DNA from: Blastocladiella emersonii ATCC 22665 | Lineage: Eukaryota; Fungi; Blastocladiomycota | NCBI GenBank assembly: GCA_025594325.1 | Contig: JANHCV010000001.1 | Span: 2,170,001-2,234,000 of the forward strand | Length of the DNA stretch: 64,000 nt | Reading direction: 5' to 3' | In this document: positions 1 to 64,000 of the stretch, one piece after another | Position numbering within the stretch: position 1 is the first letter of the stretch | Layout of the letters: the number at the start of each line of letters is the position of its first letter | Translations under genes and position numbers: made by a program | Notes under the pieces: generated by a model | Seen by the model: only the letters and a program-made list of their open reading frames with translations | Told to the model about the DNA's origin: nothing | Databases searched by the model: none

Positions 1-108
1 CGGTCGGATACGGTGGCGCTTGCCTCTTCGCGTGGACGAGAGAGGAGTATAAGAGGCGGTGAGCCCATGGGCGCCGGCCTCGCTCTCCCCAATCGAGGCC
101 GTCAAACC

Positions 109-1905
109 ATGTATCGCCCGCCGTCCAGCAACAACTACCGCGGCCGCGGCGCTCGCGGCGGCTACCACGGCTATCACTCGTCCTCGTCGCGCCCGGACTG
201 GGAGTCGCCGCCGTTCATGGGCTCGCTCGCGGGGCGCCTGATCGGGCCCAGGGCCGCGCATGTCCGCGCGGTGCAGGACAAGTTCCCGGGTGTACACATC
301 ATGATCGAGCCGCTTCCCGGACCGTCCGTGATCAAGGGCGACAGTGGCGCCGACATCGAGCACCCGCACGTCGTGCGCATCTATGCTCGGCCGGCCGCGC
401 TCGGGTCCGTGGACCGCGCCAAGCGCATCTTTGAGGCCTTCCTCAACCAGGTCAACACGGCGTTCCCGCCCAAGATGCGCGTCTTCCTGGCGGTGCCCAG
501 CGGCAAGTCCGAGCTGCAGTGGGACCTGATCCACGACAGCGACCACATTGTCGGCGCCATCGACACGCCGCCGCCGTACTACCGCGCCGTGCCCGCCGAC
601 CCGCACTGCCTCCCGCTGGCGACAGTCCCCATTTCGGACGTCGACCAGCTCGCCTTTGGGATGGCCAACCTGTCGACGCACCGCTTCGCTCGCCACCACC
701 AGCCCATCGTCGTGCTCGACGACGGCACGCGCCGCAGCATCGCCACCACGCTGGCCAAGCGGCGGTCCGAGCTCCTCGCGTGGGCCGCGGCTCGTGTCCC
801 GGCGGACTGCCCGACCGAGACGGTCGTCAAGCTCAAGGCGTCGCTCGGCGACCTCGTTTTCTCGCGTGTGCGCATGCTGGGCCGGATGCGGGTCGCGGCA
901 CCCGACCCGCTCGCTCCACTGGGCGGGCCGGCGTACAAGTTCTCGGTCACCGAGCTGTCCGAGGCGCTCGAGGAGAAGAAGGTCAAGTCGGCGTTCAACG
1001 TCGACATGCCCGCCGCCGCCACGGCGGCCGTGTCGAGCGTGCTCAAGCGCCCCTCGCTCGGCTTCGACTGCACGTCGGACGGCAAGGTCAAGCTGATCGC
1101 CAAGTTCCGCCTGCTCAGCGGCGACGCGAACGAGCTGTCGGCGGTGCCTGAACCGTACGCCGTGCAGCGCGAGTACCGCGCCGGGTACCTGTATGAGCCC
1201 GCGACGGACGCGCACCCGGCGCGCATCGTCGTGGATGGCGTGCGGCTCGAGCTGTTGCCCGTCGACAAGTACTCGGTGGTGACGCCCGGCGAGATCGGGT
1301 TCCGCGTGCGCCAGACGGTCCAGGTGTGGGACTCGTCGACGGCTGACGGCAGCGTGCACCCGGACGCGCTCGTGGTCGCACGCCGCGTCCGCGAGTACCT
1401 GACCGACAACATGGCCGTGATTGCCCAGCTCGCCGACCAGGCGCGCGGCGACGCGGGCACCTGTGCGGCCGCGACCAAGGCGACGGCCAAGGCGATGGCG
1501 GACCTGACGTTCCCCGCGCTCGACGAGGCACTCATGGCGAGCTGCTTCTCCATGGCAATCCGCCTCAAGGTCGTCTCGCGCTACATCCGCGGCGCGACGG
1601 CGGTCTCGGTGACGCGCGTGACGACGGCCGTGTCGCAGTACCACCGCAAGTGCCCCGCGCACCTCCAGCAGACGCGCACCGAGGTCAAGGATGGCACCGG
1701 CCGCTTCCTGCTGCACCACAAGCCGCCGCCCGTCAACACGCAGATCACGGCGCGCCATCTCGGGTACCACGACCTGCCCAGTGCCGGGACCAACACGTCC
1801 GACGCCGAGGACGCGATCGCCGGATTCATGCGCTTCCTCGAGCTTCTGGCCGCGCAGGCGACCAAGGCTATGGCCGCGGACGGGTCGTTCTACCCCGCTG
1901 CTTGA
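109..1905 (+). CDS. KH-domain (type I) RNA-binding protein with RGG-rich N-terminus and an uncharacterised C-terminal region; intronless
   Basis: Open frame 13-1905. ATG at 109 sits in a caaaccATG context (alternative ATG at 67). RGRGARGG stretch, then a KH-like segment LAGRLIGPRAAHVRAVQDKFPGVHIMIE with a GxxG-type loop. GC3-rich codons. Confidence 0.7.
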   Translation: MYRPPSSNNYRGRGARGGYHGYHSSSSRPDWESPPFMGSLAGRLIGPRAAHVRAVQDKFPGVHIMIEPLPGPSVIKGDSGADIEHPHVVRIYARPAALGSVDRAKRIFEAFLNQVNTAFPPKMRVFLAVPSGKSELQWDLIHDSDHIVGAIDTPPPYYRAVPADPHCLPLATVPISDVDQLAFGMANLSTHRFARHHQPIVVLDDGTRRSIATTLAKRRSELLAWAAARVPADCPTETVVKLKASLGDLVFSRVRMLGRMRVAAPDPLAPLGGPAYKFSVTELSEALEEKKVKSAFNVDMPAAATAAVSSVLKRPSLGFDCTSDGKVKLIAKFRLLSGDANELSAVPEPYAVQREYRAGYLYEPATDAHPARIVVDGVRLELLPVDKYSVVTPGEIGFRVRQTVQVWDSSTADGSVHPDALVVARRVREYLTDNMAVIAQLADQARGDAGTCAAATKATAKAMADLTFPALDEALMASCFSMAIRLKVVSRYIRGATAVSVTRVTTAVSQYHRKCPAHLQQTRTEVKDGTGRFLLHHKPPPVNTQITARHLGYHDLPSAGTNTSDAEDAIAGFMRFLELLAAQATKAMAADGSFYPAA

Positions 1906-2147
1906 TTTTGTTTCATTGCATACACGTCTGTATTCGTCGATCACTCGCACACAGAGAGGGAGAGGGAGTGAAGCGAGGCCCCAGCGGTCGGGCGAGCGGC
2001 GGCGGCGTGGCGACGCCCATCCGCGTGGTTGGGCGTCGTAGCGTGGGCGTCGTCCCCGCGCTTTGCCACGCTGGCAAGACTCGCCCTCTCTCTGCTCGCT
2101 CTCTCTCTCCATTGAGGCACGAAATCAAACGCATCAACGAATCAACC

Positions 2148-2912
2148 ATGTCACGCAGCGTCGTCCAGTCCCGCCCGCACGCGTCGCGGCGCAAGGCCGC
2201 CGCCGAGGCCGCCGAGGCCGAGCGCACGGCGCGGCGCGAGCGCGAGGAGACACCCGAGGAGCGCGAGGCGCGGCTGGCCGCCTACGCCAAGGCCGACCGC
2301 ATCGCCAAGCGGTTCATCATCCCGGCCATCATCGCCATCCCGATCCTGCTCTTCGTCGCCCTCTACGCCAAGTACGGCAACGGCGGCGTCGCCGTCGCCA
2401 CGCCGCTGCGCAAGACCAAGACCAAGCCCGTCGCGGTGCCGACGACCAGCGAGAAGAAGCGCAAGGCTGGTAAGAAGGACAGCAGCGACAAGCCTGTCGA
2501 CCCCGAGTTCAAGAAGAGTGCCGAGAACGCTGTCCGCGCGGCCTTCGAGGCGGCCAAGCTGCAGAAGGCGGCGCAGGGCGGCGAGCCCGTTGACGGCGAC
2601 GACCTCGTCATCACCGAGGCGGACCCCGCGACCGAGCAGGCCGCGGCCGACGCGGCGGCGGGCGGCGACAAGACGGCCAAGCCCATGAACAACAAGCAGA
2701 CCGAGGAGCTCGCGCGCCTCATGCTCGAGCAGCTCGCGCGGTTCACGGGCAACGAGGAGATCAAGTTCACCTTCAACGACGAGGAGATCAAGGTCGGTGG
2801 CGGCAAGGCCGAGGCGGACGGCAACGCCGAGGCCGCGTCCGAGGACAGCGACGCGAGCGAAGCCAACGAGGCGGCTTCTGAGACCGACGATGGCGATGTG
2901 GACCTCGAGTAG
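2148..2912 (+). CDS. Hypothetical single-pass membrane protein (254 aa) with charged N-terminus and acidic C-terminus
   Basis: ATG at 2148 (tcaaccATG) to TAG at 2912. One hydrophobic segment, FIIPAIIAIPILLFVALY. Strong GC3 bias. Confidence 0.7.
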   Translation: MSRSVVQSRPHASRRKAAAEAAEAERTARREREETPEEREARLAAYAKADRIAKRFIIPAIIAIPILLFVALYAKYGNGGVAVATPLRKTKTKPVAVPTTSEKKRKAGKKDSSDKPVDPEFKKSAENAVRAAFEAAKLQKAAQGGEPVDGDDLVITEADPATEQAAADAAAGGDKTAKPMNNKQTEELARLMLEQLARFTGNEEIKFTFNDEEIKVGGGKAEADGNAEAASEDSDASEANEAASETDDGDVDLE

Positions 2913-3074
2913 ACTTATACAGACACATTTTCTCGTATGCGCGCACTATCATGTTCACGGAGATGTATCATGTGATGGTCGGAATGAGCTGCAGCGCGAC
3001 TCACACGCGGCCGCTCCTCGCTGCTCACTCCCAAAGCGAATCCCCGCCGTCACTGTATCACGCCAAACGACACC

Positions 3075-4589
3075 ATGCAGTCTGACCGGACGCGGGCCCC
3101 ACAGGCCGAGGCGCTCGACGCGCTGCACCGCTTCACCGCCGGTGGGACCGTCGACCCGCACATTGCGCTCGACGGCGTCTTCTACCAGCTCGAGAGCGCA
3201 GAGGCGACCAAGACGCAGCTCAGGGGCCGCATGAAGCAGCTGATCTCGGGCGGGGCCAGTGCGGCCGACAAGGAAGCCGTCAAGGCCGAGCTGAGCGCCG
3301 TCAGCGCGCAGGTCGACTCGCTGATTGCCGTCAAGTCGCGGCTCGAGGACATCATCCGGACCCAACCGCCCATGGCCGCACCCGCTGCGGCGCCCGCTGC
3401 TGGGCCGCCCGTCCCGATGCTCACCCCGCCCGAGACTGGCAGGGCCATCCTCCCGCGCGAGGTTCGTGCCGTCACGCGAATGATCGACGACAAGGCGCCG
3501 CGGCTCGTGCCCGACCGCGAGTCGAGCTCTTCGCTGCTCGCGACGAGCGACCCGGCCGAGTTCCTCGACATGCTGTCCGAGCTCGTCGCCCCGCACCCGC
3601 TGTACCAGATCCTCGGCTACATGCACGACCGGATACCCGAGGACCTGTACAAGATCGTCGAGGAGTACGCCGACACGCCCATGCCCGACGCGCAGGTCGC
3701 CATCATGTTCCTGACCGCGGCCAAGGACATGACGGCGGCGCTCGAGTGGGGCTCGGCGTGGTCGCTGCTCACCCCGACGCCCGGCTCGACCGTCTACCGG
3801 TTCCTCGCCACCTTCAAGGCCGCGCTCGCCCGCACCGGGTCGGTCGCCGAGCTCGAGGCGCTCCCGCACGTCCGTGCCACCTTCCTCGACAAGCTCGCGC
3901 CCTTCTCGCAGGCGCTGCGGAGCACGGCGGCGAGCATGACCTTTGCCGCGGGCGGCACGTGCACCAGCATGGTTGCCCACTGCCTCGGCGAGCGCTTCCC
4001 GCCCGCGCCCGGCACGTGCGCCTTCTGCTCGTGCATGCCGTACCTCGGGTACAAGGACGACAAGATCAAGCACGACCTCTCGCGCTGCGAGTACGTGCAG
4101 CGGTACCGCAAGTTCGCCGACGCGCTCTCGGACATTCTGCGCGCCGCCAAGGTGGACATCCCGCACGCCGACGCGACGGCGCCCTCGATCGAGGCCGCCG
4201 CGGCCGACATCATCAACAAGCTGGCCGTGGCGACGGGCATCACGCGCGGCGGCCCGGTGCGCCGCGCCACCGAGATCCTCGACGCGTATCTCGCCCTGCC
4301 GCACCACGTCCGCGAGCCGCACCTCGTGCGGTTCTGGCAGGAGCTCACGGGCAACGGGCCCCCGAGCTTGCCGCTGGCCTCCCCGTCCACGTCGTCGCTC
4401 CCGACCGCCGCCGACAGCCGCCCGCCCCGCTCGGCGCGCGGCCGGTCGCGGTCGCGGTCCCGGTCCCGTTCCCGCTCGCGTACCCGCGGCCGCTCGCCCC
4501 ACGACCGCAGCAGCCGCCGCCACCGTTCCCGGTCGCGGTCCCCGCCGCGCCGGCACCGGTCCCGCTCCCGCTCGCGCTCGCGGCGCTGA
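3075..4589 (+). CDS. Intronless 504-aa protein: coiled-coil, Gag-capsid-like helical region, CCHC-like knuckle and C-terminal RS-rich tail
   Basis: ATG 3075 (caccATG) to TGA 4589. Motifs AWSLLTPTPGSTVYRFLATFKAAL, C-x2-C-x14-H-x4-C (CAFC...HDLSRC) and RSRSRSRSRSR. The CDS is well supported; the Gag assignment is by eye. Confidence 0.65.
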   Translation: MQSDRTRAPQAEALDALHRFTAGGTVDPHIALDGVFYQLESAEATKTQLRGRMKQLISGGASAADKEAVKAELSAVSAQVDSLIAVKSRLEDIIRTQPPMAAPAAAPAAGPPVPMLTPPETGRAILPREVRAVTRMIDDKAPRLVPDRESSSSLLATSDPAEFLDMLSELVAPHPLYQILGYMHDRIPEDLYKIVEEYADTPMPDAQVAIMFLTAAKDMTAALEWGSAWSLLTPTPGSTVYRFLATFKAALARTGSVAELEALPHVRATFLDKLAPFSQALRSTAASMTFAAGGTCTSMVAHCLGERFPPAPGTCAFCSCMPYLGYKDDKIKHDLSRCEYVQRYRKFADALSDILRAAKVDIPHADATAPSIEAAAADIINKLAVATGITRGGPVRRATEILDAYLALPHHVREPHLVRFWQELTGNGPPSLPLASPSTSSLPTAADSRPPRSARGRSRSRSRSRSRSRTRGRSPHDRSSRRHRSRSRSPPRRHRSRSRSRSRR

Positions 4590-4639
4590 GGTTTTTGTTG
4601 TCCGTTTCGGTTCATATCTTGTGAATATACGTTTATCCT

Positions 4640-6525
4640 CTACGCATGCGCGCTCTCGGGACTGCCCTGTCCCGACGACCTCCACAGCACGATCGCCACA
4701 ACGACGACACACAGCGAGACGCACAGCGAGCCGCGCCACCACCACCTCGAGACCCGCGCGGCTAGGGGCGTGGATCGTGGCGGCTCGTACTCGAGCTTGG
4801 TGGGCAGCAAGCTCTCGGGCTCCGTTCGTCGCGGGTGCGACTGCGGAGGCGGCAGCAGCACAGCGCCTGCGTCCTCGGACCCGCCCGCTTCGAGGTCCAT
4901 CTCGCCGCCGTCCTCCTCGGGGATCACGGCCGTGCCGCCGCCCGGCCCGCCACCGAGCCGCGCCGCGAAACCTTGCAGCGCCGTCCCGCGCCGCGACCGC
5001 ACGGTGCCGCAGTCGCTTGGACAAATCGGCCCGTCGCCGAGCGCCGTGCTCCCGCCGCCACCACCGCCAAACGACGACGTGATCGAGTCGAGGAGCCGGC
5101 GCATGCTTCCACCAAACCCACCGTCGCCACCACCGCCTCCCGCGTCGTTCCCGCCGAGGAGCCGGTGGCCTGCCATCTTGCCTGCGAACCCGTCGAGCCA
5201 CGACGTTGGCGCGAGTCCCATCCCTCCCGCGGGCCCGCCGCCGCCGTTGCGCAGGAGCGTGCTGTCGACACTGTGCGCGCGGACGCGGGACCGCGCGACG
5301 GGCATGGTCGGGAGCGGGAGCAGCGGGCGCGCAGCGCCGCGCGTCGACTCGGACCGGCTGCGCGCCGAAGGTGGAGGTGCGAGTGCGGGGTGGACGCGCG
5401 AGCGGCCGCGGGTGGGCTCGCCCCCGTCCTCCTCCTCGTTGTCCTCGCCGAGGGCGTGCGTCGGTACGGCGGCCACCGGACCCATGTCACACGCGACGGC
5501 GTGCGCGAGCGACGGGAGCCGGGTACCGCGAGCCCACGGCGTGTCCTCGAGGACGCCGATATCCGCGCGGTGGGCGGGGTTCCTCGCGAACGCGCGGCGC
5601 AGGAACATGACGAGTTCGGGCGAGAAGGCCGCGGGCAGCCGCGGGTTGGCCGCCCACACGGCGCGGCGGAGCGTCGCGAGGTCCTTGCCGTCGAACGGCA
5701 GCGTCGCGGTCGCCATCCCGTACACGACGACGCCGAGGCTCCACACGTCGGCCTCGGGCCCGATGAATTCCCACCCGAAGTGGACCTCGGGCGCGGCGAA
5801 CGGCGGCGAGCCCGCAAACGACGCGAGCGCGCGACCCGCCGTGTACCGCGTGGCCAGCCCGAAATCGGCGAGCCGCACGGTCCCGTCGGCCGCGACTAGC
5901 ACGTTGTCGAGCTTGATGTCGCGGTGCACGATCCCGTGCGCGTGGAGGTGGCCGACGGCCGACAGGAGCTGGGTGGCGAGCTCGCGGACGCGCGGCTCGG
6001 GAAACGCGCCGTGGCGCGCCAGGGCGACGTGCAGGTCGCCCCGCGGCACGTACTCCATGCACAGGTGCGTCGCGGCCGCGTCGTCGACGGCCTCGTACAC
6101 GGCGATGATGTTCGGGTGCCGCGCCGCGTGCTGCAGACTCAGCAGCAGGTCGCACTCGGCCGTGAAGTTGCTCACGGACGAGGCGCGCGGGCGGCGGCGC
6201 AGCTTGTCGAGCGACTTGATGGCTACCTGGTGTGGTGCGACGTGAGTGTGGGGAGGGATCAGGTGAGGATCAGCGGGCTGCGAACCTGCGTCCCGGATGC
6301 TGCATGGCTGGCGAGGTACACGATGCCGAAGCTGCCGCGGCCGATGATCCGCTGGATCGTGTAGCCCGGGATCTCGGGGTGCTTGCTCGAGATCACATCT
6401 GGCGGCGGGACGAGGGTCGCTTTCTCTGACCCTGCCAGATCAAGAGATACATCATGTGCTTCATGCTCGGTGCTAGCCCGCGGTCGGGCGAATGTATCGA
6501 GATGCTCCGGTGGCGGTGTCCCCAT
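4640..6525 (-). CDS. Ser/Thr protein kinase, CAMK group (SNF1/MARK-like), 2 exons (6525-6286, 6226-4640), ~608 aa
   Basis: Motifs GRGSFGIV, VAIK, HRDIKLDN, DFG and APE. A 59-nt GT-AG intron at 6227-6285 joins subdomains I and II in phase 0. An alternative in-frame ATG lies at 6540. Confidence 0.9.
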
Positions 6526-6902
6526 CGACGATGATATCATGGCGTCGGGGAAGTGCCTACACCCGACGGGAGCACGGTTCGGATCAAGGGGTAGAGGAAC
6601 AGGAGGTGGGGCCGGACGATCACAAAGACACCAACCCGATCAGAGGCCGGCGGGGCGGCGCGCGCGTCCATGCTGCGGCAGGCGAGCCGAATGCAGTAGG
6701 TGGCCCGCTGCGATACATGGTCCGTCCGATCAACAGCCCGTGGGTGCCGAGCGTCTCGCACTGGAGCGCGTGGGCTCCGAGCCGGGACGTGTGGCGCAAC
6801 GCGTCTCGCGCCGCTCACGTGGGCCGTGCGAGACACTTTTAGTCGCGTTTCCACTTCAAGTCACAACGGGAGAGTTATCCAGGAACAAACAGATAGTTGC
6901 AT

Positions 6903-9900
6903 TCACGCCGCTCCGTTACCCGACGCCGTCCGCGCGGTTGCCTCCACGAGCTGCGGCTCGCGCTTCTGCGCAATCATGTAGAACTCGTTGAAGTTGAGGC
7001 GGGCCGCGAGGTTGCGCAGGCTGTCGTTCGGGTGCGACGCCAGCTCGCCAAGGATCTCGCCCAGAGTCATCTAGAGCAAGAAGGGTGCGAGCGGTTAGCG
7101 ACGGGTTGCGGGAGGTGACATGGGTTCCGAAACGCACCTTGAACGAGTCGCCCGCGGTCTTGAACTGGGTCTCAATCTCCTCGAGCGAGCGGACCGGGCG
7201 GCGGAACTGCGCGTTCTGCGCGCTCGTGAACTCGCCGCTGGGCATGGCCGTGGCCATGGGGTCGTGGTCGAGGTCGAGGTCCCACGCCTGGCGGTGGCGC
7301 GTGCGCGCGGCGGCCGTGTGCGCCTCGAGCTCGGCCTGCGCGTAGTCGATGAGCCGGTCGCGCGCGGCCTGGACCTGGTGCACGGCGAAGAAGATGCGGG
7401 TGAACCGCTCGAAGAAGTTGCTGCCGGTCTCGGCGTTTCCCGCGATCAGGCACCCGACGGCAATGTTGTTGAGGTACCGGTGGTGCGCGCGGATGATGAG
7501 CTCCATGTCGAGCCCGTCCTTCTCGAGCTCGGCGACCAGCTTAACCCACAAGGTCTCCATGACCTCGGACACGAGGTACGACTGCAGCTCGGCGATGAAG
7601 TGGATCATCTCGGACCACCGGATGTGCAGGCGGTTCAGCGCGCCGAGAACCGCGGGCAGGTGCGCGTACCGGCGCGCCTCGCGGTGGTGCTCGCGCCACC
7701 CACGGTTGAGCACGCGCTCGGCCCGCTTGAGCCGCCACAGGAAGTTGAACACGCGCAGGTAGAACTCGAGCGACTCGCGCGTGATCACCGTGTTGAGCGG
7801 CGCGTCGAGGTGGTAGTCGAGCGAGAACACGTCCCACCCAATGTCGCCCGCGCTCGGGTTCCACGTGCGCGTGTCGAGCCGGTTCAGAATGTCCTTGTCC
7901 TCGTACTGCGCGCTCGACGACCGGATCGCCAGCTCGAGCCCGCTCGTCAGCGTGTGCCGCTGTAGCATGCTGGCCGGCTTGCTGAGCGTTGGACTAGACG
8001 GGACGCGCGCGCGGAGTCAGTTTGGGCTACGCACGCACACACGCAAGATCAAAGAGAAGCTGTACTCGAGTGTCTCCATGAGCACCTGGATAAAGTCGCC
8101 CTGGCCCATCAGGAGGTACCGCTTGAGGGCGAGCAGGTGTTCCTTAAGCTTGAACTCGCCGTACAGCCGCTGCACGAGCCGGTCGCTCGTGACCTTGAAC
8201 GCGGCGTCGATCGACTGCTCGAACAGGTACAGGTCGCCGTACTCGAGCCCGACCGCCTGCTGCCCGAGCCGCGAGCGCATGGCGACCCACGCGTGGTCCT
8301 TGGCGTGGAACCGGAGGAAGTTGAGCGACTTGCCAATCAGGAGGATCTTCTTGGGCAGCGGGCGCTCGATGAGCCCGGGGACCATGTCGTTGTCCTTGAC
8401 GTACTTGTAGTCCCACCACTTGTCGTCGGACACGTGCTGCTGGGCGCGGACGAAGAACTCGTTGTACGGGTCGACGAGCTCCCCCTCGTACACCCACCGG
8501 CGGATCATGGCGAAGAAGGGCACGCACATGGCCTTGAGCAGCTGCTGGACAAACGACTGCAGCGCGAGATCGCCGTGGTGCGCGAACATGTGCACGTGGT
8601 TCACGAGCTGGCCACCCGCGACGTTGTGCGCCTGGATCCCGGCGATGATGGCGACCATGAGCCGCAGCCGCTGCGTCGGCTCAGTGCTCCACAGCCAGAG
8701 CCGGCGCAGCGTCATCTCGCCGCGCGCCGCCGCGGCCTCGAGCACCGCGAGGAGACGGAAAAAGTGCGCGAGCTCGCTCTCCACCGCGCTGCACAGCGAC
8801 TGCCGCACGAGACCGGTCGACGGGTTGTCGCGCTCCGACTTGAGGAAGGCGGCGACGGTGCGGTAGTGGAACCCGATCTCGGACAGACGGAGCACCAGGT
8901 CGCGCGTCGGCCGCGGGATCCCGACCGAGGGGTCGATGACGTACTCGTTGCGCGCAGCGTCCCACTTGATGAGGCGGCCGTCGATGCCCTGGAACACGAA
9001 CAGCAGGTCCTTGATGATCATGGCTTCGGGGATCTGGTACGAGTCTACGGGTGCGAACGCGAGAGTGTCAACGGCGGCCAGCGTGGAGCGGAGCAGCGAG
9101 GCGTACGGTTTTCGGACTCGAGATACGTCTCGAAGCCCGTCCGGTCGCCCGGGAGGAAGGTCTTGGACGCGGTGCGGTTACGTCGCGACGGCGAGCCCGT
9201 GGGCGTGGGCGAGTCGCGCAGCAGCGAGTTGGCAGACGCGTTGTTGCTCGGGAGCGGCAGCCGCGCCGACGACAGGTTGAGGGTCGCGAGCGAGGGCAGC
9301 TGCGAGAGGGTCGCCACCGAGAGCCCGATCTGAACGTAGCACGAGTCGCACAGTTATGCTTCAGGATCACATGCCTGGTTTTCGAAAGCGGAAGAAAGCG
9401 CACCGCCGAGTCGTCCGAGTGGGCGACGTGCACGCTCACGGCCTGCAGGAAGTGGAGAATGGCCCAGCGACGGTTCAGCAGAGTCTATAAGGTGGGTGAT
9501 CAACATGGTGAGCTTGCATCGCAAAGGATGGCAATCAAGTAGGCCGTACCGAGTGCGAGAGCCGTTGGCTGAGGTTGATGAAGCGAAGCGCGGCCTCGGT
9601 CGAGTGCTGTGTGCGAACCACTACGCGTTGACGACACCTAGTTAGTTAGGAACCCGCGCTCGGAGGATCGGAGTGAGCGTACAGTGCTTCTTAATGCTGT
9701 CCTCGATCACGACCTCGCTCTGCGACGCTGGTGGCGCCATGCGACTGCATACATGGAATGTCGAACCGTTCGTGAGCACGCTAATCGAGCCGAAATTCCA
9801 TCGAACGAGGCAGACGGACCTCGAGAGGATCTGCATGCATCGTCTCCGCATACGGGGCAGGGTCGGGTCCACGATTGCCGCCGTCTGCTGCTGCTGCCGA

Positions 9901-10097
9901 AGCGCTTCCTGCTGCCGGTGGTAAGCTGCCAGTCCATCGCCGCCCGCATACATGCTGGCGCTGCCCGTCGTGTTGAAGACGCCCGACTGGAACGCCGAGT
10001 CCTGCGAAGCCGGCAGGTGCGGGATCTGGGCCCGGACGAGCGCGTCGACGAGGCGGACGATCTGCGCGCTCACGGGATCTTCTTGAGATGTTTGCAT
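6903..10097 (-). CDS. SPC98: Gamma-tubulin complex component 3 (Spc98/GCP3), multi-exon
   Basis: GCP3-type motifs IIKDLLFVFQGIDG, GLVRQSLCSAV, LLALKRYLLMGQGDF and GWDVFSLDY. GT-AG introns include 9745-9819, 9638-9682 and 7071-7137. The last exon, ...LRNLAARLNFNEFY..., ends at TGA 6903. Confidence 0.92.
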
Positions 10098-10296
10098 GGT
10101 GTTACAGAGAATTCATGGACGGCGTGAAGCCGGGCAAGAGAGGGGACGACGATGGAGGGGCGCGACGGCTGTGAGCCGTGCCGACTGCGCCGGCCGAGGA
10201 GAAGTCGCGCGCTCCGCCACTCGCCTCTGTCTCGCTCCTCTCACCAAAGACGCGATCGGCGCACACGAAGCTAGCAACTTGTCGAATCGCCGAGCC

Positions 10297-11027
10297 ATGA
10301 CGCAGTTCCCTGCCTATGCCGAGTCGGCGTTCGCCAAGGACCACAGTACGCGACGCGGCGTCGGCGTTGACGCGACGTGACCCGGCCCGGCCTGACCGCG
10401 CCCGCTGGCGTAGAGCGCTTCTCGCACGTCTCCAAGTACGCGCTGAACGACTACCGGCACACGGTCGAGGACAGCATTCGCGATGTACGCGTCGTCCGCG
10501 TGCTGCTGAGACACGGCATCCCCCAGACTCACGCCGCGCGCCGGTAGATCCTCGAAAAGGACTTTGGCTTCTCCATCTCCTACTTCTGGACCGACCTGCG
10601 CATGTTCTTCGGCTACGCGGCAGCGGTCGTCGGCCTCGGCGGCGCCCTGTACGGGCACTTGAACGGGTTCGCACAGACGCGCGAGATCGTGGCGGCGAGC
10701 GTGCTGGCGTACTTTGCGCTGAGTACGCTCATGACCGTAATCGCCATGGTCTTTGAGGGCGCCAAGCTCGCGTCGGCGACGTACCGCGACCCGCTCGGCC
10801 GTGAGGCGCCGTTCAAGGTGGACGTGACGACCTACGTCGACGACGCCACGGGCCACAACCTCGTGGTCGAGCTCGAGGCGTCGCAGGGCGCGCGCAAGGG
10901 CGTCGTGCGCACGGCGCGGTCGTTTGGCCAGTACTTTGCCGAGTCGGGCCGCCTCGCCGCGAGCGAGGTGTACGAGGACATGGCCGAGTGGATCACGGAG
11001 CTCAAGAGCCAGCTGAGCAACGAGTAG
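10297..11027 (+). CDS. SPC2: Signal peptidase complex subunit 2 (SPC25/SPCS2 family), 3 exons
   Basis: Splicing two GTACGC...TAG introns gives ...KYALNDYRHTVEDSIRD/ILEKDFGFSISYFWTDLRMFFGY..., followed by two TM segments. The C-terminus is RSFGQYFAESG. Confidence 0.8.
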
Positions 11028-11089
11028 GCTGGCTCCCCGGGGTCCGCGCGTGGCAATATAAATGTACAAGTGTCGCATATATGCATCCG

Positions 11090-12034
11090 TCATTGCGAGA
11101 GCTCGGCGATCTTCTTGTCCTTGAGCACCAGCAGCAGCTCGAGCTTGTGGATCTTCTCCTGCAGAATCCCGACCGTGTCGCGCAGCGTCGCGATCATCTG
11201 GTCCTTTTCGCGGTCGGACATGGCGCCCGGGTCGGACGGGTGGGCGTGGAGGACCGGGCCGCCGCCATCCTGTGCTCCGTTGCTCCCGAGCGAGCCCTGC
11301 GAAAAGGATCCGCGACCTCGCCGGAGCCCTGACCCGCCGAGCATGCCCTGTTGCTGCTGTTGCTGCTGCTGCGGGTCGAGCGGGCCTTGCGCCATGGCCA
11401 TGCTCCGCTTCGAGCCAGCCGTGCCCGCGACCGAGTGAAGAAGCTATGCCGTGGTGAGCGCAGAGTCAGTGGCCATGGACGCGGCGATGGCCGAGCTCGG
11501 ACGGCGCACCTTTTGCTTGATGTCGAACAGCACCGTCTCCACGATCCCGGGCTTGCACTGCACAATCTGCTGGATCGTGTCGTCAGTCAGCGCGCAGCCG
11601 AGCTTGCGCAGCACCTTGACTACACGGCAGTCGCGTGAGCTGCTTCACGGAGGCGCGCCTCGATGCGTGGGCGACGTACAGCTGAGCGTGTTCCAGTTGT
11701 ACACCTTCTGCGCGGTCGAGTTGGCCGGCGGGTAGTTGTGCAGCTCGACGAGACGCGGGTTGACCTGCCGTATGATCTCAGCGACCATGCAGCCGTCCGA
11801 GAAGTCGCGCGTGAAGTTGCGCTTGGGCCGCGACAGCGGGATCCCGTCGACCCACCGGAACAGGTCCGTGAGCTCCTCGTCGGTCAGCAGCCCGTTGGAC
11901 CCCGGCGATCGCGGCGTGCCCGAGTAGCTGTCGGTGCTGCCCGCTGCTGCCGCGCCGGAAGCGAACGGGCCAGTCGTCGACCCGCTGTGGTTGAGCGACG
12001 AGCCCGCGGCGGCGACGGGTGGTGGAGGCGCCAT
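11090..12034 (-). CDS. SPEF1: Sperm flagellar protein 1 / CLAMP-like CH-domain microtubule-binding protein, multi-exon
   Basis: LFRWVDGIPLSRPKRNFTRDFSDGCMVAEII...LHNYPPANSTAQKVYNWNTL; next exon KVLRKLG...QCKPGIVE; C-terminal coiled coil EKDQMIATLRDTVGILQEKIHKLELLLVLKDKKI. Confidence 0.9.
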
Positions 12035-12338
12035 TCGAGAATGCAGTTTCCTTGGCGGCGGCGGTCGCGACGAGCGTGCAGAGAGCATGAATGCACGAAG
12101 CTACATTGCCTATGGACTGGCCGGTGCTCATGGGTTGAAGCTCGAGGGTGCAGGCAGGCGATTCCGAGGCCGGGCAAGCGCGAGGGACGGCCCACGTGCG
12201 CGACTGCGAGACGCGTTGTGAGACGCGTCGCTCGCGATCACGTTGATCACGCCTGCCCGTGGCTACGCTTGGACGAAGTCCCATCAAACGAACGAGGTAG
12301 AATCAAGATGGGCATGTATACATTTACAGCGCAAGGTA

Positions 12339-13073
12339 TTACTCGGCAAAGCCACGATGGCCCTCAATCAGCTCGTCGCGGGTCGGCGTGGTCGCGACGA
12401 GGGACGCGCGAGCCTCGAGCACGGCGCGCCACGCGCGGAACCGCGCAAACTCGGCCGTCTCGGGGACCTTGAACCCGCGGAAGTGCTCGACGGCGACGAT
12501 GCGGACGACGAACGGAGCGGTCAGGACGTCAGCGATCGTGAAGTCGGTGCCGAGTGCGAAGGGACCAGCGGGGTCGAGCGTGGTCTGCAGCGCGCGGATA
12601 CCGTCGAGGAGCTTGGCGGCGGCGGCCGGCTGCGCGTCCGCATTTTTCTCGCGCAGGAGCCCGAACATGGCGCTGAAGTACTGGTTGCTCGCCGCGTCGA
12701 CGATCATGTTGGCGCGGTACCGCTGGAACGCGTTGTTGGCGCCCGCGAGCGCGAGCGGAGACGAGGCGGCCTGGAGGAGGTACTCGGCAATGAAGCTCGA
12801 CTCGACCAGGATGTCCTTCTTGCCCGACTCGGGGTGCGTGATCTCGAGCGCGGGCACCTTGCCGCGGGGGTTAATGTCGGCGAGGTACCAGTCGGGCTTG
12901 TTCTTGAGGTCGATCAGAACGACCTCGATGTCGCCGTTGCTGTACTTGCCCGCGTCGAAGCTCGTGATAAGGCCGAGCTCGTGCAGCGCAATGGAGGCGC
13001 GCTGCGCGAAGGGGCAGGTCTTGGCGATGAAGACGCGGGCGGGGGCGAAGAGGGCGGCAGCGGCGGAGGACAT
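12339..13073 (-). CDS. Glutathione S-transferase, omega-like (CPF active-site motif), intronless
   Basis: TCPFAQRASIAL, KNKPDWY, INPRGKVPALE, ESSFIAEYL and FTIADV. A TATAAA lies ~70 nt upstream (13142-13147, minus strand). Confidence 0.88.
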   Translation of the reverse strand: MSSAAAALFAPARVFIAKTCPFAQRASIALHELGLITSFDAGKYSNGDIEVVLIDLKNKPDWYLADINPRGKVPALEITHPESGKKDILVESSFIAEYLLQAASSPLALAGANNAFQRYRANMIVDAASNQYFSAMFGLLREKNADAQPAAAAKLLDGIRALQTTLDPAGPFALGTDFTIADVLTAPFVVRIVAVEHFRGFKVPETAEFARFRAWRAVLEARASLVATTPTRDELIEGHRGFAE

Positions 13074-13548
13074 GATGCGTTGCGTTGCGTTTTGTGTGTG
13101 AGTGTTGGTGGACACGCTGAGGGTGGCGGGCGCGGGCAGTCTTTATAGTTTCACGACAGCCTTGAGGTCGCGGCGACGCGAAAGCGACGGGTTGACTGAC
13201 CGGTTCGTCAGCAACGCGGACATGTGGCGCAGCAGCGGAACGGAAAATAGCGCGCGTGCACCGGAAAATGGCGCAAGGCTTGGTCAGCAACGCTCGCGTG
13301 AAAGATTGGCTGACACATGCGGGGCCATGTGGGCCTGTGGCGCAACGCGTCAAGGTGGGCGTCGCGGGAAGCTTCCTGCACAGTCGGCATCACGCTCATC
13401 ATCGCGCGCGACGTTGAGGTCGCTCTGGGCGCGGATGGTGCGAAGTCCCACGAACCTACTCAACTTGAACACTCCGGGATCGGTCCAGGCAAGGCACCGG
13501 GAGTCTGGAAGCGGGTCGCGTCAGCCCGGAACTGGCCATGCAGGCGTG

Positions 13549-14009
13549 AGCGACGCGCAGCAGGCTGGCCAAGCTGCTGCGCCACCATGGTCACGTGTCC
13601 GCGACTTAGCACTCTAAATTGAAGATGTCATGAAATATTTTTTTTCTGAGCATTGGATCGTGATCAGGGACTCTCAGGGACCTCAGAAATGCAAAAATCT
13701 CCGAGTCGCGATGTTGGGGTGTCGAGAAGTTGTCCGACCGTGCAAAGTTGAAAAAAAACTTTCGGGTTTGGTCGTTCGGACGAAATCGGCACTTAGGGCC
13801 TAGCTTCTTGAATTGCGTCATATGTGCGATCCGGCTGAAACTTTGCAGAGATATATGATATGCATTATGGGCTATTTTAGCGGTGGTAGAAACATTTTAG
13901 CATTTAAGCTGCGGGACGTAAAATAGGGTGCGAGTTAGTGCACGTAATCGAGCGCGACGACGCGTTCGCTGGCCAAGTCCTGGAGCAACGCGTGCTCCCT
14001 TCGAACGCA
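13549..14009. repeat. ~460-bp repeat with an AT-rich core, copy A; inverted relative to copy B at 27538-28006
   Basis: Direct alignment by eye to the reverse complement of 27538-28006. The core (e.g. cttagcactctaaattgaagatgtcatgaaatatt...gagttagtgcacgtaat) is highly similar and the flanks are more diverged. Boundaries are approximate. Confidence 0.85.
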
Positions 14010-14099
14010 CTTAGCGTGTTCCTCACTCAACAACTCTCGGATTCTCAATTCAAGACCAGAGCATATCGAGACGACAAGTATTAGGCATGTATTCTAGAG

Positions 14100-15590
14100 T
14101 TACAGCGGATCGCCAGCGTACGAGCACAGCTCGTTGGTGCCCTTCTCCCACGGCGCGCACCACCCGTGGTGGTAGCCGTCGAACAGGAAGCGCTCGTACA
14201 TGCGGACGTGGTCGCGCATCATGATCTCGGTCATGCGGCGCGCGCCGTCCTGCTTGTTGAACCACGGGTGCGTGATGACCTTGCCCTGGCAGTAGCCGTC
14301 CTTCCATCCCCACCACCCGTTGGCCTCCATGCACGGCGCGATGATGAAGTCCTCGCCCTCGCGCAGGGTTGGCCGGATGTAGCGGTTGAAGACGGTCTAC
14401 ACGCACGAGTCGAGGGTAGTCAGCGACGTGCGCGAGTCGCAGTGTCGCGGTCGAGCAGCGCACCTGCTCGTTGTACAGCGTGGTCTTCCACTGCTCGCAG
14501 TCCGGCTGGTCGTCGGGGCACGTCATGAGCTTGCGCAAGGCGGTCTTGGCGACGGGCGTGCTGCGCGCGATCCAGAACCCCGTGTTGGTCGCGTTCTTGT
14601 TGGCCTCGGGCTGGTCGGGCGGGTCCATGGGCAGCAGGAGCGAGGCGCGCTCGTGGAAGCCCCAGCGCTTCATCATCCACGCGATCGACTTGTCGGGCTG
14701 GGCGACGAAGGCGTCGCCGTCGAGGAACACGACAATGTCGTAGCGGTGCAGGGCGTCGTAGATGGCCTTGACCTTGGCCCAGGTGCCGTGCCAGCCGGGC
14801 GGCGCGGCGATCTGGACGCGGCGGTAGTCGTAGCCGTGGCGCAGCGCGTACCAGGTGTGGTACATGGCGGAGGTGGTCATGTAGACGAGCTCGTGCGGGT
14901 CGTCCTTGACGTCGGCGAGGCGCTGCAGCGGGCGCGAGTCGGCCGACATGATCAGGACGCGCTCCTTGCCCGCGTCGGCGGCGTGCTGACGCGTGCGGCG
15001 GTCCCAGGGGAGACTCACGGCCGCAGCGGGGTCGGAGCCGGCGGCCATGTCGTTGGCGCGCCACAGCTGCGCGACTACGTCCGACGCGTCCCTGATGGGC
15101 CGCGCGGGATCGATGCCGTCGAGGCCCGACTTGGGCGACACAGCGAGCTTGGCTTTGGGAATGACGGGCATGTCGACGCCGGGTCGCTGGTATGTGGAGA
15201 CGGCGATCAGGACGAGGAGCAGCGCGAAGCAACCGAAGCCGTAGAGGATCGAGCCGCGGTTCGTCGCGATCCAGGCGCGAGTGCTACACCGTGGCCCAAC
15301 GACGCGTGAGAAACTTCCTGTCTTGCTGTCCTCTCAACGAGAGAGCAGCTGCGCGCGTACGAGAAGCGCTTGGGACTGCGTAGGTCCGTGTCAAAGGCAA
15401 AATCCATGTCGGTTGACAGGCGTGGTAGCGACGCGCTGTCGTCGTCATCATCATCGCCGTGAAAGTCGGAGCCGTTATCGCTCCCACTTGCGCTGCGATA
15501 GCTCGGGCTGGTCGGGCGGCCGACGGGCGTGTACGCGCCGGCGGCGGTGCCCGGGACCGGAGAAGCGATCCAGTCGGGGCGCGACGCCAT
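14100..15590 (-). CDS. Type II membrane glycosyltransferase, GT34-like (GMA12/MNN10 family), 3 exons, ~448 aa
   Basis: Exons 15590-15361, 15283-14464 and 14396-14100 join in frame through GT-AG introns of 77 and 67 nt. TM segment ILYGFGCFALLLVLIAVS. Motifs WAKVKAI, VVFLDGDAFV (DxD) and NTGFWI. Confidence 0.8.
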
Positions 15591-16029
15591 GGTCGGTACG
15601 TGGTGTCGATGCGTAGAGAGTTGCGTGTCTTCGTGCCGTGCACAGTGCTGTGATCCAGAGTGGTCGGGGAGCGGAAGCGAGCGGTGGGTGGGCGTCAGGG
15701 GCCCCGGGACTCTGCCGTGGCGCGCGGCGCGCCGCAGGTTGAAACCGCGTGGCGGATCGCCCAAACGTGACTCTTCTGTCCGATCGCTCAGGGCGTCTCA
15801 CCCTGGTCCGCTCGCCAGAGCGTGCGGGCATCGCCGCCTCCGCCACGCCGCCGCCCGCTCCCCTTGGCGACTTCTCTCGCTGCCCGCCCTCACCCGCCCG
15901 CGACGCTGCCCGTGCGCCTGCCCACCTGCTCCCACCGGAAGCCCGCCGATCCGTGGCAGCCGCAGTGACAGCCGCAGCGCGCCGCTCCCATCCTCGCCAC
16001 CGCGCTCTCCTCCTCCCTCACACACTGCA

Positions 16030-18433
16030 ATGCATTCCAACGACTGGTCGGCGCGCCGGCCGACCAAGCTGAACATGACCGGCGCGGGCCCGCACGAGGA
16101 GCTCCTCCGCGAGGAGGGCGCCGTACTGTACGACCTCGACTCGCCCACGCGATCGACGCACTCGCAGCCGCACGCCAGCGCGCCGCACGCCCACCACCGC
16201 CTCGGCACCGCCGCCTCGAGCGACCGCGCCAACCTGCTGCCGGGTCCCTCGGGCGGCGGCGGCGCCATGTCCGGCTCCGCACCACCCTCGCCGTCGCTCC
16301 CGCTCGGCGGCGCCGGCCTCGGGCCCGCCGCCCCGCAGCCGCCCAAGGTATCGGCCGCCGAGGCCACCGTCTTCGTCATCGCCAACGTGCTCGTCAGCGT
16401 CGGCATTGTGCTCGTCAACAAGCTCGTGCTCGCCACCTTCCCGCGCGCCCTGATCCTGACGCTGCTGCACCAGGCCTTCTGCTGGGCCTCCACGCGCGGC
16501 CTCGAGCGCGCCGGCCTGCTGTCCATCCCAACCGGCGTCCCACGCCGTGACGCCTTCATCGTCGGCGGCGCCCTCGTCATGGGCCTCTTCTTCATGAACC
16601 TGTCGCTGTCGCTCAACTCGGTTGGCGTTTACCAGCTGACCAAGATGGCATGCCTCCCCACCATTGGCGTGCTGCAGACGATCCTCTTTGGCGCGCCCGT
16701 GCCGAGCCGCCCGACGCTCGTCGCCCTCGCCCTCGTCCTGCTCGGCGTGTTCCTCTCCACCAAGCACGACTTCGCCACCAACCTCGCCGGCCTCGCCGCG
16801 GGCGTCTTTGCCGTCGGCTTCACGTCGCTGTGCCAGGTCACGCTCCAGTACATGCCGTCCTTCAAGGAGGTCAAGGGCATGAAGTCGGTCGCCGTGCTCG
16901 CCCCCTACACCACCATCGTGCTGCTCCCGCTCGTCCTCTTCGTCGAGCTCCCGCTCATGGCCCGCAGCTCCGAGTCGATCGTGTCGCAGCTCGTCGGCGC
17001 GCCGTGGTTCCTCATCACCGTGACCTGCGTCCTCGCCCTCGCCGCCAACTACCTCGGCAACACGCTCATCCAGAAGACCTCGGCCATCACCTACAACGTC
17101 GTCGGCCACCTCAAGACCATCCTCATCGTGTGCGCCGGCGCCGTCATGGACCCCGCCGCCAACGACCTCTCGGCCCTCAAGATCATCGGCATGACCGTCT
17201 CGCTCGGCGGCATGGCCATCTACGCCGCCCGCTCCGCCTTCAACCGCGCCAGCGAGTCGGCCCGCGCCCAGGGCCCCGCCGTCTACTTTGCCAAGCAGTG
17301 GCGCCAGCACCGCGGCCTGCTCCTCGGCGGGTTCGCGTTCCTCGTCGCCCTCGCCGGATTCGCGCGCCTCGCCTCGCCCGCGTCCTACGCCGACCAGCTC
17401 GACCTCGACCCGAACGTGCGCCTCGTCAAGGTCGCTGCCCTCGACGGCGGCGTGCGCGATGCCGGCGACCTCGCCACGCAGCTGTGGAAGGTGAACGACG
17501 CCGTCGACGGTAGCGCGGGCGACGCGTCGATCGCGTGGGACCGCCGGCGCAAGCAGCCGGGCGCGGTCCGCGGCAAGGAGCGCGTCCTGATCATGTCGTC
17601 CGACTCGCGCCCGCTGCAGCGGCTGTCCGAGGTCAACGACGACCCGATGCAGCTCAACTTCATGACCATGTCGGCCGTGTACAACACGTGGTACGCGCTC
17701 CGCCACGGGTACGACTACCGCCGCGTCCAGATCAGCTCCCCCAAGGGCTGGCACGGGACCTGGGGCAAGATCAAGGCCATCTACGACGCGCTCCACCGCT
17801 ACGACCTCGTCGTGTTCCTCGACGGCGACGCGTACATGGCCCAGCCCGACAAGTCCCTGCCCTTCCTCATGGAGCGGTGGGGCTTCCACGAGCGTGCTTC
17901 GCTCCTGCTCGCTGCCGAGGGGCCGAACCAGCCGCACCCGAACGAGAACGGGACCAACACCGGCGTGTGGATCGCGCGCAACACCCCGCTCCTCAAGCAG
18001 TCCCTCCGCGACATCATGGACTGTCCCGAGGCCCAGGGCGAGTGCGCGCAGTACAAGACACAACTCTTCCATGAGCAGCTATGTCCTTTCGACGCGATTT
18101 GTATAACTACCACGATCACGTACTCATCACATCTCGACTTTGTAGACGGCCTTCAACTTGTTCATCCGACCGAAGCTCCGCGAGCACGAGGACTTCATCG
18201 TCGCCCCGTGCGACGAGGCCAACGGGTGGTGGGCCAACGGGGCGTGCCACGGTCTCTACATCAGCCACGCGTGGATGGGCAAGCTCGACATCGTGGAGCG
18301 CATGAACGCGATTCTCCTTCGCGACCACGTCCGCCTGTACGAGCGGTTCTTGTTCAACGGCTACCACCACGCCGACTGTACGCCGTGGGCCAAGGGTACC
18401 GACGAGCGGTGTACATTCGCGGGCGAGGACTAG
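16030..18433 (+). CDS. Fusion protein: 10-TM nucleotide-sugar transporter (TPT/SLC35E-like) + TM anchor + GT34-like glycosyltransferase domain, ~778 aa if 18079-18145 is spliced
   Basis: One uninterrupted frame from ATG 16030 to 18078. It covers NST motifs (LNSVGVYQLTK, TSAITYNVVGHLKT) and then GT motifs (WGKIKAI, VVFLDGDAY, NTGVWI). The last exon, 18146-18433, is homologous to the paralog's last exon. Confidence 0.85.
18079..18145 (+). other. Putative 67-nt intron with a non-canonical CT donor (CTATGT...TGTAG)
   Basis: It has the same position (after ...EQ), phase and length as the canonical 67-nt GT-AG intron of the paralog (14397-14463). Removing it restores the homologous C-terminal exon. 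Confidence 0.65.
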
Positions 18434-19769
18434 TCGCACCTCGTCCGTGTGCCCGACCAAGTTTTGGCCAGCATCAAGGTTTCTCTTTGCATTTCTCTCT
18501 ATATATCACAGTTAACGATCACTTGCAGCAACAAACTGCCTGGTTCTTTTGCGAAGTGCGAACAGCGAGCTGGCGTAGTGGCGCAGCCATGGACGCGTTG
18601 CGCCACACAGTGACTGTGAGTGACGTCATTCGCCTCAACACCGCGGCGCCTCGACGCCCCAGCGTCGACTCGAACACCACCTCCGACGGCCTATGAAAAC
18701 TCCAAGAGGCTGTTTTCACGTAGATTGACGTCGTGTACAAGGTTAGCTGGAGCGGTGGCGCGTGATCAACGCGCGGACACCGCCCGCGAGTCGCTCAACC
18801 ACATCGTGCGATAAGCGAACCAAGGAGACCGACGTGTAGAGACACCAAGAAACGTATATAGATATAATCCATGAAAAACCCATCATCGAGTGCCCTCCTA
18901 CTGAGGCGTCACATCAGGACTAACCCGAAAGGAACCGCCGTCCTCGCTTCCGGTCGCCGGCATCGAGGACCCCATCTTGTCGGTCCGAGCCAGCCAAAAG
19001 AGAAAGAACTCCATCATCATCGAGACCTCGAGCGCGCCGCCAACCCACCCGAAAGGCACCGTACATCTCTTTGTCACAGGTGGGGTCAGACTACGAGGAC
19101 CCTCCATCTTGTCGGTCCGAGTGACGATGCGGCGCGCGAGTCTTTGGAGCGGTACGGACACGCGCGGGGCCATGGACCGACCATGGTACCACCCGTGCGC
19201 GCGCGGCCGGTAGTTGCGGAACAGGATGCGCACACGCGCACGCGTGCCGATGATGGGCGACGACGTGCGGGCGGCGGCTTCTACACGCGAGGAAGCGTTA
19301 GTCGAGGAGCGTGGGGTGCACCCAGAGTCGGATCGGTACCTTCGATGGGCGAGAGCCGGGGTCTTGATCAGGCCGTCGTGGCGCTTGAGGATGATGACGG
19401 CGCGCGAGAGAGCAGCCCTTGATGATCGTGATCCTGACGAGACCGGGCGCGCGAGGCCGACGAAGTGCAGGCGACGGGCGACTTGGTGTGGTCGATCAGG
19501 TTGTCGGCGAGCAGGTGCAGCGGCAGCGCGAGCGCGAACACGGGTCGGTCATGGCAAGGTACTTGGTGGTGACGAAGCCGAGAGAGCCGCGGCCGAACGC
19601 CGATGTTGATGGCCGTGGTGGACCACGATCATGGCGACGAGGTGACGGTGCTGCTCCTTGATCGAGCCTTGGTGCGTTGCAGTGGGTGAGAGTGGGCTGG
19701 GATCACGATCATGGCGATGAATGGTTGGTGAGGAAGGAGAGAAGAGGGTAGCGGGGACCCAGGCCGAGC

Positions 19770-19775
19770 TTTATA
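19770..19775 (-). promoter_or_regulatory. TATA box in the left arm, facing outward (leftward)
   Basis: TATAAA on the minus strand, followed by a pyrimidine-rich leader and cgccATG. Mirror of 23769-23774. Confidence 0.4.
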
Positions 19776-19962
19776 GCGGCTGGCCGAGCGGCCGCGCTGC
19801 AGCGCACTGCAAGCGCCGTGATATGCCAGCTCGAGGGCCACTTGATAAAACCGGTTCCTAGCCTCGTTTGCACACCCAAACGGTCAGTTGCGCGTGCGCC
19901 ACTGCCAAGAAATGGCTGCGAGGCGCTGTGGGAGGCAAAACCACGCGAGACGCGAGACGCGA

Positions 19963-20064
19963 GACGAAACGCGTCTCGCACGCAGCACGTGAGTTTCAAG
20001 TGACTGATATTGGGACGAAACGCGTCTCGCACGCAGCACGTGAGTTTCAAGTGACCGATATTGG
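19963..20064. repeat. 51-bp tandem duplication (2 copies), left arm only
   Basis: gacgaaacgcgtctcgcacgcagcacgtgagtttcaagtgac(t/c)gatattgg occurs at 19963 and 20014. The right arm has a single copy. Confidence 0.9.
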
Positions 20065-20310
20065 CGTGATTTGAGTCCTCCCGCGCCGAATGACCGAAAA
20101 TCAAAGTTAGGGCCCGTTTGGTTCCGGGGTGAATCAGGTGGATCAATCGATTTTACACGGTCCGGTGTTCACCCAGCTGAAACGTGGCATTTTCACCCCG
20201 TCGTGTTCATCGCGGCGTTTGGTTCAACCCCCGGGTGAGCTGAATGGAACCCTCGTCGCTGAATCGCCCGTCTGCTCGCCCCCGAAACCTTCAGGCTGTG
20301 CTCCCCGGCC

Positions 20311-20318
20311 TATATAAA
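20311..20318 (+). promoter_or_regulatory. TATA box of the Harbinger Myb/SANT gene
   Basis: TATATAAA ~70 nt upstream of ATG 20380, followed by a CT-rich leader. Confidence 0.5.
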
Positions 20319-20379
20319 CGCCGTTTTCCTCCAAAGTAACTCGCTCTCTCTCCCCCGTCCTCCCTCAAAGCCGAAAAGA

Positions 20380-21509
20380 ATGGCTCCCCCGTCAAGCAAA
20401 AAGCGCGCTGGCCGTACGGCCATGTCCATCGAGGAGATCGTCAAGAACGTGCCCGAAATCCCGCCGCCGCCCGCCGATAGCGACGAGGATGCAGATGACG
20501 ACGCTGCTGGGAGCGACGGCAACGCTGCTGTCACGCCGACCAACCCGCTGCCGCCCGTGACCATCGCCAAGCCAAGCAAGCGCAAGGCCAGTGGCAGCAA
20601 GGCCAGCAGCGGCAAGGCCAGCGGCGGCAAGGCCACCTTCTGCTCCGCGTCGACCAACTTCCTCCTCGACCACTTCTGCAACCTCGCTGACGACGGCGTG
20701 CTCGGCGACAGCAACACGCTCAAGGCCCAGCACCGTGTGTCGATTGCCCAGGCCCTGTCGGACGAGTTCAACATGCAGTTTACGGCGGAGCAGGTCAAGA
20801 ACCGCGTGACATACGTACGCTTTGTCTTGCGGACACGCGTCAACCGTAGCGCTAACAACGTCAGCGTTCGGCTCCAGCTTCGCACTTGTTTTCGCGCCGT
20901 AAAACGGCTTCTGTCGTACTTGGGCAACGGCTGCACCTGGAATGAGGGTGAGTGCACGGTCGACGTGCCAGAGGAGTTCTGGAACGATCTCTCGGTACGT
21001 TTGTTCAATATCGTTACGCGTCAACTCGCGGCGAGCTAACAGCGCCTGGCCTGCTTCAATTGTAGGCAGAGCTCAAGGAGGAGCTGACTGCGGGCTGCAA
21101 GCCCTTCCCGTACTACAAGAAGGCCAACATGCTGTGGGGCAGCTCGACCGCCACCGGCGAGTACTCGCACCTCGAGCAGGACGGCAAGGAGTCTGGTGAC
21201 GTGGAAGGTGTTGATGGTCAAGACGACGCGGCCCCCGCCAGCAAGCGCAGCCGCACTTCGGACAGCAGCTCGCGTCGCCTCTCGGACTCGGAGTTCCTCA
21301 TGGGCATCAAGGAGGTTATCCAGAGCGTCTCGACCGCCGACTCCAAGCCCGTTCTGACCGCCGCACTTGAATGGGTCCAGGACGTGTACAACGACAATGA
21401 AGAGTACCAGATCGACGTCGCCACCCGCCTGACCGAGGATCAAGCGCTTCGCGTCATGGCCGTGTCCGAATCGAAGCGCAAGCGCATCCTCGAGATTTTC
21501 ATTCAGTAG
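20380..21509 (+). CDS. Harbinger Myb/SANT-like DNA-binding protein, 3 exons (20380-20814, 20878-20994, 21066-21509), ~331 aa
   Basis: Spliced sequence ...FTAEQVKNRVTY/LRTCFRAVKRLL...GCTWNE...EEFWNDLS/...PFPYYKKANMLWGSSTATGEY resembles the Myb_DNA-bind_3-type proteins of Harbinger elements. Introns are GTACG...YAG with CTAAC branch sites. Confidence 0.8.
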
Positions 21510-21822
21510 CTCACTCGCACATGTCCCCCTCCCCTCGCGTTGCTTCCTGGCCTTGTTCTCGCCCATTTGTGTCCAATACATCTGGCTTTGTGTCCATCGT
21601 ATCTTCAATCGTTACCCTTGGCTCGAAAATGACGCGAGTCGTTGAGAAACGCGTGGTTCGCAAAGTGTCTCACACGTCACGTGATTGATCGACGCGTCTC
21701 CACCGATGCGTTCTGACCTCAGCGACGCGTCAAATCATCTGGAATCGCTTATCTAACGTTATAGTACTTGACAAATCAGTATATTACAGCATGCATGCGG
21801 GTACAACAATTATTTCGCGCCT

Positions 21823-23140
21823 TCAAAGACGGGTCCCACGAGCGGCCATGACGCGCCTGTACTCGGTCCAAAGAACATTTGCGATGCGGTTCCGAAGCGA
21901 GATACCGCGCTGACGAGCTCCGTCCAGCGAGGCCTCGAGGACAGCGGCCTCGTCGTCCTCCTCGTTCTCGTCGTCCAGGGGCTCGCGCCCACGTACTGGC
22001 GCCTCACGCGCCGCGTCCCGCGCGCGCCGGAGCTCCGTCTCGGCGTCGCGAAAGAAGGCGTCGCCGCCTTGGTTCCACTTGTTGATCATGTTGTGCAGCG
22101 TGCAGAGCGCGTACACAAGCTTGACTTGAGTCTTGATTGGGTAGGCCGCGCCAATCGAGAGGACGCGGAACCGCTTCTTGAGCACGCCAAAGATATGCTC
22201 AATGGAGTTGCGGAGCGACGCGTGACGCAGATTGAAAAGCTCTTCGCTGTTCTCAACTCTACGTACGTTGGTGAAGCAGATGAGATGGCGCCAACGTGAT
22301 GGTCATGGCAGTGAGAACGTACCCATCCTTGCCGCGGGCAAACTCGCGAAGATGATAGCGGGTACCGCTGAAGGGCACGATGATGGACGTGCGGTTTGCG
22401 TAGCCGCCGTCGGCGAGGTAGAAGCGGCCGGCGGGGATCTTGAACCCACGGGCGAAGGCGTCCGAGAGCACGCGCGAGTCGTGCGCCTTGCCCTCCCACC
22501 CTGCGAGAACGTAGGTGAAGTTCAAGTCAAAGTCGCAGGCAGCGAGGACATTTGAGGAGATGGTCCCCTTGCGGTTTCGGAACGAGTCGTGAAGCTTGGC
22601 GGGCACAACAAACGGGATGTGCGTTCCGTCAAGCGCGCCGACCGCGTTCTGGAACGGAGCGTATTTCGGGTCGTGGGCGATGCGCTCATGCACGGGCGTA
22701 GAATCGGACGGCTGGACAATGAACTCGGGCATCAGGCGGTACAGAGCGTCGAGCACCTGCTTCAGAACCCTGGACGCGGTCTCGCCAGAGATTTGGAACC
22801 GCTCCCTGAGGTTGCGGTTGGTGCTGCCCTCGCCGGCCATGACAAGAAAAACCATGAAGCGCGCCTCGACGGACAGCTCGCGGCCGTCGGTGAGAAGGCC
22901 ACGGTCGCGGAACAGGCGGCAGATGGCCTTGAAGGTCTCGCGGGGCATACGGGCGATTTCCGAAAAACGCGTTTTGCTGTTGCACGTCAGCAGCTCTTGA
23001 ACCCACGACTCGCCAGAAAGCGTGGACGTGCGGATAGGCTCCCACGAGCGGCGCTCGTTGCGCGCAGCGAGACGTCGCAGGAGAGCGAGGGCGGCCGTGA
23101 GCATGAGGCCGCGCAGCTTGCGGTTGTATCCCTTGCCCAT
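21823..23140 (-). CDS. Harbinger DDE transposase (DDE_Tnp_4-like), 2 exons (23140-22323, 22258-21823), ~417 aa
   Basis: FQNAVGALDGTHI, GWEGKAHDSRVL, YLADGGY and FNLRHASLRNSIEHIFGVLKKRF. One 64-nt GT-AG intron; no stops or frameshifts. Confidence 0.93.
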
Positions 23141-23523
23141 GTTGTTTGAGGGCTCGAGAACACGATGCGTGAGGTTAGGTGTTGATTCGTTGCAATAAGT
23201 GCGGCTGCAAAGAGGTGGGAAAGATTTTATTGCGGGGAGGGGGAGGGGCGTTCATCCAGCGGGGCGTTTGGTTCGCACGGCCGCTGAGATGAACGGGGGT
23301 GAGGTGAAACGTGGCAACTTTTTCAGCTGATCCACCTGATCTGAACCAAACGGACCCTTAATCAAGCCGATAAAGCACCTTGCAAGACTGAGTGCCAGCA
23401 GATCGCCGTCAACAACATCATTTGAAGCTTGGATCGGCCGATCCGGATATCCAACGACGACTAGAACGTTACGATTACGAAAAGGTTCTTCGTACGCACA
23501 TTTCCTGCCTTGTCCAGCGCAAG

Positions 23524-24661
23524 AGAACTCAAATCAAGCCAATATCAGTCACTTGAAACTCACGTGCTGCGTGCGAGACGCGTTTCGTCTCGCGTCTCGC
23601 GTCTCGCGCGGTTTTGCCTCCCACGTCCATTTCTTGGCGGTTTTGCGCGCGCGACTGACCGGTTGGGTGCGCGAATGAGGCCAGAAACCAATTTTATCAA
23701 CTGGCATATCACGGCACTTGCAGTGCGCCGCCAGTCAGTGCAGCGAACGGCCGAGCTTGGCCAGCCGCTATAAAGCTCGGCCTGGGTCCCCGCTACCCTC
23801 TTCTCTCCTTCCTCACCAACCATTCATCGCCATGATCGTGATCCCAGCCCACTCTCACCCACTGCAACGCACCAAGGCTCGATCAAGGAGCAGCACCGTC
23901 ACCTCGTCGCCATGATCGTGGTCCACCACGGCCATCAACATCGGCGTTCGGCCGCGGCTCTCTCGGCTTCGTCACCACCAAGTACCTTGCCATGACCGAC
24001 CCGTGTTCGCGCTCGCGCTGCCGCTGCACCTGCTCGCCGACAACCTGATCGACCACACCAAGTCGCCCGTCGCCTGCACTTCGTCGGCCTCGCGCGCCCG
24101 GTCTCGTCAGGATCACGATCATCAAGGGCTGCTCTCTCGCGCGCCGTCATCATCCTCAAGCGCCACGACGGCCTGATCAAGACCCCGGCTCTCGCCCATC
24201 GAAGGTACCGATCCGACTCTGGGTGCACCCCACGCTCCTCGACTAACGCTTCCTCGCGTGTAGAAGCCGCCGCCCGCACGTCGTCGCCCATCATCGGCAC
24301 GCGTGCGCGTGTGCGCATCCTGTTCCGCAACTACCGGCCGCGCGCGCACGGGTGGTACCATGGTCGGTCCATGGCCCCGCGCGTGTCCGTACCGCTCCAA
24401 AGACTCGCGCGCCGCATCGTCACTCGGACCGACAAGATGGAGGGTCCTCGTAGTCTGACCCCACCTGTGACAAAGAGATGTACGGTGCCTTTCGGGTGGG
24501 TTGGCGGCGCGCTCGAGGTCTCGATGATGATGGAGTTCTTTCTCTTTTGGCTGGCTCGGACCGACAAGATGGGGTCCTCGATGCCGGCGACCGGAAGCGA
24601 GGACGGCGGTTCCTTTCGGGTTAGTCCTGATGTGACGCCTCAGTAGGAGGGCACGCGATGA
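23524..24661. repeat. Right arm of the long inverted repeat (partner 18883-20080)
   Basis: Reverse complement of the left arm. The outer ~900 bp appear identical and the inner part is diverged. Confidence 0.92.
23832..24420 (+). pseudogene. Frameshift-riddled gene relic within the repeat arm (mirror copy at ~19124-19712, minus strand)
   Basis: TATAAA at 23769 with a CT-rich leader. Protein-like fragments in shifting frames (TTAINIGV, LGFVTTKYLAMTD, VFALALPLHLLADNLIDH, RAVIILKRHDGLIKTP). An intron-like segment gtaccg...ctaac...tgtag. Product not recognised. Confidence 0.4.
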
Positions 24662-24759
24662 CAAGGTGTTCACTATTATTATATATTATGACCGGTTTGC
24701 TTCCCCGTTTGTCGTTCGCTCGAGTTTTCACTGTCCTAACGCGCTTCGCGTCGCATCGT

Positions 24760-25810
24760 GCCCACTTGAGCGAGTCACGAGCGAAAGTAAGCGGGTATTC
24801 AACACATCACGCTTGCTTGATGCTGAGTTGCTCATCTGCGTGAAGCTGCGTTCGGGCCTGCACCGCGGCCTTGACCCTGATCTCAGCCACGATCTGCATC
24901 GCGTCGTCGCCAAGTTGATCCGCCGTATGAAGAGCGCCGGGCAGACAGACCATGACCGTGCCACTCGTCTAGACCTTAAACGCACACTTGCCGTCCTGGA
25001 GATTGATCGCGAGCTCTGCCGCCGCGGCTGTCGCTTTCGACGAGCGGGTCACACCGACCTTGCACTCGGCGGCGAGCGACGGCCGTCGCCTCAGTATCCC
25101 GCACGTCAAGTGCAACCAACGGGCCGGAGCTTGAACAAGATCTAGATGACATGGTTTGTCGCGGACGCGGCCAAGTGGAAGGTGCCCAGCGACACGTACT
25201 TGCGCCGAACAGGACGCCAAAGAGGAAACCGCCGTATTCGTGGAGGACAACGTGGTCGCTCGCCAGTGTGCGCATCGAGCACGTGAAGCCGCCGCTGAGC
25301 GCGGTGACGCTTCGGACTTAGACGCATGACGAGGCGTGAAACCTGTGCTTGGCCGGGTCGGTTGTCAGTTCGGTGCGGCGCTGGGCGACGGCGGCCTTGG
25401 TCGCGGCGATCGTGGCGCGGGTCTCGGCCACAAGGTTACTTATGTGCAAGAACTGAAGGAGCAACGAGACAAGACTAGCTCGCGGTTGGCCACGCCACGG
25501 TTGTGCCGAGTGCATGCGGGTCGGACCACGCCCCTCAACGTCGTCACGAAGGTGGGCGCGGGCTCAAGCGGTACGTCATACCCGTGGCCCAGCTAACCTG
25601 GCGGACATAATTCAGCAAGTTAAGCGTGTTCATGGCGAGAGCGATTGTGGATGCTGGGGAAACGGGAGCAGAGGCGCCGAAGGCTTGAGAGTCGCGGCCA
25701 GCCGGCGCCGCATCAACACTGTGGCGCACGTGGTGGCGCACCGCGTCGCGGCCCTCTGCCCTCGACGCAACCCGCGACAAAGGTACTGATGCAGCCTTGA
25801 CACTCGCCAC
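24760..25810 (-). pseudogene. Probable decayed gene relic (short interrupted protein-like ORFs)
   Basis: Several short fragments in different frames with protein-like composition (e.g. DHVVLHEYGGFLFGVLFG; LLQFLHISNLVAETRATIAATKAAV). No family recognised. Confidence 0.25.
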
Positions 25811-26220
25811 CGCCTTCGACGCTCTTGCGCGAGACGCCGTACGCGCACCCGCGACGTCGGGACAGTGCTTCGCGTGCGTGGCTCCCGAACCGGATTTTGG
25901 CGTCCGCGTCGATGGCCAAGTCGCACGCGAGCCCGTCTGGCCGTGTGCGTGTGGTGCCCAGAAACAGCGGCCCAGGGAGGTCGCAGAGTGCGCTCATGGG
26001 CGCCCGATCCGATCGGCAAGCGCGTGCCCGCGCAGGCCACGCACGGCGCGATCAGATCGGTGACTCACACATTTTCGGGGCACGCTCCTCATTTAATCCC
26101 CGGGCGCCCCCGCCACTCCGTCAACCTTTTAACCCTCTCGCCACGAACTCAATGCTGTAGGTAGAAGGAACGTCATGGCGGATCCGTTTTGTCCACTCTC
26201 ACATCATAGCACTCAACACC

Positions 26221-27084
26221 ATGAAACATCTAGACGATTGCACCGCTCGCCCGTGCTCGCTCCCTGCTGCTCCCCTTGCTTCGCCGCTCGGGCTCTCGAC
26301 TCTTCCCAACGAGTCCATGACGCGGATGCCGCAACTGCTCAACGTGCAACCGGCTGCTGCGTTGCTCGCTCGCGGCGAGTTTGCCGCCGCTCCGAGCGCC
26401 GGCGCGTTTGACGTACCAGCTCACGACTGCCTTGTCGCTCGCCACGCACCGCTGCTCCTCGAGTACCTGCCCGTTACCGACGTTTTCGATCGGCAGTTTG
26501 GTCTCGTCGACCGAGGCAACGGCGCCGCACCCTCGATCGCGCTCATTGCACGCATTTTCGTGCTCGCGCTGTGCCTGATTGCAGCGGGCGACGTCGACTG
26601 TCTCCCCGTCGTGCTGGACGCAATCGCCGACGAGCGCATCATGACGAACAAGCTCAAGCTCGCCGAGTGGGTGCGCCTCGATCCCGACTCGCGCAAGGTC
26701 GTGATCGACGCTTACGTCGAGCTCAGCGAGGACTTGGGCAACGGCAAGGACACGCGCGCCGCCTTCATCGACTATCTCGTTCTCGCGTGCCTGAAATGGT
26801 GACGCCCCGAGATGCTTCCCGTTGTCGCGACGCCCAAGCACGGGTTCGACGCAGACTCGTTTTTCTTCAAGTTCTACACCTACCACTGGTACGAGCTCCC
26901 CTCGGCCGCGCACGATCGCTCGATCTCGACCACGCGCTTCATTGCCACGCTCGAGTGGCTCTTTCGCGCTAATGACCTCGTCGACGAGGAAGATCGCTAC
27001 GACATCGTCGAAGACCTCTTCCGCGACTTGTGCGACGGCGCAGCTTTCTTGAAGCTAGTCCAAGCGCTCGAGTTTGACAGGTAA
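26221..27084 (+). pseudogene. Hypothetical gene interrupted by a single in-frame TGA (26800-26802)
   Basis: ORFs 26221-26802 and 26812-27084 are in the same frame (...LKW*RPEMLP...), with similar codon usage on both sides. A possible splice donor AG|GTAAG lies at ~27080. Confidence 0.5.
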
Positions 27085-27537
27085 GAAGGCGCGTGTGCCG
27101 CATACCAGTATCTCAGCCCGTAGTTTTGCAATGACGTGTGCGTTGATTCGGTCTGTGAGTTAAAATTTATCGATACCCTTTTGAGGCAGTCTGTCGCCCT
27201 CTCTAAACGTCTCAATCAAACCTACGCGTTGCGCCACGCACGGGAAGGTGGACAAGCCGCATCAGCTCGGTTCGTCGTAGAACAAGCAAGACCATGCCAA
27301 GATGTTCAATATAGCGCGTCAATGAGCTGTGCAGAATCTGGAATGATACATCACCAGCTCGATGTGGTGACGAAACCGGTCGCTGACCGCCAACAATCGT
27401 CAGCGCGGCCAGCGCGGCGACGCGGGCGGCAATCCGCTGTGACCCGCAATTAATCTCAAAAAATATGCCTACTACTTGTCTTGCTATGTTGTGGTCGTGA
27501 ATCGAGTCGATGGGTATTGTGGAGTGGGGAAAACGCG

Positions 27538-28006
27538 ATGCGCTCGAAGCTGACACACGTTGCTCCTGGACTTAGGTTGCGGGCGCGTCCACCCGCTCAA
27601 TTACGTGCACTAACTCTCCCCCTATTCTACATCCCGCAAATTAAATGCTAAAATGTTTCTACCACCACTAAAATAGCTCATAATACATATCATACATCTG
27701 TGCAAAGTTTCGCGCGGATCACACATATGACGCAATTCAAGAAGCTAAGCTCTAAGTGCCGATTTCGTCCGAACGACCAAACCCGAAAGTTTTTTTCAAC
27801 TTTGCACGGTCGGACAACTTCTCGACACCCCAACATCGCGACTCGGAGATTTTTGCATTTCTGAGGTCCCTGAGAGTCCCTGATCACGATCCAATACTCA
27901 GAAAAAAAATATTTCATGACATCTTCAATTTAGAGTGCTAAGTCGGAGCACGTGACCGTGGTGGCGCAGCAGCCTGAGCTGGCCTGCCGCGCGTCGTTCG
28001 CGTCAG
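27538..28006. repeat. ~460-bp repeat with an AT-rich core, copy B (inverted relative to copy A)
   Basis: Reverse-complement match to 13549-14009. The ORF track shows near-identical short peptides at 13606-13821(-) and 27756-27941(+). Confidence 0.85.
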
Positions 28007-28688
28007 TGTGACGAGCCGTACGACCCTTCTCTGGAATCGATCATAGACATGCGCTGAAACCGCATTCTCGTAAGTGAGAAAGGAGCCGTTTGAATCATTC
28101 CAAGCACCGGGACGGCTGCTGGCGCTGAAGCGGGACGCTGGGCGCGATCCGAGTCTCGCACAAGTTAGGCGATTAACGACATCGTGAGCTCGAGCACACA
28201 TTAGTCTCCACTCTCTGAGCTCAGAACCATGCTTTGGAGACATATCGGGGTCAGACGTGGCAGTGGAAGCTCCTTGATGATGAGCGAGCCGCGACCGCAC
28301 AACTTACCGTCGTACGGCGCGCAGTCGACTTGTCCCGCTCATAGTCACTTCCAAGCTCAGATATATGCGCGCGCTTGCTTAGTGAAGTTTAGAGTCACTC
28401 AGCGGGCTCTCAGATTGTGGTCCTGGTGCCCGTCCCTTGGCACCTCAAGTTGGCCTTAACCGCGTGATTCGAACGGCTCTCAAGCGCTTTTTTAGAGAGA
28501 ATCAGTCGTCGTCTAACAGAGCTCTATTGAACGTGCTTCACTCGCTCCCTCCGACGTGGGCCCGGGTTCCGCGCACGACCGCGATGGTCAATCGCACATG
28601 GCGCCACATGACCTGACCAGTGATCACGCAGCGGTCAAGGCGCCTCGCGGCGCTCACCTCCTCCGCTCCTCAACGCCATATCCTCGCC

Positions 28689-30302
28689 ATGACAGCTAAT
28701 GCAACTACCAGCAACGCACCCGCAGACACGGCCGTCGTCGTTCCGCGGGTCCTCAGCCCGCACTCGCTCGTCCATGTCCACGAGTCGCCCGTGATCACGC
28801 TCGCTGCGACGCCAGCTGGCAGCGCTGGCGCCTGGACCGTCTATGCGTCGCCTGAAGATGGTGGGATCTACGCTCATACCATCCCCGCGGTTCCTTCCGG
28901 ACTCGTCGCGGGTACCCGACTCGACGGAGGCACAGAAGGTGTGGTCACGGCGCTCGCGGTGACGGACGGTGGCGCGATGCTGTACGCTGCCGAGGATATT
29001 GCGGCAACGGGAAACTCGCGCGTGGTTACTGTTCTGTTGCGCGGCAGCACGGGGGAGTCGAAGCACAGCAAGTATGAGGCGGACGACGAGATCAGCAAGG
29101 TTTGCGACTTGTACTTCGCCAACGGAAGCGCAAAATAACTTAACTTCGAGTTGTGTAGCTCTCATTGATTCCCGCTCTCGGTCTCGTTGCGGCGACAGAC
29201 GACTCGGGCCGCGTTGCGCTGCTTGATGACGGAACCCTCGCCACGGTCGCGTCGTGGGATGCACATGAACACGTACGCATCGCCTCCAATCAAATGCCGC
29301 CCCAAGCTCACACGCAGGATGATCTCATAGGTTTGCGCGGGCGCAGCACTCCTGAACGCAGCCCAGATCGCCGCCTCGTCGCAGCCCAGCAACCGCGGCG
29401 GGAGCAGCAACGCCAAATCGCGCACTCCGCAGTCCACCGCGCCTGTCCGCCGCCCCAAGACCGTCGACGTGGTCACGCTCGGCGTCGATTACACGATTCT
29501 GACGTGGAAGGTCCCACTGAGCAGCAACTCGTCGGCTACCGCCACGCTGACGAGTCAGGTTAACCTCCGTACGTTCACTCGCTCGCGCCCTTACATTCCG
29601 ATGCACACTCACCTCCCCATGTAGTCTCGGCCCTCCCATCTCAACGCTCTGCCAGCGGCTCTTCGACCTCGTACAACCCGCCGCTCATCATGTCGCACCT
29701 CTCCACTGTGCTCAGCGGCACGACGCCGTACCACGTCCTGGGCCTGGGCTCCGGCGGCCTCCTGTTCCTCCGCCCACGCGGCCGCCGCCCGGGCAAGCGC
29801 GCGTTCGCGTGGCCGACGGCCGCGACTCGCAGCGGGCCGTGGCACGGGTGGGAGGCGGTCGAGGTGCACCCGGACCTGGCGGACGCGGTGTCGCCGCACC
29901 GGTACTTTGTCGAGCAGCTGTACGTTTTTCTCGAGTCTCACCACCATCGCGATTGATTCACTGACACACGCGCGTCAACGTGATAGAATGCCCGTCCCCG
30001 GCTCGCCCACCCGCATCGCGTCGGGGTGCTCGGACGGCACGCTAGCCGTGTGGGACCTCGCGCGCGTGTTCGACGCGCCGGCGCCCGTGGCGACCGCGGT
30101 CGCGCCCGTCAAGGTATCCGCGGCCGTGTGTCTCGGCGTGTATCCGGCGGTGACGGAGGCGGCGGAGCGCGAGGTCTGGTGGATCGTGTCGGGACCCGCG
30201 GTCGAGCAACAGCAGCGAGATGGTGGGCTCTCGAGCTGCGCTATGGTCATGGTGACCGCACCGCTTCGTGAAGAGGAGGGGGAGGGAAAGAAGAAGGCGT
30301 GA
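28689..30302 (+). CDS. WD40/beta-propeller protein, multi-exon (possibly WDR53-like)
   Basis: Exons carry WD-like segments (VTALAVTDGGAMLYAA, LVAATDDSGRVALLD, VVTLGVDYTILTWKV, IASGCSDGTLAVWDL) and an NPPLI motif, separated by GT-AG introns. The subfamily is tentative. Confidence 0.65.
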
Positions 30303-30473
30303 TTGATACACTCACGTTCCATGCCAACAGGTGAAAGATGATGATGAGATTGAGTGACACCCGCGGCGGCCGCGGGCCAGCGACCACTTCGCCGCCCGCC
30401 GGACACCGCCGCCCATGAACGAAGACAAAAAAGCACAATCGAGACTCTTCCCCGCCGCCGTCGTCGACGACGC

Positions 30474-32622
30474 TTAGACCTGCGGGTTATTCCACCGCTG
30501 CGACCCGGCGCTCCCACCTCCGCCGCCGCCGCCGGCCCCGCCGCCCGAGCCACCGCGACTGCTGGTCGCCGTGCCGGGCTTGGACGCGGCGGTCCCGGGC
30601 CCCGCGACCTTGCTCGTGTACAGGGCGCGCGACGCGTAGCTGGTGCGCGACCCCGAGTACGGTTTCGCGGCCGACGGTTGTGGTGGCGGGAGCTGGGCGA
30701 TGGGCGGGAGCGACCGCGGGGGTTTCCCCGTGGCGAGCATGGCCGAGACGCCGCTGCTGGCGGCCGTCGTAGTTGTCGCGTTGGCGGCGGTCCCATGCCG
30801 CGCTGAAGTGGAAGACGCCGTGGACGCGGCCGACGAGGTGGCGGCGCGCTTGACGCCGGCGTTGCGCACGTCCGAGATGCCGCGGGCCGTGGCCGAGTCG
30901 ACCTGGACGATCCACGGGTGGTGGATGGCCTCCATGGGGCGCATGCGTTTCCGCGGGTCCCACGTCAGGCACTTGCGCACGAAATCGAGGAACTGCTCGT
31001 CGCGGCACTTGACGGCCTGCGCAAGCGTGCGCCCGTTGACGCGGCGCGACTTGCCCTTGGCGTTGGCGTACGGGATGGGTTCCTCGTTCGCGTCTGCAGG
31101 GGGTTGGTCAGCTCGTGTTGGTGGTGCGAATCAGAGAAAAAGTAGTACCGAAGAACATGTTCTTGCGCTCGGCAATGGCCATGAGGTCGGGGTCGGGGAG
31201 GCCGAGGAGCTCCATCATGCACCAGAGCTGGTCCTGCTCGTTCTCGCCGGGGAAGATCGGGTAGCCCGTGTAGAGCTCGACGAGGATGCACCCGAGGCTC
31301 CACATGTCGATGGCCATGTCGTAGGGCGCGCCGAGGATCACCTCGGGCGACCGGTAGAAGCGCGACTGGATGTACGTGTAGGCCTTTTCCGACAGCGGGC
31401 ACGACGAGCCAAAGTCGATGACCTTGATGTTGGACTTGTTAGGGGTCTTGAGGAGGACGTTTTCTCTGCGCGGTCGCGGCGAGTTAGTCGCGGCGGGACA
31501 TATCCGAGGTAGATGGGAGGCGTACGGTTTGAGGTCGCAATGGATGATCTCATTTTTCCACAGGAGGTTGAGGCAGTTGAGGATCTGGACCGAGAAGCGG
31601 CGGATGAGGCCGACCGAGAAGCCGCGAAAGTCGTTTCCCTTGATGAACTCGTAGAGGTTGATGGAGAGAAGCTCGAAGACGATGCACAGGTGGTTGCGAA
31701 AGCGAAAGGTCTCGGTCATCTGGACGCAGTTGGACGTGTCGTCGGGGTCCTGGTACGGCGAGAGCGGATCTCGGTCAGTGCGACAGCCGCGAGAAGCACG
31801 CACCCGCGAAGAAAGAAAAGCGTACCCAGCGCTTGAGGTCCTCGAGGATACGGATCTCGATCTCGCCCTGGGTGGTGAAGCGCTTCTTGTTGCGGATGAT
31901 CTTGAGTGCGACGGGCTCCTTGGTGCGGTGGTCGAGGGCGCGCACGACCTGGCCGAACGAGCCCTTGCCGAGGATTTCGAGGATCTCGTAGCGGTAGGCA
32001 ATGTGGTCGTGGGTCTGGATGAGGTAGTCGCCCTTGTTGTCGTCGTAGCCGTTGTTGGGCAGCGCGTCCGACAGGCCGTTGAGCTTCTTCTTGCCGTTGG
32101 CGACAATGGTCTGGCCCCAGTAGTAGACGTCGGGGAAGTCGAGGATCTCGTAGAGCTCGGCCGAGGTGAGGTGGGTGCCGTGGTTCCGGATCACGTCTGT
32201 TGGGTGATGGAGCAGCAGTGAGCAGCGGAGCGGGGATGTGGCGCACCGCGTGCGGCGCGTCGGATCACGCAGCGCGGCATGATCTGAAACGCGGGCTGCA
32301 GCAGCAGGCCGGGCGGCCGAGCGCGAGAGCGAGAGCAGCGTACCCTGCGGAGAATAGGAGGCTGGTGGTGGTGCCTGGGCCGAGTTGGGGGCCGAGGACG
32401 AGGGCGAGTCGCGGGGCGAGGGGCGGGCGCTGCCGGGGAGGGCGGCTCGCGCCGAGCCCGGGACCGGCTTGGTTGGGACGGCGTGGTGGTGCAGCGACTT
32501 GCCCGAGTCGATGCGCTCGGGCGCATACGTCTCTACCCTAGACACGCGACGGGTCCGCGGCATCAGCACGGCGCATCGCGGGTAGCGGTTCCGGAGGGCA
32601 CCCACCGATTTCCGCGCAGCAT
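30474..32622 (-). CDS. Dual-specificity kinase, DYRK class 2 (DYRK2/Pom1-like), multi-exon
   Basis: DH-box [46 protein letters not shown] and [14 protein letters not shown]. Proposed start ccaccATG at 32622 with a 68-nt intron (32538-32605) that restores the frame. Confidence 0.9.
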
Positions 32623-33698
32623 GGTGGCGGCAGGCGAGCGACGAGGATGATGCGCCGGGTGATAGCAGGTGCAGCAGCGAGTCGCCGGATCGAGGGTGCC
32701 GGCGAGATGGGCGAGCGACTGCGGGGTGGTGCGCAGCACACCGCGCGGATACACGAGAGAGCGGGCAGCGGGCGAACGTCGGCGGCGACGCGTTAGCCAT
32801 TCATTCATCCATCTGTGCTTGCGTTCGGCGTCGGTCTCGCGGTCGTGGGAGCGGATGATGATGCATGGGGTGCGGTCGGGCGCATGGCAACTTCATGGGA
32901 GTGAGCGGGCACACCTCGTTGGGCGCGCGTGGGCGGCAGCGGGCGGGGAGCGTGGATGGGCTGCCGGGGGCGAGTCTTCGGGTCGGCAAGCGGTGGGACG
33001 GGATGGGATGGGATGGGAGTCGAATGGAAGGCCGGGCCGAGCGGTGAAAGGGACGGCGAGGGAGGGGGGCGCGAGCGGGCGGGGTCCTCGGGGCGGCCGC
33101 ACACACCTCACGCGCGTCGAGTGCAGCGGATTGCTTGCGATGCGTTGCGATGCGATGCGGAGAGCTCGTTGTTGCCGGCAGCGGAGATGAGGCGAGGAGA
33201 GGGCAATTGCGGGAAGCGTGCGAGATCGGCGCGGCGCGGGAGCGGCGTGAGCGTGAGCGTGAGGGTCGGTGCAGCTGGCGGCAAACGCGTGCGGGTGCGG
33301 GGTGGGACGTGGGAGAGCGCGCCCAGGTTTCTTCTCTCCCCTCTTCTCCCCTCGCTTCGCCGCCCGCTCGCGCCGTCTGCCACGGAAATCCGCTTTCAGC
33401 GGGCAGCGGCCAGCGCGCGGCCAGCGGGCACCAGCAGCGATCGGCACCGGCACGCGTGTAACAAGCGCGGCCGGAGCAGCCGTGAGAGCCCCGTGCGAAC
33501 AGCGACGCGCCCACGCCCGACGTGATGTCTCCCTCCCCTCCTCGGCCTTCTCGACCGGCTCGGCCAGCCCGCGAAAACGCGCTGGTGCAACGCGTGGGCA
33601 ACCGGCGCGTGACCGGCCCGTGACGCTGCCGCCGATCCCGCTCGCTCCTCTGTCGCTGACGAGCCGCTCTCCTTGCCGCTTCTCCCCACCCGTCCACC

Positions 33699-35592
33699 AT
33701 GTATCAACCCATCACAGCACGCAGCTTGGCCAAACCTGCTGCAACGGCCTCGCCCGCCGCTCCATCGAGCCGGCTCGCCGGCGGACCGGGCGGCGCGCCT
33801 GCAACGTCTCGCGGCGGGGGCAAGGGCCGCGCCAAGTCGGCGGCGACGGCCCCCGTCAACCGCGCCCGCCAGATGGTCATGCGCCAGTCGCTCAACCAGA
33901 AGCGCGCTCTCGAGAAGAATATCCTCCGGCACCAGGAGGGGCTTTCGGCCCCCGGCGCTGCCTCGGTCGAGGCCGTCAAGGACGCCGTACGGGCGCTCGT
34001 CCATGGTGTGCTTTATCGGTCCCTGACGTGTTCCGAAACCTAGTGCGCCATCCTGCAGCCGCTGCACTGGGACGAGATCGCCCTCGAGCGCAACCTCATC
34101 GACTACTGCGCCTACCCGCGCTGCGACGAGGTACTCACTCCCCTCACGCTCGCCCACTCCCTGTCCTGCGGACTCACCCGCCCGCTTCTCGCAGCCGTAC
34201 GAGTGTTCCAACACCGTCTCCACCGTCATCCGCGTGCGCCCCGCCTCGCGCGGCCCGCTGCGCGTCGTCAACGACGAGCTCTTCGACCTGCTCGCCCTGA
34301 AAAACGACCTGCACGGCTTCGCCGAGCCGTGGAAACCCCTCGCCCCGAGCGAGGCCGCCATCCTCCCGCCCGACGCCGATGTTGCTCATTTCTGCTCCCG
34401 CCGCTGCCTCCTTCGCAGCAAGACGGTCCGCGTCCAGCTCGACGAGGAGCCCGTCTACCTCCGCCTCCGCGCTACGCCGCCCGTGCAGCTGCCCGAGGAG
34501 CTCGAGCACCAGTACGGATTGTCGCTGGCCGACGCTTGGCTTGACCAATGCTGACTACTCGCGGTCTAGAAAACGCGACCCCGTCGAGGCCTACGTCTCC
34601 GACATCCTCAGCACGCCGCTCGACGTGCCGCGCGAGGCCGTCGCCTCGGTCGTCATCCGCGAGAACGAGGCCGCCGCCGCTACTACGCCCGCATCGGCCA
34701 CCGCCTCCGACGCGGACCCGACCGACCAGGCCCGCCGCGTTGACGGCTACGCATCAAGGGACCCGCATGTCACCCAGAAACGCCGTCCTCGCGGTACCAA
34801 ATCGGCGGCGGCCGCCCCGTCGCTCCCCGCCCGCGCCCTGTCCGAGCTCCCGACCACCTTCACCCTCGTCGCGAGCGCCTTCACCGGCGTCGTCACACCG
34901 CGCACGCGCCGCTGGCTCAAGCACGGTAACGACGCACCGCCCAAGCAGCCGCCATCCTCGGAGCCCTCGTCGTCTGCGGCTCAGGCTCGGAGCTCGGATG
35001 CCAGTTCCGGCGATGAGGACGAGGAGGAAGAGGAGGAAGAGTACCTCCCGCTCAACCTCCACCGCAAGCTGCAGACGGGCATCTTCCAGGACCGCTTCCA
35101 GACCATGTACGTTCCCGCCGCCGCTGCTGGGTCACCCGGGTCCCACTCACTCCCTGCTGCCGCATAGCCTGCGCTCCGTCGCCGAGCTCATCGCGCCCGA
35201 CACGGACACGCGCCACCGGCTGCTCCGCGAGACCCGCGCCTTCTCCGTGACGCTGCGCGCGACCTCAGGCACCAACTCGATCCTCGAGACCGACAGCATG
35301 TACAGCTGGCTCTTTGTTCTCATCGTCATCTGGGGGTACATCGATCTGTATTCGCGCTTGACGATCCTCACATCCTGACTTTGGACACCGTACGCGTAGC
35401 GCGTGCCGCCCGCACCCCGACCTCGCCGCCGCCGTCATCGACGCCAAGCCGTGGCACATGGTCGTCGAGGGCATCCTCAACGAGGTCCAGCACGACCTGC
35501 ACGGCCACGCCGCCGAGGCCAAGGGCGTCGAGCTCCCGCGCCCGCTCACCGTCGACCAGATCGAAGACCTGGCCAAGTTCGTCTTCATGTAA
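33699..35592 (+). CDS. RTR1: RNA polymerase II CTD phosphatase Rtr1/RPAP2-family protein, multi-exon
   Basis: WDEIALERNLIDYCAYPRC and HFCSRRCLLRS...QLDEEPVYLR, the Rtr1 zinc-binding signature. GT-AG introns. Stop TAA at 35590-35592. Confidence 0.8.
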
Positions 35593-35665
35593 ACGGCGCG
35601 CGCGGTGTCGAAGCTCTCGCGTGCCAACCCCTCATGTATCGAATGAACCGCCTGTACTACATGCA

Positions 35666-37431
35666 ATGAATGTAGACCTTGCTTCTCCATCCGAACCCGC
35701 GGCCAGAACGCGTGAGACTTCAGGGCAGGGATCATCGGCGGTGAGGCCACGACGGCCGCGAGCACGATACGCCCTCGTCCCTGCCCCGCTCATGACTGCG
35801 CCTGTCCCGGCGTGTCGGCCGATACTCGGCGCTCGAGTCGGCGACGCGATCGTGGTGCTTCCGGACACCGCGGCTCGGCCAGCGAGCGAGGGTACGGATC
35901 ACAGCGAGAGAGCTAGCTCGCCCTCAACGGCTGACCCGCGCGACAAGACCAGGGAACCGGCGTGACGGTCATCGGCACGCTCTGTTGCTCTGAGCCGTGC
36001 ATCTGTACCAAGGAACAGGTCGATGCAGCGCAGCTTCGCCTGATCCGGTCGCCCGACGCGACGTGGGAGGCCGTGTACGCATCCACGTCGAACAGCTCTA
36101 CAAGGTCGACCTAACACCTTCACGCCTAGCCGACGCGGCGGAAACCAAGTCACAATCTTGCTGTATGATCCAACCGCGCTCCCGATCGCGCCAGTCGCCC
36201 CGCCCGGGCCACCGGACACGCTCCTCGCCGCACACTTTGCCCCGTCACGCCGCGACAGAAGCGCGTCGCCTTCGCTCACCACGGCGCTCGAGTTCCTCGC
36301 CACCGCGCACGGGAGCGACCGCGATGACGCGCATCGCGGCACCCCCGCGCCCGTTCCCTGCACCGTCGTCCTCGAGCACAACCGCGTCGGCGAACCCCTG
36401 GCGCTATGCCGCGAATACGCGCGGTCGACGTTCCACTGGCTCGGCGCCATGCACACGGCCCCGACGAGCGCGGCGGCGCTGAGCGGGCTGTGGCTCGCCA
36501 TCAACGACCGGATCCTCGGTACCGCCTTCGCCGCGTACCTCCTGTCCCCAGGCGTCACCGACGTGCTCGCGCCGCGGCTCGCAGCCGCGCTCGCGAACCA
36601 CGCGTGCGCGCGCGTCCACGCCACGCTGACGTGGTTCATGTCGTGGCCCGCGGGGCTCAAGCTCAACAACGCGTTCGCGCGGTTCCTCGGCGAGCTCGGC
36701 CAGTGGGTCGTGCTCGCGTGGGACACGGGCGTCTTGCAGCCCCTGCTCCGCGCCGTCACGTCGGAACGTGGACTCGCTGCCCTCGCGACCCTCGCGGTCG
36801 TCGGCGGCGTCTCGCTCCTCCTCGCCGTCGTCACGGACCTCCTCGCGCTCCTGACCGCGCACCTGCACGCGCTGCACCACGCGACCGCGCGGCTGTTCGC
36901 GGCACAGCGCCGCGCACTCGTTGCCCTCCTCGCCCTGTTCCTCGGGAAACAGCACAACCCGCTGCGGCGACGCGTCGAGACGGCGACGTTTTCGGCCGAG
37001 CAGCTGCTCATGGCCACGCTCCTGTTCACGGTGCTCGCGTTCCTCGCGCCCACCGCACTCGTCTTCTACGCGTACTTTGAGGCCATCCATCTCGCGCGCA
37101 CCGCGGCACACCGCGCGGCGGCCACCGCGCTCGTGTTCTTGCACTCGTTCCCGCTGTTCACGCTCACGGTCCGCACAAAGGAGCCCGCTAGGTTGCCCGG
37201 CGTGCTCACCTTGGTCCCGTCGAGCAGGGTCGCGGGCGCGTATGAGGTCGTGGTACGTTGGTTTTGCGGGGATGTTAGTGGTCGGGAGTGTACTGACTGC
37301 CGATACGTCCCTAGAATGAGCCCGTGCCGTGGTCGCGCATCATCCTTGTATCGCGCGACGGCGGCCCGCCGATCCATGTACTACCGCGGCGAGCAGCGGT
37401 CGCTGAGCGCGAGTCGAAGAAGACGCGATAG
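35666..37431 (+). CDS. GPI1: GPI-GlcNAc transferase subunit Gpi1/PIG-Q, multi-exon; start tentative
   Basis: WFMSWPAGLKLN and LFLGKQHNPLRRRVETATFSAEQLLMATLLFTVLAFLAPT. The last exon NEPVPWSRII... ends at TAG 37431. The 5' exons are inferred. Confidence 0.88.
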
Positions 37432-38475
37432 AGCTGGGCGAATAGATGCCGATTGATGATCATTTGCTGGAACCGATCCCATTGACCCTGTTTGACATGC
37501 GGTCGACTTCAGCGTGAAGTGTGGGACGCGAACGCGAACCACCATTCCAACAACCGCAGTATTTGATCAGCGGGGCCAGCAACACGTTGAAGCGCGTTCT
37601 CGGGTGCTTCTCTCGTGGTACCGAGGCCGGCCGAGAGCACCGTCGCCGGGCCCGCGCCAGCTGAATGATGATGCGTCGTGTGATGAACCAGCGTCGTGAT
37701 CATGGTCATGGTCCGCGACCGCAGTTGTTCCACAGTCAGTGATAGGTCGGTAAGCAATGGTGCCGCGGAGGAAACGAACGTATATTGAGAGCTGCAGGAA
37801 CTGAAATCATAGACGTCAGTGGACCAACAAAGGCCGCGGCCATGGCCGCGAAGTCCGTGGTCAGCCGCTCCTCGCGCGTGGCCACCACCGATCCTCGCGC
37901 TGATTCGACTTGCGCTCGTCTACCCGAGCAAGCCTGACTGTTGAGAGAGTTGATCGGACCGTTGAAGTTGACGAAGGCGAGCGCTCAGACCGGCTATCGA
38001 CGTGGATGATGGACTCGGCTATGGCCGCGGCGGCGGTCGGGCGAGATCCGCGGCCAAACCTCACTCGCGCTCACATACGGATGAAGTTAGCGAGCAGAGC
38101 GCGAATCGACGGCGAGGGCCGGGACGCAGGAGTCGGGCAGTTTCCAAGTTGGCCGTGGCCATGGTCGCGAAGCCGACTTGAGCTAGCGCTCCATGGACTG
38201 GGAGCTGACTGAGAGCGCTTCCAGCAGCCGATACTCCACACGGGCATGAACAAGGCCGTGACGGATGCGGAGCAAGTTCAAATCGATGGCCATGGCCATG
38301 GCCGCGTCGCGAAAGGATCATCAAGGCAGGAGACGATGGAGTCCGGAGTCACGTAAGAACGATACGTTGCATTGCGGAGAAAAAGAAACACGATGGATGA
38401 ACAAAACAAGAAACTAAAGAGAAGAATACAGGGAGGAGAGAAGGAAGGAAGAGAGGGGGAGAGACCGAGAACGCC

Positions 38476-41400
38476 TTAGCGCGTCTTGCCCGTCGACTTC
38501 TCGAACGCGGCGATCAGCGAGGCCACCTTGGACGACACCTCGACAGCGGGCTCGGCGGGGAGCGGGGCGGGCGCCTTGAACACGGCCGGGATCGACACGC
38601 GGCGCGCGGACGTCGGCGGGGAGCTGGGCGGCGACGAGACCGACTCGTAGATGGAGCGGAGGGCCTGGACGCTCGACGACGGGGAGCCGGGGCGGGACGA
38701 GTTGCTGGAAGTGGTGGTGGTCGTGGTCGTGGTGAAGGAGGTGGTCGAGATGGTCAACGAGTTGGCGGCGACGACGGGGGCGGCGGCGGACTCCTGCTGT
38801 TCCTCAGCGATGATAATGGCGGCATTCACCCCCTCTTCTTCCACGACGGCAGCCGGAACACGCGCTGCAGTAGACTGGGAGAGGAGGTCTTGCCGAAAGG
38901 GCTGCTGGTCGGCCGGGGCCTTGGCCTGACCAGCCTCGACCTCGGCGGTGGTCGCAGGGGCGGCTCCGGTCGCGGAGGACAAGGCATCAGAGAAGGAAGT
39001 AGAGGAGACGGCGGCGGCGGTCGACTCGGAGGAGCTGGCGGTCGACGACTCGGTCTGGAGGAGGGAAGCGGAGGAGGGGGTAGTGGTGGTGGTGGTGGTG
39101 GAGGTGGAGGTGGAGGCAATCACCCCTGCATCCACGACGGCAGCGACGAGCGAAACACTCGCTGCAGCAGCGTCGGTGCAGGGGTCGTTCCGAAAGGGCT
39201 GCTGGGCCTCGTCGGAGGGCGCGACGGGCTCGCCAGCAGCAGCGGCATCGACATCGGTGGCCGTCACGGGCGCGTCAGCCTCGGGGGCGGCGACAGCGGC
39301 AGGGACAGGGACGGCGGCGGACTCGACATCGACGTCGGAGACGTTCGTTCCGTGCTCATGGACAGCATTTACCCCCTCTTCCACGACGGCAGACGGAACA
39401 TCCGCTGCAGAAGACTGGGAGAGGAGGTCGTGTTGAAAGGGCTGCTGGTCCGGCAAAGGCGACGCGGCGACGGCCGCGGGCGAACCCGCGGCGTCCTCAG
39501 CGACAACCGAGCGCGAAACCGGAACGTCATCCTCATCGATGCCGAGCTCGTCAATGAACGTCGGAGCAGGAACGTCAGCGACCGCGGGCGCGGCAGCGGC
39601 CTCGGCGGCAGGCTCGACGACAGCGAGGTGGTAAGCGACAGCCACGCCGGTCACGGGGACGGTGGCGATGGTCTCGTCGACGGGGGCGAGCTCACGGATC
39701 GAATCGGTCGCCTGCGAGGTGGCGGTGGTCGTGACAGTCGACTCGATGACCTCGGCGACAGCAGAGGTGGACGAAACGACGACACCAGCATCGGGAATGG
39801 TGGCGAGGGCGGCGGCGAGGCCGGCAGCCGAGGTCGACGAAGCGGAGGAGATGCTGCGAACCGTGCGGGTCACGACAGGGGTCGACGAGGTGACGGTGGT
39901 CGTAGAAGTCGAGGTGCCGCCGTTAGACACGGTGGTGCTCGAGGCCGACGACGAGGTGGCGCCGATGAGCACGGTCACGGACTCGGACTCGGTGGGCTCC
40001 TCGGTGATGGTCTCGACGACCTGCTCGCCGGTGACCGGGTTCGTGCGGATGATACGACGGGTCACGATCTTGCGGGTGATCAGGCGCTGGGAGCCGGGCT
40101 GCGACGAAACGCTAGTCGTCGTGAAAGACGACGCGCCAGCGGACTGCTGGGCGGCCTAGAGAGACGTGTCAGAAGGGCCCCGAAACCATGATGAGAGGAG
40201 GTGACGTACGTCGGCATCAGAAGTCGCGGTGACCTGGACGGATGACGAGGTCGAAGACGAGGTGGTGGAACCGGAAACGACTACGTGCGTAAGGTAAAAG
40301 TGTTAACGAGATAAGGAAAATTCAAAGTATGCCGACAGGGCGGAAGAGCAAGGCGTACCAGAAGCGGAGGACACAACAGACGACCCAGCAGCAATCGACT
40401 CAACAACGGAAGAGGCGACGTAAGCATCAACGACGTCGGCGGCGGTGATCTCGACCACCTTGGTACGCTCCACGTCCGACTCGGTGATGTGGACGAAATC
40501 CGACTCGGCCGCAGCTGCGGCAGCGACAACGAACCCGGAGCCCGTCTCGTCGACAACGGCGGTCTCGGTAGTAACCTTCGACTCAACGACATCCATGAGG
40601 ACCTCCGACTCGTGAACGGTGACCTCCTGGCTGGAAGACTGCTCGTGGGCAGCGGTGGTCGTCGACGCACCAAAAATGGCGCGCGAGATCGAGGTGAAAA
40701 GGCCGCCCGAAGAAGCAGCCTCACTGGGGACCTCCGAAACGGCCTCGGTCGACGACGACGCGGTCGACTCGACGACGGCCGTGGTCTCGGCGGTCTCGGT
40801 GACCTCGGTGGCCTCGACAACGACGGCGGCAGCCTCCGAAACGACCTCGGTGGCGATCTCGACCGACTCGATAGTCTCGGTGGTCTCGACGGCAACCTGG
40901 GTCTCCGAAACGACCTCGGTCGACTCGACAACGACCTCGGTGGTGGTCTCGGTCGTCTCGACCGTCTCGACCGTCTCGGTGGTGGTCTGGACCGTCTCGG
41001 TCGACTCGACGACGACGGCGGCGGCGGCCTGCTCCGAAACGACCTCGGTGGACTCGACGACGACCTCGGTGGCGGTCTCGGTCGACTCGACGGCGGTAAC
41101 GACCTCGGCCGACTCGACAACGACCTCGGTGGTGGTCTCCGAGACGATCTCGGCGGTCTCGGTGGTCTGAACCGTCTCGGTCGACTCAACGACGACAGTC
41201 TCCTCCGAAACGACCTCGGTGGTGGTCTCGGTGGTCTCGACGACCGTCGTGGACTCGGTCGACTCGACAACAACCGTCTCGGTCGTCTCGGTCGTCTCGG
41301 TCGTCTCGGTCGTCGACTCGGCGGCGGCGGCGGTGATCTCGACCTCCGACACGGCCGAAGCGCACTCGGCAGCAACGGCAACCTCCGAAACGACCTCGGT

Positions 41401-44400
41401 CGACTCGGCAGCGACGATCACGGCCTCGGCGTGGATCTCCGTGGCCTCGATGGCGATGGCGCGCTCCGAAACGACCTCGGTGGTGGTCTCGGTCGACTCG
41501 ACAGCGACGGCGACCTCAGTGGCGGTCGTCTCGGTCGTCTCGATCGTGGTCGTGGTCTCGACAGTCTCGGTGGTGGTGGTGTGCACCTCCGAAACGGTCT
41601 CGGTCGACGACGACTCGGCGGTGGCCGCCTCGGTCGACTCAACGACGACGGCCTGCTCCGAAACGACCTCGGTGGCCTCGACAACGACGGCAGCGGCCTC
41701 CGAAACGACCTCGGTGGTCTCGGTGGTCTCGACGGCGACGATAGTCTCCTCGGAAACGACCTCGGTGGCGACGGTCTCGACCGACTCGGTGGTGGTCGAC
41801 TCGACGACGACAGTCTCCTCGGAAACGACCTCGGTCGACTCGGTGGTGATGGTCTGGACCTCCGAAACGACCTCGGTGGTCTCGACGGCGACCTGCGTCT
41901 CCTCGGAAACGACCTCGGTGGCGACAGTCTCGACCGACTCGACAACGACAGTCTCCTCGGAAACAACCTCCGTGGTCTCGGCCGACTCGACAACGACCTC
42001 GGTGGTGGTCGTGGTGGTCTCGACGGCGGCGACGGTCTCGGTGCACTCGACCTCGGCGGCGGCGGCGGCCTCCGAAACGACGACCTCGGCGTGGATCTCC
42101 GTGGCCTCGACGGCAATGGCGCGCTCGGCAACGACCTCGGTCGACTCGTGGACCTCGTGGACCTCGGTGGTGGTGGTCTCGGTCGTCTCGGTCGTCTCGA
42201 TCGTGGTCGTGGTGGTGTGCACCTCCGAAACGGCCTCGGTCGACGACGACGCGGTCGACTCGACGACGGCCGTGGTCTCGGCGGTCTCGGTGACCTCGGT
42301 GGCCTCGACAACGACGGCGGCAGCCTCCGAAACGACCTCGGTGGCGATCTCGACCGACTCGATAGTCTCGGTGGTCTCGACGGCAACCTGGGTCTCCGAA
42401 ACGACCTCGGTCGACTCGACAACGACCTCGGTGGTGGTCTCGGTCGTCTCGACCGTGTCGACCGTCTCGGTGGTGGTCTGGACCGTCTCGGTCGACTCGA
42501 CGACGACGGCGGCGGCGGCCTGCTCCGAAACGACCTCGGTGGACTCGACGACGACCTCGGTGGCGGTCTCGGTCGACTCGACGGCGGTAACGACCTCGGC
42601 CGACTCGACAACGACCTCGGTGGTGGTCTCCGAGACGATCTCGGCGGTCTCGGTGGTCTGAACCGTCTCGGTCGACTCAACGACGACAGTCTCCTCCGAA
42701 ACGACCTCGGTGGTGGTCTCGGTGGTCTCGACGACCGTCGTGGACTCGGTCGACTCGACAACAACCGTCTCGGTCGTCTCGGTCGTCTCGGTCGTCTCGG
42801 TCGTCGACTCGGCGGCGGCGGCGGTGATCTCGACCTCCGACACGGCCGAAGCGCACTCGGCAGCAACGGCAACCTCCGAAACGACCTCGGTCGACTCGGC
42901 AGCGACGATCACGGCCTCGGCGTGGATCTCCGTGGCCTCGATGGCGATGGCGCGCTCCGAAACGACCTCGGTGGTGGTCTCGGTCGACTCGACAGCGACG
43001 GCGACCTCAGTGGCGGTCGTCTCGGTCGTCTCGATCGTGGTCGTGGTCTCGACAGTCTCGGTGGTGGTGGTGTGCACCTCCGAAACGGTCTCGGTCGACG
43101 ACGACTCGGCGGTGGCCGCCTCGGTCGACTCAACGACGACGGCCTGCTCCGAAACGACCTCGGTGGCCTCGACAACGACGGCAGCGGCCTCCGAAACGAC
43201 CTCGGTGGTCTCGGTGGTCTCGACGGCGACGATAGTCTCCTCGGAAACGACCTCGGTGGCGACGGTCTCGACCGACTCGGTGGTGGTCGACTCGACGACG
43301 ACAGTCTCCTCGGAAACGACCTCGGTCGACTCGGTGGTGATGGTCTGGACCTCCGAAACGACCTCGGTGGTCTCGACGGCGACCTGCGTCTCCTCGGAAA
43401 CGACCTCGGTGGCGACAGTCTCGACCGACTCGACAACGACAGTCTCCTCGGAAACAACCTCCGTGGTCTCGGCCGACTCGACAACGACCTCGGTGGTGGT
43501 CGTGGTGGTCTCGACGGCGGCGACGGTCTCGGTGCACTCGACCTCGGCGGCGGCGGCGGCCTCCGAAACGACGACCTCGGCGTGGATCTCCGTGGCCTCG
43601 ACGGCAATGGCGCGCTCGGCAACGACCTCGGTCGACTCGTGGACCTCGTGGACCTCGGTGGTGGTGGTCTCGGTCGTCTCGGTCGTCTCGATCGTGGTCG
43701 TGGTGGTGTGCACCTCCGAAACGGCCTCGGTCGACGACGACGCGGTCGACTCGACGACGGCCGTGGTCTCGGCGGTCTCGGTGACCTCGGTGGCCTCGAC
43801 AACGACGGCGGCAGCCTCCGAAACGACCTCGGTGGCGATCTCGACCGACTCGATAGTCTCGGTGGTCTCGACGGCAACCTGGGTCTCCGAAACGACCTCG
43901 GTCGACTCGACAACGACCTCGGTGGTGGTCTCGGTCGTCTCGACCGTGTCGACCGTCTCGGTGGTGGTCTGGACCGTCTCGGTCGACTCGACGACGACGG
44001 CGGCGGCGGCCTGCTCCGAAACGACCTCGGTGGACTCGACGACGACCTCGGTGGCGGTCTCGGTCGACTCGACGGCGGTAACGACCTCGGCCGACTCGAC
44101 AACGACCTCGGTGGTGGTCTCCGAGACGATCTCGGCGGTCTCGGTGGTCTGAACCGTCTCGGTCGACTCAACGACGACAGTCTCCTCCGAAACGACCTCG
44201 GTGGTGGTCTCGGTGGTCTCGACGACCGTCGTGGACTCGGTCGACTCGACAACAACCGTCTCGGTCGTCTCGGTCGTCTCGGTCGTCTCGGTCGTCGACT
44301 CGGCGGCGGCGGCGGTGATCTCGACCTCCGACACGGCCGAAGCGCACTCGGCAGCAACGGCAACCTCCGAAACGACCTCGGTCGACTCGGCAGCGACGAT

Positions 44401-47400
44401 CACGGCCTCGGCGTGGATCTCCGTGGCCTCGATGGCGATGGCGCGCTCCGAAACGACCTCGGTGGTGGTCTCGGTCGACTCGACAGCGACGGCGACCTCA
44501 GTGGCGGTCGTCTCGGTCGTCTCGATCGTGGTCGTGGTCTCGACAGTCTCGGTGGTGGTGGTGTGCACCTCCGAAACGGTCTCGGTCGACGACGACTCGG
44601 CGGTGGCCGCCTCGGTCGACTCAACGACGACGGCCTGCTCCGAAACGACCTCGGTGGCCTCGACAACGACGGCAGCGGCCTCCGAAACGACCTCGGTGGT
44701 CTCGGTGGTCTCGACGGCGACGATAGTCTCCTCGGAAACGACCTCGGTGGCGACGGTCTCGACCGACTCGGTGGTGGTCGACTCGACGACGACAGTCTCC
44801 TCGGAAACGACCTCGGTCGACTCGGTGGTGATGGTCTGGACCTCCGAAACGACCTCGGTGGTCTCGACGGCGACCTGCGTCTCCTCGGAAACGACCTCGG
44901 TGGCGACAGTCTCGACCGACTCGACAACGACAGTCTCCTCGGAAACAACCTCCGTGGTCTCGGCCGACTCGACAACGACCTCGGTGGTGGTCGTGGTGGT
45001 CTCGACGGCGGCGACGGTCTCGGTGCACTCGACCTCGGCGGCGGCGGCGGCCTCCGAAACGACGACCTCGGCGTGGATCTCCGTGGCCTCGACGGCAATG
45101 GCGCGCTCGGCAACGACCTCGGTCGACTCGTGGACCTCGTGGACCTCGGTGGTGGTGGTCTCGGTCGTCTCGGTCGTCTCGATCGTGGTCGTGGTGGTGT
45201 GCACCTCCGAAACGGCCTCGGTCGACGACGACGCGGTCGACTCGACGACGGCCGTGGTCTCGGCGGTCTCGGTGACCTCGGTGGCCTCGACAACGACGGC
45301 GGCAGCCTCCGAAACGACCTCGGTGGCGATCTCGACCGACTCGATAGTCTCGGTGGTCTCGACGGCAACCTGGGTCTCCGAAACGACCTCGGTCGACTCG
45401 ACAACGACCTCGGTGGTGGTCTCGGTCGTCTCGACCGTCTCGACCGTCTCGGTGGTGGTCTGGACCGTCTCGGTCGACTCGACGACGACGGCGGCGGCGG
45501 CCTGCTCCGAAACGACCTCGGTGGACTCGACGACGACCTCGGTGGCGGTCTCGGTCGACTCGACGGCGGTAACGACCTCGGCCGACTCGACAACGACCTC
45601 GGTGGTGGTCTCCGAGACGATCTCGGCGGTCTCGGTGGTCTGAACCGTCTCGGTCGACTCAACGACGACAGTCTCCTCCGAAACGACCTCGGTGGTGGTC
45701 TCGGTGGTCTCGACGACCGTCGTGGACTCGGTCGACTCGACAACAACCGTCTCGGTCGTCTCGGTCGTCTCGGTCGTCTCGGTCGTCGACTCGGCGGCGG
45801 CGGCGGTGATCTCGACCTCCGACACGGCCGAAGCGCACTCGGCAGCAACGGCAACCTCCGAAACGACCTCGGTCGACTCGGCAGCGACGATCACGGCCTC
45901 GGCGTGGATCTCCGTGGCCTCGATGGCGATGGCGCGCTCCGAAACGACCTCGGTGGTGGTCTCGGTCGACTCGACAGCGACGGCGACCTCAGTGGCGGTC
46001 GTCTCGGTCGTCTCGATCGTGGTCGTGGTCTCGACAGTCTCGGTGGTGGTGGTGTGCACCTCCGAAACGGTCTCGGTCGACGACGACTCGGCGGTGGCCG
46101 CCTCGGTCGACTCAACGACGACGGCCTGCTCCGAAACGACCTCGGTGGCCTCGACAACGACGGCAGCGGCCTCCGAAACGACCTCGGTGGTCTCGGTGGT
46201 CTCGACGGCGACGATAGTCTCCTCGGAAACGACCTCGGTGGCGACGGTCTCGACCGACTCGGTGGTGGTCGACTCGACGACGACAGTCTCCTCGGAAACG
46301 ACCTCGGTCGACTCGGTGGTGATGGTCTGGACCTCCGAAACGACCTCGGTGGTCTCGACGGCGACCTGCGTCTCCTCGGAAACGACCTCGGTGGCGACAG
46401 TCTCGACCGACTCGACAACGACAGTCTCCTCGGAAACAACCTCCGTGGTCTCGGCCGACTCGACAACGACCTCGGTGGTGGTCGTGGTGGTCTCGACGGC
46501 GGCGACGGTCTCGGTGCACTCGACCTCGGCGGCGGCGGCGGCCTCCGAAACGACGACCTCGGCGTGGATCTCCGTGGCCTCGACGGCAATGGCGCGCTCG
46601 GCAACGACCTCGGTCGACTCGTGGACCTCGTGGACCTCGGTGGTGGTGGTCTCGGTCGTCTCGGTCGTCTCGATCGTGGTCGTGGTGGTGTGCACCTCCG
46701 AAACGGCCTCGGTCGACGACGACGCGGTCGACTCGACGACGGCCGTGGTCTCGGCGGTCTCGGTGACCTCGGTGGCCTCGACAACGACGGCGGCAGCCTC
46801 CGAAACGACCTCGGTGGCGATCTCGACCGACTCGATAGTCTCGGTGGTCTCGACGGCAACCTGGGTCTCCGAAACGACCTCGGTCGACTCGACAACGACC
46901 TCGGTGGTGGTCTCGGTCGTCTCGACCGTGTCGACCGTCTCGGTGGTGGTCTGGACCGTCTCGGTCGACTCGACGACGACGGCGGCGGCGGCCTGCTCCG
47001 AAACGACCTCGGTGGACTCGACGACGACCTCGGTGGCGGTCTCGGTCGACTCGACGGCGGTAACGACCTCGGCCGACTCGACAACGACCTCGGTGGTGGT
47101 CTCCGAGACGATCTCGGCGGTCTCGGTGGTCTGAACCGTCTCGGTCGACTCAACGACGACAGTCTCCTCCGAAACGACCTCGGTGGTGGTCTCGGTGGTC
47201 TCGACGACCGTCGTGGACTCGGTCGACTCGACAACAACCGTCTCGGTCGTCTCGGTCGTCTCGGTCGTCTCGGTCGTCGACTCGGCGGCGGCGGCGGTGA
47301 TCTCGACCTCCGACACGGCCGAAGCGCACTCGGCAGCAACGGCAACCTCCGAAACGACCTCGGTCGACTCGGCAGCGACGATCACGGCCTCGGCGTGGAT

Positions 47401-50400
47401 CTCCGTGGCCTCGATGGCGATGGCGCGCTCCGAAACGACCTCGGTGGTGGTCTCGGTCGACTCGACAGCGACGGCGACCTCAGTGGCGGTCGTCTCGGTC
47501 GTCTCGATCGTGGTCGTGGTCTCGACAGTCTCGGTGGTGGTGGTGTGCACCTCCGAAACGGTCTCGGTCGACGACGACTCGGCGGTGGCCGCCTCGGTCG
47601 ACTCAACGACGACGGCCTGCTCCGAAACGACCTCGGTGGCCTCGACAACGACGGCAGCGGCCTCCGAAACGACCTCGGTGGTCTCGGTGGTCTCGACGGC
47701 GACGATAGTCTCCTCGGAAACGACCTCGGTGGCGACGGTCTCGACCGACTCGGTGGTGGTCGACTCGACGACGACAGTCTCCTCGGAAACGACCTCGGTC
47801 GACTCGGTGGTGATGGTCTGGACCTCCGAAACGACCTCGGTGGTCTCGACGGCGACCTGCGTCTCCTCGGAAACGACCTCGGTGGCGACAGTCTCGACCG
47901 ACTCGACAACGACAGTCTCCTCGGAAACAACCTCCGTGGTCTCGGCCGACTCGACAACGACCTCGGTGGTGGTCGTGGTGGTCTCGACGGCGGCGACGGT
48001 CTCGGTGCACTCGACCTCGGCGGCGGCGGCGGCCTCCGAAACGACGACCTCGGCGTGGATCTCCGTGGCCTCGACGGCAATGGCGCGCTCGGCAACGACC
48101 TCGGTCGACTCGTGGACCTCGTGGACCTCGGTGGTGGTGGTCTCGGTCGTCTCGGTCGTCTCGATCGTGGTCGTGGTGGTGTGCACCTCCGAAACGGCCT
48201 CGGTCGACGACGACGCGGTCGACTCGACGACGGCCGTGGTCTCGGCGGTCTCGGTGACCTCGGTGGCCTCGACAACGACGGCGGCAGCCTCCGAAACGAC
48301 CTCGGTGGCGATCTCGACCGACTCGATAGTCTCGGTGGTCTCGACGGCAACCTGGGTCTCCGAAACGACCTCGGTCGACTCGACAACGACCTCGGTGGTG
48401 GTCTCGGTCGTCTCGACCGTGTCGACCGTCTCGGTGGTGGTCTGGACCGTCTCGGTCGACTCGACGACGACGGCGGCGGCGGCCTGCTCCGAAACGACCT
48501 CGGTGGACTCGACGACGACCTCGGTGGCGGTCTCGGTCGACTCGACGGCGGTAACGACCTCGGCCGACTCGACAACGACCTCGGTGGTGGTCTCCGAGAC
48601 GATCTCGGCGGTCTCGGTGGTCTGAACCGTCTCGGTCGACTCAACGACGACAGTCTCCTCCGAAACGACCTCGGTGGTGGTCTCGGTGGTCTCGACGACC
48701 GTCGTGGACTCGGTCGACTCGACAACAACCGTCTCGGTCGTCTCGGTCGTCTCGGTCGTCTCGGTCGTCGACTCGGCGGCGGCGGCGGTGATCTCGACCT
48801 CCGACACGGCCGAAGCGCACTCGGCAGCAACGGCAACCTCCGAAACGACCTCGGTCGACTCGGCAGCGACGATCACGGCCTCGGCGTGGATCTCCGTGGC
48901 CTCGATGGCGATGGCGCGCTCCGAAACGACCTCGGTGGTGGTCTCGGTCGACTCGACAGCGACGGCGACCTCAGTGGCGGTCGTCTCGGTCGTCTCGATC
49001 GTGGTCGTGGTCTCGACAGTCTCGGTGGTGGTGGTGTGCACCTCCGAAACGGTCTCGGTCGACGACGACTCGGCGGTGGCCGCCTCGGTCGACTCAACGA
49101 CGACGGCCTGCTCCGAAACGACCTCGGTGGCCTCGACAACGACGGCAGCGGCCTCCGAAACGACCTCGGTGGTCTCGGTGGTCTCGACGGCGACGATAGT
49201 CTCCTCGGAAACGACCTCGGTGGCGACGGTCTCGACCGACTCGGTGGTGGTCGACTCGACGACGACAGTCTCCTCGGAAACGACCTCGGTCGACTCGGTG
49301 GTGATGGTCTGGACCTCCGAAACGACCTCGGTGGTCTCGACGGCGACCTGCGTCTCCTCGGAAACGACCTCGGTGGCGACAGTCTCGACCGACTCGACAA
49401 CGACAGTCTCCTCGGAAACAACCTCCGTGGTCTCGGCCGACTCGACAACGACCTCGGTGGTGGTCGTGGTGGTCTCGACGGCGGCGACGGTCTCGGTGCA
49501 CTCGACCTCGGCGGCGGCGGCGGCCTCCGAAACGACGACCTCGGCGTGGATCTCCGTGGCCTCGACGGCAATGGCGCGCTCGGCAACGACCTCGGTCGAC
49601 TCGTGGACCTCGTGGACCTCGGTGGTGGTGGTCTCGGTCGTCTCGGTCGTCTCGATCGTGGTCGTGGTGGTGTGCACCTCCGAAACGGCCTCGGTCGACG
49701 ACGACGCGGTCGACTCGACGACGGCCGTGGTCTCGGCGGTCTCGGTGACCTCGGTGGCCTCGACAACGACGGCGGCAGCCTCCGAAACGACCTCGGTGGC
49801 GATCTCGACCGACTCGATAGTCTCGGTGGTCTCGACGGCAACCTGGGTCTCCGAAACGACCTCGGTCGACTCGACAACGACCTCGGTGGTGGTCTCGGTC
49901 GTCTCGACCGTCTCGACCGTCTCGGTGGTGGTCTGGACCGTCTCGGTCGACTCGACGACGACGGCGGCGGCGGCCTGCTCCGAAACGACCTCGGTGGACT
50001 CGACGACGACCTCGGTGGCGGTCTCGGTCGACTCGACGGCGGTAACGACCTCGGCCGACTCGACAACGACCTCGGTGGTGGTCTCCGAGACGATCTCGGC
50101 GGTCTCGGTGGTCTGAACCGTCTCGGTCGACTCAACGACGACAGTCTCCTCCGAAACGACCTCGGTGGTGGTCTCGGTGGTCTCGACGACCGTCGTGGAC
50201 TCGGTCGACTCGACAACAACCGTCTCGGTCGTCTCGGTCGTCTCGGTCGTCTCGGTCGTCGACTCGGCGGCGGCGGCGGTGATCTCGACCTCCGACACGG
50301 CCGAAGCGCACTCGGCAGCAACGGCAACCTCCGAAACGACCTCGGTCGACTCGGCAGCGACGATCACGGCCTCGGCGTGGATCTCCGTGGCCTCGATGGC

Positions 50401-53400
50401 GATGGCGCGCTCCGAAACGACCTCGGTGGTGGTCTCGGTCGACTCGACAGCGACGGCGACCTCAGTGGCGGTCGTCTCGGTCGTCTCGATCGTGGTCGTG
50501 GTCTCGACAGTCTCGGTGGTGGTGGTGTGCACCTCCGAAACGGTCTCGGTCGACGACGACTCGGCGGTGGCCGCCTCGGTCGACTCAACGACGACGGCCT
50601 GCTCCGAAACGACCTCGGTGGCCTCGACAACGACGGCAGCGGCCTCCGAAACGACCTCGGTGGTCTCGGTGGTCTCGACGGCGACGATAGTCTCCTCGGA
50701 AACGACCTCGGTGGCGACGGTCTCGACCGACTCGGTGGTGGTCGACTCGACGACGACAGTCTCCTCGGAAACGACCTCGGTCGACTCGGTGGTGATGGTC
50801 TGGACCTCCGAAACGACCTCGGTGGTCTCGACGGCGACCTGCGTCTCCTCGGAAACGACCTCGGTGGCGACAGTCTCGACCGACTCGACAACGACAGTCT
50901 CCTCGGAAACAACCTCCGTGGTCTCGGCCGACTCGACAACGACCTCGGTGGTGGTCGTGGTGGTCTCGACGGCGGCGACGGTCTCGGTGCACTCGACCTC
51001 GGCGGCGGCGGCGGCCTCCGAAACGACGACCTCGGCGTGGATCTCCGTGGCCTCGACGGCAATGGCGCGCTCGGCAACGACCTCGGTCGACTCGTGGACC
51101 TCGTGGACCTCGGTGGTGGTGGTCTCGGTCGTCTCGGTCGTCTCGATCGTGGTCGTGGTGGTGTGCACCTCCGAAACGGCCTCGGTCGACGACGACGCGG
51201 TCGACTCGACGACGGCCGTGGTCTCGGCGGTCTCGGTGACCTCGGTGGCCTCGACAACGACGGCGGCAGCCTCCGAAACGACCTCGGTGGCGATCTCGAC
51301 CGACTCGATAGTCTCGGTGGTCTCGACGGCAACCTGGGTCTCCGAAACGACCTCGGTCGACTCGACAACGACCTCGGTGGTGGTCTCGGTCGTCTCGACC
51401 GTGTCGACCGTCTCGGTGGTGGTCTGGACCGTCTCGGTCGACTCGACGACGACGGCGGCGGCGGCCTGCTCCGAAACGACCTCGGTGGACTCGACGACGA
51501 CCTCGGTGGCGGTCTCGGTCGACTCGACGGCGGTAACGACCTCGGCCGACTCGACAACGACCTCGGTGGTGGTCTCCGAGACGATCTCGGCGGTCTCGGT
51601 GGTCTGAACCGTCTCGGTCGACTCAACGACGACAGTCTCCTCCGAAACGACCTCGGTGGTGGTCTCGGTGGTCTCGACGACCGTCGTGGACTCGGTCGAC
51701 TCGACAACAACCGTCTCGGTCGTCTCGGTCGTCTCGGTCGTCTCGGTCGTCGACTCGGCGGCGGCGGCGGTGATCTCGACCTCCGACACGGCCGAAGCGC
51801 ACTCGGCAGCAACGGCAACCTCCGAAACGACCTCGGTCGACTCGGCAGCGACGATCACGGCCTCGGCGTGGATCTCCGTGGCCTCGATGGCGATGGCGCG
51901 CTCCGAAACGACCTCGGTGGTGGTCTCGGTCGACTCGACAGCGACGGCGACCTCAGTGGCGGTCGTCTCGGTCGTCTCGATCGTGGTCGTGGTCTCGACA
52001 GTCTCGGTGGTGGTGGTGTGCACCTCCGAAACGGTCTCGGTCGACGACGACTCGGCGGTGGCCGCCTCGGTCGACTCAACGACGACGGCCTGCTCCGAAA
52101 CGACCTCGGTGGCCTCGACAACGACGGCAGCGGCCTCCGAAACGACCTCGGTGGTCTCGGTGGTCTCGACGGCGACGATAGTCTCCTCGGAAACGACCTC
52201 GGTGGCGACGGTCTCGACCGACTCGGTGGTGGTCGACTCGACGACGACAGTCTCCTCGGAAACGACCTCGGTCGACTCGGTGGTGATGGTCTGGACCTCC
52301 GAAACGACCTCGGTGGTCTCGACGGCGACCTGCGTCTCCTCGGAAACGACCTCGGTGGCGACAGTCTCGACCGACTCGACAACGACAGTCTCCTCGGAAA
52401 CAACCTCCGTGGTCTCGGCCGACTCGACAACGACCTCGGTGGTGGTCGTGGTGGTCTCGACGGCGGCGACGGTCTCGGTGCACTCGACCTCGGCGGCGGC
52501 GGCGGCCTCCGAAACGACGACCTCGGCGTGGATCTCCGTGGCCTCGACGGCAATGGCGCGCTCGGCAACGACCTCGGTCGACTCGTGGACCTCGTGGACC
52601 TCGGTGGTGGTGGTCTCGGTCGTCTCGGTCGTCTCGATCGTGGTCGTGGTGGTGTGCACCTCCGAAACGGCCTCGGTCGACGACGACGCGGTCGACTCGA
52701 CGACGGCCGTGGTCTCGGCGGTCTCGGTGACCTCGGTGGCCTCGACAACGACGGCGGCAGCCTCCGAAACGACCTCGGTGGCGATCTCGACCGACTCGAT
52801 AGTCTCGGTGGTCTCGACGGCAACCTGGGTCTCCGAAACGACCTCGGTCGACTCGACAACGACCTCGGTGGTGGTCTCGGTCGTCTCGACCGTGTCGACC
52901 GTCTCGGTGGTGGTCTGGACCGTCTCGGTCGACTCGACGACGACGGCGGCGGCGGCCTGCTCCGAAACGACCTCGGTGGACTCGACGACGACCTCGGTGG
53001 CGGTCTCGGTCGACTCGACGGCGGTAACGACCTCGGCCGACTCGACAACGACCTCGGTGGTGGTCTCCGAGACGATCTCGGCGGTCTCGGTGGTCTGAAC
53101 CGTCTCGGTCGACTCAACGACGACAGTCTCCTCCGAAACGACCTCGGTGGTGGTCTCGGTGGTCTCGACGACCGTCGTGGACTCGGTCGACTCGACAACA
53201 ACCGTCTCGGTCGTCTCGGTCGTCTCGGTCGTCTCGGTCGTCGACTCGGCGGCGGCGGCGGTGATCTCGACCTCCGACACGGCCGAAGCGCACTCGGCAG
53301 CAACGGCAACCTCCGAAACGACCTCGGTCGACTCGGCAGCGACGATCACGGCCTCGGCGTGGATCTCCGTGGCCTCGATGGCGATGGCGCGCTCCGAAAC

Positions 53401-56400
53401 GACCTCGGTGGTGGTCTCGGTCGACTCGACAGCGACGGCGACCTCAGTGGCGGTCGTCTCGGTCGTCTCGATCGTGGTCGTGGTCTCGACAGTCTCGGTG
53501 GTGGTGGTGTGCACCTCCGAAACGGTCTCGGTCGACGACGACTCGGCGGTGGCCGCCTCGGTCGACTCAACGACGACGGCCTGCTCCGAAACGACCTCGG
53601 TGGCCTCGACAACGACGGCAGCGGCCTCCGAAACGACCTCGGTGGTCTCGGTGGTCTCGACGGCGACGATAGTCTCCTCGGAAACGACCTCGGTGGCGAC
53701 GGTCTCGACCGACTCGGTGGTGGTCGACTCGACGACGACAGTCTCCTCGGAAACGACCTCGGTCGACTCGGTGGTGATGGTCTGGACCTCCGAAACGACC
53801 TCGGTGGTCTCGACGGCGACCTGCGTCTCCTCGGAAACGACCTCGGTGGCGACAGTCTCGACCGACTCGACAACGACAGTCTCCTCGGAAACAACCTCCG
53901 TGGTCTCGGCCGACTCGACAACGACCTCGGTGGTGGTCGTGGTGGTCTCGACGGCGGCGACGGTCTCGGTGCACTCGACCTCGGCGGCGGCGGCGGCCTC
54001 CGAAACGACGACCTCGGCGTGGATCTCCGTGGCCTCGACGGCAATGGCGCGCTCGGCAACGACCTCGGTCGACTCGTGGACCTCGTGGACCTCGGTGGTG
54101 GTGGTCTCGGTCGTCTCGGTCGTCTCGATCGTGGTCGTGGTGGTGTGCACCTCCGAAACGGCCTCGGTCGACGACGACGCGGTCGACTCGACGACGGCCG
54201 TGGTCTCGGCGGTCTCGGTGACCTCGGTGGCCTCGACAACGACGGCGGCAGCCTCCGAAACGACCTCGGTGGCGATCTCGACCGACTCGATAGTCTCGGT
54301 GGTCTCGACGGCAACCTGGGTCTCCGAAACGACCTCGGTCGACTCGACAACGACCTCGGTGGTGGTCTCGGTCGTCTCGACCGTCTCGACCGTCTCGGTG
54401 GTGGTCTGGACCGTCTCGGTCGACTCGACGACGACGGCGGCGGCGGCCTGCTCCGAAACGACCTCGGTGGACTCGACGACGACCTCGGTGGCGGTCTCGG
54501 TCGACTCGACGGCGGTAACGACCTCGGCCGACTCGACAACGACCTCGGTGGTGGTCTCCGAGACGATCTCGGCGGTCTCGGTGGTCTGAACCGTCTCGGT
54601 CGACTCAACGACGACAGTCTCCTCCGAAACGACCTCGGTGGTGGTCTCGGTGGTCTCGACGACCGTCGTGGACTCGGTCGACTCGACAACAACCGTCTCG
54701 GTCGTCTCGGTCGTCTCGGTCGTCTCGGTCGTCGACTCGGCGGCGGCGGCGGTGATCTCGACCTCCGACACGGCCGAAGCGCACTCGGCAGCAACGGCAA
54801 CCTCCGAAACGACCTCGGTCGACTCGGCAGCGACGATCACGGCCTCGGCGTGGATCTCCGTGGCCTCGATGGCGATGGCGCGCTCCGAAACGACCTCGGT
54901 GGTGGTCTCGGTCGACTCGACAGCGACGGCGACCTCAGTGGCGGTCGTCTCGGTCGTCTCGATCGTGGTCGTGGTCTCGACAGTCTCGGTGGTGGTGGTG
55001 TGCACCTCCGAAACGGTCTCGGTCGACGACGACTCGGCGGTGGCCGCCTCGGTCGACTCAACGACGACGGCCTGCTCCGAAACGACCTCGGTGGCCTCGA
55101 CAACGACGGCAGCGGCCTCCGAAACGACCTCGGTGGTCTCGGTGGTCTCGACGGCGACGATAGTCTCCTCGGAAACGACCTCGGTGGCGACGGTCTCGAC
55201 CGACTCGGTGGTGGTCGACTCGACGACGACAGTCTCCTCGGAAACGACCTCGGTCGACTCGGTGGTGATGGTCTGGACCTCCGAAACGACCTCGGTGGTC
55301 TCGACGGCGACCTGCGTCTCCTCGGAAACGACCTCGGTGGCGACAGTCTCGACCGACTCGACAACGACAGTCTCCTCGGAAACAACCTCCGTGGTCTCGG
55401 CCGACTCGACAACGACCTCGGTGGTGGTCGTGGTGGTCTCGACGGCGGCGACGGTCTCGGTGCACTCGACCTCGGCGGCGGCGGCGGCCTCCGAAACGAC
55501 GACCTCGGCGTGGATCTCCGTGGCCTCGACGGCAATGGCGCGCTCGGCAACGACCTCGGTCGACTCGTGGACCTCGTGGACCTCGGTGGTGGTGGTCTCG
55601 GTCGTCTCGGTCGTCTCGATCGTGGTCGTGGTGGTGTGCACCTCCGAAACGGCCTCGGTCGACGACGACGCGGTCGACTCGACGACGGCCGTGGTCTCGG
55701 CGGTCTCGGTGACCTCGGTGGCCTCGACAACGACGGCGGCAGCCTCCGAAACGACCTCGGTGGCGATCTCGACCGACTCGATAGTCTCGGTGGTCTCGAC
55801 GGCAACCTGGGTCTCCGAAACGACCTCGGTCGACTCGACAACGACCTCGGTGGTGGTCTCGGTCGTCTCGACCGTCTCGACCGTCTCGGTGGTGGTCTGG
55901 ACCGTCTCGGTCGACTCGACGACGACGGCGGCGGCGGCCTGCTCCGAAACGACCTCGGTGGACTCGACGACGACCTCGGTGGCGGTCTCGGTCGACTCGA
56001 CGGCGGTAACGACCTCGGCCGACTCGACAACGACCTCGGTGGTGGTCTCCGAGACGATCTCGGCGGTCTCGGTGGTCTGAACCGTCTCGGTCGACTCAAC
56101 GACGACAGTCTCCTCCGAAACGACCTCGGTGGTGGTCTCGGTGGTCTCGACGACCGTCGTGGACTCGGTCGACTCGACAACAACCGTCTCGGTCGTCTCG
56201 GTCGTCTCGGTCGTCTCGGTCGTCGACTCGGCGGCGGCGGCGGTGATCTCGACCTCCGACACGGCCGAAGCGCACTCGGCAGCAACGGCAACCTCCGAAA
56301 CGACCTCGGTCGACTCGGCAGCGACGATCACGGCCTCGGCGTGGATCTCCGTGGCCTCGATGGCGATGGCGCGCTCCGAAACGACCTCGGTGGTGGTCTC

Positions 56401-59400
56401 GGTCGACTCGACAGCGACGGCGACCTCAGTGGCGGTCGTCTCGGTCGTCTCGATCGTGGTCGTGGTCTCGACAGTCTCGGTGGTGGTGGTGTGCACCTCC
56501 GAAACGGTCTCGGTCGACGACGACTCGGCGGTGGCCGCCTCGGTCGACTCAACGACGACGGCCTGCTCCGAAACGACCTCGGTGGCCTCGACAACGACGG
56601 CAGCGGCCTCCGAAACGACCTCGGTGGTCTCGGTGGTCTCGACGGCGACGATAGTCTCCTCGGAAACGACCTCGGTGGCGACGGTCTCGACCGACTCGGT
56701 GGTGGTCGACTCGACGACGACAGTCTCCTCGGAAACGACCTCGGTCGACTCGGTGGTGATGGTCTGGACCTCCGAAACGACCTCGGTGGTCTCGACGGCG
56801 ACCTGCGTCTCCTCGGAAACGACCTCGGTGGCGACAGTCTCGACCGACTCGACAACGACAGTCTCCTCGGAAACAACCTCCGTGGTCTCGGCCGACTCGA
56901 CAACGACCTCGGTGGTGGTCGTGGTGGTCTCGACGGCGGCGACGGTCTCGGTGCACTCGACCTCGGCGGCGGCGGCGGCCTCCGAAACGACGACCTCGGC
57001 GTGGATCTCCGTGGCCTCGACGGCAATGGCGCGCTCGGCAACGACCTCGGTCGACTCGTGGACCTCGTGGACCTCGGTGGTGGTGGTCTCGGTCGTCTCG
57101 GTCGTCTCGATCGTGGTCGTGGTGGTGTGCACCTCCGAAACGGCCTCGGTCGACGACGACGCGGTCGACTCGACGACGGCCGTGGTCTCGGCGGTCTCGG
57201 TGACCTCGGTGGCCTCGACAACGACGGCGGCAGCCTCCGAAACGACCTCGGTGGCGATCTCGACCGACTCGATAGTCTCGGTGGTCTCGACGGCAACCTG
57301 GGTCTCCGAAACGACCTCGGTCGACTCGACAACGACCTCGGTGGTGGTCTCGGTCGTCTCGACCGTCTCGACCGTCTCGGTGGTGGTCTGGACCGTCTCG
57401 GTCGACTCGACGACGACGGCGGCGGCGGCCTGCTCCGAAACGACCTCGGTGGACTCGACGACGACCTCGGTGGCGGTCTCGGTCGACTCGACGGCGGTAA
57501 CGACCTCGGCCGACTCGACAACGACCTCGGTGGTGGTCTCCGAGACGATCTCGGCGGTCTCGGTGGTCTGAACCGTCTCGGTCGACTCAACGACGACAGT
57601 CTCCTCCGAAACGACCTCGGTGGTGGTCTCGGTGGTCTCGACGACCGTCGTGGACTCGGTCGACTCGACAACAACCGTCTCGGTCGTCTCGGTCGTCTCG
57701 GTCGTCTCGGTCGTCGACTCGGCGGCGGCGGCGGTGATCTCGACCTCCGACACGGCCGAAGCGCACTCGGCAGCAACGGCAACCTCCGAAACGACCTCGG
57801 TCGACTCGGCAGCGACGATCACGGCCTCGGCGTGGATCTCCGTGGCCTCGATGGCGATGGCGCGCTCCGAAACGACCTCGGTGGTGGTCTCGGTCGACTC
57901 GACAGCGACGGCGACCTCAGTGGCGGTCGTCTCGGTCGTCTCGATCGTGGTCGTGGTCTCGACAGTCTCGGTGGTGGTGGTGTGCACCTCCGAAACGGTC
58001 TCGGTCGACGACGACTCGGCGGTGGCCGCCTCGGTCGACTCAACGACGACGGCCTGCTCCGAAACGACCTCGGTGGCCTCGACAACGACGGCAGCGGCCT
58101 CCGAAACGACCTCGGTGGTCTCGGTGGTCTCGACGGCGACGATAGTCTCCTCGGAAACGACCTCGGTGGCGACGGTCTCGACCGACTCGGTGGTGGTCGA
58201 CTCGACGACGACAGTCTCCTCGGAAACGACCTCGGTCGACTCGGTGGTGATGGTCTGGACCTCCGAAACGACCTCGGTGGTCTCGACGGCGACCTGCGTC
58301 TCCTCGGAAACGACCTCGGTGGCGACAGTCTCGACCGACTCGACAACGACAGTCTCCTCGGAAACAACCTCCGTGGTCTCGGCCGACTCGACAACGACCT
58401 CGGTGGTGGTCGTGGTGGTCTCGACGGCGGCGACGGTCTCGGTGCACTCGACCTCGGCGGCGGCGGCGGCCTCCGAAACGACGACCTCGGCGTGGATCTC
58501 CGTGGCCTCGACGGCAATGGCGCGCTCGGCAACGACCTCGGTCGACTCGTGGACCTCGTGGACCTCGGTGGTGGTGGTCTCGGTCGTCTCGGTCGTCTCG
58601 ATCGTGGTCGTGGTGGTGTGCACCTCCGAAACGGCCTCGGTCGACGACGACGCGGTCGACTCGACGACGGCCGTGGTCTCGGCGGTCTCGGTGACCTCGG
58701 TGGCCTCGACAACGACGGCGGCAGCCTCCGAAACGACCTCGGTGGCGATCTCGACCGACTCGATAGTCTCGGTGGTCTCGACGGCAACCTGGGTCTCCGA
58801 AACGACCTCGGTCGACTCGACAACGACCTCGGTGGTGGTCTCGGTCGTCTCGACCGTCTCGACCGTCTCGGTGGTGGTCTGGACCGTCTCGGTCGACTCG
58901 ACGACGACGGCGGCGGCGGCCTGCTCCGAAACGACCTCGGTGGACTCGACGACGACCTCGGTGGCGGTCTCGGTCGACTCGACGGCGGTAACGACCTCGG
59001 CCGACTCGACAACGACCTCGGTGGTGGTCTCCGAGACGATCTCGGCGGTCTCGGTGGTCTGAACCGTCTCGGTCGACTCAACGACGACAGTCTCCTCCGA
59101 AACGACCTCGGTGGTGGTCTCGGTGGTCTCGACGACCGTCGTGGACTCGGTCGACTCGACAACAACCGTCTCGGTCGTCTCGGTCGTCTCGGTCGTCTCG
59201 GTCGTCGACTCGGCGGCGGCGGCGGTGATCTCGACCTCCGACACGGCCGAAGCGCACTCGGCAGCAACGGCAACCTCCGAAACGACCTCGGTCGACTCGG
59301 CAGCGACGATCACGGCCTCGGCGTGGATCTCCGTGGCCTCGATGGCGATGGCGCGCTCCGAAACGACCTCGGTGGTGGTCTCGGTCGACTCGACAGCGAC

Positions 59401-62400
59401 GGCGACCTCAGTGGCGGTCGTCTCGGTCGTCTCGATCGTGGTCGTGGTCTCGACAGTCTCGGTGGTGGTGGTGTGCACCTCCGAAACGGTCTCGGTCGAC
59501 GACGACTCGGCGGTGGCCGCCTCGGTCGACTCAACGACGACGGCCTGCTCCGAAACGACCTCGGTGGCCTCGACAACGACGGCAGCGGCCTCCGAAACGA
59601 CCTCGGTGGTCTCGGTGGTCTCGACGGCGACGATAGTCTCCTCGGAAACGACCTCGGTGGCGACGGTCTCGACCGACTCGGTGGTGGTCGACTCGACGAC
59701 GACAGTCTCCTCGGAAACGACCTCGGTCGACTCGGTGGTGATGGTCTGGACCTCCGAAACGACCTCGGTGGTCTCGACGGCGACCTGCGTCTCCTCGGAA
59801 ACGACCTCGGTGGCGACAGTCTCGACCGACTCGACAACGACAGTCTCCTCGGAAACAACCTCCGTGGTCTCGGCCGACTCGACAACGACCTCGGTGGTGG
59901 TCGTGGTGGTCTCGACGGCGGCGACGGTCTCGGTGCACTCGACCTCGGCGGCGGCGGCGGCCTCCGAAACGACGACCTCGGCGTGGATCTCCGTGGCCTC
60001 GACGGCAATGGCGCGCTCGGCAACGACCTCGGTCGACTCGTGGACCTCGTGGACCTCGGTGGTGGTGGTCTCGGTCGTCTCGGTCGTCTCGATCGTGGTC
60101 GTGGTGGTGTGCACCTCCGAAACGGCCTCGGTCGACGACGACGCGGTCGACTCGACGACGGCCGTGGTCTCGGCGGTCTCGGTGACCTCGGTGGCCTCGA
60201 CAACGACGGCGGCAGCCTCCGAAACGACCTCGGTGGCGATCTCGACCGACTCGATAGTCTCGGTGGTCTCGACGGCAACCTGGGTCTCCGAAACGACCTC
60301 GGTCGACTCGACAACGACCTCGGTGGTGGTCTCGGTCGTCTCGACCGTCTCGACCGTCTCGGTGGTGGTCTGGACCGTCTCGGTCGACTCGACGACGACG
60401 GCGGCGGCGGCCTGCTCCGAAACGACCTCGGTGGACTCGACGACGACCTCGGTGGCGGTCTCGGTCGACTCGACGGCGGTAACGACCTCGGCCGACTCGA
60501 CAACGACCTCGGTGGTGGTCTCCGAGACGATCTCGGCGGTCTCGACGACTTCGGCCGTGCACTCGGCAGCGACGGCCACGTTCTCGACGTTTTCCTCGGC
60601 GACGACGATGTCGCGGTGGTCGGCGTCGGCCTTGACCGTCTCGATGGTGATCTCCTCGGTCGTGACAGTGGCCTCGACCTGCTCGGTATCCTCCATGGTC
60701 TCGCACTCGGTGGTGGCGGCGGCCTTGGAGAAACCGATGCCGCGGGACGACTCCTCAGCGACGACAGTGGTCTCGACGGTGGCCGATGACGAGGCGGAGG
60801 TCGTGGTGGTGGTGGTAGTGGTCGACGACGACGACGACGACTTGGACACCTCAATGTGCTTCTGGATGAGCACCTGGAGCTCCTTGACCTCGGAGACGAG
60901 GGTGTCGCGCTCGGTGGTGACCTGGACGAGCTGGGTGCGGACCGAGGCGAGCTCGGAGACGAGCGTGTTGCGCTCCTCAATGAGCTTGGTGTAGTCGACG
61001 CGGAGCGTGGAGCGCTCCTCGGCCCAGTGGTTCTCCTTGGTGAGGAGGGCCTCGCACCACTCGTTGTGCTGGGCGGCCATGGCCTCAGCGTGGGTGCACT
61101 CGATGGTGGTGATGCGCTTGGCCGTGGCCTCGTGGATGGCCTCGAGCTCCTGGGCGTGGGCCTCCGTGAGCTGAGTGATCTCGGCCTTGAGCGCCTCGAT
61201 CTCGGCGCGCAGCGACTCGGCCTTGTCCTGGACGTTGGCGGCGGTGGTGGCCGAGGCGTCGGTCTCGCCGATGGCGGCCGAGGGGAACTCGGACAGCTTG
61301 GACACGAGCTCGAAGTTCTTCTCGGTGAGCGACTGCTGGACGGCGAGCAGGTGCGCGTTCTCCTTCCGCAGGGCCTCGAGCTCCTGGCCGAGCTCCGAGA
61401 TGCCGGCCTCGAGGGTGAACTTGGCGTTCTCGAGGGCCTGGACGCGGTCGGCGGTGACGCGCAGCTCCGACACGGTGACTTGGAGGGTGGCGATCTCCTT
61501 GTCCTTGTTGACGTCGGCCTCCTTGAGGTCGCGCGAGTGCTTCTCGATCATGGCGTTGTACTGCTCGGCAAAGTGGGTCGAGATCTCGGCAATCTCGGCG
61601 GCACCACGGTTCTGCAGCGTCGCGAGCTCCTTCTTGGCGGCCTCGAGCTTGTCGACGAGATCGTGGTGCTCCTCGAGCTTGCACTGGATGACGAGCGAGG
61701 TGTATGGGTCAGCATGCGGTTTGATAGAGGTAAGGGGTAAGAACTGAGCGAGAGTCACACGTACGATCTTGTCCTCCTGGACCGACTGAATCTGGGCGTC
61801 GATGGCGCGCGCGCTCTGGTCGAGCTCGTCGGCGCGCTGGACCGACGCGGCGAGGGCCTCCTGCACCTGGATGAGGGTGGCGCGGGTCTCCTCGAGGGTG
61901 GTGGTGAGCTTGAGCATCTCGGCGGCGTGAGCCTCGTGCAGGGCAGCCATCTCGGCGCGGTGGGTGGCCGAGACCGACTCGAGCTCGGCGGCGTGCGAGG
62001 CCTGGAGCGAGGCGAGGGTGGCGGCGACCGAGTCCTCGGTGTGGACGCAGGCCGTGGCGATGGTGGCGGCGGCGCCGCCCTCGGACGACGAGTCGCCGTT
62101 GGCGGCGGCGGCCGTGGCGCTGACCTTGGCGAGGGTCGAGCGGCACTCGCCGAGCTCGGCCGAGTGCTTGGCGGTGAGCACGGCGACCTGGGCCTCGTGC
62201 GCCTGGGCGAGCTCCTCGCACGCGTGCAGGTGCTGCGTCGCGAGCGTCTGCTTGAGCTCCTCCATCTCGCGTGCGTGCTCGAGGCGGACGGCCTCGAGGT
62301 CGACGGTCACGACGCTGACGACGGTGCCGGTCTCGGAGACCTGGCTGGTCGAGTTGTCGTGCTCGCTGGCCGCGGCCGTGGCCGGGCGCGACGCGTCCTC

Positions 62401-63386
62401 GTGCTCCTCGCCCGAAACCGAGTTGGCGGCCGAGGCGGAGATGAGCTTCTCCTTGAGATCGTGGTTCTGGATGGTGGTTGCAGAGAGTGCATGGTCGTTA
62501 GTAAGTTGTCGGGGATTCGACGTAAGGGAGGGAAGAGGTCCAGATCTGGCGACTGCCGACGCGCCGGCGAGACGCGTCGCCTCAGCTGAGCGGGCCGAAC
62601 GGGTGGCGCGGACAAGCGGGAACCCGAGATCAGGGCGATCATCAAGCCTCAGCCCACGTTGCGAGCCAGCGCTTGTTCGCCGCCGCTGCTGCGGAACGCC
62701 ACCCAAACCGACCGATCGCGCAACAACGCGACGCGACGGCGCGAGGGACGAGAGGAGTAGGACGAAAGAAGACGACGTACCTCCGTCTGCAGGAGCTGGA
62801 GCTGGAGCTTGAGCGACTCCATCTGCTCGAGCAGGTGCTTCTCGGCCTCACGCTTCTCGGCGACCGACGAGGTCACCTTACGCGTGGTGGTAGTCGAGCC
62901 GGCACCGGGGGCCGACGAGACCTTGCGCGCGGTCAGCGTCGACGAGCTGGTAGCGCCCGGGATGCGGCGGATCGACGAGGCGGCCGTCGTGGTGGTCGAC
63001 GAGGCGACCGAGCCCGAGGTCGGCTTCTTGGCGAGGCGCGACGCCGACGTGGTGGTCGGGCGGGCGTACGACGGCACGGCCGAGGACGACGACGAGGTCG
63101 TGGTGGTGCGCGTCTTGGCGGGACTCGAGGCGGCCGAGGTGGCGGCCGAGTGCGGCGCCGAAGACGACGTGCGGCGCGCGGCAGCCGACGACGCCGAGGA
63201 CGACGACGACGAGCTGGCGGTGGCGGCGGCCGAGTGGGCGCCTGCGCCCTCCTTGGAGGCGGCCACCGACGTGCGGCGGGCCGACGACGAGCTGGCGGCC
63301 GAGTGGGCGGCAGAGGCGCCCGAGGCGGCGGCCGAGCCCGAGGAAGCCGTCAGGCCGGTCTTGACACGGGGACCGGACGACGACAT
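38476..63386 (-). CDS. Giant ~8,127-aa protein: basic S/T/A-rich N-terminus, long coiled-coil, 13.3 x 497-aa acidic E/T/V repeats, low-complexity C-terminus; 5 exons (63386-62781, 62466-61765, 61683-40359, 40280-40210, 40155-38476)
   Basis: A stop-free 22.4-kb minus frame. Four GTACG...YAG introns (62467-62780, 61684-61764, 40281-40358, 40156-40209) join the exons in phase; the CDS sums to 24,384 nt. No recognised family. Confidence 0.85.
38821..39452 (-). repeat. Three imperfect ~90-bp in-frame repeats (QQPF...AVVEEGV) in the last exon of the giant gene
   Basis: Copies at ~38821-38912, ~39118-39205 and ~39364-39452 encode QQPFRQDLLSQSTAARVPAAVVEEEGVN, QQPFRNDP...AAVVDAGVI and QQPFQHDLLSQSSAADVPSAVVEEGVN. 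Confidence 0.75.
40730..60544. repeat. Coding tandem array: 1,491-bp unit x ~13.3 copies, almost identical
   Basis: The ORF track shows identical peptides recurring at exact 1,491-bp spacing (41219, 42710 ... 59111). The only variant I found is one C/G site per unit. Confidence 0.97.
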
Positions 63387-64000
63387 GGTGTTGGTGGTGT
63401 TGGTGGTGATAATGACCTTGGTAGAAGGAGTGGAGTAGACTGGGCGGGTGCAAGGCTGCAAATCTTACACGGGGCCAGGTAGGAGGGGAGAAGGTGGAGA
63501 CTAAAGAGTACAGAGAGCTCGGCGAGCAGGGTAATACAGGAGAGACGAGAGGGGGAGGGCGGAGGGGGGATGTTCTACGGTTTTCGTTGAGGACGAAGGA
63601 GGGGAGATGGGTAACTGGTGCTGCTGACGGCGCGAATCAGCAGGCAAAGCCAACAGTGTAGGGGAGACGACGAGACAGATGAGAGGACGAGGGGGGGAGG
63701 GCGGGAGGGGGGTTGCACGGGTGCAGGGGGGTGTTGCTGGGTTGGTAGGCTTGGGTTGCGTGTATAGCTAGCGATGCGCAAAGGAGCAGGAGAGCGGGGG
63801 CCGCTCGCGGGGGGCGCTGGCGCTTTGTAGAGGTCGGGCGGTGGCGAGGCCCAACTCGGGCGGCTGCGTGTGGCTCGGCCGCAACCCTTCATCTCATGCG
63901 AGAGGTGCAAGGCGTGCCCGCGGAAATGGCCTTGTTGACGCATTTACCCTGCCCAGCTGCCATAAATAAGATCCCTCGCGCGCCAGACTCGCGGCCCAAG

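Follow-up and report, generated by a model that had tools for sequence, protein, structure and literature searches.

A nucleotide-sugar transporter joined in frame to a GT34-like glycosyltransferase in Blastocladiella emersonii

Nucleotide-sugar transporters (NSTs) of the Vrg4 fold keep both of their ends in the cytosol, as has been established for Vrg4 itself, and GALNK is the GDP-mannose motif. SLC35E3 and the Arabidopsis transporters URGT1-6 (UDP-rhamnose/UDP-galactose) and UXT1-3 (UDP-xylose) are stand-alone proteins of about 310-350 amino acids. Of these, SLC35E3 is poorly characterised (PMC12666321). The idea that an NST and a glycosyltransferase form a physical unit has so far been argued from interaction assays in mammalian cells. 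One paper (PMC6453868) and a review (PMC9368800) describe non-covalent transporter-enzyme assemblies of the mammalian Golgi, such as that of SLC35A3 with MGAT enzymes, and in the review the words "fused" and "fusion" refer to tags and engineered chimeras only, with no natural fusions among them. The gene presented here joins a module of each kind in one reading frame. Such a fusion is apparently undescribed: searches of the literature for the architecture or its locus tags found no description of it, and the first-pass annotation of this DNA likewise named no precedent.

The window analysed is a stretch of 64,000 nt from Blastocladiella emersonii ATCC 22665 (GCA_025594325.1, contig JANHCV010000001.1, positions 2,170,001-2,234,000, forward strand), and all coordinates below are positions within it. 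The fusion gene, H9P43_000816, lies on the + strand; its ATG is at 16030 and its frame is free of stops through 18078. We believe it is probable that this is a real and ancient fusion of zoosporic fungi, running from an NST through a basic linker, a former anchor helix and a stem to a GT34-like domain, with the two modules coupled in the way we propose below.

It is important to establish that the two modules really do share one reading frame. Contigs from two DNA runs match the assembly with zero differences over 17076-18900, which takes in both the junction and the intron that follows it, so the linker contains neither the frameshift nor the stop that the first-pass annotation had named as a possible refutation. 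A search for RNA runs listed none, and the four sequencing runs retrieved are DNA contigs of one sample; they support the sequence and are silent on transcripts. From about 16069 through the linker to 18048, GC3 is 0.9-1.0 throughout, and there is no codon-position GC signal upstream of about 16069. The low-complexity N-terminal tail (aa 1-108, 16030-16353), which precedes the first modelled helix and is predicted to be cytosolic, has a GC3 of at least 0.93 from aa 14 on. One could argue that assembly or annotation has merged neighbouring genes, since the gene model in the public record has an erroneous 3' end and the model of the Synchytrium relative contains a doubtful 2.3-kb intron. This objection is effectively refuted: the contigs of two separate runs agree exactly, the junction in B. 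emersonii needs no splice, and at least six further genomes have this architecture too. The earlier claim that the fusion is not a gene-model artefact is borne out by that recurrence, in three species of Allomyces, in B. britannica, in an environmental relative and in Synchytrium.

The transporter module occupies aa 109-406 (16354-17247). Pfam TPT (PF03151) matches aa 121-398 over profile positions 12-290 of 291, with an E-value of 5.7e-12 and 46.1 bits against a cutoff of 30. AlphaFold2 models ten membrane helices within aa 109-406, mostly with pLDDT above 90, and one more helix that ends at aa 448; this agrees with the ten hydrophobic segments and the eleventh read from the letters alone, and the two NST motifs quoted at that stage are present at aa 195-205 (16612-16644) and aa 350-363 (17077-17118). 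A profile score above the curated threshold together with a ten-helix DMT fold places the module among the TPT/NST proteins of the DMT superfamily. Using Foldseek, the model matches SLC35E3 (25-26% identity, TM-score by hit 0.80-0.86) as well as URGT1-6 and UXT1-3. The best of the solved structures is Vrg4 (5ogk, TM-score by hit 0.79), and the triose-phosphate translocator, SLC35B1 and the CMP-sialic acid transporter, which share the ten-helix DMT fold, are matched too. The module is thus a predicted NST, closest by modelled fold to SLC35E3 and to the plant UDP-rhamnose/galactose and UDP-xylose transporters. A word-indexed sequence search with the transporter part alone returned no match, probably because hydrophobic words swamped it, so the subfamily is named from the fold search. 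A sequence search of the PDB found only Vrg4 for the transporter, at an E-value of 0.13, and no match for the transferase. The conserved lysine motifs that the clade has in helices 4 and 9, YQLxK and GHLKT, are lost in the Allomyces fusions, while the fusions of B. emersonii, B. britannica, Synchytrium and the environmental relative keep them. Since GHLKT stands in the place of GALNK, the name "GDP-mannose transporter" assigned automatically in UniRef to the Allomyces orthologue is unsupported.

Helix 10 is followed by a short basic linker, about aa 407-428 (17248-17313), which is without an intron in this species, has a GC3 of 0.97 and carries several Arg and Lys residues. The eleventh helix, aa 429-448 (17314-17373), has a hydropathy peak of 2.04, is modelled as a helix and lines up in the alignment with the anchor, of the type II signal kind, of a stand-alone paralogue, H9P43_000815. 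After it comes an acidic stem of about aa 449-505 (17374-17544) that is predicted to be disordered, as AlphaFold2 gives model residues 350-386 and 393-413 a pLDDT of less than 50; directly after helix 11, Asp and Glu outnumber Lys and Arg. An Arg/Lys-rich linker and an acidic stem fit a linker in the cytosol and a stem in the lumen. Because both ends of the transporter would be cytosolic and an odd eleventh helix is added, the transferase would be placed in the lumen of the Golgi or ER.

We suggest that helix 11 once served the glycosyltransferase as its type II signal anchor, and that the transferase would be tied 1:1 to the importer of its own donor. This donor would most likely be a UDP-sugar such as UDP-galactose or UDP-xylose. 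Coupling would come from enforced co-localisation, from stoichiometry and from the nucleotide by-product being recycled locally as the substrate for antiport, rather than from passage through a sealed channel. The "substrate channelling" of the first-pass annotation was pure inference, and since about 55 residues of the modelled stem have pLDDT below 50, the stem looks like a flexible tether and not like a docked channel.

A different account would make two proteins from the one locus, with an internal start or proteolysis in the linker freeing a type II transferase, so that the fusion would be transcriptional only. Two Met codons in helix 10 (aa 391 and 397) do lie upstream of helix 11, and there is a resemblance between the linker-anchor region and the N-terminus of the stand-alone paralogue. 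However, no Met lies in the segment that separates the two helices, and the codon bias runs unbroken across the linker. Moreover, the transferase exon of B. britannica, of Allomyces and of the environmental relative lacks a separate start codon, and a phase-2 intron connects it to the transporter. We regard separate products as very improbable, and a single tethered polypeptide as the better reading.

The first part of the transferase domain, about aa 506-683 (17545-18078), ends in an invariant EQ and is recognised from PF05637, from its conserved residues and from the fold of the paralogue. A DxD motif (FLDGDAY) is at aa 596-602 (17815-17835), and both of its Asp residues are invariant in the transferase family. 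All 8 of the invariant residues and 10 of the 11 near-invariant ones are present, and the conserved cysteines in the domain fit a lumenal location. The match of the fusion to Glyco_transf_34 (PF05637) is weak, with an E-value of 4.8e-4 over profile positions 6-95 of 238 and 20.4 bits, which falls below the curated Pfam cutoff of 23. The paralogue scores 24.4-24.7 bits, just over that cutoff, and one relative scores PF03407 instead. The fold is clearer. A structure model of the paralogue (pLDDT 86.5, pTM 0.84) has a GT-A fold with the DxD site; Foldseek puts A64R (E-value 8e-11) and XXT1 (2e-9) on top in the PDB, and in Swiss-Prot it has Mnn10, Gma12 and the XXTs among the top matches. The label "GT34-like" therefore holds at the level of fold, where A64R, XXT1, Mnn10 and Gma12 are nearest. 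Judging by sequence, we think the transferase is best seen as a separate family near GT34/GT77.

The paralogue itself lies next door. H9P43_000815, a type II transferase of 448 aa, was mapped by tblastn to 14100-15590 on the - strand, with coding exons at 15590-15360, 15291-14464 and 14396-14103 followed by a stop codon. It stands head-to-head with the fusion gene across a divergent intergenic region of about 440 bases (15591-16029), the first codons being at 15590 on the - strand and 16030 on the + strand. Its identity to the transferase domain of the fusion is 64%, and the two are sisters in the tree with support of 100/97. It is truly a stand-alone gene, and it has a phase-2 intron 11 codons ahead of the anchor, in the same place as the fusion junction.

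The fusion is found in at least seven genomes, B. emersonii included: Allomyces macrogynus (two copies), A. arbusculus, A. javanicus, B. britannica, the chytrid Synchytrium microbalum and an environmental relative (two copies). In Synchytrium and the environmental relative one exon or ORF contains the whole junction; in Allomyces, B. britannica and both environmental copies the junction spans a phase-2 intron that is short and canonical. Most of the fused orthologues have this intron; B. emersonii does not. The fusion probably arose when a transporter gene began to use the phase-2 intron of a type II transferase gene downstream of it, splicing into exon 2 of the latter, and B. emersonii would then have lost that intron, leaving one frame. 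The modules also exist separately, as transporters in Allomyces (AMAG_06469, with no transferase within 4 kb) and B. emersonii (H9P43_002291) and as transferases in H9P43_000815 and in Auricularia/Exidia. A fusion that shares one frame, verified in the DNA, and is conserved across species while its parts are found alone elsewhere has the pattern of a Rosetta stone.

Some candidates did not survive scrutiny. A Catenaria protein of 1153 aa, with a multi-helix N-terminus and a transferase domain, was considered as a degenerate fusion; comparison of its N-terminus with the transporter alignment gave a profile probability of 0.3%, so it is not counted. Among the environmental transferases that looked like stand-alone genes, at least one, P0006, belongs to a second fused gene as its 3' half, a prokaryote-style gene caller having split that gene at the junction intron; we therefore withdraw the suggestion of a repeated stand-alone origin in that organism. 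A metagenome scan with broad alignments had no usable conserved stretch, and with a tighter alignment it found one environmental locus, for the transferase only.

The two halves have not fared equally in every lineage. The fusion of B. britannica has lost the DxD motif and 7 of the 8 invariant transferase residues, and the Allomyces fusions have lost the transporter motifs as noted above. Judging from these residues, one half appears to serve only as a scaffold in some lineages. Since the Allomyces and B. britannica copies have each lost the key residues of one module, obligate coupling is not a general property of the fusion.

The 3' end of the B. emersonii gene needs separate treatment. The first-pass annotation described one continuous intron-free frame. 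This is correct for the join between transporter and transferase, which is free of splicing, but the 3' quarter of the transferase lies behind an intron at 18079-18145; the frame shifts between 18078 and 18146, so the gene up to 18433 is not one intron-free frame. The intron, recognised from its sequence and by comparison with the paralogue, is 67 bases long, in phase 0, 43% GC, and reads CTATGT...TGTAG. The paralogue has a homologous intron, also of 67 bases, that runs GT..AG; the intron of the fusion starts with CTATGT where GTATGT would be expected. The second exon (18146-18433), as translated, encodes the last 95 residues of the transferase and the stop codon; it is 60% identical to the last exon of the paralogue, has a GC3 of about 0.9 and keeps the conserved Cys, Gly, His and Trp residues. 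The GenBank model splices canonically by dropping 52 conserved residues and using another AG (18263-18264). By reasoning through the canonical alternatives, none of the GT sites at 18042, 18051 and 18083 nor the GC at 18078 gives an in-frame join to the only AG, 18144-18145, and there is no in-frame GT..AG alternative at the intron that preserves the conserved residues. Because the only intron of the transferase begins with CT, correct splicing of its last 95 residues is in doubt.

This leads to the most serious competing explanation, that the fusion is ancestral and real but the copy in ATCC 22665 is decaying. A G-to-C change at the first base of the intron would block correct splicing, the product would be a transporter whose lumenal domain is truncated or out of frame, and the transferase activity would come from H9P43_000815. 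The CTATGT at 18079 is the same in the contigs of both DNA runs, the paralogue's homologous intron is canonical, an intact paralogue sits only 440 bases away, and the sister species B. britannica is already without the catalytic residues of the transferase. Against this, exon 2 is open, its GC3 is about 0.9, and every conserved residue is present, so any loss would have to be very recent. We consider decay unlikely, though clearly less so than separate products, and retain the reading of a working fusion. The losses in Allomyces and B. britannica, the neighbouring paralogue and the splice lesion in B. emersonii can be seen as fusion, fission and decay of one unit.

More tentatively, zoosporic fungi may hard-wire nucleotide-sugar import to glycosyl transfer in one polypeptide, perhaps as a recurrent design. 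We offer this as a possibility on the doubtful side. One lead is an unrelated single-ORF protein in which an RmlD-type nucleotide-sugar enzyme is linked to a transporter from the clade described here and to a GT61-like domain. Another, as a lead only, is that the ESM Atlas has clusters of fungal transporters of 650-900 aa. If the design is recurrent, the fused partner would disclose the substrate of orphan SLC35E3-type transporters, and nature would have provided a test of whether proximity of transporter and transferase matters to glycosylation.

How, then, does this protein compare with what has been described? Against SLC35E3, URGT1-6 and UXT1-3 the transporter module shares the ten-helix DMT fold at 24-30% identity (TM-score by hit 0.76-0.86), and the fusion adds a 108-aa N-terminal tail and about 370 residues beyond helix 10. 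Against the yeast GDP-mannose transporter Vrg4 (5oge/5ogk) the TM-score by hit is 0.79 with only 17% identity. The transferase shares the GT-A fold and DxD with GT34 (Mnn10/Mnn11, Gma12/Gmh, XXT1 (6bsu), galactomannan galactosyltransferase) and with PBCV-1 A64R (2p73) at 12-16% identity, and the stand-alone paralogue has type II topology. With a transporter of SLC35E3/URGT type and a GT34-like enzyme in one fusion, the range of likely substrates becomes narrower for the transporter clade and for the transferase family alike, and the fusion offers a simple test system in which fused and split proteins can be compared. That evolution has retained a natural covalent fusion both in Blastocladiomycota and in a chytrid is evidence, of an independent kind, for the usefulness of the pairing. 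The mammalian assemblies follow the same proposed logic, with the transporter of a donor beside the enzyme that uses it, but they are built from separate polypeptides and from other SLC35 and glycosyltransferase families.

The transporter and transferase modules of H9P43_000816 are joined within genuine coding sequence, and no splicing is needed to connect them. Three lines of evidence establish this: the ORF listing has a single stop-free frame across window positions 16030-18078, contigs from two DNA runs of the same sample match 17076-18900 with zero substitutions or gaps, and GC3 stays at 0.9-1.0 per 30-codon window from about 16069 to 18048, through the linker and the 11th helix. By the same measure the high-GC3 signal is absent upstream of the fusion ATG. 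The first-pass annotation had argued that the join is not a gene-model artefact and we agree; the transporter motifs it quoted, the hydrophobic 11th segment and the DxD are all found where it placed them. The window is from Blastocladiella emersonii ATCC 22665, and the 726-aa GenBank protein is a 100% match to its fusion frame. Pfam assigns TPT (PF03151) to aa 121-398 (46.1 bits vs a cutoff of 30), and PF05637 (GT34) is sub-threshold at aa 519-610 (20.4 bits vs a cutoff of 23). Single-base deletions do occur elsewhere in two low-depth runs, and we take them for read errors. In the low-depth run X3 one base is missing at 16656 and one at 17876, and position 16809 reads T>C; none of these differences is in the two deeper runs, and they are probably read or assembly errors of X3.

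The same annotation also proposed one intron-free frame over 16030-18433. This is true of 16030-18078, module join included, but not beyond 18078, since the conserved protein resumes in a different frame at 18146-18433 (95 residues and a stop). The stand-alone paralogue H9P43_000815 (14100-15590, opposite strand, 448 aa) is interrupted at exactly the matching codon (NEQ|T) by a 67-base GT..AG intron. At that codon the fusion gene has a 67-base segment of 43% GC that starts with CTATGT and ends with TGTAG. The fungal 5' splice consensus is GTATGT, so CTATGT differs by its first base, and the CT is also present in the DNA read contigs. No canonical site pair in the fusion gene is both in frame and sparing of conserved residues. 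The GenBank model splices out 18042-18264, a 223-base GT..AG "intron" of 57% GC, which costs 52 conserved residues, among them the invariant EQ and a number of conserved cysteines. This intron was probably modelled to get round the CT donor at 18079. Because exon 2 is open and keeps its codon bias and all conserved residues, the lesion is either recent or tolerated.

The fusion is real and conserved. An exhaustive HMMER search over 1.84 billion representatives, combined with a word-indexed one, turned up single proteins carrying the two modules in Allomyces macrogynus (AMAG_06423 and AMAG_02609, 732 and 729 aa), A. arbusculus (P0158, 733 aa), A. javanicus (P0160, 732 aa), B. britannica (BC828DRAFT_403819, 796 aa), Synchytrium microbalum (SmJEL517_g06269, 719 aa) and an environmental organism from a JGI sample (P0003, 728 aa). 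The 3' end of the Synchytrium model (L002:5797-8862) is doubtful: the public model appends a Cys-rich repeat tail past an intron of about 2.3 kb and omits the end of the transferase domain, which tblastn extends to 5890. In A. macrogynus the opposite strand carries a nucleotide-sugar transporter gene of a different kind (PF04142, L001:876-2109), some 1.9 kb upstream of the fusion.

The junction itself records some of the history of the gene. P0003 is encoded by one ORF with an in-frame intron (GTATGT..CTAAC..TAG) in the linker. A second copy in that environmental organism is parted into two calls at the same linker intron; at L008:2923-5179 the transporter call (374 aa) shares 47 bases with the transferase call (392 aa), and a phase-2 intron (GTGCGT..GCTGAC..GCAG) joins them. 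This is a second fused paralogue, split by a prokaryote-style gene caller. The Allomyces gene is open throughout, with a phase-2 GTACGT..AG intron in the linker. B. britannica has a stop-containing phase-2 GTACGC..AG intron there and a transferase exon lacking its own start codon, and the Synchytrium junction is within a single exon. H9P43_000815 has a phase-2 intron 11 codons upstream of its anchor. In our trees the fusion transferase domain is sister to this neighbouring paralogue (support 100/97). The blastoclad fusion transporters form one clade with stand-alone Allomyces and B. emersonii transporters (SH-aLRT 100), nested in a wider chytrid clade (support 96). Most simply, a transporter gene would have begun splicing into exon 2 of a type II transferase gene. 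Blastocladiomycota would have inherited the fusion, B. emersonii would later have lost the junction intron, and Synchytrium would have either inherited the fusion or formed it independently.

The two halves have had uneven fates. The transporter motifs and the transferase residues are both retained in B. emersonii, the environmental organism and Synchytrium. In the Allomyces fusions the transporter branch is very long and the helix-4 and helix-9 motifs are gone; their transporters are still clearly homologous (hhalign E 1e-32), and Allomyces also has a stand-alone transporter that is intact and has no transferase near it. The B. britannica fusion keeps the transporter motifs and has lost seven of eight invariant transferase residues. 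Its transferase half (L004:6299-7519), without DxD and EQ and with one of the eight left, has the look of a pseudo-enzyme domain still joined to a transporter that seems intact. Given these losses, the fusion is not a two-activity enzyme everywhere, and one half may be merely an anchor in some lineages.

Vrg4-type transporters have both termini in the cytosol. The linker is Arg/Lys-rich and the stem past helix 11 is acidic. Helix 11 itself aligns to the paralogue's type II signal anchor. Four or more cysteines are almost invariant in the transferase domain, which also carries a conserved N-x-T site. Together with the Vrg4 topology, these features are consistent with a catalytic domain on the lumenal side. 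The AlphaFold2 model (aa 95-683) has the predicted ten-plus-one pattern: ten long helices, pLDDT mostly >90, then a helix through the linker to aa 448, a low-confidence stem and an alpha/beta domain. Since the stem is disordered, the model argues for tethering over a rigid channel. Coupling of transport to transfer is a candidate function, and even correct splicing of the transcript in ATCC 22665 is in doubt.

Public databases give these fusion proteins hypothetical or automatic names. The open literature searched holds no description of a natural transporter-transferase fusion, nor do the term-matched parts of a recent review of nucleotide-sugar delivery. A Logan contig from run DRR337518 (L005:182-3919) has a single ORF of 1245 codons, P0149. 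Its aa 1-320 are a nucleotide-sugar enzyme of RmlD/NAD-epimerase type, aa 387-650 a TPT transporter with motifs of the same type, and aa 994-1101 a weak, below-threshold GT61-like region (E 3.5e-4). It could be a synthesis-transport-transfer fusion from an AT-rich eukaryote. The ESM Atlas clusters nearest P0003 by features (scores 0.85-0.87) are fungal proteins of 650-900 aa carrying PF04142 (Basidiomycota, Ascomycota) or DUF3431; as a lead only, Dikarya may have enlarged transporters too.

The nearest fold to the transporter module is SLC35E3 (25-26% identity, TM-score 0.80-0.86 by hit), described as poorly understood (PMC12666321). Arabidopsis URGT1-6 and UXT1-3 are also among the closest folds, and Vrg4 is the closest solved structure. 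To model the transferase domain we used the intact paralogue and 26 homologues (pLDDT 86.5, pTM 0.84). The domain's nearest PDB neighbours are chlorovirus A64R and XXT1; in Swiss-Prot they are Mnn10, S. pombe alpha-1,2-galactosyltransferases, XXTs and galactomannan galactosyltransferase, followed by GT77 xylosyltransferases. The label GT34-like is thus apt at the level of fold (A64R, XXT1, Mnn10) but does not extend to GT34 membership, given 12-16% identity to these neighbours and a Pfam score at or below threshold. We treat the domain as a GT34-like GT-A enzyme of a neighbouring family rather than a proven GT34 member. URGT and UXT transporters carry UDP-Gal, UDP-Rha and UDP-Xyl, and GT34 enzymes use UDP-Gal, UDP-Xyl or GDP-Man. 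This overlap favours, with low confidence, UDP-galactose or UDP-xylose as the donor shared by both modules.

Follow-up and report, generated by a model that had tools for sequence, protein, structure and literature searches.

A predicted four-exon gene for a giant polyanionic repeat protein in Blastocladiella emersonii

The locus and the parts of the predicted protein

The window considered here is the whole 64,000-nt stretch of Blastocladiella emersonii ATCC 22665 DNA that was analysed (contig JANHCV010000001.1, positions 2,170,001 to 2,234,000). Its minus strand carries an open reading frame of 7,467 codons (40303-62706), which three canonical introns extend to a coding sequence of 24,465 nt free of internal stops; the predicted four-exon model (63386-38476, minus strand) would encode 8,154 aa, with a mass of ~843 kDa and a net charge of –1,653. 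Its exons and introns are as follows.

62781..63386, minus strand: exon 1, 606 nt, aa 1-202, with the ATG at 63386; codes for the head and the start of the rod
62467..62780, minus strand: intron 1, 314 nt, GTACGT...CTTACTAAC...CAG
40359..62466, minus strand: exon 2, 22,108 nt, aa 203-7571 plus one base; rod, linker, entire array and a unique C-terminal stretch
40281..40358, minus strand: intron 2, 78 nt, GTACGC...TTAAC...TAG, phase 1
40210..40280, minus strand: exon 3, 71 nt, S/T-rich
40156..40209, minus strand: intron 3, 54 nt, GTACGT...CTGAC...TAG
38476..40155, minus strand: exon 4, aa 7596-8154 and the stop at 38476-38478; A/S/V/T-rich tail

All three introns have GTACG donors, CTAAC-like branch sites and AG acceptors. 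The gene model is favoured because these signals and the intron lengths of 314, 78 and 54 nt agree with the published norms for B. emersonii, whose introns measure 55-333 nt, run from GT to AG and carry a CTAAC branch (PMC2773782). The ATG at 63386 is preceded, 26 codons upstream, by an in-frame stop, and both the reading frame and the heptad pattern described below continue unbroken across the junction of exons 1 and 2. A preliminary description of this DNA had proposed a giant protein of ~8,100 aa with a repeat spacer of ~6,600 aa, and the predicted model agrees with it (8,154 and 6,609 aa); the large exon, put there at 21.3 kb, measures 22,108 nt instead. Judged from its sequence, the locus looks like a real four-exon gene that is restricted to its lineage.

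Outside the array, the parts of the protein downstream of the head that matter for what follows are these.

60838..62861, minus strand: helical heptad rod, aa 176-745, ~570 aa, split by intron 1
60550..60837, minus strand: linker, aa 746-841, a Ser/Thr run and then a degenerate E/T/V-rich stretch
40360..40722, minus strand: unique C-terminal end of exon 2, aa 7451-7571, acidic and V/T/S/A-rich

The head of 202 aa (S 27%, A 20%, T 14%) has a net charge of +16 and contains sites of the basophilic-kinase type, RRTS at aa 37 and 71, KKPT at 120, RKVS at 154 and RKVT at 169. Its reading as a mitochondrial presequence was judged implausible, by inference, for an 843-kDa polyanion. The final ~27 codons of exon 1 (62781-62861) open the rod, whose heptad score of 0.356 lies 6.6 SD above that of shuffled sequences (0.249 ± 0.016) and for which AlphaFold2 predicts four helices of 67-139 residues each (aa 259-325, 333-443, 456-594 and 608-745, pLDDT 65-86). 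The linker resembles an older proto-repeat, since D, N, K, G, M and F are still present in it. In the tail, QQPF(Q/R)xD motifs begin at 39447, 39204 and 38907, a block of ~85 aa is duplicated (39256-39510 and 38725-38955), an RRVS site lies at 38593-38604, and short helical motifs are found at the extreme end. The architecture proposed at the outset, a basic head, a coiled coil, a polyanionic repeat and a low-complexity tail, is supported by the analysis.

No signal peptide is visible at the N-terminus, which is polar and basic and has no hydrophobic core, while the C-terminus is also polar (...STGKTR) and lacks a hydrophobic end of the GPI type. The most hydrophobic 19-mers of the protein are Ala/Val-rich, contain Asp or Pro/His and score ~+4 kcal/mol on the Hessa scale, in keeping with the earlier statement that signal peptide and membrane span are both absent. 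One segment, aa 7924-7942, exceeds the Kyte-Doolittle threshold and was considered as a membrane anchor, but it was rejected as Ala/Val-rich, Asp-containing and likewise at ~+4 kcal/mol (Hessa). These features bear on the possibility that the protein is a secreted, mucin-like Thr/Ser-rich glycoprotein of the wall or coat, whose true 5' signal-peptide exon has been missed. Identical tandem repeats are common in fungal surface proteins, 35% of the repeat unit is Thr or Ser, and just ~600 nt 5' of the ATG fall within the window. This explanation is nevertheless extremely improbable: besides the N-terminus without a hydrophobic core and the in-frame stop 26 codons upstream, there is neither a GPI-type C-terminus nor a predicted membrane span, so that the marks of Flo/Als/Msb2-type adhesins and mucins (signal peptide, C-terminal GPI signal or TM) are absent from the predicted protein, and adhesins are not marked by a heptad rod of 570 aa, a basic head or 24% Glu.

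The repeat array and its coding signal

Approximately four fifths of the predicted protein consist of a tandem array, on the opposite strand of which a second long frame is open.

40717..60559, minus strand: tandem array, 13.3 copies with a period of 1,491 nt (497 aa)
40966..60349 (40966 + n x 1491), minus strand: sole variable site of the array, at which plus-strand C = GAG (Glu) and G = GAC (Asp)
40489..60789, plus strand: antisense ORF, 6,766 codons, GC1 0.89, GC3 0.62

In the protein, the array spans aa 842-7450 (nt 40723-60549), that is 6,609 aa written in 18 codons, with a net charge of –1,556 (–0.235 per residue) and 51% V/I/T; the whole repeat contains 1,576 Glu and 26 Arg, and no Lys. 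Each unit (T128 E119 V112 A62 S45 I14 Q7 H6 R2 C2, net charge –117) uses ten amino acids, K, L, M, G, P, N, F, Y and W being absent, and is itself built from an older pair of half-copies, 220 and 277 aa long. The computed composition matches what had been read directly from the letters, 13.3 units of 497 aa with a ten-letter alphabet, two Arg and D at the variant site only. At this site the states found in the assembly are, in order, C G G C G G C G G C C C C C, which gives six Asp in the repeat and reveals a higher-order period of three units (4,473 nt) that gives way to five identical units in a row; the units are otherwise identical in the assembly.

The gene may be real and its array in part a product of assembly and polishing, in which case the true number of units would differ, most likely by multiples of three, and differences between units might have been erased; this we regard as rather unlikely. 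Pilon polishing and graph error correction can homogenise repeats. In this assembly the polishing was done with 65-nt reads, and the array of 19.8 kb is to be set against HiFi reads averaging 10.5 kb from 13.7-kb fragments (PMC9730499). To count the three-unit blocks, individual reads must cover at least ~15.2 kb, starting in the flank (40716) and reaching as far as the C-C pair (55876), and the three DNA runs that hold the locus represent one sample, probably the assembled one. On the other side, gross misassembly is less likely because the assembly was built from PacBio HiFi reads, and at ~185-fold coverage (6.37 Gb / 34.27 Mb) some reads longer than 15 kb are expected (PMC9730499). Moreover, the run of five identical units is countable with 7.7-kb reads, and the order of the SNP states, (CGG)x3 and then five C, is non-trivial and would not appear in an array that had been collapsed or guessed.

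Four of the six frames are open or nearly so over the array, so that ORF length alone is weak evidence of coding. The plus-strand ORF of 6,766 codons was ruled out as a gene by its antisense codon-position signature (GC1 0.89, GC3 0.62), and is a by-product of the stop-free complements of GAG, ACC and GTC codons. By contrast, GC3 on the minus strand is 0.82-0.94 in all four parts of the predicted protein (0.94 in the rod), and the adjacent kinase, GCP and Gpi1 genes have GC3 of 0.85-0.94. A second line of evidence comes from the half-units, between which dN/dS is 0.44 and different codons are used at 32 of the 158 conserved residues. All 48 residue differences stay within the ten-letter alphabet, whereas 47-56% of the possible single-base nonsynonymous changes would lead to a stop or to a residue that is absent from the unit. 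From GC3, dN/dS and the residue alphabet together the minus-strand frame looks coding, and the older divergence of the half-units shows what appears to be constraint on both composition and frame.

This evidence also weighs on the idea that the locus is dead or silent and that its frame is still open only as the repeat is young and its codons rarely mutate to stops. A search for RNA runs covering 60560-63400 listed none, and over the array four of the six frames have no or almost no stops. Silence is all the same very improbable, as the ~1,545 non-repeat codons of head, rod, linker and tail are likewise open, with GC3 of 0.82-0.94, the frame is kept by three introns, and, while stops account for only 167 of the 3,264 possible nonsynonymous single-base changes in the unit (equal weights), composition is constrained as well.

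The gene could be a coiled-coil gene in which a coding minisatellite has recently expanded and is tolerated; the length of the array would then be functionless and vary freely between strains, with only the ends, and perhaps one unit, of any importance. The 13 units are identical save for one conservative E/D site and are too young to show selection on length, no orthologues with a comparable array were found in the searches, and the strain was isolated more than 70 years ago (PMC9730499). We consider this unlikely, given the half-unit dN/dS of 0.44, the lack of any forbidden residue in 48 changes and the cost of transcribing and translating 20 kb of useless high-GC3 coding sequence.

The spacing of Glu within the unit is dominated by gaps of 3-4 residues, and in only 5 of 118 cases are two Glu adjacent; since Glu stands mostly at every third or fourth residue, GluC would yield peptides that are too short (3-5-mers) and would be a poor test of the repeat. 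One unit modelled with AlphaFold2 shows short predicted strands and no fold, at a pLDDT of 35.5, a low confidence which may reflect only alignment-free folding. In the charge-hydropathy plot the unit lies at the boundary between order and disorder (mean hydropathy 0.515, boundary 0.498), and with 51% V/I/T it could form beta structure once its charge is screened. These properties would suit a high-capacity, low-affinity store or buffer of cations (Ca2+, Mg2+, K+, polyamines) that takes up or gives off ions in zoospore formation or germination, and which may condense into a beta-rich form when loaded: the repeat offers 1,576 Glu against just 26 Arg and no Lys, half of its residues are beta-branched (51%), strands are predicted, and the unit sits at the order/disorder boundary. 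However, single spaced Glu residues bind Ca2+ weakly, Pfam detected no calcium-binding family (calsequestrin, EF-hand or other) in any part of the protein, and a buffer needs no coiled-coil rod, basic head or motif-bearing tail; a role of this kind is therefore quite unlikely.

Relatives and comparable systems

Searches for relatives were blank at every level. At E of 1 or less, Pfam assigned no family to the head, rod, unit and tail, the rod piece yielding only sub-threshold leucine-zipper matches, and it assigned none to the C-terminus of exon 2; no match was found among PDB sequences, and a phmmer search with a 639-aa rod piece against 1.84 billion representative proteins returned zero matches. 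The same was true of word-indexed searches with residues 1-660 of exon 2 (rod, linker and array start) against giant proteins, of those with the tail and with the unit, and of the comparison of the rod with metagenome contigs. In the ESM Atlas, the tail and the unit gave weak matches only (scores 0.64 and 0.83, low recognition), apparently driven by composition, and an Rfam scan of the whole window produced no match. No paper on this protein or on the B. emersonii zoospore proteome was found in the literature. As far as these comparisons reach, the predicted protein belongs to no detectable described family, and none of its parts has a confident fold. The absence of homologues also leaves no conservation that would argue for function. 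The likeness to known acidic spacers had been suspected to be convergent rather than homologous, and this view gains from the blank Pfam, PDB, representative-protein (1.84 billion), word-indexed and metagenome searches: the resemblance is read as convergent because no homology was found to titin PEVK, neurofilaments, Pf332 or anything else.

Among these systems, Plasmodium falciparum antigen 332 (Pf332, ~700 kDa) is a cytosol-facing, peripheral protein throughout and interacts with a cytoskeleton. Over 90% of it consists of repeats of negatively charged Glu plus hydrophobic residues, for which one huge exon codes; these repeats are short and vary among themselves, with (X)3-EE-(X)2-EE-(X)2-3 as consensus, and the protein further comprises a DBL domain at its N-terminus, a predicted TM and an end rich in Trp (PMC3502387). 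Both proteins are giant and mostly made of an acidic, Glu-rich repeat from one huge exon. The B. emersonii units, however, are of 497 aa and identical, with Thr the commonest residue and only 5 of 118 Glu-Glu spacings adjacent, and the protein has a coiled-coil rod, and no DBL or any other Pfam domain, and no sequence similarity to Pf332 was found.

In the neurofilament M/H proteins, a basic, phosphorylatable, Ser-rich head is followed by an alpha-helical heptad rod and by a long, Glu-rich, unfolded projection, which is thought to be a polyelectrolyte brush that sets spacing. The B. emersonii protein has the same order of parts, but its rod is of ~570 aa rather than ~310 aa, and its projection, some ten times longer, lacks both Lys and KSP repeats. 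The Pfam Filament rod (PF00038) has no match in the B. emersonii rod at E of 1 or less; the head-rod-tail layout, with a basic head and a heptad rod, is present, though the layout alone does not define the family of intermediate filaments. Another long, unfolded, Glu/Val-rich segment of a giant intracellular protein is titin PEVK, an entropic spring defined by Pro, Glu, Val and Lys, with PPAK motifs of ~28 aa and poly-E segments. The B. emersonii unit lacks Pro and Lys, the protein is devoid of Ig and Fn3 domains, and its chain is a pure polyanion, whereas PEVK is a polyampholyte. MAP2/tau combine a kinase-regulated, basic, Ser/Thr-rich binding region with a long acidic projection that spaces microtubules. 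The B. emersonii protein likewise pairs a basic Ser/Thr-rich part with a long acidic projection, but here the basic part forms the N-terminus, ahead of a coiled coil, and no tubulin-binding repeats (Pfam PF00418) were found in head, rod, unit and tail at E of 1 or less.

Giant scaffolds of the Spirostomum GSBP type act via repeated binding sites for Ca2+-binding proteins. In the ciliate Spirostomum, the GSBPs are giant repeat proteins proposed as scaffolds of a Ca2+-dependent mechanical system, and the contractile apparatus is reported to include two major Ca2+-binding proteins (PMC9946354). The GSBPs share very large size and repeats with the B. emersonii protein, in which no motif or partner of this kind is evident and no similarity to them was found.

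A possible spacer or tether and its meaning

The best reading, which we hold tentatively and as possible rather than probable, the inferred mechanism included, is that of an intracellular, rod-dimerised, two-ended polyanionic spacer or tether. The ~570-aa heptad rod would pair two or more chains, and the small basic, Ser/Thr-rich head with its RRxS/T sites would provide an electrostatic attachment, reversible by phosphorylation, to an anionic surface (microtubules or acidic membranes, for example), while the tail, with its duplicated QQPF block and terminal helices, may bind a second partner. Between them, the chain of 6,609 residues, with Glu every 3-4 residues, almost no positive charge and 51% beta-branched residues, would stay unfolded and extended, with a contour length of ~2.4 µm, and would serve, by entropy and by charge, as a spacer or brush that separates structures or fills and stiffens a compartment of the cell. 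The 13 near-identical units would go back to an older unit, presumably selected for its composition already, which was multiplied in the very recent past through unequal exchange of blocks of one and three units. Against this reading weigh the listing of no RNA run, the genome paper's text, in which 'RNA-seq' is not mentioned (PMC9730499), the lack of homologues, and the position of the unit at the order/disorder boundary, from which beta structure could form under charge screening. Of the roles suggested in the preliminary description, a cytoskeletal tether, a ruler or a Ca2+-responsive brush, possibly in the zoospore, none gained support, as the search for RNA runs listed none and Pfam detected no calcium-binding family.

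A bolder extension of the spacer reading, and a long shot, is that the Blastocladiella zoospore contains a hitherto unrecognised polyanionic gel or brush made up chiefly of this protein, representing a new class of stimulus-responsive scaffold. Such a gel could space the microtubule cone, the nuclear cap or the membranes of the side body and eyespot, and Ca2+ or a drop in pH, by screening ~1,580 carboxylates, would turn it from an extended into a beta-rich, condensed material. If this were true, a wall-less cell would possess at encystment an ATP-independent mechanochemical element, and the scaffold class would be one without relatives.

For annotation, the locus is a reminder that assemblers and gene finders readily fragment or collapse such genes, and that proteomics by trypsin, which cuts twice per unit, or by GluC would miss most of the protein. 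It also illustrates the amplification and homogenisation of 1.5-kb coding units inside a gene. If expressed, the protein would be among the largest of fungi and an extreme natural polyelectrolyte, with 6,609 residues drawn from ten amino acids, –0.24 charge per residue and no lysine, and it would offer a clean natural system in which to learn what structural use cells make of chain length and charge density.

Gene model, repeat array and copy number

The giant gene is modelled as four exons on the minus strand, with junctions read on that strand, around an ORF of 7,467 codons (40303-62706).

Exons and introns of the giant gene
63386-62781 (-), exon 1
62780-62467 (-), intron 1, 314 nt, GTACGT donor, CTTACTAAC branch, CAG acceptor
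62466-40359 (-), exon 2, the large exon
40358-40281 (-), intron 2, 78 nt, GTACGC...TAG
40280-40210 (-), exon 3
40209-40156 (-), intron 3, 54 nt, GTACGT...TAG
40155-38476 (-), exon 4

The joined exons (24,465 nt, without internal stop) encode a predicted giant protein of 8,154 aa and ~843 kDa, whose reading frame is closed by a stop 26 codons before the ATG. The large exon measures 22.1 kb, and not 21.3 kb as stated in the preliminary description. Published B. emersonii introns are 55-333 nt long, run from GT to AG and have a branch site resembling CTAAC (PMC2773782), norms with which the three introns agree. Judging by its sequence, the locus is very probably a real protein-coding gene. That it is unexpressed seems highly improbable. 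A search for RNA runs listed none; the annotation section of the genome paper names ab initio gene predictors, and "RNA-seq" is absent from the text (PMC9730499).

Within exon 2, self-identity exceeds 90% at a lag of 1,491 nt over positions 40717-60559, corresponding to 13.3 tandem copies of a 497-aa unit. Edges aside, each copy departs from the next at a single site, 40966 + n x 1491, with the bases C G G C G G C G G C C C C C in order along the array; the change swaps GAG (Glu) and GAC (Asp), giving six Asp in the whole repeat. One unit contains T128, E119, V112, A62, S45, I14, Q7, H6, R2 and C2, with a net charge of -117. These counts bear out all that the preliminary description had said of unit composition, and its observation of a giant protein with 13.3 such units is confirmed.

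The ATCC 22665 assembly (21 contigs, 34.27 Mb) rests on PacBio HiFi reads put together by the La Jolla Assembler, followed by Pilon polishing (PMC9730499). We lean towards a copy number of exactly 13.3. An assembly error in this number, compatible with any functional reading or other alternative, is rather unlikely. The run of five identical units is countable with 7.7-kb reads. To count three-unit blocks, single reads must reach 15.2 kb or more; the mean HiFi length was 10.5 kb at ~185-fold depth (PMC9730499). The SNP order along the array speaks against a collapsed or invented array. We consider it possible that the count is off by three units in either direction and that rare unit differences were erased by graph correction or Pilon. 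The three DNA runs containing the locus share one sample and probably are those from which the assembly was made.

The window has a G+C content of 66%, and its other genes are ordinary eukaryotic ones (protein kinase, gamma-tubulin complex component, GT34 glycosyltransferases, TPT transporter, Gpi1). An Rfam scan of the whole window gave no match.

Neighbouring features in the window
6916-9021 (-), gamma-tubulin complex component gene split over two ORFs, GCP_N_terminal (8017-9021) and GCP_C_terminal (6916-7968), presumably joined by a short intron
14050-15171 (-) and 15529-18696 (+), divergent ORFs, each weakly matching GMA12/MNN10-type galactosyltransferases (GT34); a triose-phosphate/nucleotide-sugar transporter domain is present in the second as well, which could be either a fusion of transporter and glycosyltransferase or a pair of genes run together in one ORF
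18700-31100, ~12 kb of lower G+C (0.57-0.63), without an ORF of at least 300 codons or an Rfam family; possibly genes with many introns, or non-coding sequence
36158-37456 (+), Gpi1 gene (GPI-GlcNAc transferase component), convergent with the giant gene 3' end, ~1 kb apart

The coding frame of the array

Across the array, four frames out of six contain few stops or none, so that ORF length is weak evidence of coding. A plus-strand ORF of 6,766 codons (40489-60789, +) runs antisense to the array, and two further frames, with one stop per 1,491-nt unit, yield ORFs of 480 and 484 codons in every unit. These frames are open because the coding sequence is built from GAG/ACC/GTC-type codons, and such spurious ORFs could mislead gene finders. 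G+C at codon positions 1/2/3 is 0.62/0.48/0.90 in the unit and 0.66/0.43/0.94 in the rod, while GC3 is 0.93 in the head, 0.82 in the tail and 0.85-0.94 in neighbouring Pfam-domain genes; the plus-strand ORF has the mirrored values 0.89/0.48/0.62, which rule it out as the coding frame. The minus-strand frame stays open over ~1,545 codons outside the repeat and across three introns of compatible phase, and the heptad pattern carries on across the first exon junction.

Each unit is an old duplication of two halves (220 and 277 aa) that share 77% identity across 206 aligned residues (their alignment score exceeds that of shuffles by 16 SD), with dS 0.37, dN 0.16, dN/dS 0.44 and different codons at 32 of 158 conserved residues. 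From the 18 codons used in the unit, 47-56% of single-base nonsynonymous changes lead to a residue absent from the unit or to a stop; all 48 residue differences between the halves stay inside the ten-letter alphabet, with a chance probability of ~0.5^48 assuming independent point mutations. Slippage and conversion between sub-repeats lower the force of this figure, and the signal remains. Codon-position G+C, frame and intron continuity, half-unit dN/dS and the ten-letter alphabet lead us to conclude that the repeat composition has been selected at the protein level.

Anatomy and relatives of the giant protein

Parts of the giant protein, N to C
aa 1-175, head: S 27%, A 20%, T 14%, net +16 (over the first exon, aa 1-202)
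aa 176-745, rod: heptad score 0.356 vs shuffles 0.249 +/- 0.016
aa 746-841, linker: Ser/Thr run, then a degenerate E/T/V stretch retaining D, N, K, G, M, F
aa 842-7450, repeat: 6,609 aa; E 1,576, D 6, R 26, K 0; net -1,556; V+I+T 51%
aa 7451-8154, C-terminal part (tail): A/S/V/T-rich

The first acidic residue of the head is aa 46, and kinase-type sites occur at aa 37 and 71 (RRTS), 120 (KKPT), 154 (RKVS) and 169 (RKVT). AlphaFold2 without alignment places rod helices at aa 259-325, 333-443, 456-594 and 608-745 (pLDDT 65-86; helix length ~68 nm). In the repeat (contour length ~2.4 um) Glu residues are mostly 3-4 residues apart, at most 9, and TEVVSE, VVVESTE and ETTETT are frequent words. In the AlphaFold2 model (pLDDT 35.5) the unit shows no fold and short strands only, and its mean hydropathy of 0.515 lies near the charge-hydropathy boundary of 0.498, making it borderline, not clearly disordered. 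The tail contains three QQPF(Q/R)xD motifs (aa 7832, 7913, 8012), a duplicated ~85-aa block (score 134 vs shuffles 41 +/- 6.7) and an RRVS site (aa 8113), and it ends in short helical motifs.

Neither sequence inspection nor hydropathy scales gave a credible sign of a membrane span, a signal peptide or a GPI signal, as the preliminary description had also held for signal peptide and TM. Among 19-mers, the highest Kyte-Doolittle values (2.0 and 1.7) belong to segments rich in Ala/Val that include Asp or Pro/His; on the Hessa scale we take them to cost +4.1 to +4.7 kcal/mol. That the protein is mucin-like and secreted, its 5' exon having been missed, is scarcely credible.

Pfam gave sub-threshold leucine-zipper matches in the rod only, PDB sequences gave no match, and phmmer with the rod as query found none among 1.84 billion representatives at E <=0.001. 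Word-indexed searches (giant relatives of the rod region, tail, unit) were blank, a metagenome scan confirmed no locus, and ESM Atlas scores of 0.64 and 0.83, of low recognition, are at noise level. The homologue search with the non-repeat ends that had been proposed for this protein thus returned, for rod and tail, no relatives in these libraries, which lack the window's own protein and hence, evidently, the published B. emersonii proteome. The giant protein is apparently lineage-restricted, and orthologues may occur in poorly sampled blastoclads.

Proposed role and class

The coiled-coil rod would join chains, the small basic head with its putative kinase sites could hold an anionic surface, and the tail, in which a block of short motifs is duplicated, could hold a second partner. 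Between these two ends would run an extremely long polyanion, expected to stay extended through charge repulsion and its beta-branched residues; the parts together suggest a two-ended molecule. Tentatively, the most economical function is that of an intracellular entropic and electrostatic spacer, tether or brush, and the preliminary interpretation along these lines is plausible in outline. A neutral array length is unlikely, and a cation buffer improbable. The gene currently has no bearing on any long-standing question.

In predicted function the giant protein works most like Pf332, a ~700 kDa, cytosolic, peripheral protein with >90% Glu plus hydrophobic repeats (PMC3502387), but it has neither the DBL domain nor the EE-pair repeats of Pf332. 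Neurofilament side-arms and MAP projection domains resemble it too, but the IF rod and the tubulin-binding repeats, respectively, are missing, as are the Pro and Lys of PEVK. Since the defining features of each compared family fail, the giant protein is, as read from its sequence, outside every described family and a new variant in the loose class of giant acidic repeat scaffolds.
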